Source: an uncultured Nitrospiraceae bacterium (GTDB taxonomy: Bacteria; Nitrospirota; Nitrospiria; Nitrospirales; Nitrospiraceae). From it: a stretch of DNA of 64,000 nucleotides. The translations under genes and the position numbers were made by a program. Positions 1-64,000 of the stretch are shown piece by piece (positions within the stretch are counted from its first letter, which is position 1; every line of letters starts with the position of its first letter). Below the pieces are notes generated by a model, which made no database searches, had not been told where the DNA came from, and saw only the letters and a program-made list of their open reading frames with translations. Where the stretch lies: the NCBI GenBank assembly GCA_963846575.1, contig CAWJWJ010000002.1, positions 576,001 to 640,000 of the forward strand. The letters are read 5' to 3'.

Positions 1-119
1 CCGAGCGGGCGAAGGCAGCCAATGTATCAATGGTGGTGTTTGATCGCGGGGGGAGACAATATCACGGACGGGTCAAGGCTCTGGCCGAGGCGTCACGTGA
101 AGGGGGTCTCCAGTTTTAA
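1..119 (+). CDS. rplR: 50S ribosomal protein L18, C-terminal part (truncated by window edge)
   Basis: Manual translation ...[38 protein letters not shown] matches the L18 C-terminus; lies directly upstream of rpsE. Confidence 0.95.
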
Positions 120-201
120 GTCACGCCCGTTCCGCGCCCGCGTGTCTGTTGCCTGCAGTAGGCAATAGGCCTAACCAGACGACTTAGAGGAGAATGACGT
201 T

Positions 202-705
202 GTGCGAGTCAATCCCGAAGAATTGAGTCTTAAGGACAAGGTGGTGTTCATCAACCGCGTCGCTAAGGTCGTAAAGGGCGGCAAACGGTTTAACTTTTGC
301 GCTTTGGTCGTTGTGGGCGATGGGCAAGGATATGTCGGAATCGGGAAGGGGAAGGCTGCCGAGGTTCCCGTCGCGATTTCCAAGGCGGTCGAACAGGCCA
401 AAAAACATCTGGTCCGAGTTCCCATCAAGGGGGGAACAATACCACACGAAGTACACGGACTGTTCGGTGCGGAGCATGTCCTGCTGAAACCCGCCGCAGA
501 CGGGACGGGAATTATTGCCGGTGGTGCGGTCCGTGCGGTGGTGGAATTGGCTGGCGCGCATAACATCATTGCCAAAACGTTGGGCCGCGGTAATCCATTC
601 AATACTGTCAGAGCTACTCTTAACGGGCTCCAGCAGCTACGCGATCCGCAGGAAGTCATGCGGCTGCGCAGAAGTCCTGGAGTCGAAGCGCAGGTACAGA
701 TCTAA
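202..705 (+). CDS. rpsE: 30S ribosomal protein S5
   Basis: [16 protein letters not shown]...GTGIIAGG motifs; spc operon order. Confidence 0.98.
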
Positions 706-914
706 TGGCTACTGATAAAAAATCCAACGCTGGTGCATCGACTTTCAAGATTACGCTGAAGCGGAGTCCGATCGGGACTCCCTATAAACACAGATTGGTC
801 CTCAGAGGATTAGGTCTTCGCAAAATGCATGCGACCGTGGTTCGGCCTGCGAGTGATCAAGTAAAAGGTATGATTGCCAAGGTTGGTTATTTACTGGAAG
901 TGAGTCCGCAATGA
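705..914 (+). CDS. rpmD: 50S ribosomal protein L30
   Basis: [10 protein letters not shown]...LGLRK...GMIAKV; between rpsE and rplO. Confidence 0.95.
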
Positions 915-1360
915 AGTTACATGATCTTGCTCCGTCTAAGGGAGCTAAACACAAGCGGAAACGAATCGGCCGTGGTCCTGGATCGGGTCACGGAAAAACT
1001 GCTACGAAGGGTCATAAAGGGCTTAAGGCCCGCTCTGGCGGTGGAAAGCGACCTGGCTTCGAGGGCGGTCAGATGCCCCTGGTTCGGAGAGTCCCGAAGT
1101 ATGGTTTCGTGAACCAGTTTCGTACCGAGTATACGATTGTGAATTTGAAGAGCCTGGTCGATCTGGAGACGACAGAAGCCATTACGCCCCAACTGTTGAT
1201 GAACGAAGGCCTTGTGCGACGAAAGGGACAGCTGATTAAGATCCTTGCCCAGGGAGAGGTCACGAGACCCCTAGTGGTCCAGGCTCACAAGTTCAGCAAG
1301 TCGGCTGAGGCGAAGATTCAGGCAGCTGGGGGGAGGGCTGAGGTTATTCGCAGTGTTTGA
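911..1360 (+). CDS. rplO: 50S ribosomal protein L15
   Basis: [13 protein letters not shown]...GFEGGQMPL motif. Confidence 0.98.
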
Positions 1361-2666
1361 GCGTCTCCTCACGAGTTTTCAGAACATCTTCAAGATCCCG
1401 GAGTTGCGCACCCGTGTGTTGTTTACACTCGGGATGCTTGTCGTCTATCGCGTTGGCGCGCATATTCCAACTCCGGGGATCAACGGTGAAGCCCTATCTG
1501 AGTTCCTGCAAAAGCAGGGCGGGGCCCTGCTCGGATTTTTGGACATCTTTTCAGGGGGATCACTATCACGGCTGACGATTTTTGCGCTCGGCATTATGCC
1601 TTATATCAGCGCATCGATCATTCTCCAGCTGTTGACTGTGGTGATACCGCACCTGTCAAAGTTGGCCAAAGAGGGAGAACGTGGCAGAAAAAAGATTATT
1701 CAGTATACCCGTTTCGGGACAATTGTCATTGCCTTGATTCAAGGGTTCGGGATTGCCGTGGGACTCGAACAAATGAATCAGGGTGCTTTTGTGCTCAGTC
1801 CAGGCTGGAGTTTCCGGTTCATGACGGTCATTACCCTCTGTGCAGGAACCGGCTTCCTCATGTGGCTGGGTGAGCAGATCACCGAACGCGGCATCGGAAA
1901 TGGAATATCCCTGATCATATTCGCGGGCATTGTGGCGCGATTGCCGGCGGCTGTGGCCCAGACCTTTGATTTGTACAAAGTGGGTCAGCTGAGTTTCCCG
2001 CTCCTAGTAGTTCTGACTCTGGTGATGTTTGCTGTGGTGGCCGCAATCGTTTTTCTGGAAAGCGGAAGAAGAAAAGTCCCTGTCCAATATGCGAAGCGTG
2101 TCATTGGACGGCGGGTATACGGCGGTCAAAGCACCCATATTCCGCTTAAGATCAACACGGCGGGAGTCATTCCACCTATTTTCGCATCATCGATCATTGC
2201 ATTTCCGGCTACGATTGCGGGGTTCTTTGAAACCCCGTGGATCAAGGAATTTGGAACCCAACTAGCCCCGGGCTCGCTTCTGTATACATTGATGTATGTT
2301 GGTCTCATAGTCTTCTTCTGTTTCTTTTATACCGCTGTGGTTATGAATCCCGTGGATATGGCGGACAATCTGAAAAAATATGGTGGATTTGTACCAGGGA
2401 TTCGTCCCGGCCAGCGGACCTCCGATTATATTTACTCCGTGCTTACGAAAATCACGTTCGCCGGAGCAATTTACCTGGCCATAGTGTGCGTTATTCCTGA
2501 GTTTCTCATCTACAAGCTGAATATGCCATTTTACTTCGGTGGGACATCTCTCTTGATCGTCATTGGCGTGGGATTGGACACAGCCCAGCAAATTGAGTCG
2601 CATCTCCTGAACCGCAATTATGACGGCTTCCTACAAAAGGGAAAACTTCGTGGCAGAACCACGTAA
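1353..2666 (+). CDS. secY: Preprotein translocase subunit SecY
   Basis: [40 protein letters not shown] motifs. Confidence 0.99.
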
Positions 2667-2675
2667 GGCATTGTG

Positions 2676-3332
2676 ATGCGACTTGTTTTTTTGGGAGCCC
2701 CAGGGGTCGGGAAGGGAACTCAAGCAGATCGGGTAACCGATCAGTTTGGTTGGCCGAAGGTTTCTACAGGGGATCTCCTGCGGGAGGCAGTCAGGAGTCA
2801 AACCACCTTGGGGATCGAAGCGAAAAAATTTATGGACGTCGGTAAGCTTGTACCTGACACCGTGGTCATAAATATGGTGCGCGAGAAGTTAGGGGATCCT
2901 CTGTGCAAGAATGGCTTTATTTTAGACGGTTTTCCCAGAACCGTAGCGCAAGCTGAAGAGTTGAATGGCATGCTTGGCACGAGCAATCGATCGCTTGATC
3001 GCGTCATTAATTTTACCGTGTCGCGTCAGGATATCGTCGCGCGGTTGAGTGGCCGACGCAGTTGTCCAAAGTGCCAAAGTATCTTCCACACAAGCTTCGC
3101 GCCTCCCAAAATAGCGGATCGGTGTGATCGATGCGGTGATGGATTGGTCCAGCGAAACGACGATAAGCCAGAAACGATCGAGGCCCGGTTGAAAGTGTAT
3201 GAGGAGCAGACGGCTCCCCTCATTGCGTATTACCAAGGGAAACAGATCCTGAGCCATTTAGATGGCTCAGGTGATATGGGGCATGTTTACGATAGGTTAG
3301 TGACCGTCCTCCGCGGGCTCGGGGCCGCATGA
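2676..3332 (+). CDS. adk: Adenylate kinase (Zn-lid type)
   Basis: GAPGVGKGTQ P-loop, GFILDGFPR, lid with CPKC/CDRC. Confidence 0.97.
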   Translation: MRLVFLGAPGVGKGTQADRVTDQFGWPKVSTGDLLREAVRSQTTLGIEAKKFMDVGKLVPDTVVINMVREKLGDPLCKNGFILDGFPRTVAQAEELNGMLGTSNRSLDRVINFTVSRQDIVARLSGRRSCPKCQSIFHTSFAPPKIADRCDRCGDGLVQRNDDKPETIEARLKVYEEQTAPLIAYYQGKQILSHLDGSGDMGHVYDRLVTVLRGLGAA

Positions 3333-4084
3333 TCGTGTTCAAAACGCCTGACGAAGTTGCGTTAATGGCGCAGGCATCTCGGGTGGTCGCCGAAGTGTTG
3401 GAATTATTGAAAACGAAGGTGGCACCTGGTATTACCACCGACGATCTTGATCGCATGGCGGAAGAGGCCATTCGTGAGCGAGGCGCGATCCCTGCGTTCA
3501 AGGGTTATAGAAACTATCCCAAGACACTTTGTGCATCAGTGAACGAACAGGTTGTCCATGGCATCCCGTCCAAGCGCCGCCTGAAAGACGGGGATATTAT
3601 CGGTTTAGATCTTGGCGCAATTGTCTCCGGCTTCTACGGCGATTCGGCAGTAACTGTTCCGGTCGGAGCTGTAAGTAACGACGCCAGACGTCTCATTCAG
3701 GTGACTGAGGACTCTCTGTACCAAGGTATCGCTCAGGCCGTGGTTGGGAATAGATTGTCGGATGTTTCCCATGCGGTTCAACGTCATGTGGAAGCAGCTG
3801 GTTTTACCGTCGTCACCGAATTCGTAGGCCATGGTATCGGGAGGCAGCTCCACGAGGAACCTCAAGTGCCGAACTATGGGCGGCCTGGTCAAGGCCCGCG
3901 GTTACAGGTTGGGATGGTATTGGCCATTGAGCCAATGGTGAACATGGGTGGTAGCGCAATCAGGATTCTTGAGGATCGCTGGACGGCTGTGACCCAGGAT
4001 GGCTGCTGGTCGGCTCACTTCGAGCATACCATCGCCATTCAGCCGAGTGGGCCGGCTAGGATTCTCTCGCAGTTATCACATTAA
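3329..4084 (+). CDS. map: Type I methionine aminopeptidase
   Basis: SVNEQVVHGIP, GHGIG...HEEP, AIEPM, SAHFEHT motifs. Confidence 0.97.
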   Translation: MIVFKTPDEVALMAQASRVVAEVLELLKTKVAPGITTDDLDRMAEEAIRERGAIPAFKGYRNYPKTLCASVNEQVVHGIPSKRRLKDGDIIGLDLGAIVSGFYGDSAVTVPVGAVSNDARRLIQVTEDSLYQGIAQAVVGNRLSDVSHAVQRHVEAAGFTVVTEFVGHGIGRQLHEEPQVPNYGRPGQGPRLQVGMVLAIEPMVNMGGSAIRILEDRWTAVTQDGCWSAHFEHTIAIQPSGPARILSQLSH

Positions 4085-4105
4085 GAGGGGGAGGCGTACC
4101 GATAC

Positions 4106-4324
4106 GTGCCAAAAGAAGACGTTATAGAAGTGACCGGCACGGTGGCTGAAACACTCCCGAACGCGATGTTTCGCGTTGAATTAGACCATGGGCACAGGAT
4201 TTTAGCGCACATCTCTGGGAAAATGCGGATGCATTTCATTCGGATTCTACCCGGCGATAAGGTGACAGTCCAATTGTCTCCCTATGATCTGACAAGAGGC
4301 CGTATCACCTATCGATTCAAGTAG
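4106..4324 (+). CDS. infA: Translation initiation factor IF-1
   Basis: LPNAMFRV...AHISGKMR...[10 protein letters not shown]. Confidence 0.98.
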
Positions 4325-4342
4325 TGGAGAAATGGAACTGCT

Positions 4343-4456
4343 ATGAAGGTCAAGTCGTCAGTAAAGCCGATTTGTGCAAAATGTAAAGTCGTCCGCAGGC
4401 GAGGGGTCGTGCGGGTGTTGTGTGCAAATCCCCGTCACAAGCAGCGGCAAGGTTAA
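4343..4456 (+). CDS. rpmJ: 50S ribosomal protein L36 (Zn-binding form; absent from ORF track)
   Basis: Manual translation [37 protein letters not shown]. Confidence 0.97.
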
Positions 4457-4547
4457 CTGATCGGTGGCCCGCTGATATCGGACCACTGTCGCAGAGGCCC
4501 TTCATGACGGCCCCCAATGGGATGAAGGGACAGAATTAGAGGGAATT

Positions 4548-4937
4548 ATGGCACGTATCGCAGGTGTGGATTTGCCAAAAGACAAACGGATTGATATCGG
4601 CCTGACCTATGTATTTGGGATTGGTCGTGCGGCTGCTCAAGCCATTCTGAAGAAAGCAGGGGTCGATGGCTCAATCCGTGTCAAGGACGTCAGCGAAGAC
4701 AAGATCGTCAAAATGCGCGAAGTTATCGAGCGTGACTATCGAGTCGAGGGCGATCTGCGAAAAGAAGTATCGATGAACATCAAGCGACTTGTAGATACCG
4801 GAACATTTCGTGGTCTCCGGCATCGAAAGGGTTTGCCCGTTCGCGGACAGCGGACCAAAACAAACGCGCGAACTCGCAAAGGGAGACGCTCGGGTGTGGG
4901 TAGCAAACCGCAGAAGCCCGCTGGTGCAAGAGGATAA
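4548..4937 (+). CDS. rpsM: 30S ribosomal protein S13
   Basis: [10 protein letters not shown]...[25 protein letters not shown]. Confidence 0.99.
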
Positions 4938-4978
4938 GAGGCCAGACCGAGCAGGCGCGATGCGCTGAGGGAGATTCT

Positions 4979-5362
4979 ATGAGTGTGAAGAAGGGCAAGA
5001 AGAAGGAACGTAAGATCGTCCAGAGTGGCGTGGCTCACGTACAGGCATCGTTTAACAACACGATCGTGACCATCACCGATATGAGCGGCAATACCGTGGT
5101 TTGGGCCAGCTCTGGCAATCAAGGCTTTAAGGGGTCACGCAAGAGCACTCCATTCGCGGCCCAGCGGGCCGGCGAGGCCGCCGCAAGGAAGGCAATGGAG
5201 AACGGTATGCGGCAGGTGGATGTGTATGTCAATGGGCCTGGAGCTGGGCGAGAATCCGCCATTCGTTCCCTACAAAGTGCTGGATTACGAATCAATCTGA
5301 TTCGAGACGTGACGCCCATACCACATAACGGGTGTCGCCCGCCAAAACGACGACGTGTGTAA
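4979..5362 (+). CDS. rpsK: 30S ribosomal protein S11
   Basis: [12 protein letters not shown]...[18 protein letters not shown]. Confidence 0.99.
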
Positions 5363-5430
5363 CGTCGTTCGGACATTGTTGCAACTGGTAATCGCTGATT
5401 GAGTCGTTGAGGTAGAGGAGGGGTAGGAGC

Positions 5431-6057
5431 GTGGCAAAATATAGTGGACCTGTCTGCCGGTTGTGTCGGAGAGAGGGCGAGAAGCTCTTCTTGAAAGGGT
5501 CTCGTTGCATGACCGAGAAGTGCGCTATCGAGCGCCGGAGTTATCCCCCGGGGCAGCACGGTCAGGCTCGTCAGCGAACCTCGGATTACAGCTTGCAGTT
5601 ACGCGAGAAGCAAAAGCTGAAGAGAATCTATGGCTTACAAGAGTGTCAGTTCCGGGGCATTTTTGAGCGGGCTGAGCGCCAAACTGGGGTGACAGGCGAT
5701 ACCCTGCTTCGACTGTTGGAATGCCGCTTAGACAATGTCGTCTACCGGCTCGGCTTCGGAGCCTCACGCAAGGAGGCCCGTCAGTTGATCAATCATGGTC
5801 ACATGATGATTAACGGCCGTAAGGTCAAGGCACCAGGGGCGCTGGTCAAGACAGGCGATTCGATCGAAGTACGGCAAAAGAGCCGGGAGATGCTTCCCAT
5901 TCAGGGGGCGCTCGCGGCGGTCGACGGGCGCGGTATTCCAGAATGGCTCGAATTGGATCGAGGGGCCTTCAAGGGCACGATCCGCTCACTGCCAACCAAG
6001 GATCATATTGTTCTGCCGGTGAATGAACAAATGGTCGTTGAATTATACTCGCGCTAA
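5431..6057 (+). CDS. rpsD: 30S ribosomal protein S4
   Basis: CRLCRREG...QLREKQK...RLDNVVYRLG...VVELYSR. Confidence 0.99.
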   Translation: MAKYSGPVCRLCRREGEKLFLKGSRCMTEKCAIERRSYPPGQHGQARQRTSDYSLQLREKQKLKRIYGLQECQFRGIFERAERQTGVTGDTLLRLLECRLDNVVYRLGFGASRKEARQLINHGHMMINGRKVKAPGALVKTGDSIEVRQKSREMLPIQGALAAVDGRGIPEWLELDRGAFKGTIRSLPTKDHIVLPVNEQMVVELYSR

Positions 6058-6139
6058 GCGATCCTGGCTGAGCCCGGTAGTTGTGCTCTGCCAAGGCTGA
6101 ACGATAGATGGGCTCACACGAGTTAATGAAGGGGGAGTC

Positions 6140-7141
6140 ATGATTAAAGCGATGAAAGACTTTCAGATCCCCATGCGGGTGGAAGTCGACAAGGACACTC
6201 TTTCCCCGACATTCGGTAGATTTACGACTGAGGCATTCGAGCGAGGATTCGGCACCACGGTTGGGAACTCGCTGCGCCGTGTGTTGTTATCTTCCCTGAC
6301 AGGGGCTGCAGTGACGACCGTCAAGATCGAAGGAGTCCTGCACGAATTCTCCACGATTCCTGGCGTGACAGAAGATGTGACGTCGATCATATTGAATGTG
6401 AAGAGCCTTCGGTTGGCCTTGCAAGGCGACAAGCCAAAGACCATTCGCCTCAAGAAGAAAGGGCCAGGAGAGGCGAAGGGCTCGGATATAACTCATGACG
6501 GCGATGTGACCATTCTGACACCGGATTTGCATATCGCGACGCTTGACAAGGATGCCTCGCTGGATGTGGAAATGACCATCAAGCATGGTCGTGGATTTGT
6601 ACCCGCCGAACGAAACAAGGAAGAAGGTTTGCCCATCGGTGTAATTGCTGTGGACTCAATTTTCTCACCGATCAAACGAGTCAACTTTCATGTCGAAAAT
6701 GCCCGCGTGGGACGCATGACCGACTATGACAAGCTGACCCTTGAAATTTGGACCGACGGAACAATTTCTCCCCGCGATGCCTTGTCCAATGCCGCAGGCA
6801 TTCTCCGAGAGCATTTAGACATTTTCATCAATCCAGAAGAACGTTCGGATGCGAAGCCCGCCGTCGGCAGCGAAGATCTCTCCGATGAGGTCAACAAGAA
6901 TCTGTATCGTAGCGTGAACGAGTTGGAGCTATCGGTCCGTGCAGCCAACTGTCTTAAGAACGCCAATATCAAGACGATTGCGGACTTGGTGCAAAAAACA
7001 GAAGCCGAGATGTTGAAGACCAAGAATTTTGGAAAGAAATCCCTCAATGAAATCAAGGAAATCCTGACCGAAATGGGACTGAGCCTTGGAATGAAGGTCG
7101 ATGCCTTGCCGTCAGGCGACGCGGGCGTTCGGTCAGAATAA
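6140..7141 (+). CDS. rpoA: RNA polymerase subunit alpha
   Basis: [20 protein letters not shown], alpha-[14 protein letters not shown]. Confidence 0.99.
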
Positions 7142-7156
7142 GAAAGGAACAGGACT

Positions 7157-7606
7157 GTGCGCCACAAAAAGAAGGGTCGACAGCTCGGACGTCAAACTAA
7201 ACATCGCTGGGCTCTGTTTCGGAGTCTCGTGACCTCTCTCCTGGAGCATGAGCGGATTGAAACGACCGAGGCGAAGGCGAAGGAAATTCGTGGCTTTACC
7301 GATCGCATGATTTCCTTGGGCAAAGATGGCAGTCTCCCGGCCCGCCGTCGTGCCCTGAGTTTCTTGCGCAGCAAGGCGGTGGTTTCCAAGCTGTTCAGTG
7401 ATGTTGCAGTTCGGTTTCGTGACCGGCCAGGTGGATACACGCGTATAATCCGCACCCGCCGTCGGGTGGGTGATGCGGCCGAAATGGTGGCAATGGAACT
7501 CGTTGCTCGACCAGCAGCCGCCGTGGCTTCGCCAGCATCCGGTGCAGCTGCCGCATCTCAACAGAAAGACACTTCTTCCCAGAGCTCTGCGCCTGCAGAG
7601 AGCTAG
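7157..7606 (+). CDS. rplQ: 50S ribosomal protein L17 with Ala/Ser-rich tail
   Basis: MRHKKKGRQLGR...TTEAKAKE...RPGGYTRI. Confidence 0.98.
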   Translation: MRHKKKGRQLGRQTKHRWALFRSLVTSLLEHERIETTEAKAKEIRGFTDRMISLGKDGSLPARRRALSFLRSKAVVSKLFSDVAVRFRDRPGGYTRIIRTRRRVGDAAEMVAMELVARPAAAVASPASGAAAASQQKDTSSQSSAPAES

Positions 7607-7612
7607 AGTTAT

Positions 7613-7649
7613 GACTGCCACGACGGCCTGTCTGGTCGTCGTGGCAGTC
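7613..7649 (+). terminator. Strong hairpin after rplQ (probable end of alpha operon; no U-tract)
   Basis: GACTGCCACGACGGCC-TGTCT-GGTCGTCGTGGCAGTC, 16-bp stem with one G-U pair. Confidence 0.55.
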
Positions 7650-7807
7650 CCGCCATTGGTTGCTTCGCCCTCCCTCATAAATCCTCGCATCGTCAATATT
7701 TTCATTCGTCCAATGTGCACCGGCAGGTTTACTTGGCCCAGGTGGAATGCTACTATCATGCCACCGTCTTTTGGCTGGGAAGCTTTATAAACTTACAGGC
7801 TTTTTGC

Positions 7808-8380
7808 ATGTGGGAACGTTGGTTTAGGCGGAGTCTTCTCGCCCTAAGTGTGCTTCTGGCGGCCTTTCTGGGGTACCTGCTCGTCACCCGATCCAATCCA
7901 AATTCTTCATCTAGGTCCGTGACAACAGTGGGGGCCGACTCGGCTGACGCGCAGATTCAGGACTTCACATACACCCAGACCAAAGGGGACATCGTTCAAT
8001 GGAAGGTGCAGGCAGACCAGGCTCGCCTGTTTGAGAAGGACAGCCGAGCGATTCTAAATAATGTTCAAGTCACGCTCTACGGAAGTCAGGGGCGAGAACT
8101 GACGCTCTCTGGTGATGAGGGGACGCTTGATACGCAAACGAAGAACTTCCAGCTCTCCAACCGCACGGACCCGATCGTGGTGGAAACACAAAGTGGGTAT
8201 ACCATTCAAACCAATCACCTTCAGTGGACGGATGCACGACACGAAATCCAAACCTCAGACCATGTCACCATCAACGGGCATGGATTACAAGTCACGGGCA
8301 TGGGGCTGCTCGGCAAAATGGATATTGAGGAATTTCAGGTGCTGGACGATGTTCGCGTGGATGTGGTGCCTGCTTCTTAA
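7808..8380 (+). CDS. lptC: LPS export periplasmic protein LptC
   Basis: N-terminal TM helix followed by a beta-jellyroll-like domain; upstream of lptA/lptB; start chosen at ATG 7808. Confidence 0.8.
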   Translation: MWERWFRRSLLALSVLLAAFLGYLLVTRSNPNSSSRSVTTVGADSADAQIQDFTYTQTKGDIVQWKVQADQARLFEKDSRAILNNVQVTLYGSQGRELTLSGDEGTLDTQTKNFQLSNRTDPIVVETQSGYTIQTNHLQWTDARHEIQTSDHVTINGHGLQVTGMGLLGKMDIEEFQVLDDVRVDVVPAS

Positions 8381-8951
8381 TGTCCTCGTGTGGCTAGCCG
8401 GCCCCCTCGCACATGCTGCCGAACCACGGATGCCAGCGCCCAGTGCCGAGCAGGTATCAACAAGAATTACGTCCCGGACAATGACCGTTAACAATCAGGA
8501 GAATACGGCGATCTTCGACGGATCAGTGGTACTAACGCGAGGGCCGCTCGTGGTGTATTCTGACCATATGGTGGTGACATTTCACGGCAATGCCAACAGT
8601 CCTGAGGCTCACACATCCCCTCACGCAGCCAAACCAGAACAGAGTCTTGGAGGGAATGCACCAGCGTCACGAGGACGCGAGGCCACACCTACGGTTTCCG
8701 ATCGCACTATTCGCATGCTCGAGGCTACCGGCCGAGTCAAGATTGAGAAAGAAGATGGACGTGCCACCTGCCGCAGGGCCATATACTATGAAGCAGACAA
8801 AAAAATTATCCTGACGGGTGATCCTGTGGCGTGGCAAAAGGGGACTCGTGTCTCGGGAAAGCGGATCATCATGTTTCTAGACGAAGATCGAAGTGTGGTA
8901 GAGGGCGACTCGCAGGTCATTATCGAAGGTGAAGGCGGAGCCCAGCGGTGA
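8349..8951 (+). CDS. lptA: LPS transport protein LptA (OstA-like)
   Basis: Signal peptide, [32 protein letters not shown] motifs; start approximate. Confidence 0.8.
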
Positions 8952-9736
8952 GTGTCACATCCTCCAGATTCCAGACTCGGATTGACCCCGGTTCGGTTTC
9001 ACCTGATGTGACAGCAGATCGTCTGGCGGCGACGGGCCTGGTCAAGAGCTTTCGGAGCCGGAAGGTTGTCAAAGGCGTGTCGCTCGACGTACGGGCCGGC
9101 GAGGTGGTCGGTTTACTTGGGCCCAACGGGGCAGGGAAAACTACCATTTTCGATATGATGGTGGGACTTTGCCAGCCTGACGAAGGAGAGATTACTTTAA
9201 GCGGCGAAGATATTACCCAACTGCCCATGTATAAACGGGCTCGTCGCGGCATTGGTTATTTGCCCCAGGAATCATCGGTCTTTCGTCGTTTGTCGGTGGA
9301 ACATAATATCCTTGCGATTCTGGAGATGCTGGGCTATTCGAGAAGTGAGCGAATGGAGCGTGTGGAAGCATTGCTGAAGGAACTGGATCTCGCGCATATT
9401 CGCACCAGCAAAGCCTACGCCTTGTCCGGCGGAGAGCGGCGGCGGCTGGAGATTACGAGGGCACTAGCAACCAGTCCATTGTTCATGTTGCTGGACGAGC
9501 CCTTCGCCGGAATTGATCCCATTGCAGTCGCCGATATTCAGCAAATCATCATACGGTTGAAGCAGCGGAACATTGGCGTGTTGATCACCGATCACAATGT
9601 CAGGGAGACGCTCTCGATTACCGATCGAGCCTATATCATCAACGAGGGATTAATTTTGGAATCTGGTGCGCCCGGCGTCATCGAAAAAAGTGAAATGGCT
9701 AGGGCCGTCTATCTTGGAGAAGGATTCCGCCTTTAG
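8948..9736 (+). CDS. lptB: LPS export ABC transporter ATPase
   Basis: [45 protein letters not shown]. Confidence 0.96.
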
Positions 9737-9755
9737 CCGGTAGGAGCGAAGTGCC

Positions 9756-11273
9756 ATGAAGCTGCGACTGGACCTCAGACTCAGCCAGAAGCTCATTATG
9801 ACGCCGCAACTGCAGCAGGCGATCAAGTTGCTGCAGTTGTCTCGATTGGAGCTTCAGCAAAGTCTGCAGCAACACCTTCTGGAAAATCCATTACTGGATG
9901 AGTTGGTGACCGAGACTGAGGAGAACGAGGAAGCGGCCGCAGGCGATCGCGAGCAGTCAGAGACTCCGACCACCGCGACCAGTGAGACCAGCAGTGAAGG
10001 CGACGATAAGCCGACCGAAAGCGGGGAAAATGCCGAAGAGTTTTCGGCATCAAGCTGGGAAGACTATTTCGACACAGACATGCGTCGTGGTGAAACCGAA
10101 TACAGTTCCTCATCCAAGGAGGAATTTCCTTCCTATGAACAAACTGTCGCTAAGTTCACCTCGCTGGAGGACCACCTGGTCTGGCAGCTCTCTCTGTCCG
10201 GTCTGTCCGATCGAGAAAAGGCCGTCGGCCGTCTTATCATCGGTAATTTGGATGATGACGGGTATCTTCGGATGACTCTCGATGATCTGGTGTCGGGGAC
10301 GCCCTACTCCGTCGCGGAGGCGGAATCGGTACTGAAGGATGTCCAAGGGTTTGATCCTAACGGAGTAGGAGCAAGAGACCTGTCCGAATGCCTGCTCCTT
10401 CAACTGAAATTCTTAGGCCGGAGCCAGATCGGTTCCTTGGGATCGCGTCCCGGAGTGTTGAAAGGATCGGTGCTCGAAGCCATCGTGCTTCACCACTTGA
10501 AGGATCTCGAAAAGAAGCAGTACAGCCGAATAGCCAAGGCGCTGAATATTTCGATGGAAGACGTATTTCAGGCGACCCGGATCATCGAAGGCCTTGAGCC
10601 AAAACCAGGACGTCCCTTCTCGAATACGCAAAATTATGCCATTGTTCCGGATGTGTTCGTCGTCAAGAACGAAGGGGAGTGGGAGGTCTTGCTCAATGAC
10701 GACGGTCTTCCGCGCATGCGCATCAGCCCATACTACAAGCAGTTAATGTCTTCGGGTCAGTCGGGAGCAGCTGAAACCAAGGCGTATTTGGATGATAAGC
10801 TGCGTGCGGCTCAATGGGTGATCCGCAGCATTGAGCAACGGAATAAAACGATTGTGAAAGTGGTCTCAAGCATCGTGAAGTTTCAGGAAGGATTTTTCGA
10901 GCGCGGCATACAGTATTTGAAACCGTTGGTGCTCAAGCAAGTCGCTGAAGACATCGGTATGCATGAATCCACCATCAGTCGAGTGACCGCTAATAAGTAT
11001 ATGTATTGTCCGCAGGGGATGCTGGAGTTGAAATTTTTCTTCAACGCAGGGCTTCAGCGAGCTGATCAACCATTGGACATGTTGTCGTCCCTCACTGTCC
11101 GCGAAATGATTCGGAAGATGGTCGCAGCGGAAGACGCACGCAAGCCTCTGAAGGACGAGGAAATTGCCGCGAAGCTTCGCACGCAGCAGGTGTTGATTGC
11201 TCGGCGAACTGTCGCCAAATATCGCGCAGAGGACAATATTCCTTCAGCGACCCAACGAAAGCGCTTCTTTTAG
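9756..11273 (+). CDS. rpoN: RNA polymerase sigma-54 factor
   Basis: MTPQLQQAIKLLQL region I, HESTISR, RpoN box ARRTVAKYR. Confidence 0.98.
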   Translation: MKLRLDLRLSQKLIMTPQLQQAIKLLQLSRLELQQSLQQHLLENPLLDELVTETEENEEAAAGDREQSETPTTATSETSSEGDDKPTESGENAEEFSASSWEDYFDTDMRRGETEYSSSSKEEFPSYEQTVAKFTSLEDHLVWQLSLSGLSDREKAVGRLIIGNLDDDGYLRMTLDDLVSGTPYSVAEAESVLKDVQGFDPNGVGARDLSECLLLQLKFLGRSQIGSLGSRPGVLKGSVLEAIVLHHLKDLEKKQYSRIAKALNISMEDVFQATRIIEGLEPKPGRPFSNTQNYAIVPDVFVVKNEGEWEVLLNDDGLPRMRISPYYKQLMSSGQSGAAETKAYLDDKLRAAQWVIRSIEQRNKTIVKVVSSIVKFQEGFFERGIQYLKPLVLKQVAEDIGMHESTISRVTANKYMYCPQGMLELKFFFNAGLQRADQPLDMLSSLTVREMIRKMVAAEDARKPLKDEEIAAKLRTQQVLIARRTVAKYRAEDNIPSATQRKRFF

Positions 11274-11376
11274 TTAGGCATGTAACACACACGAATTAAT
11301 CTCGGCGTGGCAGCAACAATCGTCTCAACGAGCTCGAACGCCCGGAGGTGTTTGGAGCCCGAGAAATGAGGATGGC

Positions 11377-11928
11377 ATGCGATTGATGATCACGGGACGG
11401 CATGTAGCGGTTACTCCGGCGTTGCGGCAATATGTGGAAACCAGAATGGAGCGGCTCGATCGCTACGGCTTGAAACTGGGGACGCTGCAGATTCTGCTCA
11501 GCCTGGAAAAGTTTCATCATGTGGCCGAAGTCGTCGGGGTCGTCCAGGGGCGACGGCTTCAGGCAAAAACGTCCACCGAAGAAATGTATGCTTCGATTGA
11601 TGAGGTCGTGGATAAGCTTGGGGCGCAATTGCGAAAGGTGAAAGAACGGCGAGCGAATCACAAATTCGGCGATCAGTCGCGGGTGCGCGCTCTCGTGCAA
11701 CGGGTTCCACGTCAGGATCAGAGCGAAATTCAAGTCGTCCGTCCAACGCTTGAGACCATGAGTGTCGAGGATGCCGTAGCGGTCATTCAGGCCTCACAAC
11801 AAAGTGTGCTCATGTTCACCAACGCCCTGTCAGGCCATGTCCAAGTGATCCAGCGAATGCCTGATGGGAAAGTCTCTCTGATTGATCCGGCGCGCGGTCG
11901 TGCCCGCGCCTCCCATGGCCGCGCTTAA
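11377..11928 (+). CDS. hpf: Ribosome hibernation promoting factor (long HPF/RaiA)
   Basis: ITGRHVAVTPALRQYV...MYASID...QLRKVKER plus C-terminal domain; follows rpoN. Confidence 0.88.
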   Translation: MRLMITGRHVAVTPALRQYVETRMERLDRYGLKLGTLQILLSLEKFHHVAEVVGVVQGRRLQAKTSTEEMYASIDEVVDKLGAQLRKVKERRANHKFGDQSRVRALVQRVPRQDQSEIQVVRPTLETMSVEDAVAVIQASQQSVLMFTNALSGHVQVIQRMPDGKVSLIDPARGRARASHGRA

Positions 11929-12781
11929 TCTCGTCGTCATCAGTGGCCTTTCCGGATCCGGAAAGAGTCATGCCTTAAAGGCCTTTGAGGACGCAGGGTA
12001 TTTCTGCGTTGACAATCTTCCGCCTGCTCTCCTTCCTACGTTTGTCGAATTGTGTCATCAGCAAGGCGGCGAGATTAAGAACGTCGCCCTCGGAATCGAT
12101 ATTCGTGAACGGGTGTTCTTTGGAGACCTCGCGAAAGTCCTGGGCGAGTTAAAAGCGCAAGGACATGCGTTGCAACTCGTGTTTCTAGAAGCGCGAGAAG
12201 AAGTACTGGTTCGTCGATTTTCGGAGAGCCGTCGCCCGCATCCCTTGTTGCCCGACATGCCGGTCGTGGAAGGCGTGCGATTCGAGCGTGAGCGACTGAG
12301 CGAACTCCGGAAACACGCCGATCGGGTCATCGATACCTCGAACATAACCGTGCATGAATTGCGTGATCTGCTGATTAGGCAATTTCGTCAGGACATTCCT
12401 TCCCGTCGCATGACCATCTCCTTGGTCACCTTCGGATATAAATTCGGAGTTCCCTATGACATCGACCTGCTCTTCGATGTACGATTTATCCGAAACCCGT
12501 TCTTCGTGCCGGAACTCAAGGCCCTCACCGGTGAGGATACTCGGGTTCAGCAGTATGTATTCGCAGATCCGACTGCAGGCCAGTTTCTTGAGCACCTGGA
12601 GGGCCTGCTTGCCTTTCTGATCCCTCTGTATGAACGCGAGCAACGGAGTTATCTCAGTATCGGGATCGGCTGCACCGGGGGCCGTCATCGGTCTGTGACC
12701 ATGGCGCTGCGCCTTCGTGAGCGCCTCGCCACCCTCGGCTACGATGTGTCCGTAACCCACCGAGACCTGCAGAAATCCTAG
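11915..12781 (+). CDS. rapZ: RNase adapter RapZ/YvcJ family P-loop protein
   Basis: GLSGSGKS, CVDNLP, RRFSESRRPHP, DVRFIRNP, GCTGGRHRSV. Confidence 0.95.
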   Translation: MAALNLVVISGLSGSGKSHALKAFEDAGYFCVDNLPPALLPTFVELCHQQGGEIKNVALGIDIRERVFFGDLAKVLGELKAQGHALQLVFLEAREEVLVRRFSESRRPHPLLPDMPVVEGVRFERERLSELRKHADRVIDTSNITVHELRDLLIRQFRQDIPSRRMTISLVTFGYKFGVPYDIDLLFDVRFIRNPFFVPELKALTGEDTRVQQYVFADPTAGQFLEHLEGLLAFLIPLYEREQRSYLSIGIGCTGGRHRSVTMALRLRERLATLGYDVSVTHRDLQKS

Positions 12782-12836
12782 CATTTCAGCTCCCGTCAAC
12801 GGATCCGTGAACCCTCTCGCTTCGACGTCCGCTTTC

Positions 12837-12864
12837 TTGACAGGTGGACTATATCAACTATACT
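12837..12864 (+). promoter_or_regulatory. Sigma70-type promoter for the HTH-pilMNOPQ operon
   Basis: TTGACA-N16-TATACT in an AT-rich intergenic segment. Confidence 0.6.
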
Positions 12865-12915
12865 TAATTTCGTAAGTTCAAATTGCACCGTCAATAGAGG
12901 CGTTTGAGGCAGTGC

Positions 12916-13128
12916 GTGAAGAAAGTCGCTGATGAGTCCAGAAACAAATTGTATAAGACCAATGAGGTCTGCGAGATGTTCGATATCTCGCGAGCTACGT
13001 TGTTTCGTTGGGAGAGAGAAGGGTTAATCTCCGGCCCACCTCGCGATTGGCGAAACTGGCGCCTGTACACAGCCGAAAATGTCGAGCAGATCAAACACGC
13101 GATGGCAAGTCGAAAAGAGGTAGCGTAG
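12916..13128 (+). CDS. Stand-alone MerR-type HTH DNA-binding protein
   Basis: YKTNEVCEMFDISRATLFRWEREGLI...RNWRLYT is a MerR/excisionase-like winged HTH; GAGG upstream of GTG. Confidence 0.8.
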   Translation: MKKVADESRNKLYKTNEVCEMFDISRATLFRWEREGLISGPPRDWRNWRLYTAENVEQIKHAMASRKEVA

Positions 13129-13143
13129 AGAGGGTATGGCACG

Positions 13144-14238
13144 ATGACTTCATTGAAAAGCCTGATGAGTCTTGATTTTCTCTCTATGTTTTCTCCGCAA
13201 CGTCAACTGTTGGGGCTCGATATCGGCTCAAGCAGTATCAAGGTGGTTCAGATCAAGGAACATCGAGGCCATTACACCCTACAGAAATTTGGCGTGAAGG
13301 AGTTGGAGCCGGAAGTGATCGTGGACGGTACTGTCATGGACGAGGGGCGTGTGGTCTCGGCAATTAAGGAGTTGTTGGACGAACACAAGGTCGACCTGAA
13401 GCAGGTGGCCATCTCGATTTCCGGTCATGCGGTCATCGTCAAGAAGATCAGCCTCCCGCCCATGCCAGACGAGGAACTCGATGGACAGGTAAAGCTCTCG
13501 GCGGAGCAGTACATCCCCTTCGACATTAACGAGGTCAATCTCGATTTTCACGTCCTGCCTTCTTCTGAAAATACAGCTGAGCAGGATGAGATGTCCATCG
13601 TGCTGGTCGCGGCCAAAAAGGACAAGGTCAACGAGTTAACCGAGTTGGTGAAGGCGGCTGGGTTGGTTCCTATCGTGATGGATGTCGATGCCTTTGCAAT
13701 TGAAAATATGTATGGCGTGACCTGCCCCGCATCGCAGGACGACACCACGACCTTGGTTAACATCGGCGCCAGCGTCATGAACGTGAATATCGTACGCGGC
13801 GGCGTCTCCCTGTTCACCCGAGATATTCCATTGGGAGGCAATCGATATTCCGAGGCGGTACAGCGCGAAATGGGTGTGTCATTCGAGGAAGCGGAGCAAC
13901 TTAAGAAGAGCGATCGTGATGACGACCCGACCCTGTCTGCCGTCATGGAAAGCGTCAATGCGGAGGTCGCATCCGAAATCGCGCGCACGATCGATTATTT
14001 CAGAACCACGTCATCAGAGAGCGAGATTGCCCGTGTGTTGCTGTGCGGTGGGGGAGCCAAGGTCAAAGGCCTTGCGCAACAGCTTAGCGATCGAATGCAA
14101 GTGGAGGTGGACATCGCGAATCCCTTCAGTGAGATCGACACCTCATTGTGTGATGTCGATCCCGGTGTTCTGGCAGAGATGGGGCCCCTCGCCGCTGTAG
14201 GGGTAGGCCTCGCACTTCGGACGGTGGGGGATCGATGA
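13144..14238 (+). CDS. pilM: Type IV pilus assembly protein PilM
   Basis: GLDIGSSSIK actin-like fold, AEQYIPF, VGLALR end. Confidence 0.95.
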   Translation: MTSLKSLMSLDFLSMFSPQRQLLGLDIGSSSIKVVQIKEHRGHYTLQKFGVKELEPEVIVDGTVMDEGRVVSAIKELLDEHKVDLKQVAISISGHAVIVKKISLPPMPDEELDGQVKLSAEQYIPFDINEVNLDFHVLPSSENTAEQDEMSIVLVAAKKDKVNELTELVKAAGLVPIVMDVDAFAIENMYGVTCPASQDDTTTLVNIGASVMNVNIVRGGVSLFTRDIPLGGNRYSEAVQREMGVSFEEAEQLKKSDRDDDPTLSAVMESVNAEVASEIARTIDYFRTTSSESEIARVLLCGGGAKVKGLAQQLSDRMQVEVDIANPFSEIDTSLCDVDPGVLAEMGPLAAVGVGLALRTVGDR

Positions 14239-14789
14239 TTAGAATCAACTTACTCGCAACCGGGCCCAAGACCAGAAAAGCCAAACCGCAATGGGATGTA
14301 CGCGCCGAGGCGTTGCTCGGCGTCGGCGTACTCTTGATCACGCTGACGGGGTGCTGGTTTTACGCATCCTCGCTCGAGGATGAGATCCAGGCAAAACAAA
14401 GTGAGAAACAAACCAAAGACACTCAGGTGGCTAAGCTCAAAGAGCAGGTGAAAGCGGTTCAAGATTTCGAGGATAAGAAGAAACAACTCGAGGCGAAGAA
14501 TCGCATCATCGATGAATTGGAAAAGAGTCGAACCGGCCCGGTGAAAGTCCTGGATCATGTCAGTCAAAGTCTCAACCCGCTCAAGGTCTGGCTCGTGCGG
14601 ATGTCTCTCAAGGGTAACAGTGTCGAATTGGAAGGACGAGCCCTGACGAACGATGACGTCGTGGAATTCGTCAACAATCTTCGGCGTACCGAACAGTTTG
14701 GCTCGATCAAACTGATGGAGAGCCGGGCAGGACTAGACAACAAGATGAATACCTATCAATTCAAACTCGACCTGTCCATGAAAGGCTAA
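14235..14789 (+). CDS. pilN: Type IV pilus assembly protein PilN
   Basis: MIRINLL motif, TM helix, coiled coil. Confidence 0.92.
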   Translation: MIRINLLATGPKTRKAKPQWDVRAEALLGVGVLLITLTGCWFYASSLEDEIQAKQSEKQTKDTQVAKLKEQVKAVQDFEDKKKQLEAKNRIIDELEKSRTGPVKVLDHVSQSLNPLKVWLVRMSLKGNSVELEGRALTNDDVVEFVNNLRRTEQFGSIKLMESRAGLDNKMNTYQFKLDLSMKG

Positions 14790-14790
14790 T

Positions 14791-15408
14791 ATGAGTCTGA
14801 ATGCGATCAGTCTGGACGGTCTTCGCAGTATTCCGATAGGTCAAAAAATCGCACTGCTCGGATTGCTCGTGGCGGCGATTCTGGTCGGATTTTATTTCTA
14901 TGTCGTCGAACCGAAGGGTACTGAATTAGTCGCGGTTCAGGGACAGGTGGCTCAGTTGGACACCGAGATTCAAAATCTCACACTGAAGATGAAGCATCTG
15001 GATGAACTCGTGGCAGCCAGTAAGCAACTGGAGATTGAGTTGGCAGCCAAAAAAGAACGCCTCCCGCCGGAAGAGGAAGCGGTTATGTTGCTCAAACAAG
15101 TGTCGGATCTTGGGCTTCGGTTGGGACTGGATTTTCGGCTCTGGAAGCCGGGTCCCCAGGCAGAGGATCCGTCAAAATTATTCATTCGAATGCCGATCAA
15201 CGTGGAGGTGGCCGGTGGATATCATACGGCTGCTATCTTCTTCGACCGGATCAGTAAACTGTCCCGTATTGTCACCGTTCAGGATGTGCGGATCGGAGCG
15301 CCCCGGGTTGATCAAGGACGAGTGGTGACGCAAACGGTATTCGATCTGGTGGCCTACGCCGCCCCACAGGAAAAGAGCGCTGCCGGACCGGTAGTGAAGC
15401 CGAAGTGA
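14791..15408 (+). CDS. pilO: Type IV pilus assembly protein PilO
   Basis: TM + coiled coil + GGYH...FFDRISKLSRIV. Confidence 0.92.
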   Translation: MSLNAISLDGLRSIPIGQKIALLGLLVAAILVGFYFYVVEPKGTELVAVQGQVAQLDTEIQNLTLKMKHLDELVAASKQLEIELAAKKERLPPEEEAVMLLKQVSDLGLRLGLDFRLWKPGPQAEDPSKLFIRMPINVEVAGGYHTAAIFFDRISKLSRIVTVQDVRIGAPRVDQGRVVTQTVFDLVAYAAPQEKSAAGPVVKPK

Positions 15409-15448
15409 CGAATGGGCCCGACTCACGTCCAACGCAAGGGGAAGCATC

Positions 15449-16060
15449 GTGAAGATACGAGTATGGCGGAGTAAGTGGATTGCCCTGGCGAACATCGGGG
15501 CGATACTGGTGGTGGGCGGCATGGCCTTGCCCGGGGAATCCAAAAGCCTTCCCCACCTTCGTCAAGTCGCATCCATGCGTCCGGCTGACTCCTTGAAGGT
15601 CATGCCGCTCCCCGAGGCACAAAAGCCTGTGCCGAGTTTCGAATCGTCCGCTCAGCCCGTGAGTCCGTCGGTGTCGCAGCCGGGGGAATCGTTGCCCCTG
15701 ACATTCTCCGGACTCTCATACGATCCTTCCGGCCGTCGCGATCCCTTTCTGCCCATCTTGCAGTCAGGCGAACAGGATGCGCTGGATTCCAGTCTCCCTC
15801 CGCTGCAGCGGGTGGGCTTGACGGAGCTGAGTTTGATCGCTGTGCTCTGGGGAAATTACGGTTATACGGCCATGGTTCAAACACCCGACGGCAAAGGATA
15901 CAGTATTCGCCGCGGAACGAGGATCGGGCCCAATAACGGGGTGGTCAGTTCAATCACCGAACGAGGTATCATCGTTCAAGAGCGGTTCACGGACGTGTAC
16001 GGGAATAAGCAGGAGCGAGAATATGTGAAGCTTCTGCACCCGAAAGAGGGCACAGAATGA
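15449..16060 (+). CDS. pilP: Type IV pilus assembly protein PilP
   Basis: YDPSGRRDPF, AMVQTPDGKGY, IGPNNG motifs. Confidence 0.9.
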   Translation: MKIRVWRSKWIALANIGAILVVGGMALPGESKSLPHLRQVASMRPADSLKVMPLPEAQKPVPSFESSAQPVSPSVSQPGESLPLTFSGLSYDPSGRRDPFLPILQSGEQDALDSSLPPLQRVGLTELSLIAVLWGNYGYTAMVQTPDGKGYSIRRGTRIGPNNGVVSSITERGIIVQERFTDVYGNKQEREYVKLLHPKEGTE

Positions 16061-18048
16061 AACAAGCACAGGTTGGTGTTCATCCGTTGCTGAGTGTCAC
16101 TGTCATTGCCGGGGTGTTGGGATTTGCCGCCTATGGGCAGGCCGTCATGCCCGGTGAGACAACCGGACTGCCTGGATTGACGCAGGTTGCCGGTCCCGAC
16201 GCCGAAGGGCTGTCGATGGGCAGCACACTCGACACCGCGCAGGACGCGACAGTTGGAGCTCCGGCAACTGTGTTAACCAAGGTCGAAGCCAAATCAGAAG
16301 GAAGCCGGGTCGCGGTGCTCCTGACCAGTGACGGTATATTGATTCCTACCGTGAAAATGATAGGGGAGCGCCGCATGGTCCTCGACATGCCGGGTATCCA
16401 ATCGGATGGACGTCAGTCACAAGTACTCGTTGGCCACCCTCTCTTGAAGCGGATTCGGTTTGGGTACCATCCGGAAAAGGTGCGCTTGGTGCTTGATTTG
16501 ACGCAGTCCGTCGACCACAGCATTCAGTCGACCGACGGTCGTCTAATCGTAACACTGGAGCCCAAGACGGCTGTGGCGACGAATGAGGCAGTTACGGCTG
16601 AGCCTGAGGCGCTGTCGTCGCAGGTCCTTGCACCGCACAGCCTGCCGACCTCCACATTCCAAGCCCCTGCCCATCTGATGCTCATTACTCATAAAGCACC
16701 CAAGGCCTTGTTGCATGCCCAGTCCATTCAGTTAAATGCCGAGTCATTTCAAAAGGACGATAAGAAGACGGACACCAGTGATGTTGTCCACGGGTCGTCA
16801 CGTTTTATCGGGCGCCGCATTTCCCTGGATTTTCAGCAGGCCGACATCAGCAATGTCCTGCGGTTGATTGCCGAAGTTAGCGGATTCAACATCGTGGTCG
16901 GCGAGGGCGTCAAAAATAAGGTCACGATGAAGCTGGCGAATGTTCCGTGGGATCAGGCACTCGAGATGCTTCTGAAGATGAATGCCTTAGGCATGATCCG
17001 CCAGGGCAATATCGTCTGGGTTGATACACTGCAGAATATCGCCAAGCAGCAGGACGAAGAGGCGCGTGCCAAAGATTCGAAGGCGAAGGCCGAGCCGATC
17101 GTCACACGCGTGTTCTACATCCGCAACCTCAACGCGCTGGAAGTCCAGACGTCGCTTCGGCAAAACCTGAGCCCGCGGGGCACCATGACGGTCAGCGCCG
17201 CGAGCAATGCTCTCATCATCAGCGATACCGAGTCCAAGTTGGACGTGCTGCGGCAACTGTTGGATGGAGTGGATCTTGAGGTGCCGCAAGTGCAGATCGA
17301 AGCGCGCATTGTTCAGGCGGATACTACCTATACACGGTCGCTGGGTGTCCAATGGGGAATTCAAAACGTCAACCAGTTGGGAGCGTCGAGTGGGACATCC
17401 GCGTTCAAGACAGGCACCACAGGGAGCTTCGGTGCTCAAGTGTCAGACTTCCTGATCAACTTGCCTGCCAACCCCGGGTTGCCGTCTGTGCCCGGTGCGG
17501 GATTCTCAATTGGAAAAACCGATGGAGCCATGTTGGATGTCCGGCTGTCAGCCGGCGAACTGCTGGGATTGACCAAGGTCATCGCGGCGCCGAAGATCAC
17601 TACGCTGGATAAGCGAGACGCCAAAATTGCACAGGGAGAGTCTATCCCTTTTCAAACTACTTCGTTACAGGGAACACAGACCACATTCGTGGATGCCAAC
17701 CTGGAGTTGAACGTGACTCCCCAGATCACTTCACGGGACCCAAAGGAGATCGGCAAACAGATTCTGATGAAAGTACGAGCGACCAGGAATGCCGTTGGTG
17801 CGCGAAGCAACCCTGCCGGTCCGAGCATTGATCGTCGCGAGGCTACGACCCAGGTTCTGGTACGTGACGGGGAGACGATGGTCATTGGCGGTGTTTTCGT
17901 CGACACCCAGTCGAACAATGTGGCGGGAATCCCCTATCTGTCACGAGTTCCGGTCCTGGGGTGGTTATTCAAGAATAAGACTGAGAATGTGTCCAAGCAG
18001 GAACTCTTGATCTTCCTGACCCCGACGATCGTTCGATCGACAACTTGA
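16057..18048 (+). CDS. pilQ: Type IV pilus secretin PilQ
   Basis: AMIN-like N-terminus, ISLDFQQADI, QVQIEARIV, secretin signature IPYLSRVPVLGWLF...ELLIFLTP. Confidence 0.96.
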   Translation: MKQAQVGVHPLLSVTVIAGVLGFAAYGQAVMPGETTGLPGLTQVAGPDAEGLSMGSTLDTAQDATVGAPATVLTKVEAKSEGSRVAVLLTSDGILIPTVKMIGERRMVLDMPGIQSDGRQSQVLVGHPLLKRIRFGYHPEKVRLVLDLTQSVDHSIQSTDGRLIVTLEPKTAVATNEAVTAEPEALSSQVLAPHSLPTSTFQAPAHLMLITHKAPKALLHAQSIQLNAESFQKDDKKTDTSDVVHGSSRFIGRRISLDFQQADISNVLRLIAEVSGFNIVVGEGVKNKVTMKLANVPWDQALEMLLKMNALGMIRQGNIVWVDTLQNIAKQQDEEARAKDSKAKAEPIVTRVFYIRNLNALEVQTSLRQNLSPRGTMTVSAASNALIISDTESKLDVLRQLLDGVDLEVPQVQIEARIVQADTTYTRSLGVQWGIQNVNQLGASSGTSAFKTGTTGSFGAQVSDFLINLPANPGLPSVPGAGFSIGKTDGAMLDVRLSAGELLGLTKVIAAPKITTLDKRDAKIAQGESIPFQTTSLQGTQTTFVDANLELNVTPQITSRDPKEIGKQILMKVRATRNAVGARSNPAGPSIDRREATTQVLVRDGETMVIGGVFVDTQSNNVAGIPYLSRVPVLGWLFKNKTENVSKQELLIFLTPTIVRSTT

Positions 18049-18438
18049 CAGGTCCTGGGAAGACCAGTTAATAATCGCCTCCATTGATGACAGTATGCTG
18101 TCTCGATGGGGGCGAATCCCACGGAACGTGCTTCCTCGCCGGCTTACTAGGCGCTTCTTCCGGGCTTTCCCTCTCACACAGACAGATTCACCATCATAGG
18201 TCTTCCCAGCTGAAATTAGCGTCAGGGGGGATCTACGCCTGAGGGCCCACGGTGCCCGTTTCTCCCGCACTGTGTATTGGTACACTTGCTCTCTGCTGGC
18301 ACCCATAATATCTGATAACGAAGGATGTTCTCTGGGCTTGTCTCAAAATGTCAGGCCGGATCAGGTGGGTGCACTATGAACGTTCCCCACCCCTTCCATA
18401 ACTGAAAGGATCAGCGAAAGTCTTCTGTGTCCTCTCTT

Positions 18439-19596
18439 ATGACTCTTCCCGATACCGACAGCCTTCGCCAAACCATTCATGTCGAACTCGGAGCGCGCAG
18501 CTACGCCATCCACCTGCAACGTGATCTCTTGGGGTCGATTGGACAAGAATTGAAGCGGCTCGGGTGCTCAGGGAAAGTAGGAATCATCACCGACCGAAAT
18601 CTGGCCGGCCGCTATCTCAAGGGGGTGAGCCGGATTCTAAAAACCGCCGGATTTGCCGTCGTTCCCGTTGTGCTTGTTCCTGGAGAGCGGACGAAAACCC
18701 TGCGCTCTATTACGGCGATTATGGATGCTCTGGTAGAGGCCAAATTTGAGCGCACGTCAACGTTGCTGGCGCTGGGCGGTGGGGTGATCGGCGATCTCAC
18801 GGGATTCGCGGCAGCAATTTACCAGCGCGGTATTCCATTTGTGCAGGTGCCCACCAGCTTGGTGGCTCAGGTTGACTCCAGTGTCGGTGGGAAGACGGGT
18901 GTCGACCATCCCAAGGGAAAAAACCTGATCGGTGCCTTCAATCAGCCGCGTGCGGTATTGATCGATCCGGCGACGTTGTCGACTTTGCCGGCGCGTGAGT
19001 GGAGGGCAGGGCTGGGCGAAGTCATCAAGTATGGGGTGATTGCGGACGAGGCGTTCTTTGAGTATTTGGAACAGCATATAGAACCGATCTTGAGGTTGGA
19101 TGACGATGCTGTTGGACGAATCGTGAAACGGTCCTGCGAAATAAAAGCGCAGGTCGTATCCGAGGATGAACGTGAAACGGATCGGCGTCGCATTCTGAAT
19201 TTTGGTCACACCATCGGTCATGCCCTGGAATCCCTCTGCGGATACCGTGGATTGATTCATGGTGAAGCAGTGGCGGTCGGGATGGTATACGAGGCGGACC
19301 TGTCGAGGCATTTGGGTCTATGCGATGAAGCTCTGGTTACCCGTCTACGCGCCTTGATCCGGGCGGCCGGCCTGCCAACCTCTCTGCCCTCTGTCACGTT
19401 TAGCTCCCTCTGGCGCGCTATGCAGCAGGACAAGAAGGTATCGGCGGGAACGGTCTACTGCGTCCTGCCGGAACGAATCGGCTCCGTCCGCGTCGTTCCC
19501 CTGGAGAAAGGGAACGTCCGGGCATGGTTCGATGCCGTTCGTGCTAGTGAAGCGCCGGGTAGAAGAATCCGCCCAACCAAGCGACATTCCCGATAG
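18439..19596 (+). CDS. aroB: 3-dehydroquinate synthase
   Basis: LGGGVIGD, QVDSSVGGKT, LNFGHTIGHA, HGEAV. Confidence 0.97.
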   Translation: MTLPDTDSLRQTIHVELGARSYAIHLQRDLLGSIGQELKRLGCSGKVGIITDRNLAGRYLKGVSRILKTAGFAVVPVVLVPGERTKTLRSITAIMDALVEAKFERTSTLLALGGGVIGDLTGFAAAIYQRGIPFVQVPTSLVAQVDSSVGGKTGVDHPKGKNLIGAFNQPRAVLIDPATLSTLPAREWRAGLGEVIKYGVIADEAFFEYLEQHIEPILRLDDDAVGRIVKRSCEIKAQVVSEDERETDRRRILNFGHTIGHALESLCGYRGLIHGEAVAVGMVYEADLSRHLGLCDEALVTRLRALIRAAGLPTSLPSVTFSSLWRAMQQDKKVSAGTVYCVLPERIGSVRVVPLEKGNVRAWFDAVRASEAPGRRIRPTKRHSR

Positions 19597-19602
19597 GAAC
19601 CT

Positions 19603-20856
19603 ATGGCGGCCAAGCGCACGGTCAATCAGCTGGAACAGGCGTTGCGAGAGAAAACCCGCGAGGTCGACGTTCTGCATCGCATTAGCGAGTCCATCAGCAA
19701 TACCCTCGATCTGGAGTCGGTCCTTCGGCATATCGTCGACATGGTCGTCGAGGTGACCAAAGCCGATGCCTGCCTGCTGTACTTGATCTCGGATGGGAGG
19801 GACGAACTCATCCTGAGGGCTTCGAAAAATCCCCATCCTAAATTAATCGGACGGATCACCATCGGGTTGGGCGAAGGGATCACCGGCTGGGTGGCCCGGG
19901 AGCGGACCCGTGTGGTGATTCCGAATAGCGCAAGCGATGATTCGCGATTTAAATTTTTCCATAACCTTCCAGAAGACCGCTATCAGGCGTTTGTCTCCGT
20001 GCCCATTACGACCAAGCAGGAAGTGGTCGGGGTCATCAACGTGCAGCATAAGCGGTCGCGCCGGTATCGTCCGGACGAACTGGCGTTGCTTTCGACGGTC
20101 GCCACACAGGTGGGTGGGGCTATTGAAAATGCACGTCTGTACGATCAAATGACGCGCAAGGCCCTGCAACTCGACACACTGTCGCAGGTGTCGGAAACTG
20201 TGTCCTCGAATCGATTGATCGAGGATGTGTTGCAGCTGATTGTGACGATGACGGCGCAAATGATGGGCTCAAAGATCTGTTCCATCATTTTGCTGGATCA
20301 GGCGAGCGGCGAACTTCGGATCGCCGCCACGCAAAGTTTGAGCGAGCAATACCGGCGCAAACCCAATGTGAGGATCGGTCAGAGCATCAGCGGGCGGGCG
20401 GTTCAGGATCGTCGACCGATCATCGTCCCGGATGTTACGAAAGACAGCAGCTATATGTATCCGGATATGGCAGGGAAAGAGGGACTCTGTTCGCTGCTGT
20501 GCGTGCCGATGCTGGTACGGGAGAAGGCTATCGGGGTCATTAACACCTATACGTCCAAACCACATACCTTCACGAGTGAGGACGTGAAACTCATGCAGGC
20601 CATCGCCAACCAGGCAGCCATTTCGATCGAGCATACGACTTTATTGGAGAAGTCGTTTGAGATGCAGGAGGCCTTGCAGGTCCGCAAGTTGCTCGACCGG
20701 GCTAAGGGATATTTAATGCGGGCGAAACGGTTATCCGAAGACGAGGCCTTCAAGCTGATTCAAAGGCAAAGCATGGACCTCCGAAAATCCATGCGGGAAA
20801 TCGCTGAAGCCATTCTGTTGGCGGGCGAAATCGAAGATCGCGCCGATAAAAAATAG
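19603..20856 (+). CDS. GAF-GAF-ANTAR RNA-binding regulator (putative antiterminator)
   Basis: Two GAF repeats (GEGITGWVA...VPI...VGVINV; GQSISGRAV...VPM...IGVINTY) and C-terminal ANTAR (RKLLDRAKGYLM...LSEDEAFKLIQRQSMDLRKSMREIAEAI). Confidence 0.92.
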   Translation: MAAKRTVNQLEQALREKTREVDVLHRISESISNTLDLESVLRHIVDMVVEVTKADACLLYLISDGRDELILRASKNPHPKLIGRITIGLGEGITGWVARERTRVVIPNSASDDSRFKFFHNLPEDRYQAFVSVPITTKQEVVGVINVQHKRSRRYRPDELALLSTVATQVGGAIENARLYDQMTRKALQLDTLSQVSETVSSNRLIEDVLQLIVTMTAQMMGSKICSIILLDQASGELRIAATQSLSEQYRRKPNVRIGQSISGRAVQDRRPIIVPDVTKDSSYMYPDMAGKEGLCSLLCVPMLVREKAIGVINTYTSKPHTFTSEDVKLMQAIANQAAISIEHTTLLEKSFEMQEALQVRKLLDRAKGYLMRAKRLSEDEAFKLIQRQSMDLRKSMREIAEAILLAGEIEDRADKK

Positions 20857-20863
20857 GGCTCTC

Positions 20864-21826
20864 CTAGGGTGTGCGTTCTTCAGGTGCGGTTGGACGCGGC
20901 ACGACGGAGGGCGAACTCCCCCGATTGAGCTGCTGAGTGTCCAATTGACGTTTGATATCCTGCAGTTCCCTGCGTAGTTCCTCGATCTCTGCATCCTTCC
21001 TTCTCAGATTGTCCTGAATGGCTCGAAGGTCTGTCTCGGGTTCCACTGCTTGCGTTGGCCGCTGGACGGAAGTCGGGCGGGGAGTTTCCCCAGCGAGTCC
21101 CGTCGGCGGCGCAGGGGCGGTCGGAGCGGGCAGTCGTGCCAGTGCATCATAATCAATAATCAGAATGTCCGCCAAGTCCTCGGCAAAGCGTGGTGTAAAA
21201 GACTGGGGGCGCAAGGCTTCCGCAGGAAGAAAGAGGAGATGGCGATTGAGGAGTTGATTGGGCTGGGGAACGCGGCGATTGGGCATGCTGATCGTGTCGG
21301 GGTCATTCGCTCTTCGGCGGTACTCATGCAGAGAAATGTAGAGCGAACGGCCGTATGCGAACACGTGGCCGCTCGTGGTTTCTTTGGCTGACAATTGAAC
21401 GGGTGGTTCGGATGACCCCACTGCAGCGCCAGCTCGTTCCCGATATCCGCCGGTGCCTTCCTGGATCAAGCGAAACCCCACCCGTTGATCTGCGGCAGCC
21501 TGCCTCAGTCCGTCCACGATTGCGGGGGCGAGAAAAGCGACTTCGGACCCTGAAAAGACCGGAACGTTTGGCTGTTCCCGTGAGGTGAGGGCTCTCAGCA
21601 GCCCGGTGTCTTCGTGGATTTTAATGCCCTGTAAGCTGCGCGCGATGAGGGCCTGGTCAAGCCGGATGGGATGGGCTGCCTGAAAGTGGCGGTCAGGAAT
21701 ACGGTCGAGATAGACGGTGCCTTGCTCGGATTGCCGCACAACAAAATCGACTTGTGACCCGGTTGTGCATCCTGTGGCCCAGAGCATCCAGACCAGGGTG
21801 AAGGTGAGAGAGGGAGAGTAGCGCAT
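20864..21826 (-). CDS. Putative lipoprotein with C-terminal coiled coil (paralog of 34995-35906)
   Basis: Signal peptide ending WATG-C; FQAAHP and EVAFLAPAIV...QAAADQRVGF motifs shared with the paralog. Confidence 0.7.
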   Translation of the reverse strand: MRYSPSLTFTLVWMLWATGCTTGSQVDFVVRQSEQGTVYLDRIPDRHFQAAHPIRLDQALIARSLQGIKIHEDTGLLRALTSREQPNVPVFSGSEVAFLAPAIVDGLRQAAADQRVGFRLIQEGTGGYRERAGAAVGSSEPPVQLSAKETTSGHVFAYGRSLYISLHEYRRRANDPDTISMPNRRVPQPNQLLNRHLLFLPAEALRPQSFTPRFAEDLADILIIDYDALARLPAPTAPAPPTGLAGETPRPTSVQRPTQAVEPETDLRAIQDNLRRKDAEIEELRRELQDIKRQLDTQQLNRGSSPSVVPRPTAPEERTP

Positions 21827-21918
21827 GAGAGTTGGCTCCGACTTTGCCGGCGTCCGAGACCGGCGTAGTGTAGCATAGAGACCCCGTTGGAGAGCGAAGA
21901 ACTGGCCAGTCTCCTCCC

Positions 21919-21948
21919 TTGACAGGAACGCCGTCAAAAGCGTATACA
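21919..21948 (+). promoter_or_regulatory. Probable sigma70 promoter of the urea operon
   Basis: TTGACA-N18-TATACA directly upstream of the structured leader. Confidence 0.45.
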
Positions 21949-21969
21949 CCCCACCAGTATGCGTTCCGG

Positions 21970-22069
21970 ATCAGGACAACGCCGTTCTGATTCTGCGTAG
22001 ACATCGATCACGCAGGGGACAATGACGTCCTTTTGGTCCAATGGTTGGACCGGAAGGGCGTTTTTTTTT
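21970..22069 (+). promoter_or_regulatory. ANTAR dual-hexaloop leader with overlapping intrinsic terminator (urea operon)
   Basis: TCAGGAC-AACGCC-GTTCTGA and GGAC-AATGAC-GTCC; 16-bp terminator stem 22025-22061 followed by T9. Confidence 0.8.
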
Positions 22070-22127
22070 GGCCTCTAGCACCTCCGGTCTGGCAGTCAAA
22101 TCGTGTGTAACCAGGAGGGCTATGAGG

Positions 22128-23495
22128 ATGGGCGCACGAACGTCAGGAGGACTCATACTCGGCTCGGTCGTGCTTATGATCGTTGTCTCCGCAGTTCCGG
22201 TGAGCGCAGAAGACCAGAGTGCAGGAGAGTCGGCGGGAGCGGGCCGCCTGAGCCGTGAAGTGGAGACTCCCCCCGCGGTGATTTGCGGCGGCTGCGTCAC
22301 TCCCAGTTTCGCGGGCGAAGGCAAAGGAAGCATTGTTCCCTATGGTCGTATCGAGCTGGACGCGATATACAGCAACCGAAATACGAATCCACTCGACCCC
22401 GGGCAATTCAATGGCTATGCCACCGCCGCAGGCAAAAGCAGCAATGCGTCCTCCACGCTCAATCCTCGCTATAGCGTGTTCGGCCTGCGTGCCGACCGAA
22501 CGGACGGGAAACATACCTTGACTGGTGTCGTCGAAGCGGATTTCTACAGCCAAACCGACAATGCCGGCAATATCTCGCCTCGCCTGCGGTTGGCCAACGT
22601 CAAATATTCTCCCAACAATAGTCGGACGACCATCACGGCAGGCATGGACTGGACGCCGATCATGTCCTCTCATCCAAACCTGATCGATTTCTCCATCATG
22701 GGTTATAACGGGAACTTGTGGCAGCGACTCCCGCAGATTACCGTGAAGCATCAATTTACCGACAACGTGAATGGTCTGTTGACGGTCATGCGATTCGAAC
22801 GCGGATTATCGGCCATTCAGCCGCAGACGCAACGACGAACGTTTCAAGGGGCCGGCGCGGGGGCGGCGCCGGGTAGTTGCGGGACGAGCGGTTTCGGCTG
22901 TTCTGAAAACGCCTTCAACGATCCGGTACAGATGCCCTATGTGGGGACTCGATTTGCCTATACAGGCACGGGTGACCAGGCAGGCTTTATGGTCGCACTC
23001 AATGCCGCGTTTAGGCATTATCGATCGGCGCCGACGGCCGGGGGGATTCCCGCGGGCAACGATATCAATTCGTATCTCGTGGGGGCGGAACTCGCGGTGC
23101 CTTTGACCAACCGGTTGAGATTCACCGGTGAGATTGCCTACGGACAGGCGCTGGGAGTGGAGTTTTTCCGATACGGACAGGAGCGAAACCTGGGCACGGG
23201 CAAATCGATCCGGACCGTGGTCGGCTGGGGAGAGTTGGATTATGCCTTCGATCGGCAGCTCACGCTCATCGCCGGCTATGGGTTCGACAACCCGCTGAAC
23301 TCAGACCTGCGAGGCACCAGCGCCGGGCCTGACACCCAATATGTACTCAATCATCGGACCTACCTGACGGCCGTCCGGCATATTTGGGGCGATTTGTACA
23401 CGTCGTTCGAGTGGAATCACCTCATGACCGAATGGTCCACCGGGGAGCATTTTGCAGGAGACAATTTCATGCTCTCAACTTGGTACAACTTTTAG
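22128..23495 (+). CDS. Putative outer-membrane porin (DcaP-like) heading the urea operon
   Basis: Signal peptide, YGRIELD, VVEADF, RLRLA, QRLPQI beta-strand patterns, C-terminal WYNF. Confidence 0.7.
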   Translation: MGARTSGGLILGSVVLMIVVSAVPVSAEDQSAGESAGAGRLSREVETPPAVICGGCVTPSFAGEGKGSIVPYGRIELDAIYSNRNTNPLDPGQFNGYATAAGKSSNASSTLNPRYSVFGLRADRTDGKHTLTGVVEADFYSQTDNAGNISPRLRLANVKYSPNNSRTTITAGMDWTPIMSSHPNLIDFSIMGYNGNLWQRLPQITVKHQFTDNVNGLLTVMRFERGLSAIQPQTQRRTFQGAGAGAAPGSCGTSGFGCSENAFNDPVQMPYVGTRFAYTGTGDQAGFMVALNAAFRHYRSAPTAGGIPAGNDINSYLVGAELAVPLTNRLRFTGEIAYGQALGVEFFRYGQERNLGTGKSIRTVVGWGELDYAFDRQLTLIAGYGFDNPLNSDLRGTSAGPDTQYVLNHRTYLTAVRHIWGDLYTSFEWNHLMTEWSTGEHFAGDNFMLSTWYNF

Positions 23496-23524
23496 CCTGG
23501 CATGACGGCGAAAGGAGTCTCACG

Positions 23525-24889
23525 ATGATCTCTCCGAAACCACAGAGTACAGACCAGGAGATTGCCACGAGCAAGGCCGAGGCCCTTCCGTCGCGCCGCG
23601 ATTTCCTCTGGCAGAGTTCACGAACCGCGGCCGGCATCGGGGTAGCGGCGTTGCTGGGAAACCTGGGGCATTGGGCATTGTCATATGGGGCCGATAAGGA
23701 ACCGATCAAGGTCGGGGTGTTGCACTCGCTCAGCGGTACCATGGCCATCAGTGAGGTGTCGCTGAAGGATGTCGTGTCGATGGCGGTGGAAGAGATCAAC
23801 GCGAAGGGCGGCCTGTTGGGACGACCCTTGAAGCTGGTCATCGTCGATCCGGCCTCTAATTGGGATCTCTTCGCCGAAAAAGCCAAACAATTGTTAGTGC
23901 AGGATAAGGTGGCGGTGGTGTTTGGTTGTTGGACATCGGTCAGCCGGAAGTCCGTATTGCCGGTGTTCGAGAAGAACAACGGGCTGCTCTTTTATCCGGT
24001 CCAGTATGAAGGGGAGGAATGCTCACGGAATGTGTTCTACACCGGCGCCGCGGTGAATCAGCAGGCCGTGCCTGCCGTGGAGTATCTGATGAGCAAGGAA
24101 GGGGGAGGGTTCAAAAAGTTCTATCTGCTCGGGACCGATTACGTCTATCCGCGCACGACGAACAAGATTCTCCGTGCCATGTTGCTCGCCAAGAAAGTCC
24201 CTGCGGCCAACATCATGGAAGAGTACACTCCGTTCCATCATCAGGATTACCAAACCATCGTCGGAAAGATTAAAAAGTTTGCGGCCGGCGGAGGCGGGTG
24301 TGTGATCAGCACGATCAATGGCGACAGCAATGTGCCGTTCTACAAAGAGTTTGCCAACCAAGGGTTGCGGGCGGAAGATGCGCCTATTATGGCCTTCAGC
24401 GTCGCGGAGGACGAGTTGCGTGGGATGGACAAGACGGCTCTGGTCGGGCATCTGGCGGCCTGGAATTACTACCAGAGCGTCGACACGCCGCAGAACAAAC
24501 AGTTCGTGGCCAATTTTAAGGCCTACTGCAAAAAGAACAATCTGCCGGAGGGTGACAAGCGCGTCACCGACGATCCGATCGAAGCCGCCTACTTTGGCGT
24601 ACATGTCTGGAAGCAAGCGGTTGAGAAGGCGGGCGGCACCGATGCAGATGCGGTACGAAAAGCCGTCTATGGCCAGAAGTTTCCGGCTCCCGGTGGGGAA
24701 ATCATGATGGACGAGGCTAACCATCATACCCACAAGCCGGTGTTGATCGGCGAGATTCTCAAGGACGGTCAATTTAAAGTCGTCTGGCGCTCGAAGGGGT
24801 TGGTCAAACCGGAACCCTGGAGCGAATACACGAATCCGGAAAAGGGGTGTGACTGGGTGAAACATCAAGGGACCTATAAGAGGGCCTGA
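23525..24889 (+). CDS. urtA: Urea ABC transporter substrate-binding protein (Tat signal)
   Basis: SRRDFL twin-Arg; HSLSGTMAISE, FGCWTSVSRKSVLP, YPVQYEG. Confidence 0.96.
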   Translation: MISPKPQSTDQEIATSKAEALPSRRDFLWQSSRTAAGIGVAALLGNLGHWALSYGADKEPIKVGVLHSLSGTMAISEVSLKDVVSMAVEEINAKGGLLGRPLKLVIVDPASNWDLFAEKAKQLLVQDKVAVVFGCWTSVSRKSVLPVFEKNNGLLFYPVQYEGEECSRNVFYTGAAVNQQAVPAVEYLMSKEGGGFKKFYLLGTDYVYPRTTNKILRAMLLAKKVPAANIMEEYTPFHHQDYQTIVGKIKKFAAGGGGCVISTINGDSNVPFYKEFANQGLRAEDAPIMAFSVAEDELRGMDKTALVGHLAAWNYYQSVDTPQNKQFVANFKAYCKKNNLPEGDKRVTDDPIEAAYFGVHVWKQAVEKAGGTDADAVRKAVYGQKFPAPGGEIMMDEANHHTHKPVLIGEILKDGQFKVVWRSKGLVKPEPWSEYTNPEKGCDWVKHQGTYKRA

Positions 24890-24938
24890 TGGGGAAGCGA
24901 GAATCAGCGCGCTGGATGCGGGGGAGGGTGCGCGGCGA

Positions 24939-26480
24939 ATGAGGCGCATCACCGGGATGGCAGTGCTCTGGTGCTGTGTGATCTGGGGTATGACCGACGC
25001 ATTGGCGGCGGAGGAGCTTGTCGGCGTCACGCCGTCAGCGGCGGTTGAGCAGGCGCTCAAGGATCTCTCGAGCGATGAGGAAACAACGCGCGAGCAGGCG
25101 ATTCATGTCCTGATCGAGCAGGGCGATGCGGCCGCTCTCCCGCGCTTGGACGCATTGCGAGAGAATGCGGATCGACGCCTACGCATGGCCATCAAGCCGG
25201 TGGCCGATGCCTGGCGTCACCGCGCAAACCTGTCCAGTCCGGATGCCGATGCCCGGCGTTCGGCGGCGATCGACCTGGGGACGAGCGGACGGGGTGTGGC
25301 CATTCCCTGGTTGGAATCTGCGGTCGACACCGAATCCCATCGGTGGGTTCGGTATGCGATGCAGGAGTCGATCCAACTCCTGAAACTCGCCTCGGATAAT
25401 CCTGTGATCAAGGCGCAGGCGGCGGCAAAGCTGGGCGAGCTGCGCAGCCAGAATGCCGTTCCGGCGCTGAAGGAATTGGTGCAGGTGGCCAAGGAATCGA
25501 CTAGCACCGAGGATCAGCATAACGTCGCGGGGGTGGCGGCTGTCGCCATCGATCGGATCGAATCCTGGAATGTCTGGTCCACGGCGATCGAAACGTTGTT
25601 CCGCGGCATCAGTCTGAGTTCGATTCTCCTCATCATGTCCGTCGGGCTCGCGATCGTCTTCGGATTGATGGGCGTCATCAACATGGCCCACGGCGAACTG
25701 ATGATGATCGGCGCCTATGCGACCTTTGTCATCCAGGAATGTTTTAAGCTGTATCTTCCTCCGGCCTGGTTCGATGCCTATTACCTGACTGCCCTTCCGG
25801 CCGCATTTCTGGCGGCGGCCTTGTTCGGATTGATCCTGGAAGCGACCGTCATCCGGTTTCTATATGGCCGCCCGCTCGAAACGATGCTAGCGACCTGGGG
25901 AGTCAGCCTCATTCTTATTCAGGCGGCGCGAATTTATTTCGGGGATCTGACGGCGGTGGCGGCTCCCGTTTGGCTTAACGGCGGCACGCAGGTCATGGTG
26001 GGAGTGTTTCTGCCCTTCAATCGCCTGTTCATCATCGGGCTTTCCATCCTCTGTGTCACCGGCATTTATTTGTTACTGTTCAGGTCACCTGTGGGACTCC
26101 GGGTGCGGGCCGTCACGCAGAATCGACACATGAGCGCCTGTCTGGGTATCCCCACCAGAAAAGTCGATGCCTACACCTTTGCCTTCGGATCCGGCCTGGC
26201 CGGCATCGCAGGCTGGGCCCTGACCCTGGTGGGGAACGTCGAGCCGGGACTCGGGCAGAACTACATCGTGGACTCCTTCATGGTAGTCGTGACCGGCGGT
26301 GTCGGTAAACTTGCGGGGACCATTATTGCCTCCCTGGGAATCGGGGGGTTGAATAAGCTCATGGAGCCGAGTCTGGGAGCCGTCTACGCAAAAGTCTTGA
26401 TCCTGGTGTTGGTGATTCTCTTCCTGCAGCGGCGGCCGTCGGGGCTGTTTGCGATTCAAGGGCGTCACGCCGAAGGATAG
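24939..26480 (+). CDS. urtB: Urea ABC transporter permease with HEAT-repeat N-terminal domain
   Basis: GLMGVINMAHGE, LYGRPLETMLATWG, YIVDSFMVVVTGG. Confidence 0.94.
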   Translation: MRRITGMAVLWCCVIWGMTDALAAEELVGVTPSAAVEQALKDLSSDEETTREQAIHVLIEQGDAAALPRLDALRENADRRLRMAIKPVADAWRHRANLSSPDADARRSAAIDLGTSGRGVAIPWLESAVDTESHRWVRYAMQESIQLLKLASDNPVIKAQAAAKLGELRSQNAVPALKELVQVAKESTSTEDQHNVAGVAAVAIDRIESWNVWSTAIETLFRGISLSSILLIMSVGLAIVFGLMGVINMAHGELMMIGAYATFVIQECFKLYLPPAWFDAYYLTALPAAFLAAALFGLILEATVIRFLYGRPLETMLATWGVSLILIQAARIYFGDLTAVAAPVWLNGGTQVMVGVFLPFNRLFIIGLSILCVTGIYLLLFRSPVGLRVRAVTQNRHMSACLGIPTRKVDAYTFAFGSGLAGIAGWALTLVGNVEPGLGQNYIVDSFMVVVTGGVGKLAGTIIASLGIGGLNKLMEPSLGAVYAKVLILVLVILFLQRRPSGLFAIQGRHAEG

Positions 26481-26506
26481 TCTCGAGCAGGGAGAAGGGA
26501 GAACTG

Positions 26507-27643
26507 TTGGTACCAGAGTCGAATGTGGAGCGGCGCGAAGGCACGGTCTTTTGGTTGGTCGGGTTTGTGCTTCTCTTTGTCCTGCCGGTGCTCAACGTGT
26601 TGCCGGCGGAGGATTCCTGGCTGCGTGTCTCCGATTTCGCGCTGAATCGATTTGGAAAGTTCCTGGCCTTTGCCATTCTGGCGCTCGGGCTCGATTTGAT
26701 CTGGGGATACGCAGGCATCCTCAGCCTGGGGCAGGGCGTGTTCTTCGGCTTGGGCGCCTACTGCATGGGTATGCATCTGATGCTCGCGATCGGAAGTGAG
26801 AGCGTCTACGGCAGCACCTTGCCGGACTTCATGGTGTGGAATCAGGTTACGGAGCTACCTTTTTTCTGGACGCCCTTTTACAGCTTTCCCGCGGCCGTCC
26901 TTGCGGGCCTGCTGGTTCCTGCAGGCTTCGCGCTTCTATTCGGCTTCCTCGCGTTTCGCAGCCGTATTCGGGGTGTGTATTTTGCCATTATCACACAGGC
27001 GTTGGCTCTTATGGCCTGGCTGGTCTTCAACCGGAACGAAACAAACCTGGGGGGAACGAACGGTCTCACCGACTTCAAGACGATCGTGGGTTTTCGTCTG
27101 GCCGAGTCCGGCACCCAGCTGGCGCTCTATGTCATCACGGTGCTGTGTCTAGGCGGAGCTTATCTGCTCTGCCGCTGGATCATCGCCTCGCGCGCCGGCC
27201 GGGTCCTGATCGCCATTCGCGACAGCGAGCCGCGCGTTCTCTTCTCGGGCTACTCGCCGGCCAATTACAAACTATTCGTCTTCGTGGTCTCGGCGGCGCT
27301 GGCGGGGCTCGCGGGAATTCTCTACGTTCCGCAAGTCGGCATCATTACCCCGGCGCAGATGGGCGTGTTGCCCTCGCTTGAAATGGTGATCTGGGTCGCG
27401 GTGGGCGGTCGCGCGACCCTGGTCGGCGCCATTGTCGGAGCGGTCGGGGTGAACCTCGGACGCAGCATTCTCACCAATCACTTTCCGGAGTTCTGGCCAT
27501 TCTTTCTGGGCGGGCTCTTTGTCGTCGTGGTGCTGGTATTCCCTGACGGGGTTATGGGCGTCACCAGAAGAGTCAGTGAAAAAATGTCGGAATGGACCGT
27601 TCGTCAGCGAAAGGCTCAGGGCGTCGAGGAGGAACGGACATGA
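26507..27643 (+). CDS. urtC: Urea ABC transporter permease
   Basis: LDLIWGYAGILSLG, LPDFMVW, GGTNGLTDF, IWVAVGGR. Confidence 0.95.
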   Translation: MVPESNVERREGTVFWLVGFVLLFVLPVLNVLPAEDSWLRVSDFALNRFGKFLAFAILALGLDLIWGYAGILSLGQGVFFGLGAYCMGMHLMLAIGSESVYGSTLPDFMVWNQVTELPFFWTPFYSFPAAVLAGLLVPAGFALLFGFLAFRSRIRGVYFAIITQALALMAWLVFNRNETNLGGTNGLTDFKTIVGFRLAESGTQLALYVITVLCLGGAYLLCRWIIASRAGRVLIAIRDSEPRVLFSGYSPANYKLFVFVVSAALAGLAGILYVPQVGIITPAQMGVLPSLEMVIWVAVGGRATLVGAIVGAVGVNLGRSILTNHFPEFWPFFLGGLFVVVVLVFPDGVMGVTRRVSEKMSEWTVRQRKAQGVEEERT

Positions 27644-28407
27644 CGGAGCATGGTTCGATCATCTATCTGGAAGGTGTGACTGTCGACTATGACGGGTTCA
27701 AAGCACTGAACAATCTCAACTTCATCGTCAATCACCGTGAGTTGCGGGTGGTCATCGGGCCGAACGGCGCCGGAAAGACCACTTTGCTGGACGTGATTAC
27801 CGGTAAGACGAAACCGGCGGCCGGCCGCGTGATCTTCGGCAAAGACACGGATCTCATCGGCATGCGCGAATACGAGATCACGCAATTGGGGATCGGGCGA
27901 AAATTCCAGGCCCCCTCAATCTACGGCAATCTCACGGTGTGGGAGAATCTCGACCTGTCGTTGAAGCGGCCTAGTAAGGGCGTCTTGTTTACGCTGAGGG
28001 GCCGGTCTACGGCGGCGGAACAGCAACAAATCGATGAAGCCTTGGAGACCATCGGATTGACGGCGCAAGCGCGCTTGCGCGCAGGGTCGCTCTCTCATGG
28101 CCAGAAGCAATGGCTTGAAATCGGCATGGTCATTTTGCAGGATCCGGCCTTGTTGCTGGTCGATGAGCCGGTAGCCGGCATGACGGACGAGGAGACCGCA
28201 CAAACGGGGCGGTTGCTCCAGTCGTTGGCGGAAAAACATGCCATTATCGTCATTGAGCACGACATGGAATTCGTGCGGCAGATCGCGCGAACCGTCACGG
28301 TGCTGCATGAGGGGACCGTCATTTGCGAGGGGCCGGTGGAGACGGTTCAAGCTGATCCCCGCGTCGTGGAAATTTATCTTGGCTGCCAGAAGGTGGCGCA
28401 TGCGTAA
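27640..28407 (+). CDS. urtD: Urea ABC transporter ATPase
   Basis: [27 protein letters not shown]. Confidence 0.95.
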   Translation: MTEHGSIIYLEGVTVDYDGFKALNNLNFIVNHRELRVVIGPNGAGKTTLLDVITGKTKPAAGRVIFGKDTDLIGMREYEITQLGIGRKFQAPSIYGNLTVWENLDLSLKRPSKGVLFTLRGRSTAAEQQQIDEALETIGLTAQARLRAGSLSHGQKQWLEIGMVILQDPALLLVDEPVAGMTDEETAQTGRLLQSLAEKHAIIVIEHDMEFVRQIARTVTVLHEGTVICEGPVETVQADPRVVEIYLGCQKVAHA

Positions 28408-28461
28408 GCGGCCCCGCCCGAACTCTGCGTGAATCTCCCGGGGAGTCACCGGAACAACACG

Positions 28462-29172
28462 ATGCTGCAGCTTGAGAAGGTCAACGTCTACTACGGTGAG
28501 AGCCATATATTGCGGAACGTCTCATTTTACATCGAGGCAGGCAAGGTGGCCTGCGTCATGGGCCGGAACGGTGTGGGCAAGTCGACGACGTTGAAGGCAA
28601 TTATGGGCCTGTTGCCGGTGCGCAGCGGACGTGTCCTCTTCGATGGCGTGGACATCACCAAGGCTTCGACCGACCGGCGGGCCAGGCGCGGCCTTGCGTA
28701 TGTGCCGCAAGGTCGGGAAATCATTCCGCATCTTACCGTGCGCGAAAATCTCCAGCTGGGCTATTGGGCGCGCGGGAGCGCCACGAACGGGGGCTCTGAA
28801 AAAGCTGCCTTCGATGAGGTCTTCACGTTATTCCCCAAGCTCACGCAAATTCTGGAACGGCCAGGCGGGGTCTTGAGTGGTGGCGAGCAGCAGCAATTGG
28901 CCATCGGGCGTGCGCTGCTGTCGGATCCCAAAGTCTTGCTGCTCGATGAACCGACCGAGGGCATTCAACCTTCCATCGTCGACCAGATCGAAGACGTGAT
29001 CGTCGGGTTTAAAACCGCGCGTCGATTTGCCATCGTCCTGGTGGAACAGGGCCTTCATTTCGCGGCACGGCTGGCGGACAGCTACGTCGTGATGGCCAAA
29101 GGAGCGGTGATGGCGGCGGGGAGGAAGGACGAGTTGAGTGCCGAGATGGTGAAGCAGCATTTGACGGTGTAA
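28462..29172 (+). CDS. urtE: Urea ABC transporter ATPase
   Basis: YYGESHIL, GRNGVGKST, LSGGEQQQLAIGRAL, DEPTEGIQP; alternative GTG start at 28429. Confidence 0.95.
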   Translation: MLQLEKVNVYYGESHILRNVSFYIEAGKVACVMGRNGVGKSTTLKAIMGLLPVRSGRVLFDGVDITKASTDRRARRGLAYVPQGREIIPHLTVRENLQLGYWARGSATNGGSEKAAFDEVFTLFPKLTQILERPGGVLSGGEQQQLAIGRALLSDPKVLLLDEPTEGIQPSIVDQIEDVIVGFKTARRFAIVLVEQGLHFAARLADSYVVMAKGAVMAAGRKDELSAEMVKQHLTV

Positions 29173-29361
29173 CGCAAGCCGGGCAGGCGGAGCATGTCTG
29201 TCGAGCCATGGGGACATTCGTGAGCCGCCCTCGAATACGTGGCAGACATACGGCCCTCTGGCCGATTCATCTCGTTGCCGCAGATGAGACCCATTGAACT
29301 CATCTGCCCGCCTCGCTAGTATTCACGCCCTGGGTTGAGGCGTGGAGGGGAAGCAGACGAA

Positions 29362-29766
29362 GTGCGTGAATCTAGAAACAGTGTGAGCGCTCCCGGCCTT
29401 GCGGGGATTCTCATGGTGAGCGTCCTCTCCGCCTGCGCTACAGGTCAGTACACCCCGCTGGCGGGGGCCGAAAAGGACCAGGTCGATCAGCTGAAAGAAA
29501 ATGTCTACCGCGTCGAGTATCGTGTCAGTTCATTTACCTCGCAGGAGCAGTTGGATGCCTACCTGCGCCGGCGTTGTGCAGAATTGACGTTGCGGGAAGG
29601 GTACGATTTTTTTCATCTGGCGCAACGGGCGGATGTCCTGGCCCTCTCACGGCGGACGTCGATGACAGTGACGATGTATAAAGGACAGAAACCCCCCGGC
29701 GCGGTTGATCTCCATGATGCCAGGGAAGTTTTGGCCAAGTCGGCAATACTGCCACAGAATGAATGA
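29362..29766 (+). CDS. Small lipoprotein of unknown function
   Basis: Lipobox LSAC; YRV...RRCAELTLREGYDFF pattern; start approximate. Confidence 0.65.
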   Translation: MRESRNSVSAPGLAGILMVSVLSACATGQYTPLAGAEKDQVDQLKENVYRVEYRVSSFTSQEQLDAYLRRRCAELTLREGYDFFHLAQRADVLALSRRTSMTVTMYKGQKPPGAVDLHDAREVLAKSAILPQNE

Positions 29767-29792
29767 CGCATGACGTGTGACGAGGGCGGGAT

Positions 29793-30095
29793 ATGCATCT
29801 GACACCGCGTGAGCAGGAGAAACTGTTGATCTATGTAGCGGCAAATCTGGCCAAAGACCGCAAAGCGCGGGGGTTGAAGCTCAACCACCCGGAGGCGGTG
29901 GCATTGATCACCGCTGAGATTCTGGAGGGAATCCGCGACGGCAAGTCCGTGTCGGAGTTGATGAGTTACGGCGCCACGCTGCTCACTCGAAAGGATGTCA
30001 TGTCAGGTGTGCCGGAAATGATCCCGGAGCTTCAGGTCGAAGGCACATTTCCGGATGGCACGAAACTGGTGACCGTGCATGAGCCGATCCGATAG
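29793..30095 (+). CDS. ureA: Urease subunit gamma
   Basis: [11 protein letters not shown]...LNHPEA...[14 protein letters not shown]. Confidence 0.98.
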
Positions 30096-30103
30096 GGAAT
30101 AAA

Positions 30104-30583
30104 ATGAAGCAGAAAGCGAAGACCGTAGCGAGGACATCTCGACCCAAGGCATCCTCCTCCGTCAATCGGCGCGATGGACTTCAGCCTGCGCCCATCATCC
30201 CCGGCGAGGTGATTCTCGGCGAAGGCGACATCATTGCGCTGCAGGGTCGGCAGACGGTTGAACTGACGGTATCGAATACCGGCGACAGGCCGATTCAGGT
30301 GGGGTCGCACTGCCACTTCTTCGAGGCCAATCGGGCGCTGACGTTCGACCGCAAGAAGGCCTATGGATTCCGGCTCCAGATACCGGCCGGGACGGCGGTG
30401 CGGTTTGAGCCTGGTGAGTCGAAGCGGGTGACGCTGGTCGCGCTTGGCGGCAATCGCGTGGTCTATGGCATCAATGGTTTGGTGAATGGCAAACTGGACG
30501 ATCCGAATGTGCGTGAGCAGGCACAGGCGGCGGCACGGGAACAGGGTTTCATGAGCACAGAGAAATGGCCCCCGCGGTCATAG
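30104..30583 (+). CDS. ureB: Urease subunit beta
   Basis: [31 protein letters not shown]. Confidence 0.98.
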
Positions 30584-30594
30584 GCGAAAGGAGC

Positions 30595-30720
30595 ACGGTT
30601 GCTCAAAACGGTCCCCCCACGAGGCCGCAGGCAAGGCCAGAGCCGGACGTATACCCTTGAGAGTAGGTTGAGGACTCTGGCGGGCCGGGCACGAGGTTGG
30701 GGGCGGTTCTCAGCAGCCGT
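30595..30720 (+). repeat. About 125-bp interspersed palindromic repeat, copy A
   Basis: Terminal inverted repeats ACGGTTGCT/AGCAGCCGT; homologous to the reverse complement of 32456-32579. Confidence 0.7.
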
Positions 30721-30725
30721 CTGAT

Positions 30726-32453
30726 ATGAAAATTCCGCGACGCCACTATAACGATCTCTACGGCCCGACTGCCGGCGATCGCATACGCCTGGCCGATACA
30801 GATCTGCTGGTTGAAATCACGCGCGATCTGACCGTGCCGGGTGAGGAGGCGAAGTTCGGCGGCGGCAAGGTCATTCGTGACGGCATGGGCCAATCGCCGG
30901 CTGCCACCCGGGCGAACGGCGCGCTCGATGTCGTGATCACCAATGCCATCATCATCGACTGGTGGGGCGTGGTGAAGGCCGACATCGGGATTCGCGATGG
31001 ACGAATCGCGGGAATCGGGAAGGCGGGAAACTCCGATCTGATGGACGGCGTGACACAGGGCATGGAAATCGGGCCCTGCACGGAGGTGTTGTCGGCGGAA
31101 GGGAAAATCATCACGGCCGGCGGGATCGATTCGCACATCCATTTCATCTGTCCGCAAATCATCACCGAGGCGCTGGCCAACGGACTGACGACGTTGATCG
31201 GTGGCGGGACCGGCCCGGCCACCGGCACCAAGGCGACGACCTGCACGCCCGGACCCTGGAACATACATCGCATGCTGGAGGCGGCGGACGGCTTCCCGAT
31301 CAATCTCGGTTTTCTGGGCAAAGGGAATTCGTCACTGCCCGAGGGGTTGAATGAACAGGTGGAGGCGGGCGTCATCGGGTTGAAGCTGCATGAAGACTGG
31401 GGGACGACGCCGGCCGCCATCGATACCTGCTTGAGCGTGGCGGAGCGGTATGACGTGCAGGTGGCGATCCACACCGATACGATCAACGAGGCCGGCTTTG
31501 TCGAGGACACGATCAGGGCGTTTAAGGGCCGGACGATTCACTCGTTCCATACTGAAGGCGCCGGCGGGGGACATGCTCCCGACATCATCAAAGTTTGCGG
31601 CGAGGCGAACGTGTTGCCTTCCTCGACCAATCCCACCATGCCCTTCACGGTCAATACGATGGATGAACATCTGGACATGTTGATGGTCTGTCACCATCTG
31701 AATCCGCGGGTGCCGGAAGACATCGCGTTTGCCGAGTCGCGTATCCGGCGGGAAACGATCGCAGCGGAGGATATTCTGCACGACATGGGGGCGATCAGCA
31801 TCATGTCGTCCGACTCTCAGGCGATGGGGCGGGTGGGCGAGGTCATCATCCGCACCTGGCAGACGGCGCATAAAATGAAAGTACAGCGGGGGCACCTGTC
31901 GGAGCGCGGCATCGACCGGCAGGATGGTCAGCATGACAACTGGCGCGCGCGGCGTTACGTGGCGAAATATACGATCAATCCCGCGATCGCCCACGGGGTG
32001 GCCCATGAAGTCGGGTCGGTGGAAGTCGGTAAGCTGGCCGACCTCGTTTTATGGAAACCGGCTTTTTTCGGTGTGAAACCGGAGATTGTCCTCAAGGGCG
32101 GATTTCCCCTGTCGGCTGCCATGGGCGATCCCAACGCATCGATCCCGACTCCGCAACCGGTGCTGACCAGACCCATGTTCGGCAGCTTCGGCCGGGCGCC
32201 CTTCTCCACGAGCGTGACATTTCTCTCTCAAACGGCCGTGGAGCGAGAGGTGCCGAAACAGCTGGGGTTGCAGAAGCGCGTCGCTGCGGTCAAGGGTTGC
32301 CGAAACATCGGCAAACGGGATTTGAAATTGAACGATGCGCTGCCGCAGATCGAGGTGGATTCTGAAACGTACGAAGTACGCGCGGACGGCGAGCTGCTCA
32401 CATGTGAGCCGGTAGCGGTCTTGCCGATGGCGCAGCGTTACTTCCTGTTCTAG
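30726..32453 (+). CDS. ureC: Urease subunit alpha (catalytic)
   Basis: [34 protein letters not shown] nickel-site motifs. Confidence 0.99.
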
Positions 32454-32455
32454 TC

Positions 32456-32579
32456 CGGGTACTGAAACAGGCTCCCCAACTTCGTGCCCGCTTCGGGATA
32501 GTCCTCACTGTACCCTTCCGGGTACGCCTCGGTTGAGCGTCGCCTCCGGCCTTGTGGGATGGTCTGTTTGAGCAGTCCG
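32456..32579 (-). repeat. About 125-bp interspersed palindromic repeat, copy B (inverted relative to A)
   Basis: Reverse complement shares GCTCAAA, CCCACrAGGCCGsAGGC, TACCC, TGAGGACT and CGGGCACGArGTTGGGG blocks with copy A. Confidence 0.7.
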
Positions 32580-32606
32580 TAGTCGGTCGTGGAAAGGGTT
32601 TGTCCT

Positions 32607-33296
32607 ATGCGTCACACACTTTCGTTGCTCCAGGGCCTCCGGTTCATTGATAGCTTCTTTCCCTCTGGGGGCTATGCCTACTCGTCGGGGCTGGAAGCGG
32701 CAGTGCAGGCCAAGGCGGTGCGTTCAGGCGACGATCTCTCGCTCTATGTCGAAGACGTGTTTCGGCGGGGCATCGCGCACCGTGAAGCCGTGGCCGTGGC
32801 CGTGGCCCATGACGCTTCCGCGCACATCGATCTCCAGCCGGCGCTGGCGATCGATCACGAACTGCATGCGATGAAGATCGGGCAGGAGTCGCGCCTGGCG
32901 AGTCAACAGATGGGCCGGCAGATCTCAAAGATTGCCGTCGAGCGGCTCGATGCGGGTGCCGTCGTGCAGGACTTTCATTCGGCCATAGAAGCAGAGCGCA
33001 CGCCAGGGCATTTCCCGGTTGCCCTGGCCTTGGCGCTGGCCGATGCGGGCTGGGGCAAGACAGAGACGATCGCGGCGTTCTGTTATCACACCGCCGTGGG
33101 ATATGTTTCAGCCGGGTTGAAACTGCTGCCGATCGGACAGCGGGAGGGGCAGCATTTGCTCGAGAGCTGGATGCCGTTGCTCGACGAATGCACAGGTTGT
33201 GCAGCCGAATCGAGCAAGATGAGCGGCTGGTCGCCGATTCAGGATATTTACGCCATGCGCCACCGCCGTTTAGCGTCGCGGCTTTTTCGTTCGTGA
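32607..33296 (+). CDS. ureF: Urease accessory protein UreF
   Basis: [20 protein letters not shown]-terminal H...SRLFRS. Confidence 0.93.
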
Positions 33297-33309
33297 AGAT
33301 GGCCTGATC

Positions 33310-33981
33310 ATGCATCGTGAAGATGAATATCTTTCCGGGAGCGGTCGCCCGACCAGGGCGCGGGCCAAGGGCATTCCGATCGTCGGGATCGGGGGTCCGG
33401 TCGGATCGGGCAAAACGGCGCTGGTCGAGGCGCTCTGTCTGGGCCTGCGTGACCGCTACAGTCTGGCCGTCGTGACGAACGATATTTTCACAAAAGAAGA
33501 TGCGGAGTTTCTGACCAAGCGCGGTGCGCTTCCTCAGGACCGTATTCTCGGGGTAGAGACCGGCGGCTGTCCCCATACCGCGATTCGCGAAGATGCCTCT
33601 CACAATCAATCTGCGCTCGACGACCTGCTGAAGCGCCATCCCGATGTCGATTTGATGTTCGTCGAAAGCGGCGGAGACAATCTGGCCGCCACTTTCAGTC
33701 CTGAGTTGGTTGATCGCGTCATTTATGTGATTGACGTGGCTGCGGGCGATAAGATCCCCCGCAAGGGCGGGCCCGGGATCACCCGCTCGGATCTATTGGT
33801 GATCAATAAAATCGATCTGGCGCCGCATGTCGGCGCGGATCTCGCGGTGATGGATCGCGACAGCCGGCGGATGCGCGGCGATCTGCCGTTCGTCTTCACC
33901 AATCTGCATCGTGGCGAGGGCCTGGACCGGGTAATCGTGTGGATCGAACAGACCCTCCCGCTACGGGCCCATCGCCATTAG
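33310..33981 (+). CDS. ureG: Urease accessory GTPase UreG
   Basis: [31 protein letters not shown]. Confidence 0.97.
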
Positions 33982-34104
33982 GGGGCGTTAGTACTGTCTC
34001 CTGGCCTGCGTCTCGCCTTGTCCGGGGCCCGATGTCGTCACTGACGGCGCGCGTCGCGTTTTCGTTCGCTGTAGCCGGGCCGGATAGACTCTGTGAACAT
34101 CCTG
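33981..34104 (-). repeat. Degenerate third copy of the interspersed repeat
   Basis: Same length and layout; reverse complement starts CAGGATGTTCA and ends TAACGCCCCC (terminal inverted repeat); divergent. Confidence 0.4.
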
Positions 34105-34153
34105 TCTGAGGGAGCCAGCATCAGTGCCGATAGTATCGGTTCACCAGTCGGCC

Positions 34154-34987
34154 ATGGCGGAAGTCGGGCGAGTCGGCCGTCTGGACCTGCACTATCAGCG
34201 GCAGGGACCACGGACGATTCTTGCGGGGTCGCGCTGCTCTACGCCCTGGCATCTCTTCCCGCCGATGTATCTGGATACGTCCGGTTGTGCCTTCACCTCC
34301 CTCGTCAATCCATCGGGCGGCTACGTGGCAGGCGATCGACTGTCGATGCATGCGTCGCTGGATTGCGGTGCCCATGTCGTGCTCTCAACACCATCGGCCA
34401 CTCGCGTCTACCGCTCTTTGGGTGAAGAGGCCAGGCAGACCGTGACTCTCTCCGTGGCATCAGGCGCAATCCTGGAATGGTTCCCGGACGTGACGATTCC
34501 GTTCGCCGGCTCGCGCTTCCTGCAGACGATGGAGGTGCAACTCGCGAAAGGGGCGACGGCCTTAATCTGGGATAGTTTTGCTTCCGGTCGAGTGGCAAGA
34601 CACGAGCGCTGGGCATTCACATCGCTCCGGAACGAGATTCACATGACGACCGCCTCGGGTGCCCAATTGGTCGACCGGTATGCCGTGAGACCCGAACGGG
34701 GGCAGGCTGGTCTCGTGTCCGCGTACGACTATGTCGCGAGCTTCCTTGTGGTCAGTGACGGTATCGGTTCGGGGAGATGGCCGGCGTTGCGCGAGCTCAT
34801 GGGGGGTATCATCGATTCGATGGGGGATGAATTGCTCGGCGGGGTCACGGAACCACCTGTTCCCGGAGTGGCCGTAAAACTGGTCGCACGCTCCGCCCAC
34901 AGCCTGGTCGCGGCTCAGGAGGCGTTGTGGCAGGCCGCCCGCATGTGGCTATTCGATTTGGAGCGGCCAGACCTCCGTCGCAATTAA
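34154..34987 (+). CDS. ureD: Urease accessory protein UreD
   Basis: NPSGGYVAGD, STPSATRVYR, LEWFPD.TIPF, GRVARHE motifs. Confidence 0.92.
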   Translation: MAEVGRVGRLDLHYQRQGPRTILAGSRCSTPWHLFPPMYLDTSGCAFTSLVNPSGGYVAGDRLSMHASLDCGAHVVLSTPSATRVYRSLGEEARQTVTLSVASGAILEWFPDVTIPFAGSRFLQTMEVQLAKGATALIWDSFASGRVARHERWAFTSLRNEIHMTTASGAQLVDRYAVRPERGQAGLVSAYDYVASFLVVSDGIGSGRWPALRELMGGIIDSMGDELLGGVTEPPVPGVAVKLVARSAHSLVAAQEALWQAARMWLFDLERPDLRRN

Positions 34988-34994
34988 GATTGCA

Positions 34995-35906
34995 CTAGGG
35001 CTGGATCGAAGGCCTCCGCGGAGCCGGTTTTGGTTTTGCCTTGGGTACGACGGATTCTATTTCCGTAAGTTGGCGCCGGAGCCTGTCTCGTTCTTCCTTC
35101 AGCTGCTGGAGTTCTTCGGCCTGTTTCACCACCAGATCTTTCGTGGTTTGTAACTCCTGCTGGAGTCGCTTCTGCTCGGTGGTCGGAGCTCCCGCGGGCG
35201 GTTCGGCGGCTGTTTGAGGCTTATCGGCCGGGGCGGGGGTGTCTGCTGACGTTTGGCCGAGCGCATTGATATCGATGGCAACGCGGGGCTGTTCGGGTTC
35301 GATATTCATCCACGACTGTGGTGTATGGGTGCGCAGGAGCGCCTCGGCCGGGCTGAAGGCGAGCGTGAGCGAGGGTGGAAAGGCTTCGGCTTGAGTGGTG
35401 GCAGAACGGTAGCGTGAAAGGCTGAGCACGAGTGTCGTTTCATGCAGATAGAGCGCGCCCTGCGTCAGGAGACCGTCGTCCTGTACTGCAAACCGGATTC
35501 GCTGATCCGGCTGAGCCTGCGCAAAGGCGCGGACAATGAGTGGCGACAAAAACTCCACTTCCTCGGGAGACAGGAGAGGATAGGTCGATGGCACCGGGGT
35601 CCGTCCCGGGCGGTCGACTCCTGAGACCGACAGGCCGTTCAGTACGCGTGATACCACCGTCGCCGACAAGATGGCCGGGTGGGACGCCTGAAACGCATTC
35701 AGCGGACTGCTATATCTGGCGGTGCTCCCTCGACTGACCAGGCGTTCCAACGCCACCGTCCCTAATGGACCTTCTCCAACGGGAGTAAGGCTCGACATGC
35801 CGGTGCAGGCACTCAGGAGCAAGCAGAAGAGGATAAACGGCCAGGCCTTGAAGCGGCGCAGAGACGGAGAGTGAGTTCGGAACAGGCATCGGATCGAGGG
35901 GCGCAT
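34995..35906 (-). CDS. Putative lipoprotein with C-terminal coiled coil (paralog of 20864-21826)
   Basis: Lipobox LSAC; FQASHP and EVEFLSPLIV...QAQPDQRIRF motifs. Confidence 0.7.
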   Translation of the reverse strand: MRPSIRCLFRTHSPSLRRFKAWPFILFCLLLSACTGMSSLTPVGEGPLGTVALERLVSRGSTARYSSPLNAFQASHPAILSATVVSRVLNGLSVSGVDRPGRTPVPSTYPLLSPEEVEFLSPLIVRAFAQAQPDQRIRFAVQDDGLLTQGALYLHETTLVLSLSRYRSATTQAEAFPPSLTLAFSPAEALLRTHTPQSWMNIEPEQPRVAIDINALGQTSADTPAPADKPQTAAEPPAGAPTTEQKRLQQELQTTKDLVVKQAEELQQLKEERDRLRRQLTEIESVVPKAKPKPAPRRPSIQP

Positions 35907-35976
35907 GGCGCGGGATTGTACCATAGGTAGTCCACCGAACCGCATGGGTTTCCTCGGAAAACCTCCGATGGGGCGA

Positions 35977-36006
35977 TTGACAGCCGATTCGGCCTGGTGC
36001 TATATC
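35977..36006 (+). promoter_or_regulatory. Probable sigma70 promoter of the nadE-amtB-gln operon
   Basis: TTGACA-N18-TATATC with TG extended -10. Confidence 0.45.
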
Positions 36007-36021
36007 ATCGCCACGCTTTCT

Positions 36022-36116
36022 GGGGACAATGGAGTCTCCGACGGGTACGCGGTCAAACATGGCGCAGGACAACGACGTCCTCTGATCCACCCTGTGGGTC
36101 CGAGGACGTTTTTTTT
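36022..36116 (+). promoter_or_regulatory. ANTAR dual-hexaloop leader with overlapping terminator (nadE)
   Basis: GGGGAC-AATGGA-GTCTCC and AGGAC-AACGAC-GTCCT; terminator stem 36075-36109 followed by T8. Confidence 0.8.
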
Positions 36117-36265
36117 ATCAACATGGCAAAATCGGTCCTCAGTCTCGCCCCCGGTTGCCCATCCACCCCGAGGTACGACCCACAGTACGCCCCGGTGTCC
36201 GGGCTCCTTTCGGACTTGTTGAAGGACCAATCGGCCCGCGTTGCTACAAGCCGAGAGATTCGCTG

Positions 36266-38035
36266 ATGCCACCCTTACGAATCGCCATGGTGCAGATGAA
36301 TCCCACGGTGGGCGACCTGTCGGGCAATGTCCGCCGTATCGTGGCCTGGATCCGTGAGGCTCGGCGCGCTCAGGCTCACGTCGTCGCATTTCCCGAACTC
36401 GCCATCACCGGCTACCCGCCAGAAGACCTGCTGTTTAAAACTCGCTTCATCACTGATACCCAGCTGGCATTAAAGGCCGTGGCGGCCGAAGCCCGCGGCC
36501 TCGTTGTCGTGGTGGGTTATGTCGGCCAAGGCGCCTCAACGGTCTCCTTGCCGGCTAGGCCATCATCCCCATCGGCCGATCGACATGATCTGTACAATGC
36601 GGCGGCTTTGCTGTTTGATCGCCGGATCGTGGCCAGTTATTGCAAGCGAGAGTTACCTAATTACGGTGTATTCGACGAAAGCCGGTATTTTCAGCCCGGC
36701 TCTCGCCTTCCTCTGCTGCAGGTGAACGGTACGACGGTCGGGGTGAATATATGCGAAGACATCTGGTCTCCCGACGGACCGACCGGAGCCCAGGCCGCGG
36801 CGGGCGCCGAGGTGATCGTGAATATCAATGCCTCTCCCTTTCATGTGGGCAAGAGTCGGACGAGAGAGCAGATGCTGGCTACGCGGGCTCGGGACAACCA
36901 GGTGCTCGTCACCTATACGAACACCGTCGGCGGGCAGGATGAACTGGTGTTCGACGGCTGCAGCGTGATCGTCGACCAGACCGGCGAGGTTGTTGCGCGG
37001 GGCAAGGCATTTGAGGAAGATTTTCTGGTGGCGGATCTCAATGGCGCGGCAGTCTCTCGGGGACGTCTGGCGCAGGGCCGGAAGAAGCCCCTGCCACCGC
37101 GCGTGGCGGCACTAATCGACCGGATTGAGGTCCGACTGCCGGTGAGGAAGTCGCGGCCGATCGTCGTACCGGCCCTGGAGCCTCCGCTGGAGTGCCTGGA
37201 TGAGGCCTATCGGGCGCTGGTTCTTGGAGTGCAGGATTATGTCCGGAAGAATGGCTTCAAACGTGTCGTGATCGGATTAAGCGGCGGTGTGGACTCGGCC
37301 CTGACCGCTGTCATCGCCGTGGACGCGCTTGGGCCTGAGAACGTGCTCGGCGTGTTCATGCCCTCACCCTATACCTCCCGTGCCAGTCGCGAAGACGTCG
37401 CCGATCTCGGCCGCCGCCTCCGTATACAGGTCGACACACTCTCCATCACGGCCACCTTTAACGGCTATTTGCGCGCTCTCGCCAGGACCTTCGAGGGCCA
37501 TCGGCCTGACACGACGGAGGAAAACATTCAGGCCCGTATCAGGGGCAATCTCCTGATGGCCTATTCGAACAAATTCGGCCACCTGGTGCTGACCACCGGC
37601 AACAAGAGCGAGATGAGCGTCGGCTACGCGACGCTTTACGGAGATATGGCGGGAGGATTCGCGGTCATCAAGGATGTTCCGAAGACGATGGTGTATGAAT
37701 TGTCGCATCTGCGGAATTTGATCGGTCCGGCGCCGGTCATCCCTAAACGCATTCTGGAGCGCCCGCCGACCGCGGAACTCCGCCCCGATCAAAAGGACGA
37801 GGACAGTCTCCCGCCCTATGTCGTGCTGGATCCCATTCTGAAGGCCTATGTCGAAGAAGACCGTGCGCTCGAAGACATTGTGGCCATGGGATTCGAGCGT
37901 GAGACGGTGGCGCGCGTGATCGCCATGGTGGATCGGAGCGAATATAAACGGCGGCAGGCCCCGCTGGGGATCAAGATCACACATCGGGCATTCGGCAAAG
38001 ATCGGCGCATGCCGATTACAAACGGGTATCGATAG
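36266..38035 (+). CDS. nadE: Glutamine-dependent NAD+ synthetase
   Basis: Nitrilase domain (FPEL...GYPPEDL, LPNYGVFDE, ICEDIW) plus synthetase domain (GLSGGVDS, ENIQARIRG, TGNKSE). Confidence 0.96.
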   Translation: MPPLRIAMVQMNPTVGDLSGNVRRIVAWIREARRAQAHVVAFPELAITGYPPEDLLFKTRFITDTQLALKAVAAEARGLVVVVGYVGQGASTVSLPARPSSPSADRHDLYNAAALLFDRRIVASYCKRELPNYGVFDESRYFQPGSRLPLLQVNGTTVGVNICEDIWSPDGPTGAQAAAGAEVIVNINASPFHVGKSRTREQMLATRARDNQVLVTYTNTVGGQDELVFDGCSVIVDQTGEVVARGKAFEEDFLVADLNGAAVSRGRLAQGRKKPLPPRVAALIDRIEVRLPVRKSRPIVVPALEPPLECLDEAYRALVLGVQDYVRKNGFKRVVIGLSGGVDSALTAVIAVDALGPENVLGVFMPSPYTSRASREDVADLGRRLRIQVDTLSITATFNGYLRALARTFEGHRPDTTEENIQARIRGNLLMAYSNKFGHLVLTTGNKSEMSVGYATLYGDMAGGFAVIKDVPKTMVYELSHLRNLIGPAPVIPKRILERPPTAELRPDQKDEDSLPPYVVLDPILKAYVEEDRALEDIVAMGFERETVARVIAMVDRSEYKRRQAPLGIKITHRAFGKDRRMPITNGYR

Positions 38036-38052
38036 CATACGTCCCGTATGAC

Positions 38053-38158
38053 GACCGACAATGACGTCGGTCAGCGAGGCTGGCAATGGCGCCAGAGGAT
38101 AACAGATCGTGGCCTCACCTTGAGGCTGACGGAACAATCTTTCTTATTCTTTGGGAGG
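38053..38158 (+). promoter_or_regulatory. ANTAR dual-hexaloop element upstream of porin-amtB
   Basis: GACCGAC-AATGAC-GTCGGTC, 7-nt linker, CTGGC-AATGGC-GCCAG; alternative helix 38092-38102/38144-38154 reaches the SD. Confidence 0.8.
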
Positions 38159-38162
38159 TGCC

Positions 38163-39059
38163 ATGCAAGCGCTCGGAAGAGGATTTGTGCGGAGGTGGGT
38201 CCGGGGAATCGTGGTAGCGGCAACGCTGTTGGCGGGCTCGAACGGTCAGGCGCAGGATGTCGAGGGAGTGGCACCTCAGGTGCTCGACAGCTCGATGGAC
38301 ACGACCAAGCATCCGGTGGCCGTCACCATGGCGATGCAAGCTGATAGTTTTTTCGGGTTTAATCCATCGATTTATGGGACGTATGGTTTGACGGATAACA
38401 TCGCGCTCGCGTTTAACTTTACCTATTGGACGATGATCAGTGGAGTGGGAGTCCACGACAACGCGCCATGGCTGGAAACGGACATGGGGCTCAACTTCAC
38501 CTTCCTCCAAAAGCGGTTGTCCGTGACACCCATGTTCGGGTTCGTTCATGGCAGCCTGCTCTCCTCTCGCGGAGGATTCTTTCCCAATGGCGGTGGAAGT
38601 GTGAACGAACGTACGACGGCATTCGAAGGTGTTGTCCCGAATCTCACCATGAACTACCTGGACAGTCGCCTAGAAGGGGAATTCTATCTGGGCTACTACA
38701 AAGCGATCCGGAGCGAAGGCGGCAGCGGCGGCGGAGGCGCGATCAATTGCAGCAATCCCGGAGGTGCCAATTGCTTGGGGCCGGCTCTGGGTGGGGGTCG
38801 CGGCACCTGGGACTTCCTCCATTATTGGGTAAGCGCGGGTGTTCGTTTGAACAGCATGTGGTCGATGGGGGCTCATTATGAGCATTTGCTGACAACACGT
38901 GACAGCAGTGCTCCGGGGGCGGCTCAGGACTACTATCGCTGGATCGGGCCCTATGTCGAAATGAAACTGCCTGGCAGCATGGCGTTTCGATTTACGGCCG
39001 GAAAAGACCTGACCGACAATCAGGATTTCTACAAACTGAAGTTTACGAAGACCTTTTGA
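38163..39059 (+). CDS. Putative outer-membrane beta-barrel protein upstream of amtB
   Basis: Signal peptide, amphipathic aromatic-rich strands, C-terminal YKLKFTKTF; SD GGGAGG. Confidence 0.65.
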   Translation: MQALGRGFVRRWVRGIVVAATLLAGSNGQAQDVEGVAPQVLDSSMDTTKHPVAVTMAMQADSFFGFNPSIYGTYGLTDNIALAFNFTYWTMISGVGVHDNAPWLETDMGLNFTFLQKRLSVTPMFGFVHGSLLSSRGGFFPNGGGSVNERTTAFEGVVPNLTMNYLDSRLEGEFYLGYYKAIRSEGGSGGGGAINCSNPGGANCLGPALGGGRGTWDFLHYWVSAGVRLNSMWSMGAHYEHLLTTRDSSAPGAAQDYYRWIGPYVEMKLPGSMAFRFTAGKDLTDNQDFYKLKFTKTF

Positions 39060-39141
39060 GTTCGGCCAGCCGCGTGAGGCCAGGGCGAGGAAAGGCGGCA
39101 CCTTTCCGGCCCCGGCTTCCCGATGCGAAGGAGGCGCGATC

Positions 39142-40467
39142 GTGACCATTTTGAAACGTTCCGGCATCCTCCTCTGTACGGGGTTAGGACTGCTCATGGC
39201 GTTGGTGATAGGAATTTCCGATGCCGGGGCGCAGAGCGCGGCGTTGACAACCGATAGCGGCGATACGGCCTGGGTGTTGGTGTCGTCAGCATTTGTGCTC
39301 GCGATGCTGATGCCCGGCCTCGCCCTGTTTTACGGCGGCCTGGTGCGAAGTAAAAACGTGCTCGCGACGATCATGCAGAGCGTGATGATCCTAAGCGTGG
39401 TAAGCGTACTGTGGGTTCTCTTCGGATACAGCCTGGCTTTCGGGCCGGATAAGGGCGGGGTGATCGGCGGCTTGGACTGGGTCGGGCTCAGCGGAGTCGG
39501 TGCCGAGCCTCATCCCACTTATGGGCCGACGATTCCTCATCAGGCGTTCGTCCTGTTTCAATTGATGTTCGCCGCGATCGCACCGGCCCTCATCACCGGG
39601 GCCTTTGCGGAGCGGAAGCGCTTTACCTCGGTGGTGCTGTTTGCGGCAATCTGGTCGGTCGTGGTCTATGTCCCGCTCGCACACTGGATCTGGGGGGGCG
39701 GATGGCTGGCCAAGCTTGGTGCGTTGGATTTTGCCGGCGGGGCCGTGATCCACATCAGCTCCGGCGCGTCGGCTCTGGTTTGTGCCGTCATATTGGGCAG
39801 GCGGCGAGGATATGGGACGGATTACATGGCTCCTCACAACCTACCGATGACGCTGCTTGGAACCGGATTCCTGTGGTTCGGGTGGTTCGGGTTCAATGGC
39901 GGCAGCGCGCTGGGTGCGAATGGGCTTGCCGTCTCGGCCATCCTCGCGACCCATACGGCCGCGGCGATGGGAGCCATGGCCTGGTGCGGGGTCGAGTGGG
40001 CACATCGCGGCAAACCGACCGTGCTCGGGGTGGCCAGCGGCGCAGTGGCGGGGTTAGCCACAGTGACGCCTGCAGCAGGCTATATCAGTCCGCTGTTCGC
40101 TCTGGCGATCGGAGCCGTGGCTGGAATGGCCTGCTACGCGGCGATTGTCTGGAAGGGGCGATTCGGCTATGATGACTCGCTTGACGTCGTCGGGATCCAC
40201 GGTGTCGGAGGGGTGATCGGGATTCTCGCCACCGGAATCTGCGCTAGTAAAATCATCAACCCGGCCGGTGCCGATGGGCTCTTGTATGGCAATCCCGGCC
40301 TCCTCGGCGTCCAGCTTCTCGTAGTGGTCGTGACGGCGATTTTCTCCATGGCCGGCACATTCGTCATTCTCAAACTGGTCGATTCGATGACGGGTCTGCG
40401 AGTGTCTTCTGAAGAGGAAGCGACCGGATTGGACTTAAGTCAACACAACGAACGAGCCTATTCGTGA
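39142..40467 (+). CDS. amtB: Ammonium transporter (Amt type)
   Basis: PGLALFYGG, DFAGGAVIH, WFGWFGFNGGS, DDSLDVVGIHG (twin His). Confidence 0.97.
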   Translation: MTILKRSGILLCTGLGLLMALVIGISDAGAQSAALTTDSGDTAWVLVSSAFVLAMLMPGLALFYGGLVRSKNVLATIMQSVMILSVVSVLWVLFGYSLAFGPDKGGVIGGLDWVGLSGVGAEPHPTYGPTIPHQAFVLFQLMFAAIAPALITGAFAERKRFTSVVLFAAIWSVVVYVPLAHWIWGGGWLAKLGALDFAGGAVIHISSGASALVCAVILGRRRGYGTDYMAPHNLPMTLLGTGFLWFGWFGFNGGSALGANGLAVSAILATHTAAAMGAMAWCGVEWAHRGKPTVLGVASGAVAGLATVTPAAGYISPLFALAIGAVAGMACYAAIVWKGRFGYDDSLDVVGIHGVGGVIGILATGICASKIINPAGADGLLYGNPGLLGVQLLVVVVTAIFSMAGTFVILKLVDSMTGLRVSSEEEATGLDLSQHNERAYS

Positions 40468-40503
40468 ATGACGCCATCGGCCGAGCGCGGTCGGCGATTC
40501 TAG

Positions 40504-40851
<348 letters not shown>

Positions 40852-40853
40852 GT

Positions 40854-43538
40854 ATGTCTCAGCCACCAGAGAGAGGTTCGCAGATGGTGCAGGACGCAGC
40901 CCCTGAGGCGGGGCCGCATCTGCTGGCCGAACAGCGTGGGGCGATTCATCAACGGCTCCTGGCGGGTGCGTCGGGAGATGAGGTGGTCGCTGCGACGACG
41001 GATCTGGTTGACGGGCTGATCGTCGGGCGATACCGGACTGCGGCGCGAACCGGCGGAGAGGCGCTCACGACAGCCGGATTTCAACACTGTTGTCTGATCG
41101 CATTGGGGGGGTACGGTCGACGTGAGTTGGCGCCCCACTCCGATATTGATTTGATGTTTTTGTTTCACTCCGATGCGGCCAAGGTGATACCCGACCTGGT
41201 GAAACAGGTGCTTCACCCTCTGTGGGACAGCGGGTTTCAGGTGGGCCACAGTGTCCGGACGATCCAGGACTGTGTGGATTTGGGGCTGGCCGATCTGACA
41301 GTCCGGACCTCGATGATGGAAGCGCGGTTTCTCGCCGGCAGTGCGGAGTTATTTCAGCAATTCCATGCGCGTTATATCAAAAAAGTCGTGTCGAGACGGT
41401 GCGATGCCTATCTGGAGCAGAAGGTTATCGAGCGGCAGCGCGAGTATGAAAAGTTCGGCGAGACGGTGTACCTGCTGGAGCCGAACGTCAAGAAAAGCAA
41501 AGGCGGTTTGCGCGACCTGCACCTCCTGCAATGGGTCGGGTTGGCCAGATACCAGGCTCCCACGATCCGGGAACTGTCTGATCGCGGAATCATGTCCCAG
41601 GCCGATTATCGGGCGCTGAAAGAGGCGCGGGATTTTCTCCTACGCATCCGGGCCTTTCTCCACCTTCGGGCCGGCATGGCGCAGGAAATTCTCACCTTCG
41701 ACGAGCAGGTCTGGTTGGCTAACCAACTCGGATTCACGGATCGTCCCCATTTGCTGGCGGTTGAGCAGTTCATGCAGCAATATTACCGCCATACGATGGG
41801 GCTTCATGCTGCCTCGATGCGTTTCCTCGAGCGCTGTCGGCGCCGCTCGTGGCGGCAGCGGCTGGTCCGATGGTTGCCATCTCCGCGTATTGATCAGTAC
41901 TTCATCGTTGACGGTGAAGCGTTGACCGTGCCGGTTGAATTGCGCTCCCAGGTGTTGGATCGGCCGGCCTCGCTCCTGAGGCTATTCGACCTGGCACGGT
42001 CGCGAAAACTCAGTATCGATCCGTCGCTGCTGGAGGACATTCACCGCCACGCAGAGATGTTGTCGGTGGAGGGGTTCCGCACACCGGAAACAGGTCGCAC
42101 CTTTCTATCGATTCTGGCGGGACCGGGCACGGCGCGGACGTTGGAAGCCATGCATCGAGCCCATCTGCTGGAGAAGCTGGTGCCGGCCTTCTCGCGGGTG
42201 CGAGGGCTCATGCAATTCAATCAGTACCACAAATATACGGTGGACGAGCATAGTCTCCTCGCAGTGGCGAAGGCCGAAGCTCTGGCGGAGCATCCTGGCG
42301 TGCTGGGGGAGGTATACCGGGAGATCAAGCGCAAGGACGTGCTGCATCTGGCCGTGCTGCTCCACGATTTAGGTAAGGGCCACGAGGAAGACCATAGCGA
42401 AGTCGGCAAGCGTTTGGCGGAAGAGACGGCCGCTCTGCTGGGATTTGATGATCGGGATACGCGTACGCTCGTCATGCTTGTCCATCGCCACTTATTGATG
42501 GCCCATACGGCGTTTCGACGCGATCCTTACGATGAAAAAGTCCTGCTGCCGTTTGCCCGCGAAGTGGGTACGCCGGAAGTGTTGCGCAAATTGTTGGCCC
42601 TGACGGCGGCGGATATCGCGGCGGTCGGTCCGGATGTGCTGACGAAGTGGAAAGAGTCCCTCCTGATCGAACTATATCTCCGTGCCATGCAGGAGGTATC
42701 CGGCGAGCGAGAGACGGTCGATGAACCGCAACGACTGGCGCGCGTGGTGGCCGAGGTCGCGTCGCAGCCGGGGTCCGGTGCGAATCTTTCCATGGACAAA
42801 TCGTGGATGCAATCGGAGTTGGAACAATTTCCATTGCGCTATGTGTATGGAACGACGGCGCGTCGCATCGCCGCGCATTTGGCTGCGATACGTCGTCTGC
42901 ACGTCGGCGGAGTCGTCATCGACACCGAGTTTAATGCGCAACTGGGCACCTGTGAATACGTCGTACTGGCACACAATGATCTGACTCCCGGATTATTCTC
43001 GAAAATCGCCGGCGTGATGGCAGCGAGCGGCTTGCAGATCCTGGATGCCCAGATCGTCACACGCAAGGACGGCATCGTCGTCGATACCTTCCAGGTTGCT
43101 GATCCCGACTATCAAGGCGCGCCTCCTGCGGACCGGCGGGAGTCAATCGGTCAGCGAATCGAAGAGGTATTGACCGGGCGCCAGACCATCGAGGCGATGA
43201 TGCGTCGTGGAGCCAGGCTCCATATGGGACGGTCGTTTCCGGCGCACCGGCAACCAGCCGAGGTGCGGATCGATAATGAGACGTCTGATCGATATACCAT
43301 TCTCGATGTGTTTGCGGATGATCGGCAAGGGTTGTTGTTTGTCATGACCAATGCCATTTTTCAGCTGGGCTTGTCGGTCCATGCGTCACGGATTTCCACC
43401 CGTCTCGATCAAGTCGCGGACGTGTTTTATGTGACCAGTATGGATGGAAAGAAGGTGGAGGATGCCGGTCGCCTGGAATCAATCCGGACGGCGATCCTCA
43501 ACGAGATTGAGACGTTTCTCGGTGCCAATGCGGCGTAG
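40854..43538 (+). CDS. glnD: [Protein-PII] uridylyltransferase/uridylyl-removing enzyme
   Basis: GGYGRRELAPHSDIDL, EPNVKKSKGGLRD, HD domain (HKYTVDEH, LLHDLGKG), two ACT domains. Confidence 0.97.
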   Translation: MSQPPERGSQMVQDAAPEAGPHLLAEQRGAIHQRLLAGASGDEVVAATTDLVDGLIVGRYRTAARTGGEALTTAGFQHCCLIALGGYGRRELAPHSDIDLMFLFHSDAAKVIPDLVKQVLHPLWDSGFQVGHSVRTIQDCVDLGLADLTVRTSMMEARFLAGSAELFQQFHARYIKKVVSRRCDAYLEQKVIERQREYEKFGETVYLLEPNVKKSKGGLRDLHLLQWVGLARYQAPTIRELSDRGIMSQADYRALKEARDFLLRIRAFLHLRAGMAQEILTFDEQVWLANQLGFTDRPHLLAVEQFMQQYYRHTMGLHAASMRFLERCRRRSWRQRLVRWLPSPRIDQYFIVDGEALTVPVELRSQVLDRPASLLRLFDLARSRKLSIDPSLLEDIHRHAEMLSVEGFRTPETGRTFLSILAGPGTARTLEAMHRAHLLEKLVPAFSRVRGLMQFNQYHKYTVDEHSLLAVAKAEALAEHPGVLGEVYREIKRKDVLHLAVLLHDLGKGHEEDHSEVGKRLAEETAALLGFDDRDTRTLVMLVHRHLLMAHTAFRRDPYDEKVLLPFAREVGTPEVLRKLLALTAADIAAVGPDVLTKWKESLLIELYLRAMQEVSGERETVDEPQRLARVVAEVASQPGSGANLSMDKSWMQSELEQFPLRYVYGTTARRIAAHLAAIRRLHVGGVVIDTEFNAQLGTCEYVVLAHNDLTPGLFSKIAGVMAASGLQILDAQIVTRKDGIVVDTFQVADPDYQGAPPADRRESIGQRIEEVLTGRQTIEAMMRRGARLHMGRSFPAHRQPAEVRIDNETSDRYTILDVFADDRQGLLFVMTNAIFQLGLSVHASRISTRLDQVADVFYVTSMDGKKVEDAGRLESIRTAILNEIETFLGANAA

Positions 43539-43587
43539 GACGCAGGGAGTGGGTAGTCATTTCATCGGGGGTTGAAAGGAGGAGGGG

Positions 43588-44997
43588 ATGAACGTTCGTG
43601 AGGTGTTAGAGTTTGCAAAGAAGAACAAGGTCCAGGTCGTGGACTTAAAATTCGTGGACCTGATCGGCACCTGGCAGCATTTCACGATTCCAATCAGTGA
43701 GCTGACCGAGGGTCTGTTCAAGGATGGTTCCGGGCTTGACGGATCATCGATTCGAGGCTGGCGCGCGATCAACAACAGCGACATGCTGCTGGTGCCTGAT
43801 CCGACCACCGCCTTCCTCGATCCCTTCTGTTCCGTGCCGACCCTGAGTCTCATCGGCAATGTCGTCGATCCGATCACGCGGGAAACCTACGATCGGGATC
43901 CTCGTTTTATCGCACAGAAGGCGGAGAAATATCTCCAGAGCACCAAAATCGGCGACATCTCCTACTGGGGCCCCGAAGCCGAATTTTTCATTTTCGACCA
44001 TGCGCGCTATGACCAGACGAATCACAGCGGCTACTACTTCATCGATTCCGACGAAGGCGTGTGGAACATGGGTCAGGAAGGCGTGAACCTAGGCGGCAAA
44101 ATCCGTCACAAGGAAGGGTATTTTCCGGTCCCGCCGACTGACACGCAGCAGGACATTCGCACTGAAATGGTGCTGGAGATGGAAAAGGCTGGCATCGCGA
44201 CCGAAAAACATCACCATGAAGTCGCTACGGCAGGTCAGGCTGAAATCGATATCCGTTTCGACAGCCTGGTCAAAACCGCTGACAAAATGATGATGTTCAA
44301 GTACATCGTCAAGAACGTCGCGCGGCGACACGGCAAGACGGCCACCTTCATGCCAAAGCCGATCTTCGGTGACAATGGTTCGGGCATGCATACGCACCAG
44401 AGCATCTGGAAAGAGGGCAAGCCTCTCTTCGCCGGGAAGGAATATGCCGGGGTGTCCCAATTGTGCCTGCATTACATCGGCGGCATTCTCAAGCATGCAC
44501 CGGCGCTGGCCGCCTTCACCAATCCTTCGACGAACTCGTACAAGCGGTTGACGCCTGGGTTTGAAGCGCCGGTACTCCTGGCCTATTCGAGTCGCAACCG
44601 ATCGGCCGGTATCCGCATTCCCATGTATTCACCGAGCCCCAAGGCGAAGCGTATCGAAGTACGTTTCCCGGACCCTGCGGCGAACCCCTATCTCGCCTTT
44701 GCCGCCATGCTCATGGCCGGTTTGGACGGTATCGAGAATAAGATTAATCCAGGCGAGCCGGCTGAGAAGGATCTGTACGATCTCGAGGCCAAGGAAGCCG
44801 CCAAAATTCGAACCATGCCAGGAAGTCTGGATGAGGCGCTCAGTCACCTCGAAAAGAACCACCAGTTCCTTCTAAAAGGCGGGGTTTTCAGCGAAGATTT
44901 GATCGAATCGTGGATCAGCTACAAGCGCAGCAAGGAAGTCGATACGATGCGCTTGCGGCCCCATCCCTATGAATTTTTTCTGTACTACGACGTGTAG
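43588..44997 (+). CDS. glnA: Glutamine synthetase type I (adenylylatable)
   Basis: DGSSI, HHEVA, FMPKP...[20 protein letters not shown] adenylylation loop. Confidence 0.99.
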
Positions 44998-45019
44998 TGA
45001 TAATTTCCTGTTCAGACTC

Positions 45020-45048
45020 TTGACGAATCGAACGAAGGATGGTAGAAA
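45020..45048 (+). promoter_or_regulatory. Probable sigma70 promoter of the FNT-cynS-nirA operon
   Basis: TTGACG-N17-TAGAAA with TG extended -10. Confidence 0.45.
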
Positions 45049-45066
45049 TTCAACCCGTAGGTGAAA

Positions 45067-45269
45067 GGAGGCAATGACGCCTCTATCGCCCGCACCAAAT
45101 ACCAAGTAAACGGACAAAGGCGTCCGTCATTCTTTCGAGAGTGGCGGACGCCTCTTTATTTTCAGCCGACGTTGTGGTCGGCATTCCAAAAACAAGCGGG
45201 GTCTTCCCCGACTGGCTGAGCAGGACAATGGCGTCCTCATCCCGACAGCGGGGTGGGGACGTTTTTTTT
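45067..45269 (+). promoter_or_regulatory. Triple-hexaloop ANTAR leader with two tandem terminators
   Basis: Loops AATGAC (45073), AAAGGC (45116), AATGGC (45227); terminators 45118-45162 (UUCG loop) and 45231-45269 (T8). Confidence 0.85.
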
Positions 45270-45308
45270 AGCTTGAACGGGCCCATCGACCACCCACAGG
45301 AGGAGCGT

Positions 45309-46139
45309 ATGCATACAGCGGATCATGAGCGGATCGCAGGTATCGCGGCAAAGAAGTGGTGGTTTTTTGAGCAATCTCCAGGCGGGTATCTCATCCTGTC
45401 CGCACTGGCCGGGATCTATCTCGGATTCGGGATCGCGTTGATCTTCAGCGTAGGGGCACCGTTGGCGGCTGCCGGGTCTCCGGCGGTCAAACTCATCATG
45501 GGGGTCTCCTTCGGGATCGCGCTGACTCTCGTCATTTTCGCGGGATCGGAGTTGTTTACCGGCAACAACATGATCGGAACGATCGGTGGCCTGTCCAGGA
45601 GCCTGTCATGGGGACAGGTCATTCAGCTGAATTTCTGGTCATGGCTGGGGAATCTTGTAGGATCGCTAGGTCTCGCCTGGCTGGTGATTCAGTCGGGCGT
45701 GTTCAGCAAGGGCCCGGCGGCGGAGCTGATCGAGAAAGTGGCCGCGGTCAAGATGTCCCTGCCTGCATGGGAGTTGTTCCTGCGCGGGATTCTCTGTAAT
45801 TGGCTTATTTGTTTGGCGGTCTGGATGACGGGCCGCACGGGCAACGACACGGCAAAAATTCTCCTGATCTTTTGGTGTCTCTTCGCCTTCATCGGCACCG
45901 GCTTCGAACATAGCATCGCCAATCAATCGTTCTTGGGCATGGCGCTCTTCCTGCCCCACGAAGCGGCCATCAGCTGGGCGGGATTTTGGTACAACCAGGC
46001 GTTCGTCGTGCTGGGTAATGTCGTGGGCGGGGGTCTGTTCGTCGGCGGGCTGTACTGGATGGTGAGCCCCTATAGGGTGCCGGACAAGCAGCTGGCTGCG
46101 GCGCCTCAACCCGTTTCTTCGGCAGTCGTCGGTTCGTAA
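45309..46139 (+). CDS. Formate/nitrite transporter family channel (NirC-like; nitrite or cyanate)
   Basis: GSELFTGN, GILCNWLICLAVW, GFEHSIAN, GNVVGG; SD AGGAGGAG before ATG 45309. Confidence 0.9.
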   Translation: MHTADHERIAGIAAKKWWFFEQSPGGYLILSALAGIYLGFGIALIFSVGAPLAAAGSPAVKLIMGVSFGIALTLVIFAGSELFTGNNMIGTIGGLSRSLSWGQVIQLNFWSWLGNLVGSLGLAWLVIQSGVFSKGPAAELIEKVAAVKMSLPAWELFLRGILCNWLICLAVWMTGRTGNDTAKILLIFWCLFAFIGTGFEHSIANQSFLGMALFLPHEAAISWAGFWYNQAFVVLGNVVGGGLFVGGLYWMVSPYRVPDKQLAAAPQPVSSAVVGS

Positions 46140-46180
46140 CGGTCGAGCTTATTCACACGCAGATCTTTGAAAGGAGAGAC

Positions 46181-46624
46181 ATGATGGAAAAAGAGGTCAT
46201 GAAGAAAGCAATTCGCGCACAACGCATGAACAAAAAGGTGACGATCGCGGAAGTCGCCAAGACCGTCGGTAAGAATCCGACGTTCGTGGCGGCGGCGTTG
46301 AACGGCAATCACCGCCTCACTCCCGAGGAGGCATTGAAGGTCGGAAAATTGCTGGACCTGGATAAGGAACAAATCGGGTCCCTCAGTACCTTTCCCATCC
46401 GGACGGACTTTCCGAATGCAACGGATCCGTTCAAGTATCGCTTGTTGGAAGTCATCGGCGTCTACGGAGATTCGCTACGGGAGATGGCCAATGAAATGTT
46501 CGGCGACGGGATCATGAGTGCCATTGATTTCACTCTGGACCTGGAGAAAGTGACCGGCAGCCAGGGCGAAGCCCGCTGCAAGATCACTCTGAACGGTAAG
46601 TGGCTTGAGTACAAAACATTCTGA
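46181..46624 (+). CDS. cynS: Cyanase
   Basis: N-terminal HTH-like domain, DPFKYRLLE, FGDGIMSAIDF, GKWL.Y motifs. Confidence 0.95.
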   Translation: MMEKEVMKKAIRAQRMNKKVTIAEVAKTVGKNPTFVAAALNGNHRLTPEEALKVGKLLDLDKEQIGSLSTFPIRTDFPNATDPFKYRLLEVIGVYGDSLREMANEMFGDGIMSAIDFTLDLEKVTGSQGEARCKITLNGKWLEYKTF

Positions 46625-46675
46625 ACGGAATGGCGCGCTAGGGACTGGCCGGCGATCGTACGAAGGGAGGACCTC

Positions 46676-46870
46676 ATGAACACGAACCCGGAATCTGCGG
46701 TGTTGACACTTCTTGAGCAACAAGCTCCCCAAACGTTCGAGAAATTAATGGCCTTGTCCGGTCTGAGCGCGTCACAGGTGCTGCTGGTGGTGGACCGTTT
46801 GAGTCGGAGGGGATCGGTGATACTCAGGAAGTCCGGACCGGACTATTCGGTCGGCTTAGGAGACGTGTGA
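46676..46870 (+). CDS. Small hypothetical winged-helix-like protein (64 aa)
   Basis: Strong SD (AGGGAGG); stop overlaps the nirA ATG (TGATG). Confidence 0.65.
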   Translation: MNTNPESAVLTLLEQQAPQTFEKLMALSGLSASQVLLVVDRLSRRGSVILRKSGPDYSVGLGDV

Positions 46871-48465
46871 TGAACAAAATTGAGGCGATCAAGTCGGAAC
46901 GAGACGGGTTGTCGGTGCGCGACATGATCGCACAATATGCGCAAACCGGCTGGGAGACCATTCCCGAGGAGGATATCCAACGGTTGAAATGGTACGGGCT
47001 GTTTTTGAGAAACCCCACACCGGGTCATTTCATGCTCCGCGTGCGAATTCCGGGAGGGCGCACGACATCCACGCAGCTCGAGACGTTGGCGGACATTGCA
47101 CTGCAGTTTGGCAACGGTGTCGTCGACGTGACCACGAGACAACAAATCCAACTCCGTCATTTGACCATCGAGCATGTCCCCGCGGTTTTTGCCAGGCTGG
47201 CGGATTCGGGACTCACATCCCTGCAAACCGGCATGGACACGGTCCGCAACATCATGACCTGCCCGGTAGCGGGCTTGAACCCGAATGAAGTGCTGGACGG
47301 CACGGACATCGTGCGCGCCATCAACGAGGAGATCTTGGGCAATCCTGCCTATACCAATCTGCCTCGCAAGTGCAATATCGCTGTGACCGGATGCCCGGAC
47401 AATTGTCTCCATACGGAGACGCAAGATATTGCGCTGATACCGGCTTATCACGATTTGGGACATGACAAGTGTTATGGCTACAACGTGCTCGTCGGGGGGA
47501 AGCTGGGATCCGGCGGGTATCGAATTGCAAGTCCGCTGGACATGTTCGTGAATCCGGCAGAGGCCCTCGAGGTGTGCCGAACCATTCTCCATATCTATCG
47601 CGAGCATGGACCGCGCGAGAATCGCACGCAAGCGCGTCTCGCGTTTCTGGTCGAAGCCTGGGGTGAAGCGCGGCTACGGCAAGAGGTTGAGGCCCGCGTG
47701 GGCCGTGTTCTGCCTGCGGCCGGCGTCGACGCCAGAGGGGCGAGCGAGCGCGACCACATCGGCATTTTTCGTCAGAAGCAACGGGGCATGAACTATATCG
47801 GCCTCAAGGTCCTCGTCGGTCGGGTGAACGCGTCCGATCTTCGGAAGGTTGCCGCATTGGCGGGGCGATACGGCACGGGCGAAGTGCGGCTTTCTCCGGC
47901 ACAGGCCTTCATAATCCCGCATGTCAGCGACCGGCTGGTGGGCGAACTGGCCGAGGAGCCGCTCGTCAAGCAATTCGCCTACAACCCTTCAGCACTCTAT
48001 AAGGGGCTCGTCAGCTGCGTGGGGAGCGACTATTGCAACCTGGCCGTGATCGAAACAAAAAGCCGGGCCGTCGAAACCGCGCAGGTTCTGGATCGCAAGC
48101 TGGGAGATGGCCTCAAGCCCATTACGCTGCATTGGTCCGGTTGTCCGGCCGGCTGCGGAAACCACCTCGTCGCGGACATCGGACTGCTGGGAAAGAAGGC
48201 AAAGGTCGGCGGAAAGGTGGTCGATGCCGTTGATGTGTTCGTCGGCGGCCGATCGGGGCCCGATCCTAAACTGGCCACCAAGATCATGGAAGATGTGCCT
48301 TGCGACAAGCTCCCGGCGGTGCTGGAGTCACTCATGCCCTACCATACGCGAGAAAAAATGCATCGCGTGCGTGGAAAGGCGGTGTCCAAAGGAATGGGAG
48401 CGATGAGGCCTGCAGAAGATCGAAGCGAAACGCGGGCATTTACGCCGCAACCGTTATCAGCCTAA
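46870..48465 (+). CDS. nirA: Ferredoxin-nitrite reductase (assimilatory, siroheme)
   Basis: RLKWYG, TTRQQIQ, NLPRK, C-x5-C...SGCPAGC siroheme/4Fe-4S ligands; nitrogen-assimilation context. Confidence 0.88.
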   Translation: MNKIEAIKSERDGLSVRDMIAQYAQTGWETIPEEDIQRLKWYGLFLRNPTPGHFMLRVRIPGGRTTSTQLETLADIALQFGNGVVDVTTRQQIQLRHLTIEHVPAVFARLADSGLTSLQTGMDTVRNIMTCPVAGLNPNEVLDGTDIVRAINEEILGNPAYTNLPRKCNIAVTGCPDNCLHTETQDIALIPAYHDLGHDKCYGYNVLVGGKLGSGGYRIASPLDMFVNPAEALEVCRTILHIYREHGPRENRTQARLAFLVEAWGEARLRQEVEARVGRVLPAAGVDARGASERDHIGIFRQKQRGMNYIGLKVLVGRVNASDLRKVAALAGRYGTGEVRLSPAQAFIIPHVSDRLVGELAEEPLVKQFAYNPSALYKGLVSCVGSDYCNLAVIETKSRAVETAQVLDRKLGDGLKPITLHWSGCPAGCGNHLVADIGLLGKKAKVGGKVVDAVDVFVGGRSGPDPKLATKIMEDVPCDKLPAVLESLMPYHTREKMHRVRGKAVSKGMGAMRPAEDRSETRAFTPQPLSA

Positions 48466-48519
48466 CAGGGGGACATGCGGGCCGGCCGGTCTGAACCGGT
48501 TTGGGAACGCAATGTAGAC

Positions 48520-48548
48520 TTGAGCCGATGCGAGACTTGCGCTATTCT
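48520..48548 (+). promoter_or_regulatory. Possible sigma70 promoter for the CBS gene
   Basis: TTGAGC-N17-TATTCT, followed by SD AAGGAGG. Confidence 0.35.
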
Positions 48549-48571
48549 CTTGAGCTCACCAAGGAGGCAGC

Positions 48572-49348
48572 ATGGCCAAGAGAGTGAAGACAAGCGAGGA
48601 ACCGAGCGAGGGGCTCAATCGCCATATCGAGCAGATTCGCAAGACGTTGCTGGCGTTTCAACCGTTCTTATCCCGAAAAAAGCTGACCCCGTCCCTGGAA
48701 GGCTTTGATGAGCAGGCCGAAGAGGTGCTCATCGAAACCTTTGGGGGAGCATCCGAGGAACTCGAAGCGTATCAATACGCAAAGTTCGGAGAATCCGCGA
48801 TCTTGCCGGAGGAAGCGCAAGAGGCAGGGACGCACAATGTCGACCGTGAAAGCCTCCATCAGCGGAAACAGGTTCTCGAAAGTTGTCTGGCGCAGCTCGA
48901 ACTCAAGAAAACCGCCCGGGCCGGCCGCGATTGGCGACGAACCGTCGAGGAACGGATCGATGGCCACACCGTGGCGGAATTCATGTCCGCCGACGTTCGC
49001 AGCGTGCACAAGGCCGCTTCAATCAAGGAGGCCGGACGCTTGCTGCAAAAGTGGCGAATCGGTTCCCTCCTGGTCGATGACGGATCGCGGTACATCGGCA
49101 TCATTACGGATACGGACCTGAGCAGAAAAGCCGTCGCCAAGGGCCTCGACCCGAATGCCACGACGGTGCATTCTTGTATGAGCAAGGCGGTGGTGACCAT
49201 CGAAGACAGTGAACCGCTCATGGAAGCCTTCTCGCTCATGAAGAAGGAAGGTATCCGGCACCTTCCGGTAACCGAGGACGGCACGATCATCGGGGTGTTG
49301 TCGGTCGGAGATCTGTTGCGGGCATACGAGAAGGTACTCGAGCTGTAA
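48572..49348 (+). CDS. CBS-pair protein with helical N-terminal domain
   Basis: VAEFMS...IGSLLV...GIITDTD and IRHLPV...GVLSVGD CBS repeats. Confidence 0.85.
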   Translation: MAKRVKTSEEPSEGLNRHIEQIRKTLLAFQPFLSRKKLTPSLEGFDEQAEEVLIETFGGASEELEAYQYAKFGESAILPEEAQEAGTHNVDRESLHQRKQVLESCLAQLELKKTARAGRDWRRTVEERIDGHTVAEFMSADVRSVHKAASIKEAGRLLQKWRIGSLLVDDGSRYIGIITDTDLSRKAVAKGLDPNATTVHSCMSKAVVTIEDSEPLMEAFSLMKKEGIRHLPVTEDGTIIGVLSVGDLLRAYEKVLEL

Positions 49349-49753
49349 GCGGCCGACCGAAGAAGCCGCGGCGATCCATCAGCAAAGCACCGGAAGTGGC
49401 CGCTTCTGTGGCGGCTTCCCGTGTATCCTATGGTGAACAGGGCCGATCGACGGGCCTGTTCACACACCATATTGGGCCATCTCGATTCTTCAACCAAGGA
49501 AGGCAGATGCCTGCCTGCGTCTCGTGTCCATCTCGGCTTAACGTGCCCTGAAGCGCGCTGGCTGTCATTTATCAGGCCACTGTGCCCGCGCCCAGTGGGG
49601 TCTAGTTGGCAGCCGGCCCAGGACTTCCCGTCGATTAAACCGGGCTAGGATACCCTCGGTCACGTGGCGGATGTGTCCCTTGAAACAGGCGAGGGTCGCC
49701 AACCTGTGGGCATCTAGACGGAATCTGTATGCTGAGCCGGCGAGGCGGCAAGG

Positions 49754-51011
49754 ATGAATAACCCAGGCTCTCATTCCCTGTCTGGTGATCCCTGCGGGGC
49801 AACCTCGAGTGGCATCAGGCCCAGAGTTCGGGCTGGTTGGCCGGCCGGAGACGGATGCAGGGCTGCCGGAGTGGTCCTCGTGCTCACTTTCAGCCTGATG
49901 TCGAGCCCTTGGACGGGGCAATCCGGCGCGGGGCCGCCACCTCCCTCCGTGACCAAGGGGGTGAAGTGGCATCCAGGCCACTACGTAACGATCATGGGGT
50001 GGGGAAAAAATCCGAAGTACCTGGAGGATGTGTACGCAGAGCTCAAGGTCACGTCCGCCTTGCGCGGGGTGCAGATTCGATACTTGTGGGCCGAACTGGA
50101 ACCAGCAGAAGGTCGGTATGATTTCACGTCCATCGACCAGCGGCTGGCGGAACTGAACACCCTGGGTAAGCGACTCGTGATCCAGGTGCAAACGAAATCG
50201 TTCGACCCGGGGTCGAAGCTCGTGCCGGACTATCTGAAAGGCGTTGAGTATGACGGGGGGGATTTCCCGTTTGCGTCGCAGAAGAAGGGGAAGCGAGCCG
50301 CCCACAACGTCACTCCAGGAGGGCACAACATCGCCTTATGGAATTCCCGCGTGCGCGATCGTCCGATTGCCCTCTTTCAGGCCCTGGGAGAGCGCTACAA
50401 CTCCCATCCTTCTTTTGAAGGGATCGGGATGATTGAAACAGCGTTAGGGGAATCGCTCGTCCCCCTCTCGACCGACAAGATCGACGGCTTCTACGCGAAT
50501 CTCCTGGAGGTGCACCGGCAGATGCGCGCGCAGTTTCCCAATACGATGACCATTCAAGAGGTGAACTACCCGCGTCCGATTCTCCCGGCCTTCGTCGGCA
50601 GACTTAAAGAAATGGGGACTGCGCTGAGGCAGACTTAAAGAAATGGGGACTGCGCTGAGCGGCCCCGATATATTCAAAGACGAGCCGGGATTGAACATGA
50701 ATACTCCCCCTGCTCCGAGAGGTATCTACACCTACTATCCGGCACTTTCCGGTATCGTCCCCCTGGCGCCGCAGGTGATGAGGAATAACTATCGGAACAC
50801 CCGCGGTGATGGAAAAGGGGCAGTGCCCACCGTGTCAGAAAATCTTGCGTTCGCTCGGGATGGTTTGAAGTCGAACTATGTCTTTTGGGCAAGGACTCCG
50901 GATGACTTTCCACGAGTGCCTGAGATGCTGACTCAGCCCGCACAAACCGGCGATCCGGCCGGGGGATTAGCCTCGATCTGTCCGAAGGCCTATGGGACCT
51001 GCGTGGACTAG
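49754..51011 (+). pseudogene. Exported glycoside-hydrolase-like (TIM-barrel) gene frameshifted by a 31-bp tandem duplication
   Basis: KWHPGHY...YLWAELEPAEGRYDF motif; deleting one repeat copy joins ORFs 49754-50638 and 50643-51011 into 408 aa. Confidence 0.75.
50598..50659 (+). repeat. Perfect 2 x 31-bp tandem duplication
   Basis: GCAGACTTAAAGAAATGGGGACTGCGCTGAG at 50598-50628 and 50629-50659. Confidence 0.97.
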
Positions 51012-51520
51012 TCGGGCTGGTGTCTTTTCCCGGCCGTGGGTAGGAGGGCTTTGGCTGCTGGAGCGCGCGAGTACTTCCCGCTGCCGAGGGGTCGCGCGAG
51101 GGGTCATTGTAAAAAGGCTCCTCGCCCCACTTCCTCACTTCTGACCTTCAGAGACACAACATTGGGTTGCTTCTGGATGGTTGTTCTATCCCACGCTGTT
51201 GTGCAGCAGGGGTTTGGGGATCTTTATTCTGATTGACCATCGTGTGCCGCGCATCTGGCCGTGAATGCTGTGTGTTGAGATTGCTCGGTGCTGTCAGAGT
51301 TCACGTGCCCAATGAACGGCTCACGCGCCTGTCGATTGGGAGAGACAGAGCCAGCCTGTTGCGGGAATAAATATTCGGCGTAGGGGCGTTTCAAGTCTGT
51401 CGAACGGTCTGTCTCCTGGCTCCGCCCGGGCATCGGTTGAGCGAGAGGTGAATGACCACCCCCGGTACCGACAGACTCAATTTGATCCAAGTGTCGCCTT
51501 CGTGCAGCAGACAGTCCTGA

Positions 51521-53788
51521 TCACAACTTCCCAAACATCCTCTCAAAAAACTGCTTCGTTGCTCTCATGTGCTCCTCAAGATCCGTCTGTAGATGCCTCG
51601 CTCCGGCTTGCCAATCGTCGGTGGTGTAGCCGACACGGCGGGCGAGAAAGACAAAATCATCGGAGTCCGTTGCCGGGAGCACGAGATCCTTGGCATTGCC
51701 ACGCACCATGCGCAATCCGTCGATCAGCATCCGAATGAAGAGGTAGGCTTTGCGCAGCTGTTCGCCGTCCTGCCGGGTTACAATTCCACGCCCGACAAGC
51801 CCTGCCAGCGCTTGCATGCTATTGGGTGTCCGCAAGGTCGGGTGTTGGTGTCCATGCATGAGTTGAAGGTATTGAATCGCATATTCAATGTCGACGAGCC
51901 CTCCGGCGCTATGTTTCACATTGACGGTTCCGGGCTCAACGAGTTGCTTCAGTTGCTGCCGCCTGAGGTCGAGGGCGACGGCGAGATCCCACGGTGTGCC
52001 GCTGTAGACGTACCGATCCCGATGGGCTTCGACCTGTTTTCCCAGCGCGGCATCTCCGGCAACGCTCCGAAGCTTGATCATGGCCTGTCGCTCGAAGGGC
52101 GCCGCCAGGCCGCCGGCGCTGTAATAACTGGCGATTTCGTCGAGAGGATTGGTGAGAGAGCCCTTGCCACCATGAGGGCGCAGGCGAATATCGAGATGGA
52201 AGATGCCTTCCTGTTTGGCTTCGATGCCTTGTAGGAGTTCTTGTGCGAGCCGTTCGAAATATTCGCTATTCTCGATGCTTATTTTTCCGCTAGTACGGCC
52301 TGCGCCGCCGTAGACGAAGAGGACCTCAATGTCCGATGCGTAGCCGAGCTCGCGGCCTCCGAATTTCCCCATCCCGAGTACGGCGAAGGGACAGGGTGTT
52401 TTAGTTGTCAGGCGCGGGGCACCATATTGTTTCCCCAACTTGCTTTGGCAATCGCGCAGACTGCGTTCGACGATCACCTCGGCGAGCTCCGTCAGCGCTT
52501 CTGAAAAGTCAGCGAGGCTTGAAGCATCCGCCATGTGCTTCATGTCGATGCGGAAGAGTTCCTGATCCTTGAATCGATTCAGGACCTCCTTGCGCGCAGC
52601 CTCGGTCTTGGCTTTGGCCATGAGGCGGTCGAGTTCCTTCCGGAGACCTGCTTGGGGCTTGATAAGCGGCGCATCGCGGTAGTCTTTTAAGAGGGGCAAC
52701 AGATTGCCATGCTGTCGGCGAAGAAAATCTTCCCATAAAAAGTCGCTGGTCCCCAGCAGGCGGGCGAGAATGGGAAAAGTCTTCTTGTCATTGAGAAAGG
52801 CGAGAGCCTGTTGCTGGGCCTTCCCTTTTGCCTCCTGCACGGTGAGGTCGAGGAATTGGTCGAAGGCTTCCAAGGCCTTGGCCGGGTCCGGCGCCCAGGT
52901 CAGGGCATGAGTGAACTGTTTGATAAGCACCGCGGTCAGACGCAGATGTTGTTGGTCGACGGAATCGGTGAGTTTTCGGCCGTGTCGATTCCGCACGTAA
53001 AAGCGATCGTGCAGCTTGTCACCCTCGATCGAGAATTGTGCTTTGGCAATGTAGATGTTGCGCATGGCCAGGGCATTGGCAAAGGCATAGAGAAAGGCCG
53101 GAGTGTCGTCTGATTGGATCTCCATCACGGTGTCCGTGGGGGACTGGCCATTGTCGAAGGTGATCTGAACAGTGTGCAGAAGGCCGCTGAATGCACTGCG
53201 GCGTTGTCCCAGGTATTCGACCAGTTGCCGGTTCACTGCCTGGCGTGCTTCGTCAAACTGGCCGCCGTCCAAAAGCGTAATCATCGCCGTGAGCTCGTTC
53301 ATCAGCCGGCTGCGATCGCCCTGTTGAAATGACGCGCCGCGCACCGGCTGCACGCGAAAGACGTCGACGATTTTTTTTCTGCCCAGACCGGGGCGGCCTT
53401 TCGGCCGGCCAAGTGTGTCGCCGGTCCAGTTGGTGCGAGTCGCAGGGGGTGCTTCGACGAAGGTGTAAATCCGCCCCTCTTCGATGTTTAGCCCGAAGGC
53501 GGAGAGGAGGCCGCAGATGGTGGCGAACTCGGAGAAGTAGTCATAGGCCACGATGGTGATGGTACAGCGGCCGTCGGTCGCGTCGGCGATTGACAGATCG
53601 CAGAGGTGGTCCGGCGTGAGTGTGGCGGCCTGCTTGATATGGCTCGCGAGAATTTTCGGAGAGAAGGCCGTGAAGTAATCGGGGTCCATCCGGTTGATGA
53701 AGTCCTGCAGAATGTCGGTGTCCACGCCTTGGCAGATCGGCGTGAGAGTCGCGAGGAGACGATCGCGAGCGGCATCAGCAGGCAGCAT
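51521..53788 (-). CDS. glnE: GlnE-family protein: GlnD-like ACT domains plus a single adenylyltransferase domain
   Basis: GMGKFGGRELGYASDIE, DIRLRPHG, FERQAMIK, KHSAGGLVDIEY; N-terminal ACT-like repeats. Confidence 0.8.
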   Translation of the reverse strand: MLPADAARDRLLATLTPICQGVDTDILQDFINRMDPDYFTAFSPKILASHIKQAATLTPDHLCDLSIADATDGRCTITIVAYDYFSEFATICGLLSAFGLNIEEGRIYTFVEAPPATRTNWTGDTLGRPKGRPGLGRKKIVDVFRVQPVRGASFQQGDRSRLMNELTAMITLLDGGQFDEARQAVNRQLVEYLGQRRSAFSGLLHTVQITFDNGQSPTDTVMEIQSDDTPAFLYAFANALAMRNIYIAKAQFSIEGDKLHDRFYVRNRHGRKLTDSVDQQHLRLTAVLIKQFTHALTWAPDPAKALEAFDQFLDLTVQEAKGKAQQQALAFLNDKKTFPILARLLGTSDFLWEDFLRRQHGNLLPLLKDYRDAPLIKPQAGLRKELDRLMAKAKTEAARKEVLNRFKDQELFRIDMKHMADASSLADFSEALTELAEVIVERSLRDCQSKLGKQYGAPRLTTKTPCPFAVLGMGKFGGRELGYASDIEVLFVYGGAGRTSGKISIENSEYFERLAQELLQGIEAKQEGIFHLDIRLRPHGGKGSLTNPLDEIASYYSAGGLAAPFERQAMIKLRSVAGDAALGKQVEAHRDRYVYSGTPWDLAVALDLRRQQLKQLVEPGTVNVKHSAGGLVDIEYAIQYLQLMHGHQHPTLRTPNSMQALAGLVGRGIVTRQDGEQLRKAYLFIRMLIDGLRMVRGNAKDLVLPATDSDDFVFLARRVGYTTDDWQAGARHLQTDLEEHMRATKQFFERMFGKL

Positions 53789-53855
53789 GGTAGGCGAGTA
53801 TACCCGAAGCCGGTTTCATTGTACCGGAAGAATTGCACCAGTATAATGCGGCTCC
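53789..53855. promoter_or_regulatory. Divergent, apparently leaderless promoters for the two glnE halves
   Basis: + strand TTGTAC-N17-TATAAT-N8-ATG; - strand TATACT-N8-ATG; no SD on either side. Confidence 0.55.
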
Positions 53856-57328
<3,473 letters not shown>

Positions 57329-57365
57329 CTAATAGTCGTGAGATCGGGGTTAGTCAGATTCAGAA

Positions 57366-57668
57366 TTAGTTGGTGAAAATGCCCAACACGTCTTCTTCCT
57401 TGAGGATCAGGCATTCTTCATCTTCAATGCGGAGTTTGCTGCCGGAATACTTGTCGAACAACACCTGGTCGCCGACCTTGATGTTTTCGACCTTCTTCCC
57501 AATGGCTTGCACGATCCCTCGTTGCGGCTTTTCCTTCGCGGAGTCAGGAACATAGATTCCGCCGGAGGTCCGCTCCATTTCCTCAGTGTAGGTGACGAAC
57601 AAACGGTCACCGAGCGGCTGAAAATTCTTCGCAGCCGTTGATTTCTTCTCTTTCGCTTCCGTAGCCAT
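57366..57668 (-). CDS. groS: Co-chaperonin GroES
   Basis: PLGDR...TSGGIYVPDSAKEKP...KVGDQVLF; SD GGAGGA. Confidence 0.96.
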   Translation of the reverse strand: MATEAKEKKSTAAKNFQPLGDRLFVTYTEEMERTSGGIYVPDSAKEKPQRGIVQAIGKKVENIKVGDQVLFDKYSGSKLRIEDEECLILKEEDVLGIFTN

Positions 57669-57783
57669 ACCCAATCCTCCTTCTGGTGATGAGCGTCGAG
57701 GCCCTAATGTACAGTTGTGTGAAAGCTGGCAAATCAGCTTTGACGTGTTACCGCAAGGGCTCCCTGCAGTAAACTCGAAGCAT

Positions 57784-57811
57784 AGATAGCGCTGGCATGA
57801 GGCAAGTCAAT
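57784..57811 (-). promoter_or_regulatory. Possible promoter for groESL (RpoH-like)
   Basis: ATTG-N17-GCTATCT on the - strand resembles the CTTG-N17-CYTATNT RpoH pattern. Confidence 0.25.
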
Positions 57812-57931
57812 GGATGGACTATAAATTTATTCTGGCACGAGCTGCAAATGGGATAATCGATCGCAAACGCTTGATTCTAGGCGATATGGTTCCTGCCTCT
57901 GGTCATCTGGTTAGGGCCTCTTCGATGGAGG

Positions 57932-59551
57932 CTACTCTCTGTAGGGGCGTAGCGCCTGTTCACAAGGTCGAGCTGTCTTCCCTGGAGCCTCCGATGGTGC
58001 CATTCCGGCCAGAAATCCAAGAATACGGTGGGTGATCTGCCGGGCGGCCTCGCTGGACCGTGCGTTCCGCAGAGCCGGGGCGTTGTAGTCGTCGAGCCCC
58101 CAACTCCATTGAATGGTGCCGGAGGCGAATACCCGGCCACCGCCGGCTGTCTCATATAGCGTCATATCCCCGTGAACGACCCGTCCGTCGCGGTCATAAG
58201 GAGAATGGGCGAGCACGGTCAATCCGGCCGGTCCGTTTGGAAAGGCCCGGTCGATTTCGTACCCCAGCAGGCCAGGGAGCCGATGATCCTTGGGTAATGT
58301 CACACCGGCGAACAGGGGGTGGGAAGGCATAGTAATGAGAACATCCCCATCTACCGGCACGGTCTCATACATGACCCCGATTAATTCCTGCTCCGGTCTG
58401 TTCACTGGCGGGTCGCGCCATTGGACGGTCACCAAGTGATCGTTCGACGGATCCCCGTCGACAGCATAGGGGTCTTCTGTCTGGCCCGCTTCCTTGTACG
58501 AGACCATCGTTCGGTCGGGCTCGCCCGTCAGCGGGCTGGGTTCGAGCCTAATTTGCCAGTAACAGGTATTGGCCGAGAAAAAGCCGAGACTCAGACCCTG
58601 GTCTCGAGCCCCCTCCACATGGCGCCGCATCTCAAACGACCAGTATTCATCATGCCCCACTGATAGCCATGCTTTGTGTCCCCGCCAAAAGTCCGCACGG
58701 TTATGCGTATCAATGTCGGTGCTGTAGGTGACATCGTACCCATTGCGCTCCAGCCAGCGGACCATGTTGTATTCCCATCCGGCCGTGGAAAGTGAGCGGG
58801 TAGGATGGATCGACAGAGCAGTGAGAAATTCTCCGGCACCGGTACCGCTGCCGCCATTGGGATGTTGGCTACGGGCATAGGGACGGTTAAACGACACTTT
58901 TCTGGCCCATTGTTCATTCAGGCTGTTTGACGGATAGGTCGACTTGCCGCCCCAGTTGTTGTAGGCCTGGAACGTCGTGACGCTGGATTGAAACAGGAAG
59001 TCGGAGGTCCGCTCATCCTCCCGGATCACGAAGATGATGTAACTTTGTTTGCCGCTGGTTGTACCGGTCAACTGGGCCAGATAGACACCGCTCAGCCAGT
59101 CACCAGGATTGTCGGACTGTGTGTTCACCACATAGGACACCTGCCAATCACATTCGATGAGTCCCGTCGCCGGCTCCGGTACCGGCATGGGTTGTTGAAT
59201 GCCCGGCAGGTTGATGCCGCCCAGTACCAGCCGCGCACCGGTTCCTCCATACCACCCCATACGATACAGCGCGACCTTCACCCAAGGATCTGTGCTGTGG
59301 ATGTACAGGCGAAGTGCCTCACCGCGCTGGATGCTGGTGGCTGAGGCATACCCTTCGACCTCGTGGTCGGCTGGATTGGTCAGGACCCAGTCGGCGCTGC
59401 CGGGCCGGGTATTCTCAATTGTCACGGGTGAATCGGTCGTCGGGTAGGCCCTGACAAGGGATGCGGTCACGACCGTGAGCAGGAGGATCGTACTGGCGAG
59501 GCGGACGAGGCACGCCCGGTTACATTCGAAGCCTGTCAAAATCTTTGACAT
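57932..59551 (-). CDS. N,N-dimethylformamidase beta-subunit-like exported protein
   Basis: ENTRPGS.DW...EGYAS, YRMGWYGG.GAR, FQAYNNWGG, VSFNRPY, SVGHDEYWS, GYEID motifs; start approximate. Confidence 0.75.
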   Translation of the reverse strand: MSKILTGFECNRACLVRLASTILLLTVVTASLVRAYPTTDSPVTIENTRPGSADWVLTNPADHEVEGYASATSIQRGEALRLYIHSTDPWVKVALYRMGWYGGTGARLVLGGINLPGIQQPMPVPEPATGLIECDWQVSYVVNTQSDNPGDWLSGVYLAQLTGTTSGKQSYIIFVIREDERTSDFLFQSSVTTFQAYNNWGGKSTYPSNSLNEQWARKVSFNRPYARSQHPNGGSGTGAGEFLTALSIHPTRSLSTAGWEYNMVRWLERNGYDVTYSTDIDTHNRADFWRGHKAWLSVGHDEYWSFEMRRHVEGARDQGLSLGFFSANTCYWQIRLEPSPLTGEPDRTMVSYKEAGQTEDPYAVDGDPSNDHLVTVQWRDPPVNRPEQELIGVMYETVPVDGDVLITMPSHPLFAGVTLPKDHRLPGLLGYEIDRAFPNGPAGLTVLAHSPYDRDGRVVHGDMTLYETAGGGRVFASGTIQWSWGLDDYNAPALRNARSSEAARQITHRILGFLAGMAPSEAPGKTARPCEQALRPYRE

Positions 59552-60530
59552 CCTTTTTAATGTAATCGCGGAGCCGCTTAATGATGCGCGCCTCAAGCTG
59601 TCTCGTGCGTTCCTTCGTTATGCCGTATTTGGCCCCCATGTCTTCGAGCGTGAGGGGGGTTTCGGACAGGATACGGTTGCGAAGAATATCTTCCTCGCGC
59701 TCGTCGAGGGTCTTCGTGAATTCGGCCAGCTTCATTCGAAACAGGGCTTTGAGTTGCGTATCGGCCAGTTTTTCGTCGGCCGGTTGTTCATGGGCGGGGA
59801 GCACATCCATGAGCGTCCCGTCCTGTTCCTGGCCGATCGGCTGGTCGAGCGACAATTCCCAGCTTCCCAGCCGCTGGTCCATTTCGATGACGTCTCGCTC
59901 GCGGACATTCAGGCGGTCTGCAAGGAGCTTGCTGTCCGGGGCAAAGCCTTCACGTTCAAGTTTGGCCTTTTCCTTTTTGAGGTTATAAAACAGCTTGCGC
60001 TGGTCTTGGGTAGTGCCGATCTTGATTAAGCGATAGGTGTTCAGCAGATAGCGAAGAATGTACGCCCTGGCCCACCAGGCGGCATAGGCATAGAAGCGGA
60101 CGTTTTTCGTAGGATCAAACTTTTTGATGGCCTGAAGCAGTCCGACATTCCCTTCCTGAATCAGATCCATATGGTCGGCGCCCGTATGGAGATACTCGGA
60201 TGCGATGGAGACAGAGACCCGCAGGTTGGCGAGAATGAGCTTCATAGCCGCCTCGCGGCTACCCCGTTGCTGATATTCTTCGAAGAGACGAAGCTCCTCC
60301 TCCTTCGTGAGATAAGGATACCGCCTGAGTTCCGTGAGGTATTGCTGGATTGTGGTGACGGGAACCAGGGATGTCGAGAGCGGTGTCTCGGCGGGTTCGT
60401 TCAGTGCCTGTCGGTCGGCCGTGGCGTGTTCTTCCGTGACCTCCTCGTCAGTCGGCTCCAAATGTTCGGGGTCGACGGCGTCTTCGGCCAGGTCTTCGTC
60501 GGAATCGGGCGTCTGCTTGCTCTGTGCCAT
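59520..60530 (-). CDS. rpoH: RNA polymerase sigma-32 (RpoH-like) factor
   Basis: DLIQEGNVGL region 2, RpoH box TTQDQRKLFYNL, region 4 ITKERTRQLE. Confidence 0.85.
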   Translation of the reverse strand: MAQSKQTPDSDEDLAEDAVDPEHLEPTDEEVTEEHATADRQALNEPAETPLSTSLVPVTTIQQYLTELRRYPYLTKEEELRLFEEYQQRGSREAAMKLILANLRVSVSIASEYLHTGADHMDLIQEGNVGLLQAIKKFDPTKNVRFYAYAAWWARAYILRYLLNTYRLIKIGTTQDQRKLFYNLKKEKAKLEREGFAPDSKLLADRLNVRERDVIEMDQRLGSWELSLDQPIGQEQDGTLMDVLPAHEQPADEKLADTQLKALFRMKLAEFTKTLDEREEDILRNRILSETPLTLEDMGAKYGITKERTRQLEARIIKRLRDYIKKDVKDFDRLRM

Positions 60531-60729
60531 GCTTCTGTACATTCGCTCGTTGCAAGCTGTGACTATACCAGATGTCAGGCGTAGGACAATACGCGACTTG
60601 CCGCATCGGCATCAGCGATCCCTTGCGTCTCCGAAATCCTGCCTCGTATATTGCCCAAGTCGGGCCGCGATCTGTCACAATCAACGTGAAGCAGTTCGTG
60701 AGATGAACCGACAGCACTCGAGGTCATAG

Positions 60730-61959
60730 ATGAAGGAACATAACCTAGTCGCCGCTCTTCGTTCGGGACATTGGCCCACGCTGGCCGGCGCATGGCTGCA
60801 CCTTACCGTCAGTTTTATGGTGTGGGTGCTGTTCGGCGCGTTGGCTGTGGCCCTCGGGGAAGAACTCCGTCTCACGTCGCCGCAACTGAGCCTGCTGGTG
60901 GCCCTTCCGCTGCTGGGCGGTGCGCTCCTGCGGATCGCGGCAGGGTGGGGCTGCGATTGGTATGGCGCAAGGCGGACCGGGCTTCTGGTGCTGGGTCTTC
61001 AGTTGATCGCAGTGTCCTGGGCGGTGTTCGGTGGGACCAGCTATGGAGAGTTGCTCGGTATCGGACTCTTACTCGGCGCCGGTGGCGCGAGTTTCGCCGT
61101 GGCCATGCCAGTGGCCAGCCGGGCCTATCCCGCGGCTCACCAGGGGCTGGTGTTAGGGCTGGTCGCGTCCGGGAATGTTGGGACTGTCTTGATCCTCTTT
61201 CTCGCCCCGCGGTGGGAATCCTCATTGGGATGGCATGGAGCCTGCGCGGTCATGCTGCTCCCATTACTGCTGGCACTCGGGCTTTTTTCCAGCGTGGTGC
61301 GGGACGAGACGCCGGTGCGGTCCCCTGCCCGCGGTGCCTGGTTGCATGCCGCCACGGAGATGATGCGCGTTCCCTCCGTCTACTGGCTCTGTTTGATCTA
61401 TGGCATTACATTCGGCGGGTTTGTCGGGCTGACGAGTTTTCTTCCGCTCCTCCTGCATGATCACTACGGCAGTGATCCCATTGTCGGCGGTTCAATCGCC
61501 GGGCTCTGCGGACTGGTGGGGAGTTTGATTCGTCCGCTGGGGGGGTATGTGGCGGATCGGTGGGGTGGATGGCGTGTCCTGGTGGGGGTGTTCGTGTTAC
61601 TCGCCCTCCTTAGCCTCCTGACGGCCTCGCTTCCTGCCCTGACCTGGGCCGTGGGATTATTGATGGTTCTGGTTACGGTCATGGGATTCGGGAATGGCGT
61701 CATTTTTCAGATTGTCTCAGAATGGTTTCCCAGGGATATCGGGCTGGCGTCCGGTCTCGTCGGAGCGGCCGGAGGAATCGGTGGATTCTTTGTTCCCATT
61801 TGGTTCGGACTGTTGCGTGAAAGTACGGGGACCTATACCACTGGTTTCATCGGGCTCTCCCTGCTCAGTCTCGTGGCTTCGATGACGGTCACTCCGGCGT
61901 TGCGGTGGCGCCCGCGCACGGTGACCGAGGCTTCGAATGCCGGCGGCTTTTCTCGTTGA
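60730..61959 (+). CDS. NarK/NrtP-like nitrate/nitrite MFS transporter
   Basis: SGHWPTL start, GAGGASFAVAMP...GNVG, TFGGFVG, RPLGG, GFGNG...GAAGGIGGF nitrate-signature motifs. Confidence 0.8.
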   Translation: MKEHNLVAALRSGHWPTLAGAWLHLTVSFMVWVLFGALAVALGEELRLTSPQLSLLVALPLLGGALLRIAAGWGCDWYGARRTGLLVLGLQLIAVSWAVFGGTSYGELLGIGLLLGAGGASFAVAMPVASRAYPAAHQGLVLGLVASGNVGTVLILFLAPRWESSLGWHGACAVMLLPLLLALGLFSSVVRDETPVRSPARGAWLHAATEMMRVPSVYWLCLIYGITFGGFVGLTSFLPLLLHDHYGSDPIVGGSIAGLCGLVGSLIRPLGGYVADRWGGWRVLVGVFVLLALLSLLTASLPALTWAVGLLMVLVTVMGFGNGVIFQIVSEWFPRDIGLASGLVGAAGGIGGFFVPIWFGLLRESTGTYTTGFIGLSLLSLVASMTVTPALRWRPRTVTEASNAGGFSR

Positions 61960-62083
61960 CAGGTGCGGCATGAAAAGAGTTAGCTGAGCCACCGGGGGTG
62001 GAAATGATGATCAGCGGCTGCCGGGGCTGATCAAGCACGAGGAGGGCCTCGGATACGACCCCGGAGCTTACGATTGAGGAGCT

Positions 62084-63292
62084 ATGACGACACCGTTTCA
62101 TTCGATCGAAGATGCGATCAAGGACATCAAGAAGGGGAAGTTTGTCATCCTCATCGATGATGAAGATCGTGAAAATGAAGGCGACCTCGTGATGGCGGCC
62201 GGCAAGGTCACCCCGCACGCCGTGAACTTTATGGCCAAGCATGCGCGGGGTCTGATCTGTCTGGCGCTGACACCGGAACGGGTGGAGGAATTGCAACTGC
62301 CCCCGCAAGCCGTGGAGAACACCGCCACGTTCGGTACGGCCTTCACGGTGTCCATCGATGCGCGCAAGGGTATCACCACCGGCATTTCCGCTGCTGATCG
62401 TGCGACCACCATTCATGTCGCTATCGATCCTCAGTCCAAGCCGGTGGATCTGGCGCGTCCAGGTCATATTTTCCCGCTCAAATCACAGGTTGGGGGTGTA
62501 CTCCGTCGTGCCGGGCAGACCGAAGGGTCGGTGGATCTCGCCCGCTTGGCCGGCCTGTATCCTGCGGGAGTCATCTGCGAAATCATGAACGAGGATGGCA
62601 CGATGGCCCGCGTGCCGGAACTGGCCAAATTCGCCAAGCAGCACAAGTTGAAGCTGGTCACGATCAAGGCACTGATCGAATACCGCATGCATCGTGAAAC
62701 CTTTGTCCATCGTGCGGCAAGCGCGCTTTTGCCCACCACGTTCGGCGACTTCGAGGCGATTGCATTCGAAAGTCAAATCGACGGTGCGACGCACATTGCC
62801 TTGGTAAAGGGACAGGTCGATGCGCCGACGCCGATGCTCGTCCGCGTCCATTCCGGTTGCCTCACCGCAGATGTGCTGGGGTCTCTACGCTGCGATTGCC
62901 GCGAGCAACTCCATCGCGCCATGGAAATTATCCAGAAAGAAGGCCGTGGGGTGCTGCTCTATCTGAATCAGGAAGGTCGCGGGATCGGCCTGCTGAATAA
63001 GATTAAAGCCTACGGTTTGCAGGACCAGGGTAGTGACACCGTCGAAGCGAATCTTCAGCTCGGTTTCAAGGCCGATCTGCGTGATTACGGCGTGGGGGCG
63101 CAGATCCTGGTCCAGCTTGGCCTGCATCGCATCAGATTGATTACCAACAATCCCCGCAAGATCGTCGGGATAGAGGGCTACGGGCTGAAGGTCGTCGAAC
63201 GGGTTCCGATCGAAATTGCCCCGCGTGCCGACAATGAGAAATATCTCCGTACGAAAAAATCCAAACTCGGCCATCTGTTGAAGAAAGTCTGA
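62084..63292 (+). CDS. ribBA: Bifunctional DHBP synthase/GTP cyclohydrolase II
   Basis: [26 protein letters not shown]...[12 protein letters not shown]. Confidence 0.97.
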
Positions 63293-63451
63293 CACCGCAA
63301 GACGGGTTCAATCTGCATCACCTTTCGAGGGTGGCGTAGGTTCGACCACGGCCTGAAACGTGTAGCCATTTGAGGCCCATTCCAGGTATGATCCCCCTCT
63401 TTCTTCCATACAGACACAGTTCATGAGACGTCCGAACCGTCACGCAAGCCG

Positions 63452-63997
63452 ATGAAGCTCCGCAAAGGGTCCCAAGACGCGACGGGTCTGACTTTCGGCG
63501 TCGTGGCGAGTAAATTCAATAAGTTCGTGACGGGCCGCTTGCTGGCAGAATGCGTGAACACCTTGATCAAGGCCGGAGCGAGAGATGAGGCCATCGAGGT
63601 CATTCGGGTCCCGGGCGCCTTCGAGATTCCGTTAGTGGCTCGCCAACTCGCACGATGCGGCCGATTTGATGCGGTGATCTGTCTGGGCGCGGTTATTCGT
63701 GGCGATACTCCTCATTTTGAGTACATCAGCACCGAAGTCAGTCGGGGAATTATGCAGGCCTCCCTGGAGTCGAATGTGCCGGTGGTGTTCGGCGTGTTAA
63801 CGACCGACACGGTGGCTCAGGCGATCGAACGCGCGGATCCGATGAAAATGAATCGCGGGGCCGACGCGGCAAAAACGGCTATCGAAATGGTGAACGTTAT
63901 GCGGTTGCTCGGTAAGGATGCGAGCGGAGGGCCGTCGTCACTGGAGGTCAGTGCTACGCGACGGGCCGGGCGATCTGCGACGAGGCAAAAGCGCTGA
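63452..63997 (+). CDS. ribH: 6,7-dimethyl-8-ribityllumazine synthase
   Basis: VPGAFEIP, LGAVIRGDTPHFEY, FGVLTT...QAIER. Confidence 0.96.
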   Translation: MKLRKGSQDATGLTFGVVASKFNKFVTGRLLAECVNTLIKAGARDEAIEVIRVPGAFEIPLVARQLARCGRFDAVICLGAVIRGDTPHFEYISTEVSRGIMQASLESNVPVVFGVLTTDTVAQAIERADPMKMNRGADAAKTAIEMVNVMRLLGKDASGGPSSLEVSATRRAGRSATRQKR

Positions 63998-64000
63998 TCG

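Follow-up and report, generated by a model that had tools for sequence, protein, structure and literature searches.

A putative ANTAR antitermination regulon for nitrogen uptake and assimilation genes in an uncultured Nitrospiraceae bacterium

The window analyzed here is a 64,000-nt stretch from the genome of an uncultured, nitrite-oxidizing Nitrospiraceae bacterium (GCA_963846575.1, contig CAWJWJ010000002.1). A gene for a GAF-GAF-ANTAR protein starts 6 nt after aroB, and short hexaloop hairpins are interspersed among the nitrogen genes that lie downstream. The features, in window coordinates, are as follows.

19603..20856, +: GAF-GAF-ANTAR regulator gene, 417 aa (Pfam, NCBIfam, family search of its own genome)
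21919..21948, +: sigma70-type promoter candidate 1, TTGACA-18-TATACA (sequence; like box at similar distance in 69/73 leaders)
21968..21993, +: leader 1 P1 hairpin, loop AACGCC
22014..22033, +: leader 1 P2 hairpin, loop AATGAC, exclusive with the terminator (folding)
22024..22069, +: intrinsic terminator T1, 18 pairs, U9
22122..34987, +: target operon 1: porin-like gene, urtABCDE, small lipoprotein-like ORF, ureABC, ureFGD
35977..36008, +: sigma70-type promoter candidate 2 (sequence)
36021..36040, +: leader 2 P1 hairpin, loop AATGGA
36066..36081, +: leader 2 P2 hairpin, loop AACGAC, exclusive with the terminator (folding)
36074..36116, +: intrinsic terminator T2
36266..38035, +: nadE, glutamine-dependent NAD synthetase, start inferred, single copy (Pfam/NCBIfam-type family searches)
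38053..38095, +: internal pair, P1 38053-38072 and P2 38080-38095, 7-nt linker (sequence, folds)
38086..38165, +: predicted anti-RBS helix (folds)
38163..44997, +: DUF6733 porin-like gene, amtB, glnB, glnD, glnA, all single copy
45020..45048, +: sigma70-type promoter candidate 3, TTGACG (sequence)
45067..45084, +: leader 4 P1 hairpin, loop AATGAC
45110..45127, +: leader 4 P2 hairpin, loop AAAGGC, overlapping terminator T4a (45119-45162)
45222..45237, +: leader 4 P3 hairpin, loop AATGGC, overlapping second terminator T4b (45230-45269)
45309..48465, +: target operon 3: FNT/NirC-like transporter, cynS, 64-aa ORF, nirA

The porin, urtB-E and ure gene names in target operon 1 are putative and rest on sequence likeness. 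The adjacency of nadE to PII genes is known already (PMC7196632). An Rfam match to 5_ureB_sRNA, antisense within ureC, is unrelated to the leaders, for which Rfam holds no covering family. The search for plasmid matches returned none.

The first-pass annotation had placed a GAF-GAF-ANTAR gene about 1.1 kb upstream of the first leader. The Pfam domains agree, and 1.12 kb separates the end of the gene from the first loop. A family search of the source genome finds no other ANTAR gene. The ANTAR domain scores 68.9 bits against PF03861 (cut-off 27.3), and in the predicted structure model it follows a long helix (residues 325-375) that reads as a probable coiled coil. GAF and ANTAR are the only Pfam families detected; there is neither a receiver domain nor a NIT sensor domain. 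When aligned with EutV, the regulator retains six of the 11 RNA-contact residues listed in PMC8934654, with three conservative replacements and two changes (R168 and R177). The annotation of its counterpart NITMOv2_1249 goes no further than a conserved GAF/ANTAR protein and assigns no function. A search of representative proteins is dominated by poly-GAF proteins, with four full-length orthologs among the best 150.

All nine hexaloop hairpins of the initial description are found where they were claimed, each closed by C-G on a stem of 5-10 bp. Their loops start at 21978 (AACGCC) and 22021 (AATGAC) in the urea leader; at 36028 (AATGGA) and 36071 (AACGAC) in the nadE leader; at 38060 (AATGAC) and 38085 (AATGGC) before porin-amtB; and at 45073 (AATGAC), 45116 (AAAGGC) and 45227 (AATGGC) in the FNT-cynS-nirA leader. 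The reported invariance of A1, A2 and G4 is true of these nine loops; among relatives, some P1 loops deviate at A2 or at the closing C. The four hairpins said to overlap terminators (22021, 36071, 45116 and 45227) do share their loop and 3' strand with a terminator composed of a hairpin and a U-tract. In folding calculations the free MFE structure is the terminator in all four cases, with a P2 closing-pair probability of about 0, and holding the hairpins folded against the terminator costs 6.5-13 kcal/mol in silico.

Taken singly, hairpins of this kind often arise by chance, with 105 in the genome and 55-73 in shuffled genomes. Pairs are not: the genome contains three, all in the nitrogen cluster, versus 1, 0, 0, 0 and 0 in five shuffled genomes. 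The pair pattern demanded C at loop position 6, and the scan is therefore blind to the nadE pair. A covariance model, as proposed in the first-pass annotation, returns four sense matches in the source genome, all in the cluster, and one further antisense match overlapping the same site. Neither the pattern scan nor the covariance model, which would miss short-linker pairs, finds regulon members elsewhere in this genome. A generic promoter and terminator scan performs at chance level; of the two terminators within the region it covered, it recovers only one.

The initial description counted four leaders. Three P1-P2 terminator leaders stand behind sigma70-type promoter candidates, but the fourth (38060/38085) sits inside the nadE transcript. 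At that site, P2 shares no bases with the hairpin downstream of it, and the U-rich tract is displaced and base-pairs with a stretch of purines following P2; in none of 26 genus loci do the 200 nt upstream contain a promoter candidate. We therefore reject a terminator leader here. Instead, the predicted fold pairs the P2 loop and 3' arm (38086-38093) with 38157-38164, which covers the SD end, the spacer and the porin start codon. Holding P1 and P2 lowers the median cost of opening the porin RBS from 14.3 to 7.4 kcal/mol, with a drop in 28/28 leaders; the mean unpaired probability from SD to AUG rises modestly, in some leaders not at all, and the sequences are closely related. The internal short-linker pattern occurs in 27/39 genus genomes. 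On these folds we lean towards a translational ON switch, in which the bound pair would free the porin RBS.

Conservation of the hexaloop structure in orthologous leaders is evident, as both alternative folds covary. Across 52 distinct leaders, P1 and P2 are 90.9% paired with 79 two-sided changes (32.5 shuffled, 0/500), and slid controls pair at 40-46%. The terminator base is 95.2% paired in the same leaders, with 59 two-sided changes against 12.0 (0/500). Even when P1 is chosen by loop letters alone, stem positions 2-4 are 96-99% paired in 69 distinct P1s. All five 3'-strand bases of P2 pair into the terminator in 93 of 99 related P2s. The tandem-terminator layout of leader 4 (P2/T4a and P3/T4b) is conserved in relatives. 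The P1-P2 linker measures 13-38 nt (median 25) in 71 leaders and is never 12 nt or shorter; a short-linker P1 is seen in 0/99 leaders, and in the window only the internal pair is short. Leaders travel with different nitrogen genes, including BBP2 porin-amtB, NMT1-like ABC binding protein-cynS, and glnA.

A TTGAC/TAGAC box is found upstream in 69/73 leaders, and none of the 73 shows a sigma54-like box at 95 nt or less from P1. Farther upstream of leader 1 there is a sigma54-like 9/10 match at 21833, against 11 such matches across 19-46 kb. The best ntrC family score in the genome is 458.7 (cut-off 558.6), among many similar sigma54-type activators. NtcA, TnrA/GlnR and NtrC-type palindromes are not found near the four leaders.

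Full-length orthologs of the regulator are present in 129 of 151 family genomes, with 76-97% identity in 128 of the 150 others. The exceptions include all 17 amoA-positive genomes of one genus (g10), which resemble clade-A comammox. None of these has an ANTAR domain or amtB, 16 have no covariance-model match, and glnD is found in one; they contain 0-1 hexaloop motif copies each, three in total against five in the control. Seven amoA-negative genomes of the same genus carry the regulator gene and 3-5 motif copies. The absence of regulator, RNA motif and amtB in this genus is probably a single loss event, and the 17 genomes are thus not 17 tests. One genome without the regulator gene (G148) retains a residual leader in which the P1 stem is disrupted and the P2 loop altered. 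The association has exceptions: one genome has the regulator gene and neither motif nor model match, and the regulator gene is missing from five fragmented amoA-negative genomes, of which four contain 1-6 motif copies.

Covariation, the single ANTAR gene, the kept contact residues and the joint absence support the core of the original proposal, namely dual-hexaloop ANTAR targets with the adjacent GAF-GAF-ANTAR protein as putative reader. The leaders very probably form an antitermination regulon controlling nitrogen uptake and assimilation genes and, by homology to known ANTAR systems, we are highly confident that the regulator would bind the leader loops and raise read-through. Most likely, one neighboring RNA-binding sensor flips all the switches. 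Housekeeping-type promoters would start three transcripts, which by default would end at the leader terminator. The regulator, expressed behind aroB, would become active when the cell runs low on nitrogen (we judge limitation probable as the ON state) and would bind the A1/G4 hexaloops, P1 first and P2 as it emerges. Bound P2 would stay folded and prevent the terminator, and read-through would permit urea uptake and hydrolysis, synthesis of NadE, AmtB, PII, GlnD and GS, and nitrite and cyanate assimilation; the nitrite/cyanate operon would have to pass two serial terminators. The same protein, on the short-linker pair within the nadE transcript, would free the porin ribosome-binding site. Since nadE, glnA, glnB and glnD are single-copy, either T2 must be leaky or a further promoter must serve glnA.

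The alternative that the terminators are ordinary or constitutive attenuators, with hairpins that are chance or read by another factor, is very improbable. It can appeal to the chance frequency of single hairpins, but the pairs are confined to this cluster, P1 covaries despite having no role in termination, motif and gene are absent together and an orphaned leader decays, and the genome encodes no second ANTAR protein. The best NCBIfam match of the regulator is the N-terminal GAF of PtsP/EI-Ntr (PRK11061 N-terminus, E 5.5e-39), each GAF is 34% identical to a PtsP GAF, and EI-Ntr-type structures match in the structure library (PDB 3ci6/3trc, E 3e-22/7e-17). PtsP is the closest characterized match; an uncharacterized Geobacter GAF, 3e0y, scores higher. 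Because both GAFs resemble the EI-Ntr domain, which binds glutamine (PMC4848567), our best guess is that they bind glutamine and/or 2-oxoglutarate directly, to which we give about an even chance; identities of 30-34% cannot reveal the ligand. That the GAFs respond instead to something other than internal nitrogen status, whether an inducer or a further cue (nitrite, cyanate, urea, redox state, cyclic nucleotide), is doubtful. NasR-type ANTARs are substrate-induced (PMC12591593), and tandem-GAF folds of cyclic-nucleotide proteins lead the structure search, but single-domain fits favor PtsP GAFs (TM 0.84-0.86, 26-30% identity) over cyclic-nucleotide GAFs (identity at most 21%), and the regulator has no NIT domain. 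The targets across phyla (glnA, GSIII, amt, PII, nadE, ptsP) are also a generic nitrogen-starvation set, even in lineages without the nitrite-oxidizer gene set nearby.

Expression data (PMC6606698) speak for the regulon: in N. moscoviensis with nitrite as sole nitrogen source, amtB, glnB, glnD, glnA and cynS reach 1200-2300 RPKM, and nitrite reductase of N. japonica is reported off with ammonia. Against it, nadE in N. moscoviensis stands at 191 RPKM and urtA at only 73, compared with 1199-2324 for amtB-glnA, which is not uniform co-induction of the cluster; low urea genes beside high values for the others lend the inducer cue some support. A signal relayed to the GAFs by a partner protein (PII, with or without GlnD-dependent uridylylation) instead of a small molecule, in the manner of AmiC/NasS or PII-NifA type control, is unlikely, if slightly less so than the inducer cue. 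In its favor, glnB and glnD belong to the regulon, 16 of the 17 genomes without the ANTAR gene give no glnD match, the NifA N-terminus is the second-best NCBIfam match (E 2.8e-29), and regulator homologs in other phyla often lie beside amtB-glnB. However, the GAFs are nearer EI-Ntr than NifA, and glnB is retained at four inspected ANTAR-less loci. Moreover, in family f13 all five tested genomes have the regulator and no glnD match, and three genomes, one among those five, carry a hairpin-terminator before glnA; GlnD is therefore not required. A predicted complex of the PII trimer with GAF-GAF (score 0.12, mark 0.32) is evidence neither for nor against.

Direct sensing of glutamine or 2-oxoglutarate through EI-Ntr-type GAFs also figures in a wider, more tentative proposal. 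One-component proteins of the GAF-GAF-ANTAR family could possibly serve as chief regulators of nitrogen status in Nitrospirales, and likewise in some lineages of Omnitrophota, Desulfobacterota-like and other bacteria, acting only on RNA (long-linker antitermination plus translational activation) in place of NtrC, and discarded with AmtB and GlnD by clade-A comammox.

The type of mechanism is known from EutV, NasR and Geobacter GnfR. In Geobacter sulfurreducens, GnfK/GnfR antiterminates several nitrogen operons including glnK-amtB, and the conserved GnfR site CAGGCAANGGCGCC is nearly the same hexaloop hairpin as found here (PMC2995071); GnfR, however, is a phosphorylated response regulator under the sigma54 master system GnfL/GnfM, whereas here a single protein brings along a tandem GAF sensor and the promoters appear to be of sigma70 type. 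The eut leaders of Enterococcus faecalis share the dual A1/G4 hexaloops, the P2-terminator overlap and, through EutV, most contact residues (PMC3369931, PMC8934654). They differ in linker length (5-12 nt versus 13-38 nt), and the present system lacks a receiver domain or kinase and adds tandem-terminator and predicted anti-RBS variants. With a linker of 14 nt EutV is severely impaired (PMC3369931), and its model is therefore not transferable unchanged; the 5-12 nt range is a constraint shown for EutV, not a definition of the ANTAR family. NasR of Klebsiella oxytoca is likewise a one-component ANTAR protein on nitrite assimilation (nasF; loops AAUGGC/AAAGGC, supplement of PMC3369931), but it uses a NIT sensor for nitrate/nitrite on one operon with a 9-nt linker, in contrast to GAF-GAF and a whole assimilation cluster. 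Multi-operon ANTAR nitrogen regulons have been predicted in Desulfotomaculum and Pelobacter (PMC3369931); Nitrospira is absent from the supplements searched. Mycobacterial ANTAR RNAs (10.1101/660928) also involve translational control, there as repression via start-site overlap; in the present case the predicted effect of binding is to expose the RBS. EI-Ntr, the closest characterized relative of both GAFs, governs a phosphorelay and not RNA, and a full-length ptsP match is absent from the source genome. The Nitrospira nitrogen genes are well described as a cluster (PMC6311188, PMC6606698). The literature searched yielded no account of its regulation, nor a description of the GAF-GAF-ANTAR sensor, the 13-38 nt linker, the translational variant or the lineage pattern.

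Since the protein, the precise RNA sites and the expected 3' ends are all specified, the proposal can be tested in vitro with no need for genetic tools in Nitrospira. Such work would yield a characterized GAF-ANTAR sensor, a long-linker substrate for probing the successive-binding model and perhaps a case in which an ANTAR protein activates translation. The ratio of leader 3' ends to read-through could report the nitrogen status of nitrifiers in metatranscriptomes. Finally, absence of the system in clade-A-like comammox suggests that regulated nitrogen scavenging was given up there, while clade-B-like genomes have kept it.

The nitrogen cluster very likely represents a real, well-conserved ANTAR regulon, as predicted from sequence. 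All nine hexaloop hairpins described in the first-pass annotation are found at their positions, with the loops as given and C-G closing pairs. The four said to share a strand with a terminator have their loop end and 3′ strand in common with a long hairpin that leads into a U-tract. RNA folding of these four sites yields the terminator as the free-folding outcome, with the second hexaloop hairpin (P2) absent, and the small hairpins, if held, cost 6.5–13 kcal/mol. A strict scan of the whole 4.2-Mb genome, using a pattern blind to the nadE pair, identifies three hairpin pairs, every one within the nitrogen cluster; the background from five shuffles is 0–1 pairs per genome. The proposed covariance model, built from 52 leaders, gives four sense matches in the genome, all inside the cluster, three of which are training-set members. 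The gene at 19603–20856 (+) encodes a GAF-GAF-ANTAR protein as claimed, and is the only ANTAR gene in the genome. The names of homologs point to Nitrospira as the source organism.

Terminator-type leaders of the window and their candidate promoters
Leader 1: promoter candidate 21919, ahead of porin-urtABCDE-ureABC-FGD
Leader 2: promoter candidate 35977, ahead of nadE-DUF6733-amtB-glnB-glnD-glnA
Leader 4: promoter candidate 45020, ahead of FNT-cynS-nirA; two serial terminators

A TTGACA/G box and a plausible −10 element lie 50–60 nt ahead of these three leaders. A TTGAC/TAGAC box lies within 95 nt before the first hairpin (P1) in 69 of 73 distinct leaders from relatives, compared to 47 of 664 background windows, and none of the 73 has a sigma54-like box in that interval. 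Two related lipoprotein-like genes, one to each side of the urea operon and both on the opposite strand (20864–21949 (−) and 34995–35945 (−)), have no match in Pfam; their homologs recur next to leaders in many relatives. Antisense within ureC is a match to Rfam RF02514 (5′ ureB sRNA; 30875–31167 (−), 76.6 bits), which probably reflects likeness among urease coding sequences. Between cynS and nirA lies a short ORF of 64 aa (46676–46870 (+)), which has a good RBS and overlaps the nirA start; by eye, it resembles a small winged-helix protein.

Full-length regulator orthologs (76–97% identity) are found in 128 of the 150 other family genomes and, beyond the family, in 14/14 genomes of the sister family and in two from family f3; in the deep family f13, 12 of 13 genomes have one. 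Hexaloop hairpins precede nitrogen genes in 18 of 20 loci (20 kb each, diverse genera). For 99 distinct P2-terminators, identified from the P2 sequence, P1 was sought through its loop letters alone. A P1 candidate lies 28–62 nt upstream of 73 (background, 7% of windows), and the loop-picked stems are 96–99% paired at positions 2–4 with differing base pairs. The 26 without such a candidate include 16 second terminators of tandem leaders; the 10 left over mostly have a variant-loop P1 or are P1s themselves. P1-P2 linkers in related terminator-type leaders measure 13–38 nt. Covariation counts in the 52-leader alignment back both mutually exclusive folds; this alignment is limited to loop spacings of 36–47 nt and its sequences are related, so shuffle counts are not probabilities.

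The pair at 38060/38085, between nadE and the DUF6733 porin gene, was counted as the third leader in the first-pass annotation but differs from the others: it starts 17 nt past the stop codon of nadE, its linker measures 7 nt, and it lacks an overlapping terminator. No promoter candidate precedes it in 26/26 loci. In folding, the Shine-Dalgarno end, spacer and start codon of the porin gene are taken up in pairing with the loop and 3′ arm of P2. With P1 and P2 held, the RBS region becomes cheaper to open in 28/28 short-linker leaders (median 14.3 to 7.4 kcal/mol; 21.1 to 8.2 kcal/mol in the window), a drop not seen in the window's three terminator-type leaders. The mean unpaired probability of the RBS region, a cruder measure, rises only modestly, and the RBS-pairing variant was observed in no genera other than g1 (27 of 39 genomes) and g12; support for the predicted translational, RBS-freeing variant at the porin gene is therefore moderate.

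The predicted regulator structure comprises a pair of GAF domains, one long helix and an ANTAR bundle (pLDDT 83, pTM 0.54). At nine of the eleven RNA-contact positions of EutV, the protein has the same residue or a conservative change. By sequence, by fold and pairwise (34% for each GAF), the nearest characterised GAF is that of PtsP/EI-Ntr, reported to bind glutamine in several proteobacteria (PMC4848567). The genome itself has no full-length ptsP match and no NtrC above the family cut-off; many related activators are present. Family f13 keeps the regulator with glnD missing (5/5 tested), and three of its genomes carry a hexaloop-terminator ahead of glnA (weak model matches, E 0.008–0.02), evidence against a GlnD relay being obligatory. 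From this pattern and the GAF likeness to EI-Ntr, we infer that direct glutamine/2-oxoglutarate sensing is the likeliest signal, a reading given about an even chance.

For N. moscoviensis on nitrite alone, PMC6606698 lists the regulator ortholog at 235 RPKM, amtB_1/glnB/glnD/glnA at 1199–2324, cynS at 1731, nadE at 191 and urtA at 73 RPKM. Expression of the N. japonica nitrite reductase is confirmed in PMC5767232, and PMC6606698 cites it as off upon ammonia addition. The published expression values agree with control by nitrogen status but not with uniform co-induction; in N. moscoviensis they suggest that a second promoter acts, or that RNA stability differs, downstream of nadE.

Leader targets vary among genomes and stay nitrogen-related: they include amtB, glnA, a BBP2 porin ahead of amtB and NMT1-like ABC binding proteins ahead of cynS, along with some sensor kinases and sigma54 activators. 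Leaders ahead of dCache-PAS sensor kinases (loci L062, L067, L039, L090) suggest a putative extra regulatory layer under ANTAR control. Sigma54-dependent activators directly follow glnA at L048:9295–10473, L049:9487–10656 and L119:3886–5412, the first preceded by a short-spaced hairpin pair, and an ANTAR-to-sigma54 cascade is possible in some genera. Behind the terminated BBP2 porin-amtB leader, five clade-B-like loci (L063, L064, L066, L069, L071) carry a second hairpin pair whose loops are very closely spaced (18 nt) and at which no terminator or evident RBS pairing was seen. At L032 and L042, a divergent urease operon (57–62% identity) is inserted reversed behind the urt genes; urease there would therefore escape leader 1 control. 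Leaders from deeper-branching families (L147, L152, L154, L156) have one hexaloop and terminator before glnA or nadE and no clear P1, which fits a single-hexaloop minimal target. Homologs of 43–56% identity occur in Omnitrophota, Acidobacteriota, Elusimicrobiota, Planctomycetales-labelled and deltaproteobacterial records. Among 38 distant loci examined, 13 have nadE, amtB, glnB or glnA-like neighbours, and several show similar hairpin-terminators. At two, the GAF-GAF-ANTAR gene adjoins ptsP, encoding GAF-containing enzyme I-Ntr (L223:7198–9462, L233:10701–12956); the L233 ptsP sits behind a hexaloop-terminator.

Thirty-two of the 151 family genomes are amoA-positive (17 in genus g10, 14 in g18, one in g11). 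We label the amoA-positive g10 and g18 genomes clade-A-like and clade-B-like, respectively, since Rh transporters are used by clade A comammox and Amt transporters by clade B (PMC6311188). The 17 amoA-positive g10 genomes contain no ANTAR domain and no intact amtB (the G148 copy is broken); glnD was not found in 16 (G076 has a partial match), 16 lack a covariance-model match, and motif copies total 3 versus 5 in the reversed control. In four of them the syntenic site reads aroB-nadE-glnB-glnA, with no leaders there or at their urea loci. The seven amoA-negative g10 genomes keep the regulator gene, amtB and glnD, with 3–5 motifs; the amoA-positive g18 genomes have the regulator gene in 14/14 and the motif in 13. 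The g10 absence is likely one loss event. In the single-contig, amoA-positive genome G148 (loci L056/L149; G148:C1:2440000–2459000), the regulator is gone, amtB, glnD and nirA survive as fragments, and a leader is left in decayed form; this appears to be an intermediate stage of cluster loss, and some breaks could be sequencing errors. Exceptions are G010 (amoA present, gene kept), G097 (gene without motif) and five amoA-negative genomes, all fragmented, that lack the gene. The amoA-positive g11 genome (G010; contigs C55, C161, C224) has an amoA score like that of the g10 group, yet keeps ANTAR, amtB, glnD and leaders; it could be an early-branching comammox organism or, at 90% completeness in 310 contigs, a mixed bin.

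Earlier papers describe antitermination through ANTAR dual hexaloops as well as nitrogen regulons under ANTAR control (PMC3369931, PMC2995071, PMC8934654, PMC12591593, 10.1101/660928), and the nadE-PII linkage is likewise on record, Nitrospirae included (PMC7196632). Nitrospira, Leptospirillum and Thermodesulfovibrio do not appear in the supplement text of PMC3369931, whose alignment figures may hide matches, and we found no published account of this system in Nitrospira in a literature coverage largely outside subscription journals. The mechanism is known; what appears new is the tandem EI-Ntr-like GAF sensor, the long linkers, the tandem terminators and the lineage-specific loss, together with probable translational activation by the ANTAR regulator.
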